Source: Planctomycetota bacterium
Lineage (GTDB): Bacteria > Planctomycetota > UBA11346
Length of the DNA stretch: 35,221 nt
Direction of reading: 5' to 3'
Assembly: GCA_038213805.1 (NCBI GenBank)
Contig: JBBQSO010000057.1
Span: forward strand, 1-35,221
Shown here: positions 1-35,221 of the stretch, one piece after another
How positions within the stretch are numbered: the first letter of the stretch is position 1
How the letters are laid out: every line of letters starts with the position of its first letter
The notes under the pieces: model-generated
Seen by the model: only the letters and a program-made list of their open reading frames with translations
Databases searched by the model: none
Told to the model about the DNA's origin: nothing
Program-made: the position numbers and the translations under genes

Positions 1-150
1 GTGGACGTTGATGGTGCCTTCGACCACCCCAGGAGTGTTGGTCCAACCGTTGAAGCCGACGCTCGGTTCGGCGGCGGCTGCACGGGGCATGCTCAGCACG
101 GCGGTGGCGAGCAGCAGCACGGCCAGCGCGGCGATACGACCAGAAAGCAT
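1..150 (-). CDS. Secreted protein, N-terminal part (runs off window edge)
   Basis: ATG at 150 preceded by GAGG. Reads MLSGRIAALAVLLLATAVLSMPRAAAA|EPSVGFNGW..., a Sec signal peptide. Absent from the ORF track because the stop lies outside the window. Confidence 0.7.
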   Translation of the reverse strand, partial: MLSGRIAALAVLLLATAVLSMPRAAAAEPSVGFNGWTNTPGVVEGTINVH

Positions 151-454
151 GCGAACCTCGGTGGTGAGGAGGGAGGGGCGGGTCAGTGGGATGCTGCGAT
201 CAGCGAGGGCAGGCAGGGGGCGCACAGTGACAGGCGTGATGGTCGCGTGCATGGTGAAGAATCCCTGGAGGCTTGCTGGAGAAAGAGGGCAGCGATACGA
301 AGGGTGGTTTACTTGCAGCGGGGGCGGGAGAAGAGTAGTTACCAGCCCCTGAAAGCAAAGATATCTCTTCACCAGTGTAACGTTTGTACAGCGTTCGGCG
401 ATTGGAAGAGGAGGAGCGCATGTCGCGCACGCTGAAAAGTACGAAGGAGCTTTC

Positions 455-715
455 CGAATCCGGAAGAATTTTTATAAATAGCTATCATATATGAGTTTAT
501 ATTCCAAATCGAAGTCCAATGGGGGCTCCATCACGGCTCGATTGGCGTACCCACCATGGCGAATCGCACCAGTTCACCCGGTGGCAAGTCCACGGGTAAC
601 TACACCTCGGAATGAGCCGTCACGACGTCTGGACGTGGTGGTTCATTGTCATTTGGCAAATGGTTGCACGCCTATCAGTCGCTTATAAATATATTTTTAT
701 GCGTCAAGATTACAG
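455..715. promoter_or_regulatory. AT-rich regulatory tracts upstream of the left-edge gene
   Basis: Strongly AT-rich in a GC-rich background. TTATAAATA occurs at 472-480 and 683-691; palindrome TCATATATGA at 485-494. Confidence 0.4.
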
Positions 716-779
716 GCCGGATCCCTGACAGCGCGGTTCTGCACGTCGGGTTGAATGTGCGTGGGTAGCGCTTGAGAGA

Positions 780-3632
780 TCAATCCCTGCACTTGGCGGC
801 GACCAGGGCGATGGCGCGCAGCATCAGCATGAGCAGTCCGGCAAGTGCGTAGGCACCCGTGCCCAGCCCGCAACCGCCCCCGCCCCCGCCCCCGCCGGAA
901 CTGGCCGGCGGCGGGGTCGATCCGGAGGAGGCCGGCGTCACAACCACGGTGAAGGTGCTGGTCGCGGTCAGGGCGTTGGCATCGGTAGCCGTCACCGTCA
1001 CCTGGTACGAGCCGCTCGCGGTCCCGGAGGGGACGATCACCATGGAGCGGGAACCGGTGGTGCCAGTGAAGGCGAAGTCCCCCCCGCTGAGCGAGCCGCT
1101 CGGCGCGACGTCGGCAATCAGGGTCACGGACGCCACCGTCGGGTCGGTGACGGTGATGGAGACCGGTGGCGAAGTGGCGCCGCCGGTGATGTTCATGTTG
1201 CTGATCGGGGAGATGGTGGGTCCGGTGGCGGCGCTGCTGGTTACGGTGAAGGTCGTGACGCCAGTCAGCCCGGCACCATCGCGGACGGTGACCGAGACGG
1301 TCGAGGTGCCGCTCTGGCCGCTCGCCGGAGTGATGGTCAACGTCCGGTTGGCGCCGCTGCCGCCGAACACCAGGCCGCTGAGGGGCAGGTAGGCGGGGAG
1401 CGAGGTGGTCGCGCTCACGGTCAGCGCGGTCACCGCGGTTTGGTCGTCGGTAATGGTGAATGGTAGCGCAGAGCTGTGTCCGCTCACTGGCAGCGCGAGG
1501 TCGGCGATGAGGGTGATGGTTGGCGCGATGTTGGGCGGCGCTGGGGTGGTCACGGTGAACGTCGCGACCGTGGCCAAGCCACCTGCGTCGGTCACGGTGA
1601 TGGTCACGGTGGCATTGCCGCTCTGTCCGGCTGCCGGCGTGACGGTGACCGTGCGATTCGTGCCGCTGCCGCCGAGGACCACGCCGGAGAGGGGCAGGTA
1701 GGCGGACGGGGTGCTGCTGACTGCGCGCGTGACCACCAGGGCCGCGGCCGCGGTCTCGGCGTCACCGACCGTGAAGGCGAGCGCGGCGGAGGCGCCATTC
1801 AGGGCGATGGTCTGTGCGGGGATGGTGCTGCCGATGGTCGGTGGGGTGTTGCCGGAGGTCGTGTTGACGGTGACTCGGAAACTGGTCGTGATCGCCAGTC
1901 CTTCCGCATCGGTGACGGTGACGATGATGTTGGCCGTGCCGATGAGGCCGGCGGCCGGCGTGATCGCCAGGGTGCGGCTGGCGCCGCTGCCGCCCGGCAG
2001 CAGTCCACTTGCCGGGATCAGCGTCGCGTTGTCGCTGATGGCCTGGACAGTGAGGTTGGAGGCTTGCGTCTGCGCATCCCCGATGGTCAGGGTCGGGGTC
2101 ACGGTTGCGCCCGAGACCACCGTCTGGTTGCCGATGACAGAGATCGTCGGCGGGGTGTTGGAGGCACTGGTCGGGGCTTCGACGAAGCGCACCGCGTCGA
2201 CCGAGACGATGCCATTGGCGCCGGTGGTCGCGAAAGTCACGCTGCTGCCGGTACCTGAGCCGCAGGCATAGGTCCCGATCAGAACCCAGTGCCCGGCGCC
2301 ATAGGCTTCGTCAATGATGACCGTCGTGTCCACGCCATTGGCGTGCACCGTTACCGGGACCACCGTACTCAGGTTCACGCCGCTGGCGGCGCTGTACCAG
2401 ACGTAGACATCGTAGGTGGTGGTGGCGGGCAGGACTGGGGTGAAGGTGAAGGTGGAGCCGGTTCCAGGTGTGGCGTAGCCGCCGAGGAAGGAGGACGCCG
2501 CACCGGTGGTCACGGGCCAGGTGCCATTGGCGCTGGTGTGTGTGGTCTCGGTATTGTCGACGATGACCTCGCGGCTGCCGAAGGCGGACGGGACCTGCCC
2601 TTTGCGCTGGCCGAGCAACCAGGTCCAAAAGGGGCGGTTGAAGTCGCTGGTGCCGGAGCCGTAGGTCTGGGTCCAGCCCTCGTGGTTGCTCGAATTGTAG
2701 AGCGTCACCTGGGTGAGATCGCCGGCCACGTAGGCGGTGCCGCTGCTCCAGATCCACCCGGTCGCCGGGTGGAAGTGGGCGCTGCGGTCAGCGGTGACGC
2801 CGGTGATGCTTCGAACCACTCCTCCGACGACCGTAAAGCCGATGCCGCTTGGGTAGGTATCCAGGCAGCGCTGGGTGACGCCGCCCTGGCCGTTGGCGAT
2901 GCCGTTGACCCAGCCAACCGTGTTGGGCGTCAGGAACGAGGTGGTGGTGCCGGTGGTGTAGATCGCCGGCACGGTGGGGTCCGCGGCATTGTGGATCGCC
3001 CACACCGGGATGCCGGACATCGCCGAGAACGTCCCGGGATTGGCAGGGAAGGCGCCTCCAGCGATCGGCACCAGCGCGGCGAGGCGCGTACCGTGGTCCT
3101 TGCCATAGAGCCAGGCGCCACCGCCGCCCTGACTGTAGCCGGTGACGTAGATGCGCAGGGGATCCACCCGGTAGCGCGTCGCGACCTGGGTGATGGTCGC
3201 GTCGATGGTGGCGCTGCTGTAGTTCTTGTCGGGATTCTCGGGGTGGATGACGATGGTGGGATTCTCGTCGAAGTAGGTTACGCCGTTCTGGATGAGCCGG
3301 AGCGGACCATTGTCCAGCACACGTGGAAGCTCGTTGGTGACGTTGACGGGGGTGAGGCTGCCGGTGAAGCTGCCATTGCCGACTTCGCTTACGCCGCCGA
3401 GGCAGACCACCAGCGGGTAGGTGGATTGGATGTCATTCGTGTAGCTCTTGGGCAGGTACAGCATGTAGGGGATGGTGCCGGTGGTCGCAGGTTTGCCCAG
3501 GATCTGGCCGACGGGATCGGCGGCGGTGAGCGGTTGCGCGAGGCAGGCCGCAGCGGTGAGGGCGAGCAGCGGCGCCGCGAGGTGGTGACGATGGGTGGTG
3601 CGCGCGGCGGCGACTCGGGTAGCAAGCTTCAT
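780..3632 (-). CDS. Surface-anchored alpha/beta-hydrolase (predicted esterase/peptidase) with golvesin-like domain, about 4 Ig/cadherin-like repeats and a C-terminal sorting signal
   Basis: Signal peptide; DPLRIYVTGYSQGG nucleophile elbow, HNAADPTV (Asp), NHEGW (His); VIVDN...YDVYVWY...DAVRF domain; repeated NTPPTI...TVTD..GL....F.VTV units; tail SSGGGGGGGGCGLG + TM + basic residues. Confidence 0.85.
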   Translation of the reverse strand: MKLATRVAAARTTHRHHLAAPLLALTAAACLAQPLTAADPVGQILGKPATTGTIPYMLYLPKSYTNDIQSTYPLVVCLGGVSEVGNGSFTGSLTPVNVTNELPRVLDNGPLRLIQNGVTYFDENPTIVIHPENPDKNYSSATIDATITQVATRYRVDPLRIYVTGYSQGGGGAWLYGKDHGTRLAALVPIAGGAFPANPGTFSAMSGIPVWAIHNAADPTVPAIYTTGTTTSFLTPNTVGWVNGIANGQGGVTQRCLDTYPSGIGFTVVGGVVRSITGVTADRSAHFHPATGWIWSSGTAYVAGDLTQVTLYNSSNHEGWTQTYGSGTSDFNRPFWTWLLGQRKGQVPSAFGSREVIVDNTETTHTSANGTWPVTTGAASSFLGGYATPGTGSTFTFTPVLPATTTYDVYVWYSAASGVNLSTVVPVTVHANGVDTTVIIDEAYGAGHWVLIGTYACGSGTGSSVTFATTGANGIVSVDAVRFVEAPTSASNTPPTISVIGNQTVVSGATVTPTLTIGDAQTQASNLTVQAISDNATLIPASGLLPGGSGASRTLAITPAAGLIGTANIIVTVTDAEGLAITTSFRVTVNTTSGNTPPTIGSTIPAQTIALNGASAALAFTVGDAETAAAALVVTRAVSSTPSAYLPLSGVVLGGSGTNRTVTVTPAAGQSGNATVTITVTDAGGLATVATFTVTTPAPPNIAPTITLIADLALPVSGHSSALPFTITDDQTAVTALTVSATTSLPAYLPLSGLVFGGSGANRTLTITPASGQSGTSTVSVTVRDGAGLTGVTTFTVTSSAATGPTISPISNMNITGGATSPPVSITVTDPTVASVTLIADVAPSGSLSGGDFAFTGTTGSRSMVIVPSGTASGSYQVTVTATDANALTATSTFTVVVTPASSGSTPPPASSGGGGGGGGCGLGTGAYALAGLLMLMLRAIALVAAKCRD

Positions 3633-3946
3633 CAGGACTCCAAGGCTTCGGTAACGGGCATCGTGCGGGTGGCTAATGCGGAGGAAGTCTCTTTCGCGGT
3701 CGATTGCGCGGCGCCCGGTTGTCCAGCGCCTGACAGTGTTGACAATTATACTCCAGATCCTGCTGCATCCGGACGGGAATGTAGATCAATAATCTCCACA
3801 GTCATTTCGTGTGTGTGCTGAGCGAGCGCGATAGGCGCAATCGTGGGCGCGCGCGCCGCGCTCCGTCCGCTCCGTAGGAGGCGTCTGAACCATTTCTGAA
3901 AAGGCATCCTGGCGGAAATCGTTCCAGGGGAAGCCGGGGATCTGCT

Positions 3947-6670
3947 TCAGCGTCCGACAGTGAAACGGACCTTGGCGTTCCAGGTCGCGCCCGCTCCGGC
4001 GAGGGGGATGCGCAGGCAGCGCACCGGCAGGGGCAGGGCGGCGAGGCGCGCGGTCGCGGTGGCCTGGCCGCTGCCCGTCCAGGTGATGTCGAGGGCGCCG
4101 CTGCCGGCGCTGAAGCGCGCGCCGCGCTCCGTGGTGTCGAGACGCATCCCGGGGGACTGGTCGAGGAACGGCAGGGTGAGCCAAGGATCGGCGAGCTCGA
4201 TGCCGGCTACTGCGACCTCGATTTCCAGGAGGTCATCGGCGATGGTGTAGGTCCAGGTGATGGTCGCGCCGCTGCCGGGTTGGATGCCGGTGATGCGCAG
4301 AATCTCGCCCGGCGTGATCCAGGCGCAGGTGGCGCGTTCATGCCCGCTCCACCACAGCGCCCCCGCGTGCACCCCGGCCACGCAGACGTGGGTCAGGTCG
4401 TCTGGTTGGGTGACGCGATCGTTGTTGGCGGCCGTGCGGTCGTCGTTGGCATTGTGCATCGAGATCAGGCTGACGCCGGTCGCGGCGTGCCACAGCGCGC
4501 TCGGCGCACCGCCGGTGCGGCAGCTCTCGTCGGGCGACTGCGCCATTCCGGTGGCATCCCAGAAGACCAGGCCGTACAGCCCGCCGCGCTTCCAGGCGAT
4601 CTGGCCGGGCAGCTCCCAGGTGCCCGCAGCGGCCCGGCATGGCAGCTCGGCCGGTGCTGCCACCGGCCGGCGCGCCACCGCGATCGCGATGCTGGTCCAG
4701 GGGGCCTGCACTTCGCCGGTCCAGAAATTCACGGCACCGCTGCGCGGCACCAGGTCGGCGAGCGCGGCACGGGCCCAGGCCGCGCTGTTGACCAGGAAGG
4801 GCATGTTGGTCCCGACCATGCCGGCGCCGCGCGCCGCGGGCACGGTCAAAGACCAGCGCGTCGCCGCCAACGGGAATTCGTCGCGCTCGAGGACGCCGCC
4901 CGGCCACGGCTGCAGGCAGAACGCCGCCCACTTGCGCGCGCTGAGGGCGGAGGGTCCGGCGAGGGAGCCGTCCGGCTGCGGCAGCCAGTGGTAGGCGCTG
5001 AAGACCAGGTTGCGCGCGATCGCGGCGCGCAGCAGCGTGAGCACGCGCGGCGCGGGCCGGGGCAGCCCGGCATACAGGTGGTAGGCCTCGGCCATGCAGG
5101 TGCCGGACAACGAGTCGTAGTGACCGTCGGGGCCTCCGCCTTCGAGGAAGTAGCCGGCGGGGTGCTGGCCGAGGTGGGCACCAGACTGCGGTTCGAGCAG
5201 CTCGGCCACCTGGCGCTCGAAGCGCAGGCGGAAGCGCTCCTCGCCGGTGCCGATGTGGGTGAGCAGGTGGCCGAGGATCATGTGCCACCATTGGTTGGTC
5301 TGGTAGCCCTGAAAATCGGCGAGGCGGTCGCCGACCGCGAGCAGACCTTCGCGCCAGATTGCCCGGGCCTCGGGCGTGAGCTGGTCCCTGAGCTCGGCGA
5401 AACCGCGGGCCAGGGAGCCTTCGTAGATGAAGAAGGCGTGGATGAGTGGGCCGTTGGTGCGGCCGAGATCCTCCTCGCGCAGCAGGTCGTCGCCCTGCAG
5501 CCGGGAGAGGTGGTAAAACGCGGACAACGTCGCCCGGGCGGTCAGCGCGCGGTCGTGATAGGCCGGGTTCGGTTCGACCGCGGCAGAGATCGCGCTCGCC
5601 AGGCCACCGGCATCGAACGGCGCGTGCTTCGCGCCGTGGAGCGACGGCGCGGCGGCGTCCGCCGTGGCGTGGAAGGTGCCGAAGTCCTCGGCGGCCGGAT
5701 CCAGCACCTGCCCTGCGAGGAAGTGCTTGAGCCCGCCGAGCGGCCCGAAGCGGCCATAAAGCTGGAGGGCGGCGAGCGGTTCGGGCGTGCCCGCCGTGCT
5801 CGCCTCTGGTAAGGAGTTTGCGGGTGTCAGGTCGCCCGCCGCCGCCGCCACCATCCACGCCCGGGCACGCGCCTGCAGCGGGCCACTGACGAGGCGGCCG
5901 GCGCTGACGCAGGTGCCGCCGCGCAGACGTTCCGCGCTGGCGGCATCGGCGCAGAGCAGCGCAGGCGCGCCGTCGAAGCTCAGCGCGGCGCTCTCGGGCG
6001 CGATGGTAACGCACAGCGCGCCGCCGGTGGGCAGGCCGGACCAGCGCCAGAGCAGGCGTTTGCCCCGGTCCTCGCGCTGCACGGGCAGGTCGTGGCCAGT
6101 GGCGTCGGCCAGCGCGACGCCGCCGCGCCCGTTGGCCATCGCCAGCAGCGTGTCGTTGCCCGGCGGGATCCACAACCACGCGCGGTGCGGACTCTCGCTC
6201 GCCAAGCCGAGCGCCATCTCGCCGCGCAGCCCCCAGGCAGCGCTCGCAGGCAGCGCGAATGTCACGCGGTCGCCGTCACGGCCGCCGACCACTGCGACCC
6301 GCCAGATGCCCGCGGGGCCTGCGGGGACGGCGAGTTCGATGCGCACCTGCGCCTGGTCCACGGTGGGCTCGGCGCACGCGGTCAGGGAGCCGTCCGGAGC
6401 GATCACCTTGATGAGGGTGGTCGGCTGCCAGCCGCCGGCCACCGCGCGCCGGCCTGGCGGCGCTGCGAGCTCGACGATCACATGGCCTGGCCCGGGCGCC
6501 GGGTACTCGGCGAGCACTGCCGCCCCGGTGATACGTCCCGGCAGGGTCGCCAGCGTACACACCGCCTGGAGCGGAAGGTCCGCACCCGCTGCCTGATCGG
6601 CGGCGTCGGCGGTTGAGGCCGCGATGGCGACGGCGACGGCGACGGCGGTCAGCAGGCAGCGGGTGGACAT
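3947..6670 (-). CDS. Large secreted hypothetical protein (907 aa), possibly a polysaccharide-lyase-like helical domain plus beta-sandwich
   Basis: ATG 6670 with GAAGG RBS; signal peptide MSTRCLLTAVAVAVAIAASTADA; helical core with TNQWWH and GYFLEGGGPDGHY motifs; beta-rich C-terminus. Function is inferred only. Confidence 0.7.
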   Translation of the reverse strand: MSTRCLLTAVAVAVAIAASTADAADQAAGADLPLQAVCTLATLPGRITGAAVLAEYPAPGPGHVIVELAAPPGRRAVAGGWQPTTLIKVIAPDGSLTACAEPTVDQAQVRIELAVPAGPAGIWRVAVVGGRDGDRVTFALPASAAWGLRGEMALGLASESPHRAWLWIPPGNDTLLAMANGRGGVALADATGHDLPVQREDRGKRLLWRWSGLPTGGALCVTIAPESAALSFDGAPALLCADAASAERLRGGTCVSAGRLVSGPLQARARAWMVAAAAGDLTPANSLPEASTAGTPEPLAALQLYGRFGPLGGLKHFLAGQVLDPAAEDFGTFHATADAAAPSLHGAKHAPFDAGGLASAISAAVEPNPAYHDRALTARATLSAFYHLSRLQGDDLLREEDLGRTNGPLIHAFFIYEGSLARGFAELRDQLTPEARAIWREGLLAVGDRLADFQGYQTNQWWHMILGHLLTHIGTGEERFRLRFERQVAELLEPQSGAHLGQHPAGYFLEGGGPDGHYDSLSGTCMAEAYHLYAGLPRPAPRVLTLLRAAIARNLVFSAYHWLPQPDGSLAGPSALSARKWAAFCLQPWPGGVLERDEFPLAATRWSLTVPAARGAGMVGTNMPFLVNSAAWARAALADLVPRSGAVNFWTGEVQAPWTSIAIAVARRPVAAPAELPCRAAAGTWELPGQIAWKRGGLYGLVFWDATGMAQSPDESCRTGGAPSALWHAATGVSLISMHNANDDRTAANNDRVTQPDDLTHVCVAGVHAGALWWSGHERATCAWITPGEILRITGIQPGSGATITWTYTIADDLLEIEVAVAGIELADPWLTLPFLDQSPGMRLDTTERGARFSAGSGALDITWTGSGQATATARLAALPLPVRCLRIPLAGAGATWNAKVRFTVGR

Positions 6671-6948
6671 GGCGACCTTCGGATGCGCGCGACCGGGCCT
6701 GGCCGGCACGGCAAAGCCTTAAGCGTGGCTGGTGGCGATGCCAGCGCAGCGGCGTGGACCACCGACAAGTGGGGTCCAAGCGCATTGTCCACGCAGCGAC
6801 AGCGTGACCGGCCTGCGACAGGCCACCGCGCGCGGCGTCGCACAGCCGGGCGCGGTAGGGGGTTTACGGGCTCACGCAGCGGCAAGCGCTGCGCACGAGA
6901 GCCACGCCATAAGCAGCGTTACCGGATCGTCGCACAGCTTTTTATGGA

Positions 6949-6974
6949 ATGAATTTATCTAAATTTAAATTCAT
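6949..6974. promoter_or_regulatory. Operator-like inverted repeat in the divergent promoter region
   Basis: ATGAATTTA-N8-TAAATTCAT, a perfect 9-bp inverted repeat within an AT-rich tract between divergent genes. Confidence 0.5.
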
Positions 6975-7224
6975 ATTGTCGGAATTGGATACACGGTGTC
7001 TCTGAGCGATTTCATCCGGTAAAAACCGCTTGGTGCAGCACACAGCCAGCGCGAATTCCACAATCTTTTCAGATCAGGATCAGAAAATAAATCGTCACTG
7101 TGGTATATTCGCCGGAGCGCGGACGGGGAACCCTGCCGATACCCGTCCGGCGCGCCCATCGCCTGAACTACCATCATTGCCACCAAGCCATCCCCGGTCG
7201 CGCCGACCGGGCCCGAGGAACCCC

Positions 7225-9258
7225 ATGCCCAACGCGATCCCGGTCCACGGCTGCTCCCGTCACCTCATCCTGCGCGGCGCCTGCCGCGTGCTTGCCGGCG
7301 TGGTCTGCGCCGGCGCACTCCATGCCGCCGATCCGGTCGGCGCCATCTTTGCAAAGCCCGCAGCCGGCACCGCCTACCCCTTCATGGCCTGCCTGCCCAG
7401 CAGCTATGCCAGCGCCTCCACCCAGCGCTTTCCACTGGTGATCTGCCTGAGCGGCATCGGCGAGCGTGGCGATGGTTCGAGCAACGGCACGCTCAGCGAA
7501 GGTTCGAACAACCAGATCGCCTACGTCCTGCACACCGGGCCGCTGCAGCTGATCCGCAGTGGGACCACGTACTTCAACACCCATCCCGCAATCGTCGTCT
7601 GCCCGCAGACCGCGGCGAACTGGGACACGGCGAAGCTTGATGCCACGATCACCGCGCTGGGCAGCGCGTACCGCGTCGACACCGACCGCATCGTCCTGAC
7701 CGGCTATAGCCTGGGCGGCGGCGGCGCGTGGACGTACGGCATGGCGCACGCGGCGCGGCTCGCCGCGATCGCGCCGGTGGCGGGTGCGGCCTACCCCGGC
7801 AACAGCTACGCATTCGGCAACTTCAAGGACACCCCGGTGTGGGCATTCCACGACGCGGACGACGCCACCGTGCCCACCGCCTGGACCACCGGCACGCCGA
7901 CCGGGTACACCATGGCCCCCGCCCTGACCGGCTGGGCGAGCGGCATCGCCATCAGCACCGCCGGCGCGGCGCCGAACCGCTGCCTGGACAGCCATCCCGA
8001 CCATCCATCCGTCAACGTCAGGTCGGACGGTACGCTGGGCTCGCTCAGCGGGGTGGTCGGCACGTACACCGGACGGTATGCCACGGCCTCCGGCTGGGGA
8101 TGGAGTACGGGTGCGACCCCCTCAACCACGGCAAAGCTCCAGGTGACCATCTATCCGAGCGGCGGCCACGGCGGTTGGGACCAAGCCTACGGAACGGGCG
8201 CCGTTCCCAACCAGGTCTTCTGGGACTGGCTCCTCGCCCAGCATCTCGGCGGCACCGTCGCGGTGGTGCCGCCCGCACCGCCCGCACCGCCCGCACCGCC
8301 CGCACCGCCCGCACCTCCCACCACCGACGGGCTGATCCTGGCCAGGACCACGGCCGCGACCGGCGCGCCCTACGCCTACCTGGTGCGCTGCCCGAAGACG
8401 TACACTGCGGCTGCGCAGGCGCTCTTCCCGCTGGTGCTGTGTCTCGGTAGCAGCAGCGAGAACGGCGATGGCTCCAGCGACGGCACCTTGACCGAGTCGG
8501 CAACCAACCAGCTCGCGCGCGTCCTGCACGCCGGCCCCCTCGCGCTGAGCAACGGCGGAGCGACCTACTTCGACGATCAGCCGACGATCCTCGTGCAGGC
8601 GCAGACCGCCACGAGCTGGAACGACAACGACCTCGACACGTTCATCAGCGGACTGGTCAGCGCCTATCGCGTCGATCCGGCGCGCATCGCGCTGACCGGC
8701 TACGCGCAGGGTGGTGGCGAGGCGTGGTATTATGGCAGGAGCCATCCGACCCGTCTGGCCGCGCTCGTGCCGATCTGTGGGGCGAACTATCCGGGTTCGG
8801 TAGCGCGCTGCGCGCCGCTCGCCGGGCAGACGGTGTGGGCATTCCATTGCTCGGACGATGGCCCGACGCCCACGTCGTGGACGACGGGAACGCAGGCGGG
8901 CTCCCCATTGACGATGATCGGCTGGGTCGGCGGTACAGCCACCAGTCTGGGTGCATCGGCGTCGAGCTGCCTCGACACCCACCCCGACCATCCTACGGTG
9001 AAGGTCAATAGCAGCGGCAGCGCAGGCTGCCTGCTTGGCGTGACCGCGACGCGTACCGGCGTGTTCGCTGCCGCCTCCGGCTGGGTCTGGAGCAGCGGCG
9101 CCACCCCCGTCCCGAGTGCGCGTCTCCAAGTCACCATCTACTTTGGTGGCGGTCACACCGGCTGGACGCAGACCTACGGCAGCAGCGCAGCGACCCTCAA
9201 CCGGCCGTTCTGGGATTGGTTGCTGGCACAGCGCAAGGCTCCGGTCGGCTCGGGCTGA
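7225..9258 (+). CDS. Secreted tandem double alpha/beta-hydrolase-domain protein (paralogue of 780-3632)
   Basis: ATG 7225 after GAGGA; signal peptide then ADPVG, as in the 950-aa paralogue. Domain 1 has GYSLGG/HDADD/GGHGGW; domain 2 has GYAQGG/HCSDD/GGHTGW; Pro-rich linker between them. Confidence 0.85.
   Translation: MPNAIPVHGCSRHLILRGACRVLAGVVCAGALHAADPVGAIFAKPAAGTAYPFMACLPSSYASASTQRFPLVICLSGIGERGDGSSNGTLSEGSNNQIAYVLHTGPLQLIRSGTTYFNTHPAIVVCPQTAANWDTAKLDATITALGSAYRVDTDRIVLTGYSLGGGGAWTYGMAHAARLAAIAPVAGAAYPGNSYAFGNFKDTPVWAFHDADDATVPTAWTTGTPTGYTMAPALTGWASGIAISTAGAAPNRCLDSHPDHPSVNVRSDGTLGSLSGVVGTYTGRYATASGWGWSTGATPSTTAKLQVTIYPSGGHGGWDQAYGTGAVPNQVFWDWLLAQHLGGTVAVVPPAPPAPPAPPAPPAPPTTDGLILARTTAATGAPYAYLVRCPKTYTAAAQALFPLVLCLGSSSENGDGSSDGTLTESATNQLARVLHAGPLALSNGGATYFDDQPTILVQAQTATSWNDNDLDTFISGLVSAYRVDPARIALTGYAQGGGEAWYYGRSHPTRLAALVPICGANYPGSVARCAPLAGQTVWAFHCSDDGPTPTSWTTGTQAGSPLTMIGWVGGTATSLGASASSCLDTHPDHPTVKVNSSGSAGCLLGVTATRTGVFAAASGWVWSSGATPVPSARLQVTIYFGGGHTGWTQTYGSSAATLNRPFWDWLLAQRKAPVGSG
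8269..8313 (+). repeat. Five perfect 9-bp tandem repeats (CCGCCCGCA) encoding a (PPA)5 interdomain linker
   Basis: Read directly from the sequence; in frame. Confidence 0.95.
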
Positions 9259-9309
9259 GCGGGACGGTGCCGCGCACCCCGGCGTGGCACGGGGATGCGC
9301 GAGTACATG

Positions 9310-9366
9310 CGGATGCCCTAGGGATGCTCGGGGCATCCGTCCAGCGTCGCATGCACGGTGCGACGC
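9310..9366. terminator. Two adjacent hairpins between convergent genes
   Basis: CGGATGCCC/GGGCATCCG (9310-9339) and GCGTCGCA/TGCGACGC (9344-9366); no U-tract. Confidence 0.4.
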
Positions 9367-9370
9367 GCCC

Positions 9371-10771
9371 TCACCCCACCAGCACCGGCAGCAGCAGTCC
9401 GAGCCCAAGTGCAAACAGCCACAGCGCCGGCGCTGGGGTGCCGCCCGGGCGGCGCAGCGCGCTGCGCCGGGCCAGGTCGCGCGGATCGCCGGCCGCGCGC
9501 CGCTCGTGGCGCCGCTCGAGGAGCATGAATACCAGCGCCATGGTGCCGCCGTAGAAGAGATGGCCGAGCAGCGCCGGCAGCGCCGCGGCGGCGTCGGCGC
9601 TGCCCCATTCGAAAGTGCCGTCGAGCAGCCAGGGGAAGAGCGTGAGCTGGCCGATGAACCACCACATCAAGCCGTAGACCAGTCCCCAGCCGACGCCGGC
9701 GCCGGGGTCGCGCGCCTCGCGCAGGAAGAGCAGTCCGTAGAGCATGCCGAGCAGCGTGCTGATCGCGAGGTGCACGCCGAAGCCGACCAGCGGCGCGCTG
9801 GCGCCGACCAGGCTGGCGACGTAGGGCAGGATGCCGGTGGCGAGCATCGGCAGGGCGAACACCAGGCCACCCGCGAGACCGGCGAGCGCTCCCCAGCCCA
9901 GCCCGAGCAGGGTGCGCGTGCCCGGGCCCTCGGCGCTGCGCGTGAGCGGATCGGAATCGTGGAAGAACGCCACCCACAGGCGGTCGATGGTCGCGTAGCC
10001 GAGGCCGAGCACGAGGCCGAAGAGAACGTGGCCGACGAGCGCGCCGAAACGCGCGGCGATCGCCTCGTGGTCCCAGGCGGGTGCGGCGCCCGCGACCAGC
10101 GGCGCGATGGTCAGCGGGCCAAGGAAGAACCACAGCATGCCGTAGCCCAGTCCCCAACCCATGCTTGAGCCATAGCCGCGCACGTCGCGCTGGAAGAGCA
10201 GACCGAAGCCGGCGCCGACCAGCATGGCGAGCGCGGCATTCAGCAGGGTGCTGCCTGAGTCACCCGCTGCCAGCAGGCCGAGGTCGGCGCGCGCACCGGT
10301 GCGCGCGAACAGCCAGGCGCCGAGCAGGCCGCCGAGCGCGCCGACCACCAGCGCGCGGGCGAGACTGGTCGCGGGTCCGTCCTGCGGCGCGGTGGTGGGC
10401 GGCGCGGCATGGCGCAGGCCGATGGCGCCAAGCACGAGACCGAGCGGCATGCCGAGGGTCAGCAGATAGGCGCACAGCTCGGGCAAGTGGCTGCGTGCGC
10501 CGTCGAGCGAGCAGCCGCCGCCCGCGCACCAGGCGAACAGCCAGGCGGGACCGGCCAGCCACAGCACCAGCGCATAGGCCAGGCCCCAGATCAGGCCCGC
10601 GCCGGGCGTGGTCGCACGCGCTTCCGCGAGCAGCGCGAAGGCGGCCCCGGCGGCGGCGCCGAACAAGGGTCCGCTCAACGGCGTGGCCAAGCCGAGGGCA
10701 AGGCATGCGCCGCCGCCGGCCTCACCCACCGCCGCGCAGGCGATCATCGAGGACAGCGTACAACGATTCAT
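9371..10771 (-). CDS. Polytopic membrane protein with three internal repeats
   Basis: ATG overlaps the upstream stop (ATGA). Repeats of WGL.Y...LW..G.L...P; His in GHVLFG, GVHLAIS and GHLFYG. Confidence 0.8.
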   Translation of the reverse strand: MNRCTLSSMIACAAVGEAGGGACLALGLATPLSGPLFGAAAGAAFALLAEARATTPGAGLIWGLAYALVLWLAGPAWLFAWCAGGGCSLDGARSHLPELCAYLLTLGMPLGLVLGAIGLRHAAPPTTAPQDGPATSLARALVVGALGGLLGAWLFARTGARADLGLLAAGDSGSTLLNAALAMLVGAGFGLLFQRDVRGYGSSMGWGLGYGMLWFFLGPLTIAPLVAGAAPAWDHEAIAARFGALVGHVLFGLVLGLGYATIDRLWVAFFHDSDPLTRSAEGPGTRTLLGLGWGALAGLAGGLVFALPMLATGILPYVASLVGASAPLVGFGVHLAISTLLGMLYGLLFLREARDPGAGVGWGLVYGLMWWFIGQLTLFPWLLDGTFEWGSADAAAALPALLGHLFYGGTMALVFMLLERRHERRAAGDPRDLARRSALRRPGGTPAPALWLFALGLGLLLPVLVG

Positions 10772-12507
10772 GGCGTGGCTCCTGGCGCAGCGACCGGGGC
10801 GGCGCGGGACGCGGTCGCCGTGGGGTCCGTGGCCTCGGCCATGGTGGCAGGGGCGGCGGCGAGGTCGATGGTCTGGACGATGTCGCGTGGGAAGAACAGC
10901 TCGATCACCCAATCAACCAGCACGCGCACCTTGCGTTCGAGGGTGGGCAGCTTGCCCAGGTAGATGCCGCGCCACAGGAACCACGCGAACAGCCCGGAGA
11001 AGCGCAGCCCCTTGATCTCGGCGCATGCCGTATGGTGGCCGACCACGCACAGCGCGCCGAGCGGGCTGAACGAGAAGGCCTGCAGGGCGCCGCCGCGGTG
11101 ACGCGCAATCAGGTTGCGCGCCAGGGTGCGCGCCTCGCGGATGGCGAACTGCGCGGTCGGGGGGCAGCTCTTGCCGGTGGCCGCGTTGGGGATCGCCGCG
11201 CAATCGCCGAGCGCCCACACGCCGGCGTAACCGGGCACCGCAAGGTGCCCATCAACCAGCACCGCGCCGCGCTTGTCGAGCGGCGCGCCGAGCGTGCGCA
11301 GCACCGGACTGGGCGCGGTGCCGGCGGTCCACACCAGGGTCGCGGTCGGCAGTTCGCCGTCGCTGAGCACCACCGCCCCGGGCCGCGCGTCCTTGACCCG
11401 GGTCTTGAGCCGGAAGGTCACGCCGCGCGCGCCCATGCGGCGCTGCGCATAGAGTGCGAGCGGCTCGCTGAGCTCATTGAGGATGCGTTCGCCGCCGTGC
11501 ACCAGCACCACCTGCACGTCCTCGCGCGGGATGTTCGGGTACCAGGCGAGCATGCCGCGCGCGAAGTCGTTGAGGCCACCGGCCAGCTCCGCGCCGGCGA
11601 AGCCGCCACCGGCGACCACCAGCGTGGTGAGCGTGCGCCGCCGCACGGGGTCGCGCTCGCGGTCGGCGCGCTCGAAGCAGTCGATGACGTGGTTGCGGAT
11701 CCGGATCGCGTCGGTGAGCGACTTGAAGTCGAAGGCCTCGCGCTGGACGTTGGCCAGGCCGAGATAATTGGAGACCGCGCCGAGCGCGACCACCAGCTCG
11801 TCGTAGGCGAGCACCTCCCCGTCCTCGAGGTGCACCAGGTGCGCGGCGTGATCGATGCGCAGGGCGCGTCCGCGCACCACTGTGGTGTGGCGCAGCGCGG
11901 TGCGCAGCGGGCTGCTGATGTGCGTAGCCTCCAGGCTGCTCGCCGCGACCTCGGCAAGCATCGGCGTGAACAGCAGGGCGTTGGTCTCGCTGACCAGGGT
12001 GATGGCGAGCGCGGGATCGCCACCGCCCTGCCGCTCGAGCTCGGCCGCGACCCCAACCCCGGCGAAACCGCCGCCAAGAATAAGGATGCGCGTCGGCGTC
12101 ACTGGCGCGGGTGCGACGGGCGCCATCTCCGCGCCAAGCAGCCGGTTCGCCAGGCGCGCGACCAGGCCACCGAGCAGGCCGATGGCGGCGCTGGCCAGCA
12201 TCCAGCCGGGCAGCGTCGGGAAGCGCTCGCGCATGGCCGCCGCGGACCACGACGCCTCGTGGCCGGTGGCGAGCGGCAGCGCGAGCAGCTCGACCAGCGC
12301 CCACAGCGGGATCGCGAGCGCAGCCGTCTCGCAGGCGGCGTCCAGCGGCCGGCGCCCGGGCGCGGCGGGCGGGAACAGCAATGCGCTCAGCGCGCCGAGC
12401 AGGGCGCCCAGCGCCAAGCCCAGGGGCCCGTCGCCGGGCAGCAACAGCGGCGCGGCGGCCAGCCCGGTGACGAGTCCGATGACAAAGCGGCGCGCGAAAA
12501 TGTTCAT
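10768..12507 (-). CDS. NDH-2-like FAD-dependent NAD(P)H oxidoreductase with an N-terminal membrane domain
   Basis: ILILGGGFAG, FTPMLAEV, YDELVVALG, VAGGGFAGAELAG, LVWTAG, WALGD and PPTAQFA motifs; about 150-aa hydrophobic N-terminus; real start is ATG 12507. Confidence 0.9.
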   Translation of the reverse strand: MNIFARRFVIGLVTGLAAAPLLLPGDGPLGLALGALLGALSALLFPPAAPGRRPLDAACETAALAIPLWALVELLALPLATGHEASWSAAAMRERFPTLPGWMLASAAIGLLGGLVARLANRLLGAEMAPVAPAPVTPTRILILGGGFAGVGVAAELERQGGGDPALAITLVSETNALLFTPMLAEVAASSLEATHISSPLRTALRHTTVVRGRALRIDHAAHLVHLEDGEVLAYDELVVALGAVSNYLGLANVQREAFDFKSLTDAIRIRNHVIDCFERADRERDPVRRRTLTTLVVAGGGFAGAELAGGLNDFARGMLAWYPNIPREDVQVVLVHGGERILNELSEPLALYAQRRMGARGVTFRLKTRVKDARPGAVVLSDGELPTATLVWTAGTAPSPVLRTLGAPLDKRGAVLVDGHLAVPGYAGVWALGDCAAIPNAATGKSCPPTAQFAIREARTLARNLIARHRGGALQAFSFSPLGALCVVGHHTACAEIKGLRFSGLFAWFLWRGIYLGKLPTLERKVRVLVDWVIELFFPRDIVQTIDLAAAPATMAEATDPTATASRAAPVAAPGATP

Positions 12508-12542
12508 GGCGGTGCTGGTGCTCGCGCTCGTGATGTTTGAAT

Positions 12543-13040
12543 TTAGTGCGCGGTCGGCGCTGCGGCGGCCGTGGGCGCGGCGCCGTGCGGGCAGTCTCCG
12601 CGTCGCAGCAGACGATCCAGCGACAGCGTACCGGCGCCGCGCACCAGCAGCCAGGCGAGCAGCAGGATGTAGAGGAACTCGGGGAAGGCGAAGAGATCGC
12701 TGAGCGTGGTGAGGTCGTCGCGCTTGGCGGTGATGATCGCCACGGTCATGATCACCATCAGCGGGATGGTCGAGAGCCGCGTACAGAAGCCGATCAGCAC
12801 GGTGAAGCCGAAGACCAGCTCGCTGCCCGCCGCAAACGGCGCCTGCAGCTCCGGTGCCGGGATGTGCAGACTGCGGAAGAATTCGATCACCTTGGGAAGA
12901 TTGTTCAGCTTGCCCCAGCCGGATTCGATGAAGATCCAGCCAACGGTGATGCGCGCGAGCAGCGGCGGCAGCCAGTCGGCGCGGGCGAGCAGGTCGACAC
13001 CGCGCGCATGGAGGGACATTGCGGAATGGAGGAGGCGCAT
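12543..13040 (-). CDS. DoxX family membrane protein
   Basis: LLARITVGWIFIESGWGKL...ELVFGF.VLIGFCTRL...GAGTLSLD signature. Confidence 0.92.
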   Translation of the reverse strand: MRLLHSAMSLHARGVDLLARADWLPPLLARITVGWIFIESGWGKLNNLPKVIEFFRSLHIPAPELQAPFAAGSELVFGFTVLIGFCTRLSTIPLMVIMTVAIITAKRDDLTTLSDLFAFPEFLYILLLAWLLVRGAGTLSLDRLLRRGDCPHGAAPTAAAAPTAH

Positions 13041-13196
13041 GGTGGATTCCAAGGACGCAGCGCCCCGGGCAGCGCGCGGGTGCGCGCTGCGGAAGTGATG
13101 CCGCAGGGTTGGCAGGAAGGATCCCGGTGGTCGCACGACCGCCCGGGCGGGTGGGGGCGCAGCCGGTCCGACCGTGCTGCGCTGATCCGCCCGGAA

Positions 13197-13221
13197 TACG
13201 CGGGACACCGCGCCGCGTTTG
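13197..13221 (-). promoter_or_regulatory. Putative ECF-sigma promoter for the doxX-oxidoreductase-membrane protein operon
   Basis: Minus strand CAAAC-N16-CGTA; the same motif lies upstream of the Cys-rich gene. Confidence 0.45.
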
Positions 13222-13275
13222 TTGGCAACCTGTCGCCGGGCGGTCGGCCGCCCGCGGAGTGGTGCGTCCACAAAC

Positions 13276-13307
13276 GCGAATACCCCGGTAAATACCGAGG
13301 TATTCGC
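13276..13307 (-). terminator. Hairpin terminator/stabiliser downstream of the Cys-rich peptide gene
   Basis: Minus strand GCGAATACCTCGGTA-TT-TACCGGGGTATTCGC followed by GTTTG. The one plus-strand mismatch is a G-U pair on the minus transcript. Confidence 0.7.
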
Positions 13308-13342
13308 AGCTTAACCTGAAGGGCGCTCGCGCGCCCCGCAGC

Positions 13343-13669
13343 TTACTTGCCGACCTTGCAGCCGCCCTTGCCCTTGCACTCGTTGGCGCCGCCCTTGCCC
13401 TGCTGGCGGCAGTCGTTCTTGCCCTTGCAGTCGTGCTTGGCGGTGGCGCAGCCGCCCTGGCCCTTGCACTCGTTGTGGGCCTTGCACTCGTGCTTCTCGG
13501 TCTTGCAGCCGCCCTTGCCCTTGCAGGAGTTGAGGCCCGCGCAGGCGTGCTTCGCGACGCCATCCGCGGTGGTATCCGCATCGGCGGCCGCGGCGCGCTG
13601 GAAGGTGGCGCCGGCGCCGGAAAGGATGCCGGTGACGGCGGCGGCGATGAGCAGGTTGGAGATCTTCAT
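13343..13669 (-). CDS. Secreted Cys/Lys/Gly-rich repeat protein, bufferin precursor-like (BufA2-like)
   Basis: Signal peptide; 10 Cys in repeats of HxCxxxNxCKGxGGC; adjacent to DoxX. Confidence 0.8.
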   Translation of the reverse strand: MKISNLLIAAAVTGILSGAGATFQRAAAADADTTADGVAKHACAGLNSCKGKGGCKTEKHECKAHNECKGQGGCATAKHDCKGKNDCRQQGKGGANECKGKGGCKVGK

Positions 13670-13826
13670 GGTGGTGTTCCCGGGTGGGGAAGGGACGTGG
13701 ATTCCCCATGATGGGGGGCGTGGTCTCTTCCCGGTGATGATGAGGTGACCCCGTCCGCACGGACGGAGGTCGGCTGGTGGCCCGCAGTCCACACGCTGGC
13801 GGTCTGGTGGCCGATGGCGCGTGGTC

Positions 13827-13852
13827 TACGTGGGCAGGCGGTGCGGTGTTTG
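13827..13852 (-). promoter_or_regulatory. Putative ECF-sigma promoter for the Cys-rich precursor
   Basis: Minus strand CAAAC-N17-CGTA. Confidence 0.45.
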
Positions 13853-14017
13853 CGGTTATTCCCGCGACCGCGTCCCCTGCCCTCGCCATGCACTACGGAC
13901 GCCATCACGGAGCGGATGTGCCCCGGCGCCCTGCCCAGGGGTCCGCGACTCCCGCCTTCCCCCAGGCCGCCGCCAATCACCATCGCCGTGAGCCCGTAAG
14001 AGGGCCGGAGCCCAGCC

Positions 14018-14656
14018 ATGCCGCGCCGCCTGACCATCGTCACCATCATCCTCATCATCGCATTCGCGGCGTGGGGCGTCGGCTGCGTCCGACAATCCAG
14101 CGCCTCGCCGCCGGCCAGCGCCGCAAGCACGGCCCCTGCGGGCGCACCGGCCGCACCGGCTCCGGTCCGCGATCACCAACTCCAGGAGGACCCACCCGTG
14201 GGCGACAAGCTGACCCTCACCGACGACCAGTGGCGCGCGCGCCTCTCGCTCGAGCAGTACAACGTGCTGCGCCGTCACGGCACCGAGCCGCCCTTTTGTG
14301 GCGGTTACACCGCGATCAAGCACAACGGCCCCGGCACCTACCACTGCGCCGGCTGCGGCGCACCGTTGTTCAGCGCGGAAGCCAAGTTCGAGTCCGGCAC
14401 CGGCTGGCCGAGCTTCTTCCAGCAGCTGCCCGGTCGTGTCGAGACCGAAAGCGACACCACGCACGGCATGGTGCGCAGCGAGATCCATTGCGCGCGTTGC
14501 GGCGGCCACCTTGGTCACGTCTTCGACGACGGCCCGCGGCCGACCGGCCTGCGCTATTGCATCAATGCCATCGCGCTCGACTTCACCCCCGCCGGCGGTG
14601 TTTCCGCGGCGACGGCCAAGGACGGCACGCCGGGCAGTGCGGCGGTGCAGCCGTGA
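14018..14656 (+). CDS. msrB: Peptide-methionine (R)-S-oxide reductase with an N-terminal export/lipoprotein-like leader
   Basis: [21 protein letters not shown] and [24 protein letters not shown] motifs; leader [23 protein letters not shown]. Confidence 0.95.
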
Positions 14657-15141
14657 GCGCAACGACCACCATCCAGAAGGCGACCTTCGGCGCCGGCTGC
14701 TTCTGGGGCGTCGAGGCGACCTTCCGCGCCATCCCCGGCGTGGTCGATGCGCTGGTCGGCTACGCCGGCGGCAGGATCGCGAATCCGACCTACGAGCAGG
14801 TCTGCACCGACACCACCGGTCACGCCGAGGTCGTCGAGGTGGCCTTCGACCCCGCGCTCGTCAGCTACGCCGAGCTGCTCGGGGTGTTCTGGGCGAGCCA
14901 TGATCCGACCACGCGCGACCGTCAGGGGCCGGACGTCGGTTCGCAGTACCGCTCGGCGGTGTTCTACCACTCGCCCGCGCAACAGGCGGAGGCCACCGCC
15001 GTGAAGGCCCGGCTCGAAGCCGAGAAGCGCTTCCGCCGCCCGATCGTCACCGAGATTTCCCCCGCCCAGACCTTCTGGAAGGCCGAGGACTACCACCAAC
15101 GCTATCTCGAACGCCGCGGGCTTGGCAACTGCCACCTGTGA
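14653..15141 (+). CDS. msrA: Peptide-methionine (S)-S-oxide reductase
   Basis: GTG start overlapping the msrB stop (GTGA); [26 protein letters not shown] and AEDYHQRY motifs. Confidence 0.96.
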
Positions 15142-15544
15142 TGCGGCTGTCGTCGGCCCTCCGACGTCCGCTGCCCCCTGTTCACCGCATCACCTGCAAC
15201 CACGGACGTCAAAGCCATCGAGCTGATTTCTGTCGCCAAGCCTGACCCGTTGCGCTATTTCGCCGTAGTCCGGCGCGACGCAGCGGCGCGCCCAGGCGTC
15301 CATGGTTCTCGCAGGGCATTGCCCAGGATCGAAGCCACTGCGACCACGTCGCGCGCGCCCGCTGCCGTCGGCTGGAGCGCCACCAGGGCGTGGATGGTGC
15401 GGACAATGCACCGCGTCAGCATGCGCCCGCCCCAGATGCGTTTGTGCACCTCGGGCGGATTACCCACGCATGTCGTGCTCGCCCAGGTCTCAGCGCCCCG
15501 GGCGCTGGCGCGTATGCATTTCCCACCCCCGCCGCCGGAGCGTC

Positions 15545-16453
15545 ATGAAGCCCTTCCCTCTCATCCTGCTCGTCACCCTGGGATCCGCGCTGGCCACCGC
15601 CCACGTGTACGCGCAAGACACCGCGCTCATCGCGCTCGCCGAACTGCCGCTGTGGACCGGTCCCGCGCCCGGGGAGCCGGAAAAGCCGGCCAAGCCCCAG
15701 GTCATGGATCCCGGTAAGGACAACATCATTCGCGCGCACGATGTGGCGCAGCCGGTCATCGCGGTCTATGCGCCCCCGGCGGCGCAAGCCACCGGCACCG
15801 CGGTGATTATCTGCCCGGGCGGCGGCTATTCGATCCTGGCCATGGATCTCGAGGGCACCGAGGTGGCGCGCTGGCTGAATGGGTGCGGCGTCACCGCGGT
15901 GCTGCTCACCTACCGCGTGCCGGCGCGCGCCGGTCATCCGTCATATCAAGCGGCCGTGCAGGACGTGCAGCGCGCGCTCAGCACCGTGCGCAGCCACGCC
16001 GCGGAGTGGGGCATCACCCCTGGCCGCATTGGCGCCCTCGGCTTCTCCGCCGGCGGGCACGCGGTGGCGATCGCCGCCGCCGGCGCGCTGCCGCGCCAGT
16101 ACGCCGCGGCGGACGCCGTCGACCAGCTCGCCTGCCGGCCGGATTTCGCGATGCTGATCTACCCCGCCTACATGGTCGCCAAGGGGACCATGACGCTCAA
16201 TCCCGAGGTCACCCCCGCCGCCGACGCGCCGCCCAGTTTCATCGTCTATGCCGAGGATGATCCGCTCGGCTGCGAGAACGGCATCGCCTACCAGCTCGCG
16301 CTCAAGAACCTCAAGATCCCGGTCGAGCTGCACGTCTATCCGGATGGCGGCCACGGCTTCGGCCTGCGTCCCTCGGCCCATCCCACCAGCACCTGGCCGG
16401 CGCGCGCCAAGGAGTGGTTCCAGGCGCGTGGGCTGCTGACGCCGGCGCATTGA
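15545..16453 (+). CDS. Secreted alpha/beta-hydrolase (acetyl/carbohydrate esterase-like)
   Basis: GGAG RBS; signal peptide; ICPGGGY, GFSAGG, RPDFAMLIYP, EDD and GGHGFG motifs. Confidence 0.9.
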   Translation: MKPFPLILLVTLGSALATAHVYAQDTALIALAELPLWTGPAPGEPEKPAKPQVMDPGKDNIIRAHDVAQPVIAVYAPPAAQATGTAVIICPGGGYSILAMDLEGTEVARWLNGCGVTAVLLTYRVPARAGHPSYQAAVQDVQRALSTVRSHAAEWGITPGRIGALGFSAGGHAVAIAAAGALPRQYAAADAVDQLACRPDFAMLIYPAYMVAKGTMTLNPEVTPAADAPPSFIVYAEDDPLGCENGIAYQLALKNLKIPVELHVYPDGGHGFGLRPSAHPTSTWPARAKEWFQARGLLTPAH

Positions 16454-16579
16454 CGACGGTTGAACATCAGACCTGGGATGTCCGATCATTCCCAGCTGCA
16501 TAGCTGCCGAACGTGGCCACAGCAATGCGCCATGGTCAAGGACGGCCGACACCGAACCTCGCACAATCCAATGACCATG

Positions 16580-16614
16580 AAAAAACGCTGGCGGGGTAGT
16601 CCCCGCCAGCGTTT
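16580..16614 (-). terminator. Rho-independent terminator (probably bidirectional)
   Basis: AAACGCTGGCGGGG-TAGT-CCCCGCCAGCGTTT with a T6 tail on the minus strand; lies between convergent genes. Confidence 0.88.
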
Positions 16615-16654
16615 CGATTCAGCACATCCGCGAGGTCGCGGATAATGGCTTCAT

Positions 16655-17005
16655 TCAGCGGTCGCGACGGCCACCGCCGTATCCGCCGCCGCCGCCGCCG
16701 CCCGAGCCGCCGCCGTAACCACCGCCGCCGCCGCCGCCCGAGCGACCGCCGCCGGCGCCGCCCGTGCGCTCTTCAGCCTGGCGGACATTGACCGCACGGC
16801 CCTCGAGCTGGGTGCCATTGATGGCGGTGATGGCCGAGGTGCCTTCGGCGTCATTGGTCATGGTCACGAAGCCGAAGCCGCGGCTGCGGCCGCTCTCGCG
16901 GTCCATGACGACCTTGGCGCGCGAAACGGCGCCGTGCTTGGCGAAGAGAGCGTTGAGGCTCTCATCGGTGACGGACCAGGGAAGATTACCAACGTAGAGT
17001 TCCAC
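16655..17005 (-). CDS. RRM (RNP) RNA-binding protein with Gly-rich tail
   Basis: GTG start; RNP2 LYVGNL and RNP1 RGFGFV; GGGYGG tail. Confidence 0.95.
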   Translation of the reverse strand: MELYVGNLPWSVTDESLNALFAKHGAVSRAKVVMDRESGRSRGFGFVTMTNDAEGTSAITAINGTQLEGRAVNVRQAEERTGGAGGGRSGGGGGGGYGGGSGGGGGGGYGGGRRDR

Positions 17006-17369
17006 GTTATTCTCACTTGGGTGCGGATGCACCCATGATGCGGCTGATGGTGAAATCAGGCCGCAAGGGGAAGGCGATAGGCTTGGAAAGCGAAGGCGCC
17101 TCAGGGATGACAGGCGCAACATGCGCTTATCGACGGGACGCACTATGACAACCCGGGGCCAGAAAGCAAACCTTCAGATGCGTTGCGCAGGGCGCCGGTC
17201 GGCCTCGTCGACCATGGCCGTAAGAGTGGTTGTGAATGCGCTTTGGAGGCGGTGTACAGGTGCATTACAGGGTCCTGGGCGTAGCGCACGACAGCCTTCC
17301 GAACGTTTCGTGCGGGGTAGCTGTTCTTTACCAGGTTTGTGCGTCGGCCCGCCCGCCTAGGGTTTCCGC

Positions 17370-18494
17370 ATGCGTCCTCCGGCCCTGTGCATCCTTATCC
17401 TGTCTGCGCTGCTGTTGCTCTCGTGGGCTCCCGCCGCCCCTGCCGCGCAGGCGCCTTCAGCGAGTCTGCTGGGGTGGAACACCATCATTGAACGCCTGCG
17501 TGCCGGCGCCGCCGGACCGTACGCGGTCTACCTCGGCAGTCCCGACAACAAGCTGCCGCGGCTGCTTGCGGTCGGGGCGATTGCCACGCTCGACATCCCG
17601 GTGGTGGTGCTGCGTTCCGGCGATCAGGTGCGCAATCCGATGACCGACCGTCTGGTCGGCGGTGACCGCCTGCAGAATTTCTTCGGCGCCAGCGCCGGCA
17701 CCCTGCTGTTCCTTGATGGCGATGGCATGCCCATCCCGCAGCTCTCGATCCCCCAGGCGATGCATGGCAACGATGCCGAGCTGTTCGCCCTCTATTTCAG
17801 CTACGTCGCTGGCGCCCACTACAAGGCCATGTCGATCGCCGAATACTGCCGTGCCCTGGGCAAGGACCAGGTCGTGCTGCGCGCCCTGCGGCGCGTGAAG
17901 AGTGGTTTCAGCGGCCGCGAATTCGCCGCCGACGAGGCGCTGCCGAAGGCGCGCAACCACGTCAGCGGCGAGGCCGTGGATGCGTGGGCTGATCCAGGCG
18001 TCTTCCATATCTACACCGCCGCGGCGGATGGCCGCGTGTTCCTCGCCCAGGTCAATGAGATCGAGCGCGCCTTCGGGCGCCTCAACCCGCGCTTCACCCT
18101 GATCGTCCCCGAGGGCGAGGAGCCCGATATGGCGCGCCTGCCAGGAGTGCGCTGCGTACTCGCGCATGCCGCGCGCAGCGAACTGCTGCGCCTGGGCGCG
18201 AGTCCGCTGACCATCATCACCGCCGGCGGCCCGGACGCGCACGCCCGCAAGGGTATCCGGCTGGATGGCTTCCAGCCGGCGGATGTGATCGCCAAGCTGG
18301 TTGGGCTGCCGCTCGCCGATCTCGCGCTGGTCGATCGCGACATCCCTTATGGTGAAATGGACGAGGTTGCGGCATCCGCCATCGAGACTGCGGCGCCGCC
18401 GCCCGCAGCCGCTCCCGCCGCAGTCGCGCAGGCGCCCGTACCCGCGCCTGCCGCGATCGTGCCGCCGCTCAGCGCGGAAGGAGCGCAGCCATGA
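17370..18494 (+). CDS. Exported protein, probable tandem thioredoxin-like folds lacking CxxC
   Basis: Signal peptide; TLLFLDGDG...F..YVAGAHYKAMSIAEY resembles the SoxW-type thioredoxin C-terminal half; no CxxC; ATGA-coupled to the next gene. Confidence 0.65.
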   Translation: MRPPALCILILSALLLLSWAPAAPAAQAPSASLLGWNTIIERLRAGAAGPYAVYLGSPDNKLPRLLAVGAIATLDIPVVVLRSGDQVRNPMTDRLVGGDRLQNFFGASAGTLLFLDGDGMPIPQLSIPQAMHGNDAELFALYFSYVAGAHYKAMSIAEYCRALGKDQVVLRALRRVKSGFSGREFAADEALPKARNHVSGEAVDAWADPGVFHIYTAAADGRVFLAQVNEIERAFGRLNPRFTLIVPEGEEPDMARLPGVRCVLAHAARSELLRLGASPLTIITAGGPDAHARKGIRLDGFQPADVIAKLVGLPLADLALVDRDIPYGEMDEVAASAIETAAPPPAAAPAAVAQAPVPAPAAIVPPLSAEGAQP

Positions 18495-20104
18495 GTCTGT
18501 CCGAAAAGTCCGCCGCCATGGCCGGTGGCCCCGTCGTGGCACCCTCCGCCGTCGCCGGCCTCGGCCCGCGCCAGGCGCTTCGGCTCGCCTGCTTCTGGCT
18601 CGGCGGCCTCAGCCTGATCGCGACGGTGGTGCTGTCCTCCGCGCCGGCCACCGGCGTGGTGGCGACACTGGTCGCGGTCGCAGCGATGGGCTATGCGCTG
18701 GTCGGCGCGCCGGCCTGGGAGACCCGGCGCGCGTGGCCGCACGCGCTGGCGGTGCTGCTTGCCGCGCTGGCGGCTTTCGGCCTGTGCGCGAGCCGCTGCG
18801 GCAGCTACGCCGCTTATGCCGAATTCCTCGGCCTGCCCACCGCGGTCGCCGGCATCGTTCTGCACGGTGCGGTGGCGCTGGTCGCGCTGGTGCAGGCGCG
18901 CTACCGTCCGCAGGCCGTGCTGGTCACCGACCTCGCCATCGCGGTGGCCTGCGGCGGATCGCTGTTTTTCGCCACCGTGATGGCGGCCTCCGGGACCTGG
19001 TGCGGCGCGTGCTTCGCCATCCACGCGCTGATGGCCGTGCAGCTCGCTGACCTGGCGGTGGCGACGCGCGGCAGCGCCCGCATCGCGGTGCTGGCCACGG
19101 TGCTGGCCGCGGCCGGCGGCGCGAATGCGCTCTACCACCACCGCGACCTGCCGCCGCTGCGCAACGATCCCGGCGAGCTGCTCGCTTACCTGCGCGGCCT
19201 GTGGAGCGGGGACCTGCCGCCGCAACGCGTCGACCAGGTCAGCGAAGAGGTGCGCGAGGCGCAGCGCGCCGGGCGCGAGTCGGGCGCGCTGCGGGCGGTA
19301 CCAGGCGGCGCTGCGCCGCGCCCCACACCGCCGGCGGAGCGCGGCGCGCGCCCGGCGACCGGCAGGATTCCGGTCGCTGGAGCCACCGACCCGCTGCCGC
19401 CTGCGTCTACAGCGCGGCATGCGGTTCCTGCGCCGGCCGACGGAGAATCGCCAGCGGATTCCACGCCCGTAGCGGCTCGCCTGGAGCGCCCGGTCGCGGC
19501 GGCGGGTGCGCCCGCTGCGGATGCCCCAGCCACGCCGCTTGCACCGGTGTCCGTGCCCACCGCGCGTCCGATCGCGCTCGCCAACCACTGGGGCCAGGCC
19601 AGCGCGCCGGTGACCATGGTCTTCGCTCTCGACATGGGCTGCCCGGTGTGCGCGCAGCAGCTCGGCCAGGTGCTCGAGCTCTCCGACCTGATCAAGGCTG
19701 GGCGATTGCAGGTGCGCTTCCTGATCACCTACCGCAATCAGGCCTCACAGGCCACCGCCTCGCTCGCCTATGCCGCGGGCGTGGTCGGGGAGCGACCGCT
19801 GGTCGAATGTCTGGCCGCCTTCATGCAGCATCAGCGCGACATCGTCGTCACCGCCGATGCGATGACCTTCCTGCCTGCCGACTTCCCACCGCAACTGGCG
19901 ATCGCCACCGTGCGTCAGCACCAGGCGACCATCACCACGCTGATGACCGACGCAGTCAAGCTGAAGGACGCGCTGGGCGCGACCGGCGACCCGGCGATCT
20001 GGCTGATGGTGCCAGGGCAGGCGAAGCCGGCGCGCGAATTCCAGGGACTGACGATGTCGTCGATCATCCGCTTGGCGGCGATGAGCCTGGTGCCAGCGCA
20101 ATAG
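18491..20104 (+). CDS. VKOR-like membrane domain fused through a Pro/Ala linker to a DsbA-like domain
   Basis: CASRC...YAEFLGLP.A..G and WCGACFAIH (VKOR-like four Cys); WGQASAPVTMVFALDMGCPVC (DsbA-like); GDP at the cis-Pro position. Confidence 0.78.
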   Translation: MSLSEKSAAMAGGPVVAPSAVAGLGPRQALRLACFWLGGLSLIATVVLSSAPATGVVATLVAVAAMGYALVGAPAWETRRAWPHALAVLLAALAAFGLCASRCGSYAAYAEFLGLPTAVAGIVLHGAVALVALVQARYRPQAVLVTDLAIAVACGGSLFFATVMAASGTWCGACFAIHALMAVQLADLAVATRGSARIAVLATVLAAAGGANALYHHRDLPPLRNDPGELLAYLRGLWSGDLPPQRVDQVSEEVREAQRAGRESGALRAVPGGAAPRPTPPAERGARPATGRIPVAGATDPLPPASTARHAVPAPADGESPADSTPVAARLERPVAAAGAPAADAPATPLAPVSVPTARPIALANHWGQASAPVTMVFALDMGCPVCAQQLGQVLELSDLIKAGRLQVRFLITYRNQASQATASLAYAAGVVGERPLVECLAAFMQHQRDIVVTADAMTFLPADFPPQLAIATVRQHQATITTLMTDAVKLKDALGATGDPAIWLMVPGQAKPAREFQGLTMSSIIRLAAMSLVPAQ

Positions 20105-20245
20105 GCGGCGGAGTTCGCGTCGGCGGTGCCTGCTCGGCTGCCCGCCGGCGCACCATGAAACAGTGCGCTTCATCTTGCCAGGTTTGCGCCCCGATCCGCG
20201 CCCGCATGATCGGCGTCCTATCCACCTCCCAACCAGGAGCATTCC

Positions 20246-20560
20246 ATGCGTCGTCTCCATCCTCTCCTCATCCTCTGCCTGCTGTCGCTGGCCAGCGGTT
20301 CGGCATTCGCCGAAGTGCCCTCGGGCGCGACCTTCACCGCCGAATCGGGCGTCGCAGGCGGTGTAATGATGACCACCGTCGCAGGCAGCGTGAATTCCAT
20401 CACCGGTCTGCTCATGGGTCCTGGTCTTTACGTGATCATGGCCATCGGCGCCCTGCTCGCGCTTTACGGCTTCGGACGTGGCAACAAGGAGACCCTGTTC
20501 AGCGGCATCGGTCTGTTCGTGCTCGCCGCCATCATCAAGGGCGTGTTCGCCATCCTGTGA
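20246..20560 (+). CDS. Pilin-like protein (TraA/VirB2-like)
   Basis: AGGAG RBS; 104 aa; signal peptide ending SAFA and two hydrophobic helices split by a charged loop (GRGNKE); lies immediately before the TraL-like gene. Confidence 0.65.
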   Translation: MRRLHPLLILCLLSLASGSAFAEVPSGATFTAESGVAGGVMMTTVAGSVNSITGLLMGPGLYVIMAIGALLALYGFGRGNKETLFSGIGLFVLAAIIKGVFAIL

Positions 20561-20566
20561 TCCCCC

Positions 20567-20622
20567 GGACGCCGCCGTGCTGCCGCGCCTTCGTGCGCGA
20601 GCGCGCGGCGGCGTCCTTTCCC
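20567..20622 (+). terminator. Intra-operon hairpin after the pilin gene (attenuator/stabiliser)
   Basis: GGACGCCGCCG/CGGCGGCGTCC 11-bp stem followed by TTTCCC. Confidence 0.6.
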
Positions 20623-20680
20623 ACTCCCCCACGATGAGGTGGTGCCGGTATCGCCGCGCGGCGATGACGGACCATGAGCC

Positions 20681-21301
20681 ATGGCCAAGCCGTTCGAACT
20701 CCCGTGGACGCTCAATGACGAGAACGAATTCGGCATCCCCATGCTGCCGTGGTACGTCACCAACCAGGAGATGGGCCTCGCCGTCCTCGGCACCATTTTC
20801 ACGTATATCATTTGCTCGCCGGTGCTGGGCACCGGCCTGATCAACTTCGCGGCCATGGCGGTCAGCGGGGTGGTGATCATGCATTCCATGATGCGCTACA
20901 AGAACGGCAAGCCGGCGAGCTGGCTGTGGGACCTGCGTCTCGCGCTCGGGATGTTCCCGCTGCAGCGCGGCCTGCTCAAGGTCACGCGCCACGTGCGCTG
21001 GCTGTCCCAGCACCATCTCGCGCGGCCCTCACCATTCCTCACCGGCGTTGGGAAGGTCGGCGAGGATCTCACCATCTCGGCGCCGTGGATGGTGGTGCTG
21101 CCGCCGGTGACGAACTGGGCGCCCTGCTTTCCGCCGCGGCGGCGACGCGTGTTCTCGGCCAAAGCCGCACCGGCCCCGATCTGGTTCCAGGTCGCGAACG
21201 GCTTCGCCAACGTGGTCAACCCGCGCATCCCGGTGACCGTCACCTGGGAGCTCAAGCCAGAACGCACCTTGCCGCCGCCGACCGGCGGAAATCCGCCATG
21301 A
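20681..21301 (+). CDS. TraL/VirB3-like inner membrane protein with C-terminal extension
   Basis: LPWTLNDENEFGIP N-terminal motif, two TM helices, then KNGKPASWL; located between pilin and TraE-like genes. Confidence 0.6.
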   Translation: MAKPFELPWTLNDENEFGIPMLPWYVTNQEMGLAVLGTIFTYIICSPVLGTGLINFAAMAVSGVVIMHSMMRYKNGKPASWLWDLRLALGMFPLQRGLLKVTRHVRWLSQHHLARPSPFLTGVGKVGEDLTISAPWMVVLPPVTNWAPCFPPRRRRVFSAKAAPAPIWFQVANGFANVVNPRIPVTVTWELKPERTLPPPTGGNPP

Positions 21302-21687
21302 ATCAGCGTTACGACTTCTACGCCGACATGCTCGAGACCCACACCGAGATCGGCTACCTGTTGGTGATCGCGATTTCCCTGTTGGCCTTCAATGCCGCCA
21401 TCTCGGCTGTGCTCTGGCGCTGGCCCGGCGACGACGTCTACCTCGTCCCCGGCGTCGAAGGGGGTGGCATGGCCAATGTCACCTGGGGCGCTGCGCCGCC
21501 GCCCATCCGCGAAGCGGAACCGCATGATCCGCTCGAGGGCACGCCCACCATCGATCTGACTCCCGCACCACCCGCGTTGGTTCCGGAAGCGGCCGCTGCG
21601 CCGTCCGCCGCCGCCGCCGATCTGCCTTCGGCCGCGAAGAATTCCGGCACCCCGCCGGCCGCGACCGCCACCAGGCCTGCGCCATGA
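21298..21687 (+). CDS. Small bitopic protein resembling the TraE N-terminus with a Pro/Ala tail
   Basis: ATGA overlaps at both ends; one TM followed by DDVYLVPG. Confidence 0.6.
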   Translation: MNQRYDFYADMLETHTEIGYLLVIAISLLAFNAAISAVLWRWPGDDVYLVPGVEGGGMANVTWGAAPPPIREAEPHDPLEGTPTIDLTPAPPALVPEAAAAPSAAAADLPSAAKNSGTPPAATATRPAP

Positions 21688-22478
21688 ATCCGCCACTCGT
21701 CGTCAGCGAAACTCGGCGTGGGATCGAGGCGCCGTCGCGCGTCCGCGCGGCGCCCGATGCTGCGGCCGAACGCCGGCTGGCCGAGGGCACGCCGCTGGCC
21801 GCGGCCAAGGTCATCCCCTCCAATGCGCCCATGCCGCTGGCCGCGCAACGCGATTTCCGCGGCTGGATCGTGATCGCGATCCTGGTGCAGATCATCATCG
21901 GCATCGCCTTGAGCGTGGCGGTGATCAGCAAAGTCGCGAACCGCACCATCTACTATGCGCCGACCGCCGAGCGCATCGGTTCGAGCACCGCAGTGCGCGA
22001 AGCCACCACTTTCGAGGCGCTGACCACCGCGCAGATGCTGGTCGCGCGCATGGAGACCTACACTCCGGCCAGCGCCAGCACGGTGTGGGGCGTGGTACTG
22101 CCCTTCCTGCATCCCTCGCTGCACGAGAAGACGCGCGCCAACTATGAGGAGATCGCGCGCAAGGCTGAGCGCCTGTGGCAACACCGCGTCGCGGTGCCGC
22201 TCGGCGCGGCGATCGGCGGCCGCAACAACGGCCTGATCACCCTGGCGGTGTTCTACGACAGCATCGAGCTCACTGGGCGCGACGAGGCCAAGCGCGAGCT
22301 CAGCCGGCTCTCGCCCAAGGCCGCCTACCTCGAGTTTGTCATGGACGTGCCGACCCACGAGAACCCGCTCGGTCTGATCATGACCCGGTATCAGTCCTAT
22401 GACAAGGCTGACTGGATATCGCGCGGCTTCCCGGACATGTGGGATTCTTTCCGCAAGCTACCAGAAAAGCGCAGGTGA
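21684..22478 (+). CDS. TraE/VirB8-like protein
   Basis: Single TM, then TIYYAPT, TYTPAS, FLHPSL and a C-terminal ENPLGL motif typical of VirB8-fold proteins. Confidence 0.65.
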   Translation: MNPPLVVSETRRGIEAPSRVRAAPDAAAERRLAEGTPLAAAKVIPSNAPMPLAAQRDFRGWIVIAILVQIIIGIALSVAVISKVANRTIYYAPTAERIGSSTAVREATTFEALTTAQMLVARMETYTPASASTVWGVVLPFLHPSLHEKTRANYEEIARKAERLWQHRVAVPLGAAIGGRNNGLITLAVFYDSIELTGRDEAKRELSRLSPKAAYLEFVMDVPTHENPLGLIMTRYQSYDKADWISRGFPDMWDSFRKLPEKRR

Positions 22479-22481
22479 TCG

Positions 22482-23069
22482 GTGATCTTGCGCCAATACC
22501 GCTCGCTCGGCCTGCTGCCCGAGATCATCACCTTCGTGTTCCTGGTGGTCGCGGTGGTGACCGCCACCGGGGTGCTGTGGCGCATCGTCTGGCGGGATCC
22601 AGTGGTGCTGGTGCCCAATGCGCGCGGTTCCGGGCCGCTGCGGCCAGCGACCGCTGACGACACCTATCTGCGCCAGTTCTGCACCAATTTTCTGATCAAT
22701 TGGACGAGCTGGAACCAGCACTCGTACCAGTTTCGCAAGACGCAGGCGATCAGCCTGATGACCCCGGCGGTGCGCGCGCAATTCACCGAGATGGCGCGGC
22801 GCTCAGGTGAACTGGTCGCCAGCCTGTCGGAAAGCCAGACCTACCACCTCGCCAGCCTTGAGATCGCAGCCGTCGATGTGCGGCAGGAGTTGTGGCAGGC
22901 GCGCTTCGCCGGCGAGATGTTCACCTACTATGGTGGCGTCGGCGGACGACCGGATCCCTACAGCGGGATCCTCCTCCTGCACGCCCTGCATCCCACTCCC
23001 GAGAGCCCGCTCTGTCTCGAGGTGCTCGGTTTCAAGATCGACAAGTCTACCGCATTGGAGCCCCGATGA
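22482..23069 (+). CDS. TraE-like protein
   Basis: GTG start; TM then PVVLVP, DDTYLRQF, LMTP, SQTY and ESPLCL motifs. Confidence 0.65.
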   Translation: MILRQYRSLGLLPEIITFVFLVVAVVTATGVLWRIVWRDPVVLVPNARGSGPLRPATADDTYLRQFCTNFLINWTSWNQHSYQFRKTQAISLMTPAVRAQFTEMARRSGELVASLSESQTYHLASLEIAAVDVRQELWQARFAGEMFTYYGGVGGRPDPYSGILLLHALHPTPESPLCLEVLGFKIDKSTALEPR

Positions 23070-23827
23070 TCCGCCTGCTGACGCTCCTGCTCCTTTTCAC
23101 CGCCGCCGCCCGCGCCCCCGCCGAGACCGTCGACTGGTCGCTCGGCAGGTCGATCGACTGCGCGTTGGCGCCGGCGCTGCCGACGCGTTCGGTGACGCGC
23201 ACCGTGGTCTTCCCTGGTGGCCCGATCAGCGAGGTGCCGTCGTTCTGGAGCGAGGAGCAGCTGTTCGTCAAGATCATCCGCAACACCCTGGTCTTCCAGC
23301 TCCGCGACCCGCTCTTCAGCGGCACCATCCAGGTCTTCGATGACAAGGGCAATCTGTTCCTGCTCAATGTGCGCGCGGCGCGCGGTGGCGAGACCGTCGA
23401 CGACGTGCTGCTGATCCGCCCCCTTGAGACGGCCAGTGGCGCTGCGGCGCCGATGCCCGGCGACTCCGATGGTGCCGTGACCGAAATGATGGCGCACATG
23501 GTAGGTGGCGGACCAAACCCAGCGATCAGTGGATCCCTGGTCACCCATGTGGACGAGCACGGCAAGGTCGTGCCCGGCCGTCGCATCTTCGCTGACGACA
23601 CCCTCACCCTCGAGCTGTTCAAGGTCTACCAGGGTCCCGGCCTGCGTGGCTACGAATGCCTGGTGCGCTATGCGGGCGCGCGCACCGTGCGCCTCGACCA
23701 GCAGCGTCTGTGGTTTCCCGGCGCGCTTGCGGTCTACGCCAGCAACCAGGTGTTCATCAATCCGCAGACCGTTCAGGTCGAGATCCAGCCCAACCAGGCG
23801 ATCCGGGTCTTCTACGTCGCCGAATGA
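23066..23827 (+). CDS. TraK/VirB9-like exported core-complex protein
   Basis: Signal peptide; beta-rich (TRTVVFP, GNLFLLNV, YQGPGLRG, RVFYV); located between TraE-like and TraB-like genes. Confidence 0.6.
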   Translation: MIRLLTLLLLFTAAARAPAETVDWSLGRSIDCALAPALPTRSVTRTVVFPGGPISEVPSFWSEEQLFVKIIRNTLVFQLRDPLFSGTIQVFDDKGNLFLLNVRAARGGETVDDVLLIRPLETASGAAAPMPGDSDGAVTEMMAHMVGGGPNPAISGSLVTHVDEHGKVVPGRRIFADDTLTLELFKVYQGPGLRGYECLVRYAGARTVRLDQQRLWFPGALAVYASNQVFINPQTVQVEIQPNQAIRVFYVAE

Positions 23828-23857
23828 CTGGCCCACGCCGAGCCCCCCGAGTGACGC

Positions 23858-26800
23858 ATGTCTGATCCTCTCGATCCCCTGGACCCCGACCGCAATCTGC
23901 CGCCCGCAGGCGGCGGTAGCGCGCCCGACGACGAGGACGGCGACCCGGCCGCCGCGGAGCGCCTGCTCGCGCAGCGCGGCCAGACTGCTGGCCGCGCTGG
24001 CCGGTTCCTGCGCGACGCCGCCAGCACCGCCGCCAAGGAGAAGGACAAGACCGTACTGATCGTCGCCGTGGTCGGCGGCGTGCTGCTGATCGCCATCGTC
24101 GGCATCGCGCTGCTTGCCCGGAAGCAGCAGACCGCTCCGTCCCAGGTGGTCTACACCCCGTCCTTCGACGTGAACATGTCCTCGCAAGAGGAGCTGCGCG
24201 GCTTCACCAAGAAGACCGCGCAGGAAGTCAACGAGATCGACGCCCAGCTCAAGGAACTGAGCGCGACCATGAAGGGCCTGGTCGACCGCCAGGACAAGAC
24301 CGAGGGCTTCGTGCGCGATGCCCTGAAGCAGGCCAGGGAGGACCTCGACCGCGTCGGCAATGAGAAGCTGCGCGCCGCCGAAGAGATCGCCAAGATCGGC
24401 GCCAAGGCCGCCGATCCGCGCACCACCTCCATCCTCAAGGAGTTCCGTGACTCGCTGACCGGCCTCAAGCAGTCGCCGGCCGAAGCCAAGGCGCGCGCAG
24501 CGATGCTGCTGCGCCAGGCCGGGGTGCCCGAGGACCAGATCCGCAACATCCTCGCCGAGGCCGCGCAGCAGGCGGGGCGCATCGCCGTCGGTGACATCGC
24601 CGAGGCGGCCCTCGGCAAGGCCGAGATCGATACCCTGCCGGAGTGGCTGCGACCGCACGTGCCGGGTGTCCGCGACCTGGTCTACGGACTGGCCGCGGCC
24701 CAGGGCCGCTTCTACCCCGACCAGGTGCTTGCCGAGGTCAAGGTCCACCTGCGGGCGCGTGAGCACGCGCGTAGCGCCGCGCTGACCGACGACCTGGTGC
24801 GCCAGGTCGCCACCGTCGCGCGCGTGCGCCGCGAGAATCTCACCCCGGAGATGGAGGACCTGCTGCCCTATCTGGTCACGCTGCGCGACGCGCGCAAACT
24901 CGGGCCCAGTGATCGTCAGGGCATCGCCGACCTGGTCTGGTCGGCGCGCGAGCGCCTGCCGGAAGCCACCAATCCCGGCCAGATGCTGGCGATCTGCCAC
25001 GTTGTGGCGCGCGCCGTCGGCGCGGTCGCGACCAAGCCCGGTGAGGACCTGAGTCGCAAGCCGCTCGACGACGACAGTGCGCGCCTCGCCACCGAGGTGG
25101 TGACCACCGCGGTGCTCAACGCCATCCAGCTGGGCCGCGGCCAGGCCGAGCAGTACGAGATCGCCAGCCGCGCGCTCGCCAACTACCTCGACACCGCGCG
25201 CCTGACCGCCAGCGACGAGCAGAAGAAGCAGGTGGTGCTGCGCGCCATGGCCGCCGCGTCCAAGCGTCAGCAGGCTGACAAGGCCGAGAAGGCCGAGCAG
25301 GCGCCGCCGGCACCGGCGGAGAAGGCCACAGCGGCGCGCCCGCACGGCCCCGACCCGGCGGATCTGCTGTTCTTCGGCCCGCTGCGACTGGACCGCGGTC
25401 AGGCGCAGCGCGCCCTGGTCTTCGCCCTGCCGCTGCTGCTCCAGTCCAATGGCATCGATCCGGCGGGGGTGAAGGGGCCGGCGGCGCTGATCGCTGCCTT
25501 CGAGCAGGTCCCGCGCGTGGTCAGCGAGGCGCTGCCCCCCGCCCTGGGCAAAGCCATGGGCGGCAAGGATTACTTCACCACGGCGATCCCGCAGCTCAGC
25601 TACGCGCTGCGCATGGGCGAGAGCCTCGCGGGCATCCCGCTGACGGTCACGCCGGGCCGGACCGACGAGGACAGCCGCGCGGCGCGGGTCATGCGCGGCG
25701 TGGCGATCGGCGCGGTCTATGGGCCATTCGTGCACGACGAGACCAAGGCCAAGGCCGCGGCCGGCGATGCCCTCGCCGCGGTCGAGGCCGCTCCGCCACT
25801 CACCCCGGCGCTGGCCGCCGACCTCGCGCGTCTGCCCGCTGAGCGTCCGTACGCGGCGATCATCACCGCCTACGACGGCTTCAGGCCGGGCCGCTTCGGT
25901 TACCCCGCGGCGCGCTTCCAGGAGCTCGCCGGCCGCATCGCCCAGCTCACCACCCAGGTGCGCGAGCTGAAGTCCGTGGTCGCCGAACTCTTCCAGTCCG
26001 ACCAGGAAGGCACCTACGAGGAGGACGCCCGACTGCTCATCCCGCTGGCTGTGGCCGCACACGACGACGGGCAGATGCCGCTCAACGATCTGTTCGCGCT
26101 GGTACGCGCCGACCTCCACACCTTCACCGCACTGTTCCTCGCCGAGGGCCGGGTCAGCCGCGAAACCCTGGGCGTGCTCATCCCCAAGTACGCCGCAGCG
26201 ATGGTCGAAGAGTCCGGGGGCGCGACCGCGCTGGTCCAGACCGCCACCGAGATCGTGCCGAGCACCATCCAGGAGATCCACCAGCAGCGCGCACCCGCCA
26301 TCACCGCCGACAACCTGAAAGAGGTCGTGCAGCAGCTGGGCGATGAGGCGCTGCCGCTGGTCGAGCGCAAGCTCGTCCGCCAAGTGGTGGTGGCGCGCGT
26401 CATGCCGCGCATCCGGCGCGGCGGCGCGCTCGCCGACAAGGCCCTGGTGGCGAGCGCCGGCGAGACCGCCATGCGCCGCGCCGTCGAGCTGGTGGCGGCA
26501 CCCTACACGCCGGTGCGCATCGACGGCTGGGCGACGCAGATCACCAACGAATGCCGCGCCATCCTCGCCGGCGGCGAGGCCCAGCCCAACCCGGCGACGG
26601 TCGGCCGTGGGGCCGGCGGCCCAGGCGGGAAAGCCGGCTACTGGCCGGTGCCGACCATGCTCGCCGTCACCGGCGGCGGTCAGCTGGTCGGCACCAGCAC
26701 CTCGCTGATGCGCACCCGCCAGATCATCATTCCGGCCAACACCTATGGCAACGCGCACCTCCAGACCGGCGTCGACGCCGAGATCGGCGGGCGCGGCAAC

Positions 26801-27382
26801 GTGCCGGTGCTGTTGCAGATGGATTTCGACTGGGTCGGACCCGCGAACAGCCACATCGTCATGCGTGGCTGCCGGGTCTCGGGGGTGGCCAACGCCATGG
26901 CGGGCCCGGAGCGCGTCGCGGTCGACCTCAAAACGCTTAGCTACGTATTCCCCTCCGGCCGCGAGATCAACAGCCAGGTGAATGGTTTCATCAGCGACAA
27001 CCTCAGCGGGCAGTATGGCGCGCTCGGCACCTACAAGTGGAACGCCGACAAGGTGCTGCCCTACGCGGTGCTGTCGGGTGGCCTGTCGGGCGCCGGTGAT
27101 GCGCTGAAATCCAACGGCCAGACCACCATCGTGAGCAACACCACGACCACCGTGGCGAACTCCGGCAACAAGCTCCAGCAGGCCGGCTACGCCGGAATCG
27201 CGGACGGCTTCGGCCTGATGGCCGACTACGTCAAGGCGACGCTCAACGACATCAAGCCCTCGGTCTCGGTGGTGAACGGCCAGCGCGTCAGCGTAGTGCT
27301 GCTCGAGCCGGTGGTGCTGAACGTGCCCGAAGCCGAGTTCTCGTATCTGCAGAACGGCACCGGTGGAGGCTTCGCGCCATGA
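23858..27382 (+). CDS. traB: TraB/VirB10-like protein, unusually long (1174 aa)
   Basis: N-terminal TM and coiled coil; C-terminal IPANTY..A.LQTGVDA...PVLL...GPAN...GCRVSG.A...ERV.VDL..LS and V..GQRVSVVL motifs. Confidence 0.82.
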   Translation: MSDPLDPLDPDRNLPPAGGGSAPDDEDGDPAAAERLLAQRGQTAGRAGRFLRDAASTAAKEKDKTVLIVAVVGGVLLIAIVGIALLARKQQTAPSQVVYTPSFDVNMSSQEELRGFTKKTAQEVNEIDAQLKELSATMKGLVDRQDKTEGFVRDALKQAREDLDRVGNEKLRAAEEIAKIGAKAADPRTTSILKEFRDSLTGLKQSPAEAKARAAMLLRQAGVPEDQIRNILAEAAQQAGRIAVGDIAEAALGKAEIDTLPEWLRPHVPGVRDLVYGLAAAQGRFYPDQVLAEVKVHLRAREHARSAALTDDLVRQVATVARVRRENLTPEMEDLLPYLVTLRDARKLGPSDRQGIADLVWSARERLPEATNPGQMLAICHVVARAVGAVATKPGEDLSRKPLDDDSARLATEVVTTAVLNAIQLGRGQAEQYEIASRALANYLDTARLTASDEQKKQVVLRAMAAASKRQQADKAEKAEQAPPAPAEKATAARPHGPDPADLLFFGPLRLDRGQAQRALVFALPLLLQSNGIDPAGVKGPAALIAAFEQVPRVVSEALPPALGKAMGGKDYFTTAIPQLSYALRMGESLAGIPLTVTPGRTDEDSRAARVMRGVAIGAVYGPFVHDETKAKAAAGDALAAVEAAPPLTPALAADLARLPAERPYAAIITAYDGFRPGRFGYPAARFQELAGRIAQLTTQVRELKSVVAELFQSDQEGTYEEDARLLIPLAVAAHDDGQMPLNDLFALVRADLHTFTALFLAEGRVSRETLGVLIPKYAAAMVEESGGATALVQTATEIVPSTIQEIHQQRAPAITADNLKEVVQQLGDEALPLVERKLVRQVVVARVMPRIRRGGALADKALVASAGETAMRRAVELVAAPYTPVRIDGWATQITNECRAILAGGEAQPNPATVGRGAGGPGGKAGYWPVPTMLAVTGGGQLVGTSTSLMRTRQIIIPANTYGNAHLQTGVDAEIGGRGNVPVLLQMDFDWVGPANSHIVMRGCRVSGVANAMAGPERVAVDLKTLSYVFPSGREINSQVNGFISDNLSGQYGALGTYKWNADKVLPYAVLSGGLSGAGDALKSNGQTTIVSNTTTTVANSGNKLQQAGYAGIADGFGLMADYVKATLNDIKPSVSVVNGQRVSVVLLEPVVLNVPEAEFSYLQNGTGGGFAP

Positions 27383-27462
27383 GTCGTCGCCCGTCCGCGT
27401 GCACCCGCCGTTGCCAGGTTTCCACCGCTGGCGCGGTCACGCATACTGCGCCTCCGAACCCC

Positions 27463-28209
27463 ATGCGCACCGCCCTGATCTCCTGCCTGCTCCCCGCCCT
27501 CGCCCTGCTCGCCGGTTGCGGCACCCAGCGCGACGAGGTCCCGGGCAACGTCCGCCCCGGCTCGATCGAGGAGGTCACCGGCCGCGTCGACGGCTTCGGC
27601 AATGGCTCCGCAGATGGCCGCGGCGGGGGCCAGCTCGAGCAGATCGGCGTGGTGCCGATCACCGGCAACGTCAAGCCGGTGATCCCGCTGGTCAAGCCGC
27701 CCGAAGTCATCTCCTTCTACGTCTTCCCGCGCAAGAGCCGCGACGGCATGTCGTTCCGCGACGGCGTGTGGATCCACCGCGTCATCCGCCCCTTCGCCTG
27801 GGGCGTCGATGAGGCGATGCGCAACGACCGCCTCAAGCTCTCCAGCCTGACCAACCTGCGCCTCGACGACAACGGCCAGCTGGTGATCGACCAGGAGAAG
27901 ACCATCGAACCGCCCACCTCCGACGTCCAGGGACTGCGCGACATGGCCCAGCATCTGCCCTGGCGCGCGACCGACGGCGGTCAGCCGCTGTCGCGCACCA
28001 CCGTGGTCTTCCCGAATAGTGGTCAGGCGGTGACGTCGACCGCGCCAGCGGATCGCGCCCCGGCAGTGGTCGGCCCGAACGGGTCGGTCAACATGCAGGA
28101 GATCGAGCGCGCCATGGCCGAGGCCCAGCAGCGCGTGCGCGAGACCCAGCAGCGCCAGCGCAGCGGCAGCTCGGCCGCAGCCATCCCGCCCGCGACGCCG
28201 ACCAAGTAG
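27463..28209 (+). CDS. traV: TraV-like outer-membrane lipoprotein
   Basis: Lipobox LLAGC; PPEVISFYVFP..SRDG....GVWIHRVIRPFAW resembles the TraV motif; lies between traB and traC. Confidence 0.7.
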   Translation: MRTALISCLLPALALLAGCGTQRDEVPGNVRPGSIEEVTGRVDGFGNGSADGRGGGQLEQIGVVPITGNVKPVIPLVKPPEVISFYVFPRKSRDGMSFRDGVWIHRVIRPFAWGVDEAMRNDRLKLSSLTNLRLDDNGQLVIDQEKTIEPPTSDVQGLRDMAQHLPWRATDGGQPLSRTTVVFPNSGQAVTSTAPADRAPAVVGPNGSVNMQEIERAMAEAQQRVRETQQRQRSGSSAAAIPPATPTK

Positions 28210-28229
28210 CGGCTGGCAGGGACAGCACC

Positions 28230-31200
28230 ATGGCAGTCACAGAAAAGAAGATCCTCGGACGCAGCACGCGCGTCGACCTGGTCGACAAGGTGCGCTCCAC
28301 CGACTCGGTCTCCAATTACCTGATGGCCACCTCCTACGACGAGGAGGTCAAGATCTACACCCTCGCCGACCTCTCCGTCGGCGTGCTGCTCGAGATCACC
28401 CCGCTGGCCGCGAGCGTGCTCAGCGACGACGAGCTGCAGACCTACAGCGATTCGATCGCGGTGGCGTTGTCGCGCCTGCCCGAGCACGCCATCATCCAGA
28501 GCCACATCCTGCCCGCCGCCAACGTCGATCAGGATATCGAGAGTTACTACGCGGCCGGTTCGGGCGACGACCATCCGGTGCTGGCCACGCACGAGCGCAT
28601 GGTCGCGGACATGTACCGCCGCTCGGTGTCCAAGCCGCTGTTCGCCTTCCAGTACGGCGAGGGCGGCTTCAAGACCAAGCGCTACCGCGTGCTGCTCAGC
28701 ATCGTCGTGCGCCCGGATGAGATGGTCGGCGGCGGCAAGGCCAGCACCCTCGACTTCCTCAGTTCGCTGGTCGGCCGCATCCGCCGCGGCAGCGGCGTGC
28801 CGGCGATCCGCCGCGCGCCTGCCGAAGAACGCTACCTGACGATGCGCGAGCGCCTCTACAAGCGCCTGCAGGAGACCGCACGCCGCCTCGAGGGCACCCT
28901 GCGCACCAACCACCTGCAGGTGCGACGCCTGCCGCCCACCGAACTGGTGGCGTTGACGCGCATGCTGATGTGGCCCGAGGCGTCGCTCGGTGCCAAGCCG
29001 GAGCATGATCCCTACCAGCAACTCGCCACGCAGATCCCGCTCGGCGACGTCGCGGTTGAATGCTCGAGCGGGTCGGTGCTGTCGGACGGCTGGGTCTACA
29101 AGTCCCTGAGCATGAGTTCGATTCCGCGCTCGACCACGCCCGGCGCCACCACGCTGCCGCAGGCCGCCCTCGGGCTTTTCACCCTGCTCGATTTCATCGG
29201 CGACGGATTCCTGACCGTCTCGGCGCACTGCAAGCCGGTCAACGACGTGCGTAGCTTCCTTGACAAGCGCCGGCGTTTCATCCGCGGCGGGTTCGCCATG
29301 CCCTCCAAGGTCGACCAGCTGCTGCGCGATTGCGATCTGACCTCCTACTTCATCGAGACCGACCGGCGCAAGATGTTCGACGCGCAGATCGTGATCTGCG
29401 TGCGCGGCCGCAACGAGCGCGAGGCCCAGGAGCAGGCCGAAAAGGTGCGCGACAAGGCCGCCGACGTCGGCATCGACTGCCGGGTCGAGCAGCACTACGG
29501 CCCATCGCTGCTCTTCCAGAGCCTGCCCTTCGGCTTCGCTCCGACCCTGCCCGAGGCGCGCCGCCTGTGGTTGATGCCCGACCGCGCGGTCGCCGACTTC
29601 CTGCCGTTGTTCATGCTTTCGCGCGGCACCAAGCGGCCTGCGCTGATGCTGCACAACCGCCTCGGCGAGCCGTTCTTCTTCAACCCCTTCGACTCGCCCA
29701 CCGCGGCGCACTGCGTGATCTGCGGTGAATCGGGCTCGGGCAAGAGCTTCTTCACCAACTACCTGATGTTCTCGGCCCTGCGCAAGGCCGATGCCCAGGT
29801 CTTCGCCATCGACAAGGGACGCAGCTACGCGACCTCGACGGCGATGCTGGGCGAAAAGGGCTCCTACAATAACATGGGGCTGTCGAGCAAGACCTGCATC
29901 AACGCCTTCGCCGGCACGCTTGAGAACGCCTCCGCCTTCCTGCGTCAGTTCATCGCCCACCTCGCCAGCCAGGTCGAGACCGACCGCCTGAACAGCGACC
30001 AGATGGGCATCGTCGACGAATGCATCACGCGCTCCTTCCTGCGCAAACAGCAGACCTTCAGCTGGCGGGACTTCGCCGAGATCCACCAGCGCTGGCCACG
30101 CGGCGCGTGGGTCGACCGGCTGCGCAAGCGCATGGTCATCCGCCCGCTCGACGAGATGCAGCGCAGCGGCATCGACCAGCTCAAGGCCAAGGACAGCGGC
30201 CGTTCACCGGAATTCGAGATCTACACGCGCGCCCTGCTGCGCTCGCGCCGCGTGCTCAACCGCGAGACCCGCCAGCTCATCAAGGAGGAGACCTTCGATG
30301 ACGCCAAGTCCATCGACCAGGAGACCAAGCGCTGGCTCGAGAGCCGCGGCTTCCTGATCGAGGACCTGATCGGGGACGACGGCGCGCGCCGCGCCTGCGT
30401 GCTCTATGTGAACTCCACCCAGGAGCGCGCGCTGGACATGGACGGCTTCGCCTTCGAGCCGCTGCGCGACGTCCTGATCCTCGACGTGGCGCGGCGCGAG
30501 GACCTGGGCGAGCTCGCCGAGGCCGGCGCACGCATCGTCCATCCCCAGGCCTACCTCGACGAGCAGCGCCTGCGCTTCACCGCCGAAGTGCGCGCCGAGC
30601 ACGCCAACGCCGCGCCGGAGGTGGTCGCAGACATTGTCGCCCAGCGCATGTCCGAACTGAGTGCGGTCGCCTATTTCGACAGCCTCGACGGCACTGTGCG
30701 CATGCAGTTCGAGGTGTTTTTCAGCGACCTCATCCGCGAGTTGCAGGAGCACCGCAGCGAAGCGCTCGCCGCGCCGATCGTCAGCCGCCTCGCGGCCTAC
30801 CACGGCAACGGGCCGCTCGCCGGCTTCTTCGATGGCGAGACCCAGTTCCGCCTCGAAGGCAAGAAGCTTTGCACCTTCGAGCTGCAAGAACTCTCCTCCG
30901 CGGGCGAGCACCTGGTCGCCGCGGTGGTCGGCACCCTGCTACAGATGCTGGTGCTGTACTGCCAGAGCGAGCATCTCAAGGGCGGCGGTCCGCGCGCCTA
31001 CCTGAAGTACATCGTGCTCGACGAGTTCTGGGCGTTGCTCGCGGTGCCGATGGTCGCCGATCTGGTCATCAACGGCCTGCGCACGCTGCGCAAGCACAAC
31101 ACTGCGATCGTCTGCATCTCGCAGCTGGTGCGCGACTTCGCCACCACCGAGCGCGGCAAGGTCGTGCTCAGCGCCTCGCAGCACCGCATCCTGCTGCGTC

Positions 31201-31535
31201 AGCCGCCGGACGTCATCGCCGAGCTCGACAAGCACCTCGACTGGTCGGACGAGCAGAAGGCCCTGATGTACACCGTGGTCTCGGCCAAGGGCATGTTCTC
31301 GGAGGCGATCTTCGACATCCCCAATCAGGGCATCTGCGAGGTGGCGCGTTTCGTGCCCACGCCCTACGCCTACTGGATCTTCACCACCGCGCCCGAGGAC
31401 GTGCGTCAGCGCGACCTGCTGCGCAATGAGTTCCGGGCGCGCGGCTATCCCGCCGACGAGGCCCTCGACCGCGCCCTGCAGGACTGCTCAGAGCGTTGGC
31501 CGAACGGCTTCTCGGCTGGCGAGAAGAGGCGCTGA
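28230..31535 (+). CDS. traC: TraC/VirB4 family ATPase
   Basis: F.FNPFD, Walker A HCVICGESGSGKSF, IDKGRSY, CINAF, FFDG, Walker B IVLDEFW and RTLRKHN....ISQ motifs. Confidence 0.92.
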   Translation: MAVTEKKILGRSTRVDLVDKVRSTDSVSNYLMATSYDEEVKIYTLADLSVGVLLEITPLAASVLSDDELQTYSDSIAVALSRLPEHAIIQSHILPAANVDQDIESYYAAGSGDDHPVLATHERMVADMYRRSVSKPLFAFQYGEGGFKTKRYRVLLSIVVRPDEMVGGGKASTLDFLSSLVGRIRRGSGVPAIRRAPAEERYLTMRERLYKRLQETARRLEGTLRTNHLQVRRLPPTELVALTRMLMWPEASLGAKPEHDPYQQLATQIPLGDVAVECSSGSVLSDGWVYKSLSMSSIPRSTTPGATTLPQAALGLFTLLDFIGDGFLTVSAHCKPVNDVRSFLDKRRRFIRGGFAMPSKVDQLLRDCDLTSYFIETDRRKMFDAQIVICVRGRNEREAQEQAEKVRDKAADVGIDCRVEQHYGPSLLFQSLPFGFAPTLPEARRLWLMPDRAVADFLPLFMLSRGTKRPALMLHNRLGEPFFFNPFDSPTAAHCVICGESGSGKSFFTNYLMFSALRKADAQVFAIDKGRSYATSTAMLGEKGSYNNMGLSSKTCINAFAGTLENASAFLRQFIAHLASQVETDRLNSDQMGIVDECITRSFLRKQQTFSWRDFAEIHQRWPRGAWVDRLRKRMVIRPLDEMQRSGIDQLKAKDSGRSPEFEIYTRALLRSRRVLNRETRQLIKEETFDDAKSIDQETKRWLESRGFLIEDLIGDDGARRACVLYVNSTQERALDMDGFAFEPLRDVLILDVARREDLGELAEAGARIVHPQAYLDEQRLRFTAEVRAEHANAAPEVVADIVAQRMSELSAVAYFDSLDGTVRMQFEVFFSDLIRELQEHRSEALAAPIVSRLAAYHGNGPLAGFFDGETQFRLEGKKLCTFELQELSSAGEHLVAAVVGTLLQMLVLYCQSEHLKGGGPRAYLKYIVLDEFWALLAVPMVADLVINGLRTLRKHNTAIVCISQLVRDFATTERGKVVLSASQHRILLRQPPDVIAELDKHLDWSDEQKALMYTVVSAKGMFSEAIFDIPNQGICEVARFVPTPYAYWIFTTAPEDVRQRDLLRNEFRARGYPADEALDRALQDCSERWPNGFSAGEKRR

Positions 31536-32929
31536 TGGCGACGGCGGACCTGCTCACCGCGCTGCCCGACCTGGCTGCGCTGCCCAACCCGCACCTGTTG
31601 GTGCTCGGTGAATGGCGTGGCGACGTCGCCCGGGTGCTCGCGCACCGCCTTGCGCAGCAGCCGGGTGGCGCCGGTCTGGTCGCGATCAGCCGTCAGGAGG
31701 GGGCGGACATCGCCAGCGCGCGCACCGTCGATGGACGCGAGCTCGACCTGCTCGCCGGTCTGGCCGCGGGCAACGACGGGCTGGCCAGCCTGCGCGGTCT
31801 GCTGCTTGACCTTGCCGCGACTGAGTGCGGGCCTGCGGCGCCGCCCGCGGTCGCGGCCTGCCTGGAGCGCCTCGCCAACGCCGCCGCCGGCGCCAACCCG
31901 CAGCCGGTCGCCGGCTTGGCGCTGCTCGCCATGCGCTTCCCGCCCGGCACCGCTCCGGCGCGCGCCGCCGCACTGATCGATGACATGGTCGGCCACGCCG
32001 CCGCAAGCGGACTGCCGGCGCCCCAGGCGCGGCGCGGCCCCTGGTCGCGTGAGGACGCGCGTGCCGCACGCCTCGCACTCGAGCGCGGCGAGCTCGCTGC
32101 GGACGGGTTTGCCCTGCTGGTCGCCGCCCGTGATGCCGAAGACTGGCGCCCCTATGCGGCCGAACTCGTGCCCGACCTCTCGCCCGGGGCGCTCGCCGCC
32201 GAACGCGATCTCGCCGAGACCCGTTTGCGCCGGCAGCCCGAGTACCGCGCCGCGCCCGCAGATGCACTGGCCGCACTCGCCGCGCACCACGTCGAGGCGC
32301 GGATCTGGGAGATCGCCTGGAACCGCGCGCTCGAGGCGCAGGCCACCCCGCTGCCGCTCGGTTCCGAGAACGTGCTGCACGCCCTGGCCGAGGAGCCCGC
32401 GGCGCGGCCGCTCGCCGATCTGTTGCGCGGCATCCTTGGCGGTCGCACACGCCTGCCCACCTGGTGGGACGGCGGCCTGTGGCTGATCGGCGATCCCGGG
32501 CGCCATCCGCTGCGCCTCGCGGTGCTGCTCGATGCTCTGTTCGAGCGCGCCGCGCTGCCCGCCGTGGTCGGCAGGCCCAAGGTGCTGATGGTCGATGGCG
32601 AATCGGCGCTGGCCGCGCCGGCGCCGCGCGCCGCGCTCGAGCGCCTGCTGCGCGGCGGGCGTAAGCACCACCTCTCCGTGGTGCTGCTGCTCGGCGACCA
32701 GGAACCGCCTGGCGGCGCCATCGGCGAGCTCTGCGCCAACCGCCTGGTCGACGCGCGCAGCGTGGCCCGCCTGCCCGCGCGCCTGCGCCCCACGGCCGCC
32801 GTCGACCATGCCGCGCCACGCGGCTGGTTGACCACCAGCCAGACCTCGCACCCCGCGCCACTCGGCGCGTGGTTCACCTCCGACGAGGTCGCCAGCGGCG
32901 ATCGTCTGCTCACGGGAGCCCGCGCATGA
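31535..32929 (+). CDS. Degenerate VirB4/HerA-FtsK-like P-loop protein (pseudo-ATPase)
   Basis: TGATG-coupled to traC. HLLVLGEWRGDV (Walker A position), LVAIS, KVLMVDGESALA (Walker B position) and LRGGRKHHLSVVLL are collinear with the TraC motifs. Confidence 0.65.
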   Translation: MATADLLTALPDLAALPNPHLLVLGEWRGDVARVLAHRLAQQPGGAGLVAISRQEGADIASARTVDGRELDLLAGLAAGNDGLASLRGLLLDLAATECGPAAPPAVAACLERLANAAAGANPQPVAGLALLAMRFPPGTAPARAAALIDDMVGHAAASGLPAPQARRGPWSREDARAARLALERGELAADGFALLVAARDAEDWRPYAAELVPDLSPGALAAERDLAETRLRRQPEYRAAPADALAALAAHHVEARIWEIAWNRALEAQATPLPLGSENVLHALAEEPAARPLADLLRGILGGRTRLPTWWDGGLWLIGDPGRHPLRLAVLLDALFERAALPAVVGRPKVLMVDGESALAAPAPRAALERLLRGGRKHHLSVVLLLGDQEPPGGAIGELCANRLVDARSVARLPARLRPTAAVDHAAPRGWLTTSQTSHPAPLGAWFTSDEVASGDRLLTGARA

Positions 32930-34023
32930 CCAGTTCCTCCGCCTCCACCGCCCGCGTCACGGCCGGCATCGCCGCCCTCGCCCTGCTCGGGGGCTGTGGC
33001 GACGAGCGCCACGCGCGCGACGATCTGCCGCTCACTCCGCAGCAGGAGCACGATGTGTTCCTCGCCTCCGACAATCTCGGCCCCGACACCGACGTCATCG
33101 TCCTCGCCAACGTGCCCAAGGCGCGTTACGAGAACGGCGCCATCGTCCTGACCGGCGGCAAGCAGCTCTACGTGGTGCAGCCGCACGCCTGGCGGACCTA
33201 CACCGGCACCGCACTCAGCGCCGAGGAGGCCCAGCGCGAGGTGGCGCGCGCTGCGCGTCTCGAAGTCGCGATCACGGACATCGCCGCGGCCGCCAGCGAG
33301 CTCAAGCAGTACCTCGAGGGCCGCTCCAGCGAGGCCGCGCACGCCAGCGCGCGCCTCCAGGAGGAGGACGCCACCAGGCGCAGCGGCCAGGAGGTCCAGC
33401 AGCAGCGACTGCTCGAGGAGGCGGCGCGCGTGCACCGCGCGCGCGACCAGGAAATCGGTCGCATCACCAATGCACGCGACGACCAGGTCGCCGCGGTCTA
33501 CAAGGAGGGCGGCAACGAGATCGAGGGGATCACCGCCACCTTCGGCCGTCAGGTCGACGAACTCAACCAGCGCTGGGCGAAGGTCGAGGCCGACGTCCTG
33601 GCGGCCTATCGTGCCGCCGGCGAGAAGCTCACGGTCAGCCAGAAGCTCGAGGTCGAGATCGCGCACTCCAAGAACATGGATCAGACCTACCTGCTCAAGC
33701 AGGAGGAGCTGCACGAGCGCCAGCGGCAGGAACTGAGCGAAAGCAACCGCAAGCGCATCGCCGAACTGCACCGCGACCGTGATGCCGAGGTCGCCAAGGC
33801 GCGCACCGCGTCGGCGGCGCGCATCGATGACGCGCGCCGCCTCTACGAGGCCAAGGCCGAGCGCATCCGCCGCGCCGCCGACGATCAGCTGGCGGCGGTG
33901 CGGGCGCGCGAGGACAACGCGGCGGCCGCGGGCGGCAACGCTGCCTCCACGGCGCCCGCCGCCGCACCGACGCCGGCACCGTCCGTCACGCCCGCCACGG
34001 GGGATGGCAATGGCGGTAAATAG
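32926..34023 (+). CDS. Lipoprotein with long coiled coil
   Basis: ATGA overlap; lipobox LLGGC; about 200-aa E/Q/R/A-rich helical region. Confidence 0.8.
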   Translation: MTSSSASTARVTAGIAALALLGGCGDERHARDDLPLTPQQEHDVFLASDNLGPDTDVIVLANVPKARYENGAIVLTGGKQLYVVQPHAWRTYTGTALSAEEAQREVARAARLEVAITDIAAAASELKQYLEGRSSEAAHASARLQEEDATRRSGQEVQQQRLLEEAARVHRARDQEIGRITNARDDQVAAVYKEGGNEIEGITATFGRQVDELNQRWAKVEADVLAAYRAAGEKLTVSQKLEVEIAHSKNMDQTYLLKQEELHERQRQELSESNRKRIAELHRDRDAEVAKARTASAARIDDARRLYEAKAERIRRAADDQLAAVRAREDNAAAAGGNAASTAPAAAPTPAPSVTPATGDGNGGK

Positions 34024-35074
34024 GTTCCCAGCCGTCCTCGCCGGACTCGGCCTGCTCGCGCTGGCCGGCTGCGCGCAACGCTACGACCGCGTGGCGGTGG
34101 TCGGACTGGTCGTGCCCGTGCGCACGGCGCCACCGGCCCGTGGGACCACGCTGCAGCAGCTGCCACCGCTCGAGGGCTTGCCGGTCGCGCCCGATACCAG
34201 CGACGGCGCCGTGCTGGTCGAGGTCGACCAGCAGCGCTTCTGGCAGGACCATGGCTACATCCTTCCTGCCTGGCAGGCGCCGCATGCGGCAGCGCCGGAC
34301 ACCCGTCTTGATGAGTTGCGCGATCTGAGCGCGAGCATCGCCGCGATCCGCGTGCTGCTTGATGGCGTTTTCGCCGCGTCGTCGCCGGGTGGCGCGGACG
34401 CTGGACCGGCCGCGACCGGAGCCCCTGGCGCCGGCGCCGATGCCGGCCGGCGGCGCGCCAGCCTGATGCTCAGCCCCGAGGACTGGAGCGGCCTGACCAG
34501 CCGCCTCGCCACCCTGGCCGCGCGCATCGGTGCGCTGAATAGCGCCGCACGCCAGGACGATGGCCTGGGCGGCAGCGGCGGTGCGCACGACGGCGAGGCC
34601 ATCCACCAGCGCCTCGCCGAGGCGCTGTGGGCCGGTCTCGAGCCGCTCGCGCTCGGTCTCGCAGCGCAGGCCAACGACCTCGGCACCGATGGGGTCTTCG
34701 CTGCGTTGCGCCGGCACCCTGCGCACGGCGCCGCGATGGAGGTCCAGCTTGAGCAGGTACGCGCGGTCGCGCAGCTGCTCGCGCAGACCGTGCGCCAGCG
34801 CGAATCCGGCCAGGTGGTCACGGCGGTGCGCCTGCTGGCGCGCGCGCTCGACGGGCTCGCGGCCTCGCCATTGTCCGCGCTCGCCTTCGGCGGCCCGCAG
34901 CCGGGCGAGCTGGCGATCACCCGCGCCGAACGCGATCAGTCACGTGCGCGGCTGGTCGGGCTGCGCCAGGCGTTGGCCCTGCTCACGGCGCGCTGGGCCG
35001 CGAACAATGCCGCGCTGCTGCAGCAGCAGCCGCTGCCGACGCTGGTCTGGCAGCCGGCTGCCAAGGTGGACTGA
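34010..35074 (+). CDS. Helical lipoprotein of unknown function, last gene of the operon
   Basis: MAVNRFPAVLAGLGLLALAGC lipobox; overlaps the previous stop. Confidence 0.75.
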   Translation: MAVNRFPAVLAGLGLLALAGCAQRYDRVAVVGLVVPVRTAPPARGTTLQQLPPLEGLPVAPDTSDGAVLVEVDQQRFWQDHGYILPAWQAPHAAAPDTRLDELRDLSASIAAIRVLLDGVFAASSPGGADAGPAATGAPGAGADAGRRRASLMLSPEDWSGLTSRLATLAARIGALNSAARQDDGLGGSGGAHDGEAIHQRLAEALWAGLEPLALGLAAQANDLGTDGVFAALRRHPAHGAAMEVQLEQVRAVAQLLAQTVRQRESGQVVTAVRLLARALDGLAASPLSALAFGGPQPGELAITRAERDQSRARLVGLRQALALLTARWAANNAALLQQQPLPTLVWQPAAKVD

Positions 35075-35097
35075 GCTCGGCCTGCGGTAGGATGCAC

Positions 35098-35159
35098 GAC
35101 GCATCCGTGCCGCCGTCCGCGTACCCGGATGGCGCGGTTTCGCACGGATGCGTTTTCCC
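35098..35159 (+). terminator. Nested hairpin closing the T4SS-like operon
   Basis: CGCATCCGTGC/GCACGGATGCG outer stem with inner CGCCGTCC/GGATGGCG, followed by TTTT. Confidence 0.6.
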
Positions 35160-35221
35160 GGCGCGTGGCACCCCGGGCGGCCCCCCCCCCCCCCCGGGCA
35201 CGCCCCCCTCCCCACCCAGGA

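Follow-up and report, generated by a model that had tools for sequence, protein, structure and literature searches.

Does an operon that resembles the core of an F-type type IV secretion system (T4SS), and in which no gene for DNA transfer is recognizable, encode a working machine of its own, or is it part of a conjugative element? This question is raised by a locus that extends almost to the end of the window, that is, the whole stretch of 35,221 nucleotides that was analyzed. The list of open reading frames, a codon-usage frame plot and refinement of the starts delineate 14 co-oriented genes (g1–g14, 17370–35074), with two hairpins associated with them:

17370..18494, plus strand: g1, predicted secreted protein of 374 aa with a hydrophobic, signal-like N-terminal helix
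18491..20104, plus strand: g2, fusion of a VKOR-like membrane domain with a DsbA-like thioredoxin domain, a predicted disulfide-forming module
20246..20560, plus strand: g3, candidate VirB2/TraA-type pilin of 104 aa, with two hydrophobic helices in addition to a signal peptide
20567..20616, plus strand: GC-rich, 22-bp hairpin directly after g3, followed by UUUCCC
20681..21301, plus strand: g4, TraL/VirB3-like protein of 206 aa, in which two hydrophobic segments lie next to each other, with an extension of ~100 aa
21298..21687, plus strand: g5, small bitopic membrane protein with one TM segment and a Pro/Ala-rich tail
21684..22478, plus strand: g6, bitopic membrane protein, 264 aa, with one TM segment
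22482..23069, plus strand: g7, VirB8/TraE-like bitopic protein with one N-terminal TM segment
23066..23827, plus strand: g8, TraK/VirB9-like periplasmic protein
23858..27382, plus strand: g9, giant TraB/VirB10-like protein, 1174 aa
27463..28209, plus strand: g10, TraV-like lipoprotein with a conserved lipobox (LLAGC), encoded between the TraB and TraC genes
28230..31535, plus strand: g11, TraC/VirB4 ATPase, 1101 aa
31535..32929, plus strand: g12, TraC-derived pseudo-ATPase, 464 aa
32926..34023, plus strand: g13, lipoprotein (lipobox LLGGC) with a long charged helical region
34004..35074, plus strand: g14, Ala-rich lipoprotein (lipobox LALAGC)
35098..35154, plus strand: hairpin starting 24 nt after g14, followed by UUUU, a candidate weak terminator

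The operon described in the first-pass annotation is real: seven of the 13 junctions between these same-strand genes overlap (g1/g2, g4/g5, g5/g6, g7/g8, g11/g12, g12/g13 and g13/g14) and, with the 3-nt gap between g6 and g7, eight overlap or are at most 3 nt apart. The operon recurs in the sole related genome locus detected (L001), from a Planctomycetota MAG with a TraC 76% identical to g11, where 13 of the 14 genes, all except the pseudo-ATPase g12, are intact, in the same order and with the same coupling, at 39–76% identity. The content and order of the genes (pilin-TraL-…-TraE/VirB8-TraK-TraB-TraV-TraC) support the assignment to F-like cores at the sequence level. Family searches back the TraC/VirB4, TraB/VirB10 and VKOR-DsbA assignments and, more weakly, those of TraK, one VirB8/TraE-like protein, TraL and TraV; the pilin g3 and the lipoproteins g13 and g14 were assigned solely from sequence features.

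The TraC label of g11 is well founded. The protein matches PF11130 (TraC_F_IV; E = 6e-24, 85 bits against the cutoff of 28), P-loop_TraG (E = 5e-15) and TIGR02746 (E = 1.7e-68, yet with 231 bits against the cutoff of 567) as well as VirB4 (4ag5) and TrwK in the PDB, and contains intact Walker A (GESGSGKS) and Walker B (LDEFW) motifs. These motifs (G499-S506; D931 and E932) are invariant in 9 of the 9 sequences of the TraC clade and, when mapped against annotated TraC, are separated by ~220 extra amino acids. The TraB label of g9 is similarly borne out: a TM segment (66–84) precedes an Ala/Leu/Arg/Glu-rich region of ~870 aa and a TrbI/VirB10 domain (958–1153; E = 1.4e-15), with TraB NF010289 matched at E = 1.3e-6. 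Only residues 954–1148 align with an annotated 448-aa TraB (positions 237–438), and g9 and its L001 counterpart are 53% identical over the full length.

For the other channel proteins, the proposed labels stand in part. The TraL label of g4 relies on weak matches to TIGR03750 (E = 0.0044) and DUF3487 (E = 0.015; 0.019 for the L001 orthologue, which is 60% identical over the full length), with traL being the best match (E = 0.07) in an 18-protein reference set. The TraK label of g8 (63% identity to L001) is favored by a match to TraK_C at E = 2.1e-5, although the score, 25 bits, is under the cutoff of 28.5. No Pfam match was detected for g10, but the lipobox, the position and a phmmer alignment to annotated TraV (E = 1.1e-3 in the 18-protein set) over the P..V..(W/Y)V.P...G...W.V motif all favor TraV. 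Among the three proteins described as TraE-like, g7 retains this label, with matches to VirB8 (E = 7.6e-5, 23.1 bits; cutoff, 23.2) and TraE (E = 2.2e-3, just under the cutoff). The other two do not: Pfam and NCBIfam profile searches gave no match for g5, which is conserved in L001, and the sole family match of g6 (58% identity to L001) is TraE at E = 0.097, with an hhalign probability of 0.2% against g7.

The redox and pilin end of the operon is similarly mixed. The VKOR-DsbA identification of g2 holds, with matches to Thioredoxin_4 (E = 5.7e-5, 23.8 bits; cutoff, 23.2) and VKOR (E = 2.4e-4, 21.7 bits, under the cutoff of 27.5), the same pair of matches in the L001 orthologue, ~6 hydrophobic segments, and a loop cysteine pair (CxxxC), a membrane WCGxC and a GCPxC kept in both orthologues. 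The thioredoxin-like label of g1 was not confirmed: there is no Pfam or NCBIfam match even at E = 10 and the AF2 model has a pLDDT of 36; the C-terminal half is 58% identical to the L001 counterpart. The pilin label of g3 is favored by its features and position but not by any family match in Pfam and NCBIfam profile searches; the protein is 58% identical to its L001 counterpart, with a strongly conserved hydrophobic core.

The annotated Halomonas sp. plasmid NZ_CP130702.1, with a DUF4400 gene between traD and traL, beside the MobH relaxase, has what we take to be an SXT/R391-IncA/C-like layout. Its F-like (MPF-F) T4SS shares with the operon the traL-traE-traK-traB(TrbI)-traV block, the TraA pilin, a gene for a thioredoxin fold immediately ahead of traC, TraC as the best family match and, although only in L001, a DUF4400-like gene. 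Here, in contrast, all genes belong to one single operon with the pilin first, g11 shares no more than 29% identity with any TraC protein from plasmids, TraB has 1174 aa rather than 448, and MobH, TraD, the S26 peptidase, TrbC/TraW, TraU and TraN are not visible, whereas the VKOR-DsbA fusion, the TraC-derived pseudo-ATPase and two lipoproteins are added.

Unlike the locus here, the T4SS clusters of environmental chlamydiae include genes of the TraU/N/F/H/G type. These bacteria, from the same PVC superphylum, are described in the available part of the source as having a conjugative-type T4SS, so that the likeness is one of description only (PMC8242063). The MPF-G systems (ICEHin1056/ICEclc-type), according to the available part of another source, have core proteins homologous to TraK, TraB, TraV, TraL and TraE (PMC4027160). 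The likeness extends to g4, with its best NCBIfam match to the ICE family TIGR03750, and to g9, which touches TIGR03752; however, g11 scores 81 bits with the ICE-type TraC model compared with 231 bits with the F-type model, and no homologues of TraW/U/F/H, which MPF-G systems typically have, were detected here.

The suspicion that g12 is a pseudo-ATPase was borne out and can be refined to a TraC-derived paralogue. The Walker A lysine is missing and the Walker B DE is changed to DG, with the loss of the glutamate, and hhalign aligns residues 194–385 with 749–963 of the TraC alignment (probability 87.8%, E = 3.3e-6). The AF2 model (pLDDT 82.7) matches HerA, FtsK and TrwB in Foldseek (E down to 2.7e-4, TM 0.3–0.37), the atlas look-alikes are TrwB_AAD_bind, AAA_10 and DUF87, and the coding potential is 0.28 bits/codon on the plus strand versus 0.08 on the minus strand. 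GK[ST] occurs in none of the 12 relatives found among 1.84 billion representatives, and RxGRK is invariant at identities down to 20–26%, which points to selection on a pseudo-enzyme rather than decay. As for the two lipoproteins, the lipoboxes are kept in L001 (LTAC in g13, 41–42% identity; LAAC in g14, 39–44%), in line with the proposed labels, but profile searches detected no significant family match for g13 and none for g14.

The first-pass annotation described the locus as core-only. Within the window, this description is accurate: a Pfam search (E ≤ 1e-4) of 149 frames of at least 110 aa detected no relaxase, coupling protein (T4CP), integrase or TraW/U/N/F/H/G, nor did a separate scan of six further frames. 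However, the window stops 147 nt past g14, whereas the L001 operon continues with seven further coupled genes (h1–h7), so that the core-only appearance is partly an effect of the window edge. The same families are absent from the 17 ORFs, over 8 kb, past g14 in L001, and the refined h1–h7 match none of them at E ≤ 1. The surroundings appear ordinary, as had been noted. On the left are genes for RRM (the immediate neighbor, by an RRM_1 match), MsrA/B, DoxX and NDH2; the six-frame Pfam search yielded no integrase, and the tRNA and Rfam scans gave no match; no word of 10 or more letters occurs both in the left flank and at the right end; and GC3 is 0.78–0.93 in the operon compared with 0.80–0.91 upstream, without a composition shift. 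In L001, where neither flank is shared with the window, the operon is followed by genes for an AraC regulator and a rhamnosidase.

In the available text of two surveys, T4SS without a relaxase form a published category, MOBless, that includes MPF-F-type clusters (Guglielmini et al. 2011, 2013; PMC3158045, PMC3548315). As in that category, a VirB4 here has T4SS genes specific to its type around it, in what looks like a chromosomal setting, without a nearby relaxase or integrase, but the surveys drew on complete genomes and took in neighborhoods of tens of genes, compared with 17 kb upstream of the operon in the window and 10 kb downstream of TraC in the relative; ‘Planctomyc’ does not occur in the available text of either survey.

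We hold with about even confidence that the operon encodes a functional, highly diverged F-like pilus or channel core that, in the DNA examined, comes without a relaxase, T4CP or F-specific mating-pair proteins. In favor of this reading are the family matches of TraC, TraB, TraK, VirB8/TraE and VKOR-DsbA, the TraV motif, and an order like that of the traL-E-K-B-V and thioredoxin-traC blocks of the annotated plasmid; the invariant Walker motifs, the intactness of 13 genes in L001 and a hairpin after the pilin gene in both genomes; and the undetected transfer families, the ordinary flanks, the uniform GC3 and the published category. The sequences themselves show which genes are present, their order, intactness and conservation, and the state of the motifs; the assembly of the complex and all gene functions are what we infer from the established roles of the homologous F and VirB parts. 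The outer-membrane core would be formed by g8, g10 and the C-terminal barrel domain of g9, which would be anchored in the inner membrane and span the periplasm with its unusually long helical region. As the only active ATPase, g11 would dock on g4 and g7, probably with g5 and g6, and pull the g3 pilin out of the membrane into a pilus or stalk. Periplasmic disulfide bonds would be supplied by g2, perhaps with g1; g13 and g14 may decorate the complex as lineage-specific lipoproteins; and g12, optional and catalytically dead, may be part of the TraC assembly or regulate it.

Because no coupling protein was seen, the machine most likely functions without cytoplasmic substrate recruitment, as a contact or adhesion pilus or in export or uptake of something already in the periplasm; we do not think that it is a complete conjugation apparatus. 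There are precedents for VirB4-driven machines without a T4CP, according to the available text of the source: Bordetella Ptl, Brucella VirB and the DNA uptake system ComB of H. pylori, in which the substrate enters the periplasm along another route or DNA is taken up (PMC3548315). All three, however, are of the VirB/MPF-T type and lack both the F-like parts TraK/TraV/TraC and a VKOR-DsbA dedicated to the system.

A serious rival, to which we accord a real but minority chance, is that the operon serves mating-pair formation in a rare conjugative element (ICE or integrated plasmid) whose genes are split over several clusters and which still moves DNA, with the coupling protein, relaxase and TraG/H/F/W/U/N analogues past the window end or elsewhere. 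MobH-type F-like systems do come in blocks: on the annotated plasmid, traD and traL enclose DUF4400, and traC follows a gene for a thioredoxin fold. In L001, h4, inside the operon, is DtrJ/DUF4400-like (atlas score 0.95, 224/256 features; structure TM 0.57/0.63; phmmer E = 0.002 in the 18-protein set). This family is tied to DNA-transfer modules and so counts against a MOBless core, although h4 adjoins no traD or traI. The visible gene set includes no VirB6/TraG-like polytopic protein, which suggests that parts are encoded elsewhere and the set may be incomplete; several core parts are barely detected by family models, so that a divergent accessory protein or a novel relaxase could hide among g1, g5, g6, g13, g14 and h1–h7. 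The variable accessory content of the two loci (g12 and h1–h7) is typical of mobile elements. Furthermore, a word-indexed search of 5.8 billion proteins found 10 close TraC relatives, and a scan for the locus pattern in one genome per species (185,579 species) found one locus; such an extremely rare and patchy lineage fits a mobile element, and patchy presence was named in the first-pass annotation itself as a sign of an ordinary ICE. With no flank shared between the two loci, the domesticated or resident status of the operon is unproven. What weighs against a split element is that neither the 17 kb upstream in the window nor the 10 kb downstream of TraC in L001 contains a T4CP, relaxase or integrase, both visible flanks consist of ordinary genes, and neither a shift in composition nor a tRNA or repeat was seen.

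That the locus is a non-working leftover of a conjugative element, decaying after the loss of its genes for DNA processing and accessory functions, is very unlikely because, despite the many absent canonical parts, the dead ATPase g12 and the fast evolution of g13 and g14, all 14 ORFs are intact, 13 keep their order and coupling in a genome whose proteins differ by 24–58%, the catalytic motifs of TraC are invariant, and so is the motif of the g12 family.

The hairpin at the end of the operon, considered terminator-like in the first-pass annotation, does exist and is followed by four U's, but its folding energy (-46.4 kcal/mol) is only a modest gain over shuffles (z = -2.06), the terminator scan did not call it, and there is no counterpart in L001, where the operon reads on. 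The hairpin after the pilin gene folds at -71.5 kcal/mol (20555–20685, z = -3.46) and, with L001 having a hairpin of another sequence at the same place (z = -2.87), is a candidate attenuator or mRNA stabilizer.

At ~70% G+C, long spurious ORFs are abundant on both strands of the window, and the gene calls rest on three criteria: GC3, a frame plot of codon usage with the clear genes as training set, and conservation in L001, the only related genome locus found. Together they give the 14 co-oriented plus-strand genes of the first-pass annotation, which had read them as a candidate domesticated, core-only F-type T4SS-like operon devoid of DNA-transfer and mobility genes:

g1, 17370-18494, plus strand, no family match
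g2, 18491-20104, plus strand, VKOR-like membrane domain and DsbA-like domain
g3, 20246-20560, plus strand, pilin candidate by sequence features
g4, 20681-21301, plus strand, TraL-like
g5, 21298-21687, plus strand, bitopic membrane protein
g6, 21684-22478, plus strand, bitopic membrane protein
g7, 22482-23069, plus strand, VirB8/TraE-like
g8, 23066-23827, plus strand, TraK-like
g9, 23858-27382, plus strand, TraB/VirB10-like
g10, 27463-28209, plus strand, TraV-like lipoprotein
g11, 28230-31535, plus strand, TraC/VirB4
g12, 31535-32929, plus strand, TraC-derived pseudo-ATPase
g13, 32926-34023, plus strand, putative lipoprotein by sequence features
g14, 34004-35074, plus strand, putative lipoprotein by sequence features

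The genes are mostly coupled, as had been proposed, with overlaps at seven of the 13 junctions and a 3-nt spacing at one more; the larger gaps are those around the candidate pilin gene (141 and 120 nt), between g8 and g9 (30 nt), between g9 and g10 (80 nt) and between g10 and g11 (20 nt). The succession g3, g4, (g5, g6), g7, g8, g9, g10, g11 follows the order typical of the F class of mating-pair-formation systems (MPF-F), pilin-traL-traE-traK-traB-traV-traC, and is kept in L001, and the original observation stands for the most part. A 1298-aa ORF antisense to g9 (22958-26854, minus strand) has no matches and a poor codon score, and the same holds for several other ORFs of 400-700 aa; spurious reading frames of such length are to be expected at this G+C content.

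Three of the proposed identities are firm. In g11, the TraC/VirB4 ATPase, the TraC_F_IV N-terminal domain (PF11130) covers residues 28-435 with 85.2 bits (cutoff 28.1), the TraG P-loop domain also scores above its cutoff, the PDB matches are VirB4 (4ag5) and TrwK, and both Walker A and Walker B are invariant in nine of nine members of the TraC clade. TIGR02746 is matched as well (E 1.7e-68), with 231 bits compared with the equivalog cutoff of 567, so that g11 is a distant TraC and not an equivalog; between Walker A and Walker B (residues about 561-852), it carries ~220 residues more than an annotated plasmid TraC. The TraB-like g9 has a C-terminal TrbI/VirB10 domain (E 1.4e-15, 58 bits, cutoff 35). 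From the membrane anchor to the TrbI domain (residues about 85-950), g9 is ~700 residues longer than an annotated 448-aa TraB, and this long stretch, which is rich in Ala, Leu, Arg and Glu and conserved in L001, might, speculatively, reflect a wide periplasm. The VKOR-thioredoxin fusions are defined by a loop Cys pair and a CxxC, together with the CxxC of the fused thioredoxin-like domain; in g2, all three motifs (loop Cys pair, membrane CxxC, thioredoxin CxxC) are conserved in both orthologues, and Thioredoxin_4 is matched above its cutoff and VKOR with 21.7 bits, below its cutoff of 27.5, which together support the VKOR-DsbA fusion that had been suggested.

The other core assignments are weaker but coherent. 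The apparently TraK-like g8 matches TraK_C with E 2e-5 (25 bits, under the curated cutoff of 28.5), and the TraL-like g4 touches, in both orthologues, the TraL-like families of integrative conjugative elements, TIGR03750 and DUF3487 (E 0.004-0.015). The probable TraV-like protein, g10, is a lipoprotein in the TraV position, with an invariant central motif that aligns with that of an annotated TraV, and matches this TraV (phmmer E 1.1e-3) in an 18-protein set. Where three TraE-like proteins had been proposed, one survives as VirB8/TraE-like, namely g7, with matches to VirB8 (E 8e-5, 23.1 bits, cutoff 23.2) and TraE (E 2e-3, 17.9 bits, cutoff 24.8) below the respective cutoffs, whereas g5 and g6, both bitopic in the membrane, do not significantly resemble TraE or g7; g6 was also tried as a VirB8 paralogue and rejected (hhalign probability 0.2%). 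The signal peptide, two hydrophobic helices and highly conserved core of g3 make it a candidate pilin, and g13 and g14 are putative lipoproteins, likewise by sequence features. No family match was found for g1, at most a candidate for the Trx-like protein or TraF analogue that had been suggested, and its AF2 model, built from a two-sequence alignment, has a pLDDT of 36. Searches of PDB sequences with shallow profiles of g7, g8, g9 and g10 returned nothing meaningful, and a PHROGs scan was uninformative. With GC3 close to 0.9, dS is compressed, and dN/dS was therefore not accepted as evidence.

The proposed pseudo-ATPase, g12, is a real gene: its plus frame scores better for coding, and HMMER, run exhaustively against 1.84 billion representatives, finds 12 relatives of similar length. 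Ten family members extend over the N-terminus; all of them keep an RxGRK motif, and in none is the NPHLLV strand followed by a Walker A GK[ST]. At the Walker B position, VDGE stands in place of the LDEF of TraC, so that DE is replaced by DG. A confident model predicted from the family alignment (pLDDT 82.7) matches chains of HerA, FtsK, EccC and TrwB (best E 2.7e-4) with a TM of only 0.3-0.37, and the language-model look-alikes agree with matches of this type; a HerA/FtsK/TrwB-type fold that has neither Walker A nor the Walker B DE marks g12 as a pseudo-enzyme of this superfamily. With the g12 profile, only HerA was hit among PDB sequences (E 0.28-0.67). Plain BLASTP between g12 and TraC yields nothing, and the relation is visible only by profile-profile comparison, in which residues 194-385 of g12 align to residues 749-963 of TraC from its own clade (probability 87.8%, E 3.3e-6), a stretch that spans part of the clade-specific insertion and the Walker B strand. 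On these alignments, g12 is a paralogue of the TraC of its own system that has lost catalytic function and, because the insertion is partly recognisable in g12, the duplication is dated to after the insertion. The gene is absent from L001, where g13 begins 28 nt 3' of TraC. As a coupling protein (T4CP), g12 was considered and rejected: it is without Walker A and aligns to TraC rather than to T4CP.

The reported lack of mobility genes is borne out by a scan of 149 six-frame stop-to-stop frames of at least 110 aa and six long frames scanned separately: there is no relaxase, T4CP, integrase, transposase or TraW/U/N/F/H/G among these frames, and the 10 kb that follow TraC in L001 have no relaxase, T4CP, integrase or TraW/U/N/F/H/G. 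TraW, TraU, TrbC, TraF, TraH and TraN, which are listed as F-specific profiles in PMC4027160, have no match in the 14 genes, the 149 window ORFs or the downstream ORFs of L001; in phmmer comparisons, no match to annotated TrbC/TraW, TraU or TraN had an E below 0.1. Very divergent analogues could still be present. Nor is there a VirB6-like polytopic protein (the N-terminal domain of TraG), the sole polytopic protein of the operon being the VKOR domain of g2; the absence of a VirB6-like protein speaks against the visible genes being the complete machine.

On the left, the setting is as first described, with an RRM gene as the neighbour, no integrase family and no tRNA in the window, and GC3 unchanged between the operon and the upstream region. 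The left flank shares no 10-mer or longer word with the 160-nt right end, the right border lying outside the window, and no Rfam family was found in the window. The upstream 17 kb encode a Golvesin_C/Big_9 protein, hydrolases, DoxX, an NDH2-like oxidoreductase, MsrB, MsrA and the RRM protein. A 920-aa ORF (3947-6709, minus strand; GC3 0.89) with no Pfam match adjoins the 950-aa Golvesin_C/Big_9/cadherin-like surface protein (780-3632, minus strand). The span 10768-15141 is a redox and repair neighbourhood that includes the NDH2-like pyridine nucleotide-disulfide oxidoreductase as well as

DoxX, 12546-13310, minus strand
MsrB, 14018-14656, followed by MsrA, which ends at 15141

and in which ORFs of 454 and 937 aa are over-extended owing to the high G+C.

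The system is rare. A word-indexed search of 5.8 billion proteins gave 14 matches to TraC, 10 of them 44-94% identical and nearly all metagenomic, and the other four 23-31% identical; among matches to plasmid TraC (n=1570), the best are at most 29% identical. Across 185,579 species, each represented by one genome, a pattern scan seeded from the TraC clade alignment confirmed L001 alone, in a MAG labelled Planctomycetota (contig DASPLE010000183.1); the genome of the window was not among the matches. L001 keeps g1-g11, g13 and g14 in the same order with 39-76% identity. Downstream of g14, L001 has seven further co-oriented, mostly overlapping genes, h1-h7 (15336-20464), followed by an AraC-type regulator and an alpha-L-rhamnosidase. 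These seven have no homologues in the window and no Pfam match at E <= 1, except for a marginal SNase match of h2 (E 0.08); h3 (16444-17403), which ends in AWVF, resembles a secreted beta-barrel protein. Apart from the query itself, homologue searches found two close relatives for h4 and one for h7, on contigs of 1.7-3 kb. The membrane protein h4 (17403-18110) does not match PF14348 at E <= 1, and yet all 30 of its language-model look-alikes carry this domain (score 0.95, 224 of 256 features), its predicted structure resembles those of DtrJ/DUF4400 (TM 0.57/0.63), and phmmer finds an annotated DUF4400 protein in the 18-protein set with E 0.002; h4 thus looks DtrJ/DUF4400-like. The TrbL/VirB6 structural look-alike of h4 has a TM of only 0.35.

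In an annotated F-like plasmid of Halomonas sp. (NZ_CP130702.1), the DUF4400 gene is flanked by traD and traL and lies next to a MobH relaxase gene, and traC comes directly after a gene for a thioredoxin fold, an arrangement that makes descent of the operon from MobH-type F-like conjugation systems plausible; the layout of a Myxococcus plasmid with a high-GC TraC is not similar. Like the MOBless T4SS (Guglielmini 2011), the visible DNA has a VirB4 with type-specific T4SS neighbours and no relaxase, although the neighbourhood is smaller than in that definition and is pieced together from two genomes. MOBless T4SS have been described as a category, F-type ones among them (PMC3548315, PMC3158045), so that the operon is new not as a category but as a very divergent variant. 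Planctomycetes are not mentioned in the T4SS texts that were searched for them, among them PMC12857230, PMC3548315 and PMC3158045, and no such system is among the matches listed on type IV secretion in Planctomycetes; in these texts, the phylum has no described T4SS.

In the best supported mechanism, the TraK-, TraV- and TraB-like proteins would form an F-like envelope-spanning core, and TraC, with TraL- and VirB8-like partners, would constitute the inner-membrane platform that polymerises the g3 pilin, assisted by the machine's own disulfide oxidase. The lineage-specific lipoproteins, the very long VirB10 and, in some members, the dead TraC paralogue would be elaborations. Because neither visible neighbourhood has a coupling protein, the leading reading, to which we give about an even chance, is a T4CP-independent role, as a contact pilus or as a device that exports or takes up a periplasmic substrate; among MPF-T systems, Ptl, Brucella VirB and ComB are T4CP-independent precedents (PMC3548315). 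A strong rival, possible if not quite probable, is a split conjugative element: the window ends 147 nt past g14, L001 has the DtrJ-like gene, the VirB6 analogue is missing, and the distribution is extremely patchy. It is rather doubtful that the operon represents an unclassified T4SS lineage specific to Planctomycetota-like bacteria, effectively a ninth MPF class branching near F. Such a machine would be remodelled for the envelope of these bacteria, with a 1174-aa VirB10/TraB that spans an enlarged periplasm, a VKOR-DsbA oxidase of its own and additional lipoproteins; it would run on one ATPase, accompanied by the TraC-derived pseudo-ATPase but by no T4CP, and would move periplasmic cargo or take up DNA or other macromolecules and not conjugate. 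Decay of the system is very improbable.

Classification and mechanism of T4SS are known almost wholly from Proteobacteria, Firmicutes and Bacteroidetes, and the known design space would be broadened by an F-like core that is intact in a planctomycete-like genome. The combination is unusual, with a VirB10 that is 2.6 times as long as usual, a disulfide oxidase dedicated to the system and a conserved dead paralogue of the motor ATPase, and no coupling protein, relaxase or F-type accessory proteins in view, and would offer a natural experiment on which parts are indispensable for assembly of a pilus or channel. Were the system conjugative, it would give one of few ways to study gene transfer in Planctomycetota; otherwise, it would be an F-type case of exaptation, which, according to the 2013 paper (PMC3548315), had been shown experimentally only for MPF-T and MPF-I.

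The terminator-like hairpin noted at the end of the operon is present, with UUUU (-46.4 kcal/mol, z -2.06), although a terminator scan did not call it, and it has no counterpart in L001. A run of ~15 C with G-rich flanks (35183-35198), 25 nt before the window end, is a likely cause of an assembly break and of the missing downstream context. Directly 3' of the pilin-like gene, there is a strong GC-rich hairpin in both the window (20567-20616, z -3.46) and L001 (about 2377-2420, z -2.87), in the same position and with different sequences. These position-conserved hairpins fit a need for excess pilin and could, by attenuation or by stabilising the mRNA, set how much pilin is made relative to the machinery.

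Follow-up and report, generated by a model that had tools for sequence, protein, structure and literature searches.

ORF464, an intact open frame of 464 aa (31535-32929), lies directly behind traC in a gene cluster on a Planctomycetota contig of 35,221 nucleotides (the window, whose positions are used below; all features described are on the + strand). On balance, we explain it as a conserved, non-catalytic paralogue of the C-terminal ATPase domain of TraC that would bind TraC and act as an accessory or regulatory subunit of its motor. Because the ATP-binding residues are lost but an arginine motif is kept, the role of a non-catalytic helper of the TraC motor is probable. The most likely origin of the gene is a duplication of the 3' half of the lineage's own traC. 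An earlier note, made from the sequence of this DNA, had proposed a VirB4/TraC-type paralogue with a dead ATPase site, and this identification is borne out by a structural match to a VirB4 C-terminal domain (CTD; Z 19.0), a profile match to the TraC lineage, the loss of catalytic motifs and a dN/dS of 0.16.

VirB4 is the only ATPase that every type IV secretion system (T4SS) has, and the regulation of its ring and the reasons for its duplication in some systems are poorly understood. As a dead paralogue cut down to the ATPase domain, codon-overlapped with the active gene and keeping an inter-subunit Arg/Lys motif, ORF464 would represent a clean, testable case of a pseudo-enzyme subunit in a secretion motor. 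Natural presence/absence variants of the F-like Planctomycetota cluster (the loci L021 and G003, described below) can guide experiments.

The gene cluster around ORF464

The traC gene (28230-31535) encodes an F-type VirB4-family ATPase of 1101 aa with intact Walker A and B motifs (PF11130, E 6.1e-24; P-loop_TraG, E 4.8e-15; TIGR02746, E 1.7e-68, under the curated cut-off). Its stop codon TGA (31533-31535) and the ATG of ORF464 (31535-31537) share one base, giving TGATG. Read directly from the sequence, this junction (31521-31537) consists of the purine-rich stretch GAGAAGAGG, 5 nt and the ATG that overlaps the traC TGA. At the other end, the ORF464 stop codon (32927-32929) overlaps the in-frame ATG of the downstream gene at 32926, giving ATGA. 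The open frame and the two junctions are as the earlier note had described them, i.e., an intact 464-aa ORF overlapping both neighbours. An alternative TTG start at 31496 would extend the product to 477 aa. The traC junction is a start/stop overlap or a 1-nt gap in the window and in two related genomes, G420 and G015, and the overlapping codons suggest that traC and ORF464 are translationally coupled. ORF464 is present in a single copy within its own genome.

The downstream gene (32926-34023) encodes a 365-aa lipoprotein with an LLGGCGD lipobox, the C-terminal two-thirds of which are charged and rich in Glu, Arg and Ala. Its homologue lies directly after traC, at a distance of 28 nt, in L021, a syntenic cluster in which TraC is 76% identical and ORF464 is absent. 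A second lipoprotein gene (27379-28209; 276 aa, LLAGCG lipobox, no Pfam match) lies between traB and traC and, by gene position only, presumably occupies the expected place of TraV. The traB-like gene (23858-27382) encodes 1174 aa with a TrbI domain only at residues 958-1153 (PF03743, E 1.4e-15; NF010289 TraB, E 1.3e-6, under the cut-off). Upstream of it, a TraE/VirB8-like ORF (22482-23069; VirB8, E 7.6e-5; TraE, E 2.2e-3) and a TraK_C-like ORF (22892-23827; TraK_C, E 3e-5) have weak Pfam matches at or under the cut-offs. At the head of the cluster is a gene for a VKOR-thioredoxin fusion (18491-20104) matching the Pfam models Thioredoxin_4 (E 5.7e-5; 23.8 bits, cut-off 23.2) and VKOR (E 2.4e-4, under the cut-off). 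Such a fusion is also present upstream in the G420 cluster. Judged from its sequence, the cluster is a divergent F-like T4SS of uncultured Planctomycetota. The TrwC and Relaxase Pfam models had no match in the 90%-complete genome, which does not amount to proof of absence.

The suggestion in the earlier note that ORF464 acts in place of a missing coupling protein does not hold, as the genome encodes a coupling protein at another location. The G420 cluster contains an open frame of 1219 aa ~4 kb downstream, and the 967 aa of it that were scanned match TrwB_AAD_bind, T4SS-DNA_transf and TraG-D_C. In the genome of the window, its orthologue lies partly at the end of contig C123 and partly at the start of contig C138; the window is a whole contig that ends two genes past ORF464. 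ORF464 itself matches none of these three Pfam models and has no Walker A motif, and its sequence shows no obvious N-terminal membrane anchor.

Relationship of ORF464 to TraC in sequence and predicted fold

All four motif pairs on which the proposed kinship with TraC had been based are present in the ORF464 and TraC translations. The resemblance is at chance level in pairwise comparison (best BLASTP E 2.4, confined to LRGGRKHHLSVVLL / LRTLRKHNTAIVCI) and is upheld by profile and by fold. Using hhalign, a profile of the 15-member ORF464 family aligned to four TraCs with a probability of 95.8% and an E value of 6.6e-9 over 192 columns. In this alignment, residues 193-388 of ORF464 (32111-32698), which contain the Walker B remnant and the RxxRK motif, correspond to TraC residues 748-966. 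In control experiments, a reversed TraC alignment gave an E value of 0.69, and 20 column shuffles gave 0.26-0.99. Against pairs of Planctomycetota TraCs, the family profile gave E values of 1.2e-7, 1.5e-6 and 2.8e-5, and against a single TraC 0.029; against two canonical 868-aa Pseudoalteromonas TraCs, the E value was 0.25. In these profile comparisons, the homology is specific to the neighbouring Planctomycetota TraC lineage. When three related loci were searched with a plain family HMM, their TraCs were matched along two collinear segments (E 7.7e-10, 6.6e-7 and 1.1e-5, in a small database); searching genomes with it also recovered the TraC of G420 (E 2.5e-4).

A permissive hhalign alignment is collinear from ORF464 residues 8-455 to TraC residues 482-1058, with ~130 fewer residues in ORF464 than in the TraC region it covers. 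It pairs GEWRGDVA with GESGSGKS and LVAIS with VFAID; the N-terminal part including Walker A, when aligned alone, is not significant (E 0.21). The strand preceding Walker A, K-hhhh-D, RxxRK(H) and P-x-P...W...T..(D/E)V occur in the same order in both proteins. Unlike TraC, ORF464 does not have the N-terminal TraC_F_IV/VirB4 domain, which was not found using Pfam, and the alignment begins at TraC residue 482. The TraC profile matches solved VirB4s only from profile position 838-848 onward, and the significant ORF464-TraC alignment begins upstream of this point (TraC 748-838). ORF464 matched no family in Pfam or NCBIfam, even at E 0.01 and 0.1; it is below the thresholds of PF11130, PF19044, TIGR02746 and TIGR00929, and no match was found among PDB sequences or using PADLOC. 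A maximum-likelihood tree of the C-terminal core (23 rows), which is subject to long-branch artefacts, has long branches and places HerA-like rows inside the family.

The AF2 model of ORF464, built from only 15 sequences, has a pLDDT of 83.6 and a pTM of 0.64, and the single-sequence model has a pLDDT of 42.9. Together with structural matching, AF2 predicts a RecA-like HerA/FtsK-type C-terminal ATPase fold. This is the fold of the TraC/VirB4 CTD as represented by 4ag5 (T. pseudethanolicus VirB4) and 7o42 (R388 TrwK). Based on VIA-align, the closest structure is the VirB4 CTD 4ag5 (Z 19.0, 292 residues aligned, rmsd 4.1), and the other matches include HerA 4d2i (Z 18.5) and DndH-C (Z 18.1), TrwK (Z 13.9), the coupling proteins TrwB (Z 14.7), Cag-beta (Z 14.3), TcpA (Z 13.8) and chain 7ovb_A of the Legionella type IV coupling complex (Z 13.5), as well as FtsK (Z 13.2) and EccC (Z 12.3). 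Foldseek returned 16 matches at E <= 1e-3; those listed are nearly all HerA chains, and the top matches are HerA (E 9.4e-6). In the ESM Atlas, the neighbours are TrwB / AAA_10 / DUF87 clusters (score 0.94-0.95). The VirB4-like identity, for which the earlier note had named structure prediction and Foldseek as a check, is thus supported by a predicted RecA-like fold with the VirB4 CTD and HerA as nearest structures. We considered and rejected that ORF464 is a type IV coupling protein (T4CP), given that the match to TrwB is lower than that to VirB4 and that a separate T4CP gene exists.

These data also bear on whether ORF464 is unrelated to P-loop ATPases and resembles TraC by chance or composition. 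Such a resemblance might be expected of an Ala/Arg/Leu-rich protein encoded in a 70% GC genome, and the pairwise BLASTP result, the lack of Pfam, NCBIfam, PADLOC and PDB sequence matches and the low single-sequence pLDDT would fit with it. However, composition-preserving shuffles do not approach the E value of the profile-profile match, the structural match to the VirB4 CTD is independent of it, and the motifs are collinear across the domain, making coincidence extremely unlikely.

HerA (4d2i, and as part of the Sir2-HerA and DUF4297-HerA defence complexes) has in common with ORF464 the fold and a weak match of GRKYG followed by a hydrophobic strand. In contrast to HerA, ORF464 has no detected HAS-barrel, no Walker A and no PADLOC match, it is located in a T4SS context, and its similarity in sequence is specific to TraC.

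Active-site loss and retained residues

The degenerate Walker A motif of ORF464, GEWRGDVA (residues 25-32; 31607-31630), is the segment aligned to TraC GESGSGKS in the permissive alignment. The Walker A Lys and Ser/Thr columns are occupied by these residues in 0/12 family members having an N-terminus, while GxxGxGKS is intact in 4/4 neighbouring TraCs. Based on the motif table and the family alignment, the Walker B remnant is K349-VLMV-D354-G355 (32579-32599). K349 is nearly invariant and equivalent to the invariant K926 of TraC; position 354 is acidic in 12/15 members, and position 355, the equivalent of the catalytic E932 of TraC, is Glu in 1/15. The sensor Gln is also lost in the family. 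The loss of the Walker A Lys and the Walker B Glu, previously noted for the single protein, therefore extends family-wide. Without the Lys/Ser of Walker A, the catalytic Glu or the sensor Gln, ORF464 is not expected to bind ATP canonically or to hydrolyse it.

We considered whether ORF464 could instead be a divergent but active ATPase, with a non-canonical P-loop that still serves nucleotide binding or hydrolysis. In favour of this, conservation extends to the initial Gly of the loop, the NPH-strand before it, the Walker B strand with its acidic residue (12/15 members) and the Arg/Lys motif. However, past that Gly the P-loop columns hold no conserved residue in 12/12 members, with neither a Lys nor a Ser/Thr retained, and the catalytic Glu and sensor Gln are missing as described, so that we regard nucleotide binding or turnover by ORF464 as very unlikely.

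In contrast to these residues, R373, R376 and K377 of the R373-G-G-R376-K377 motif (32651-32665) are invariant in 15/15 family members. They correspond to R951-x-x-R954-K955 of TraC, and the equivalents are present in 4/4 TraCs. The C-terminal P-x-P...W...(D/E)V motif is also kept. In a comparison of the family profile with PDB sequences, the RxxRK region weakly matches the GRKYG of HerA chains with known structure (E 0.84 and 1.9), and a glutaredoxin at E 0.44 ranks above these matches. RxxRK is located ~19-22 residues past Walker B. By residue numbers, the trans-acting arginine finger of TrwB presumably lies 18 residues past Walker B, and the spacing in ORF464 is about equal to this; either R373 or R376 may be its counterpart. 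The TrwB residue acting in trans as an arginine finger is Arg375 (PMC9886983).

Family distribution, selection and possible role

The ORF464 family has 12 representatives among 1.84 billion proteins, with identities down to 22-26%. ORF464 directly follows traC in four further genomes (G015, G420, G004 and G003). Its identity to the window copy is 23-25% in G015, G420 and G004, while that of TraC is 38%, 33% and 25%, respectively; from these identities, the family appears to evolve faster than TraC. In a sample of the phylum, 5/401 genomes had a family match at E <= 0.001, two of them weak (G161 and G142). The G161 matches were rejected as family members because they are HerA/TrwB-like ATPases, and the G142 match has an E value of 1.6e-4. 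Word-indexed protein searches for relatives identified only P0003 and P0012. No longer, fused relatives were found in a word-indexed search of longer proteins, which is weak evidence of absence, and a metagenome scan with the family alignment identified no relative. Because the L021 cluster is without the gene, ORF464 is dispensable, or has been lost, in at least one lineage.

The dN/dS of ORF464 against the G003 copy is 0.16, compared to 0.04-0.33 for neighbouring genes (a range that leaves out the RRM row), which points to purifying selection on ORF464. The window, G015, G420 and the metagenomic members all have intact frames. The G003 copy has a 1-nt frameshift, past which the dN/dS is still 0.20, and 10.7 kb of the T4SS core are missing from this locus as well. 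Of the two signs of decay that the earlier note had proposed to look for in orthologues, a frameshift was therefore observed in one of them, while neutral evolution was not observed. The G003 frameshift alongside the deletion of the T4SS core fits with the loss of a dependent function.

Absence from L021, the frameshift in G003, faster evolution than TraC and the lack of catalytic residues would all be expected if ORF464 were a functionless copy of the traC 3' half that is decaying and has stayed open through youth or chance. This is highly improbable in view of the intact frames at identities down to 22-26%, the three invariant residues, a dN/dS similar to those of neighbouring genes and a confident fold prediction from the signal in only 15 sequences; moreover, the G003 frameshift accompanies the T4SS core deletion.

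As an accessory or regulatory subunit, ORF464 would be made stoichiometrically with TraC from the overlapping start and stop codons, and its docking site would be the ATPase domain of TraC, contacted via the conserved inter-subunit face. In this position, it may donate or mask an arginine finger without hydrolysing ATP itself; alternatively, it may add a further tier to the machine at its cytoplasmic base. In a more specific version, which we consider doubtful, the ATPase assembly would be a mixed one of TraC and ORF464, arranged as an alternating ring resembling F1 alpha3-beta3 or with a second tier beneath the TraC hexamer, and the invariant arginine(s) of the dead subunit would act in trans on the active sites of TraC. 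If so, this would be a VirB4 motor composed of a catalytic and a non-catalytic paralogue. F-type systems are not known to have a VirB11, and ORF464 in a mixed assembly could stand in for this missing third ATPase tier.

A pseudo-ATPase with the same fold and motifs could also work as an adaptor that does not act via TraC. Such an adaptor would serve as a chaperone or recruitment platform on the cytoplasmic side of the T4SS, with substrates, the relaxosome or the coupling protein as its binding partners. The strong structural matches to the T4CPs TrwB, Cag-beta and TcpA and to 7ovb_A and the large T4CP gene belonging to the related G420 cluster are compatible with this, and the ~160 model residues outside the VirB4 CTD alignment (292/464 aligned) could form a binding surface. 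However, the protein is similar in sequence specifically to the neighbouring TraC lineage and not to T4CPs, the invariant residues constitute the ATPase inter-subunit motif and are not in the helical region, and the overlapping codons tie the gene to traC, whereas the T4CP gene is kilobases off or on another contig. We therefore consider an adaptor function unlikely and favour an accessory subunit of TraC.

RvhB4-II of the Rickettsiales rvh T4SS was the sole precedent found in print and is the closest one to ORF464; a literature search for a pseudo-ATPase, by that name, in type IV secretion returned no paper. RvhB4-II is described as a VirB4 paralogue without ATPase active sites that is found lineage-wide, has a higher evolutionary rate than the canonical copy and is proposed to assemble into the T4SS together with the active paralogue (PMC4676284). 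Its size is close to that of full-length VirB4, the system is of P-type, and its gene lies well apart from the other rvh loci (PMC4676284). Both proteins are lineage-conserved VirB4 homologues that lack active-site residues and occur beside an active copy; unlike RvhB4-II, ORF464 comprises the C-terminal domain only, belongs to an F-like Planctomycetota cluster and has a codon overlap with the active traC.

The FtsK-like domains of type VII EccC/EssC (4nh0, 4n1a, 6tv1 and 9jv8) share the superfamily fold with ORF464 (Z 10.7-12.5). In EccC/EssC, degenerate or low-activity regulatory ATPase domains accompany an active motor domain, and most of the degenerate domains retain nucleotide binding. 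The EccC/EssC domains are parts of a single polypeptide, while ORF464 is encoded separately and lacks a P-loop.

Setting of the traC-ORF464 gene pair

The window comprises the entire contig C57 of a metagenome-assembled genome (5.5 Mb, 90% complete, ~70% GC) and contains a divergent F-like type IV secretion system (T4SS) cluster on the + strand from ~17.3 kb to the contig end. Immediately upstream, an RRM_1 gene encodes a small RNA-binding protein (16655-17143, -; 7e-20). The cluster is headed by a gene for a VKOR-thioredoxin fusion (18491-20104, +), as is that of the related genome G420 (L017:264-1697), and this fusion may represent a dedicated disulfide-bond system for the T4SS machine. Then follow TraE/VirB8-like and TraK-like ORFs with weak matches (22482-23827, +) and a gene for a TraB/TrbI protein of 1174 aa (23858-27382, +), in which the TrbI domain covers only residues 958-1153 and the N-terminal ~950 aa have no Pfam match. 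A similarly long TraB-like architecture is found in the related genomes G015 (1200 aa) and G420 (1199 aa) and in the syntenic Planctomycetota locus L021 (1228 aa).

TraC (28230-31535, +; PF11130, 6.1e-24) has intact GESGSGKS and LDEF motifs and is directly followed by ORF464 (31535-32929, +; 464 aa). At the junction, which reads TGATG, one base is common to the traC stop codon and the ORF464 ATG, and GAGAAGAGG is located 5 nt upstream of this ATG; at the 3' end, which reads ATGA, the ORF464 stop codon overlaps the ATG of the next gene. The coordinates, length, overlaps and motifs of ORF464 quoted in the earlier note were all correct when checked in the sequence and translations. The gene pair is flanked on both sides by lipoprotein genes (27379-28209, +, LLAGCG; 32926-34023, +, LLGGCG), neither of which has a family match; the product of the second has a long, charged Glu/Arg/Ala-rich segment. 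TraC itself is longer than the canonical TraC of Pseudoalteromonas (1101 vs 868 aa), and the additional residues are located between Walker A (499-506) and Walker B (931-932).

Elsewhere in the window, an NDH-2 frame of 937 aa (10768-13581, -) has Pyr_redox_2 domains starting only at residue 498, and the MsrA domain in a 454-aa frame (13777-15141, +) covers residues 301-453. These frames have either long N-terminal extensions or are over-extended ORF calls in GC-rich DNA. A 950-aa protein (780-3632, -) has a Golvesin C-terminal domain (1.8e-21) and bacterial Ig-like domains (Big_9).

ORF464 is a P-loop-less paralogue of the TraC C-terminal domain

ORF464 has no matches in Pfam, NCBIfam, PADLOC or the PDB sequences, and pairwise BLASTP against TraC (best E 2.4) does not demonstrate similarity for this pair alone, as would also be observed if the resemblance were due to chance. 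Among 1.84 billion proteins, the ORF464 family has 12 representatives at E <= 1e-3 (7 at <= 1e-10 and 4 at <= 1e-30), and the identities decrease from 90% to 26-34%; in a 15-row family alignment, which includes two members derived from genomes, identities go down from 90% to 20%. Using hhalign, the family profile matched a profile of four Planctomycetota TraCs with a probability of 95.8% and an E value of 6.6e-9, pairing ORF464 193-388 with TraC 748-966, while a reversed TraC alignment gave E 0.69 and 20 column shuffles gave E 0.26-0.99. Any two of the Planctomycetota TraCs sufficed (E 1.2e-7 to 2.8e-5), whereas two canonical 868-aa Pseudoalteromonas TraCs gave E 0.25. The controls and the lineage specificity of the match support a sequence relationship of ORF464 to this particular TraC lineage, which points to the local traC as the source of a duplication rather than to the recruitment of a generic P-loop protein. 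As further support, the matched TraC region begins ~90 residues upstream of where solved VirB4 structures start to match the TraC profile, and this upstream part includes TraC 748-838, which belongs to the extra stretch of TraC and is common to ORF464. In a permissive hhalign run, the two proteins are collinear over the whole ATPase domain (ORF464 8-455 to TraC 482-1058). This alignment reproduced the motif pairings of the earlier note, i.e., GEWRGDVA with GESGSGKS and LVAIS with VFAID, with an N-terminal part that is not significant alone (E 0.21).

Structure prediction is consistent with this relationship. AlphaFold2 models of ORF464 had a pLDDT of 42.9 without an alignment and of 83.6 (pTM 0.64) with 15 sequences. 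In an all-against-representatives structural search, the top match was T. pseudethanolicus VirB4 (C-terminal domain, 4ag5; Z 19.0, rmsd 4.1, 292 residues), followed by HerA (Z 18.5), DndH-C (18.1), TrwB (14.7) and R388 TrwK (13.9), with RecA-family proteins ranking lower (Z ~10). Foldseek returned 16 matches at E <= 1e-3, and among the matches listed almost all are HerA chains; language-model neighbours fall in TrwB, AAA_10 and DUF87 clusters. With these matches, the predicted model has the RecA-like fold on which the earlier note had made its reading depend.

In the Walker A columns of the ORF464 family, only the first Gly is conserved, and the Lys or Ser/Thr is present in none of the 12 members with an N-terminus vs all 4 TraCs. 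On the Walker B strand, Lys K349, the counterpart of TraC K926, is nearly invariant and 12 of 15 members have an acidic residue; 1 of 15 has the catalytic Glu at the next position, and no counterpart of the sensor Gln (TraC Q965) is present. The alternative that ORF464 is an active ATPase of a non-canonical type would fit the retained acidic residue and would have to accommodate the loss of these other residues. Within the family, only R373, R376 and K377 are invariant; they align with the invariant R951, R954 and K955 of the TraCs. A further motif near the C-terminus, P-x-P...W..T..(D/E)V, is also common to both. Thus, ORF464 has the fold and the RxxRK motif of the VirB4/TraC ATPase family and lacks its Walker A motif, catalytic Glu and N-terminal domain, scoring below the model thresholds. 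The profile match, the fold, the lost Walker A residues and the gene overlap support the proposal that ORF464 is a catalytically dead VirB4-like paralogue coupled to traC.

Distribution and constraint

In a family-level survey, 5 of 48 genomes had the gene, including the window's own, in which it is single-copy. It also follows traC in four other genomes (G015, G420, G004 and the congeneric G003). The G015 homologue starts with GTG one base past the traC stop codon, and the coordinates of the G420 homologue place its ATG in overlap with the traC stop. In G004 (L012, G004:C193, 3385-4535), ambiguous bases (X in translations) interrupt the gene, whose two sides are read in different frames, and this homologue may be either intact or broken; the loop in its N-terminal piece reads 'AHGLIAGKDRDRAR'.

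The possibility that ORF464 is a decaying duplicate without function is in agreement with the single-base insertion at ORF nucleotide 540 in G003, a frameshift of the kind the earlier note had set against its reading. The neutral evolution named alongside it was not observed, and the gene is conserved and constrained: dN/dS between the window and G003 is 0.16 for ORF464 and 0.20 downstream of the frameshift, compared to 0.044 for the 3' part of traC and 0.17-0.33 for other neighbours. The value downstream of the frameshift suggests that the decay in G003 is recent or that one of its two lesions is an assembly error. The second lesion, on contig C43 (L004 ~9545-9639), is the absence of an equivalent of window positions 20105-30802, i.e., a 10.7-kb part of the T4SS core that extends from the VKOR gene end to TraC residue ~858, and this gap may reflect either a recent deletion or an assembly artefact. 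The joint loss of ORF464 and the T4SS core fits a machine-dependent function. The G003 junction has ~95 nt of unrelated sequence, and the dN/dS of 0.044 shows apparent constraint on a traC 3' remnant.

L021 (6992-11315) encodes a TraC 76% identical to that of the window and is otherwise collinear. Its cluster has no ORF464 gene; the traC stop codon at 10285 is followed by 28 nt and a lipoprotein gene (start 10314). As the gene is carried by more distant clusters, whose TraCs are 25-38% identical, this absence is most simply explained by a loss, and it shows that not every such cluster requires the protein. L021 represents a natural presence/absence variant for ORF464.

Possible roles beside TraC

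A partnership of ORF464 with TraC is plausible. ORF464 would be co-translated with TraC and would dock on the TraC ATPase domain via a conserved inter-subunit face marked by RxxRK, where it would serve as an accessory or regulatory subunit that does not hydrolyse ATP. This motif is located 19-22 residues after Walker B, presumably the same distance as for the arginine finger of TrwB. TrwB Arg375 is a trans-acting arginine finger (PMC9886983). Two geometries are conceivable: ORF464 might be inserted into the ring, giving or masking an arginine finger, or it might sit below the TraC hexamer, at its base, as a tier of its own.

Alternatively, ORF464 may be an adaptor for substrates or for a type IV coupling protein (T4CP). 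The earlier note went further and had ORF464 replace a missing coupling protein; the data do not support this idea, as T4CP-like genes are present in G420, G015 and the window's own genome. The window stops two genes past ORF464, and little can therefore be concluded from the absence of such a gene from it. The G420 cluster carries, ~4 kb downstream, an open frame of 1219 aa, of which the 967 aa scanned match TrwB_AAD_bind, T4SS-DNA_transf and TraG-D_C; in G015, a TrwB-like frame of 1324 aa is located on the same contig. In the window's genome, an orthologue of this G420 gene is divided between the end of C123 (11624-12593, 34% identity) and the start of C138 (253-1122, 30% identity), both of which are contigs other than C57. 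TrwC and MOB-type relaxase models had no match in this 90%-complete genome, which does not establish their absence.

A literature search that covered sources outside subscription journals returned no description of such a pseudo-ATPase in type IV secretion. The nearest precedent is Rickettsiales RvhB4-II, a VirB4 paralogue without conserved ATPase active sites; its evolution is faster than that of RvhB4-I, and it is proposed to become part of the rvh machine (PMC4676284). RvhB4-II has full VirB4 size and its gene lies well apart from other rvh loci, whereas ORF464 is cut down to the C-terminal domain and its gene is physically coupled to an active traC, in an F-like cluster and in Planctomycetota.
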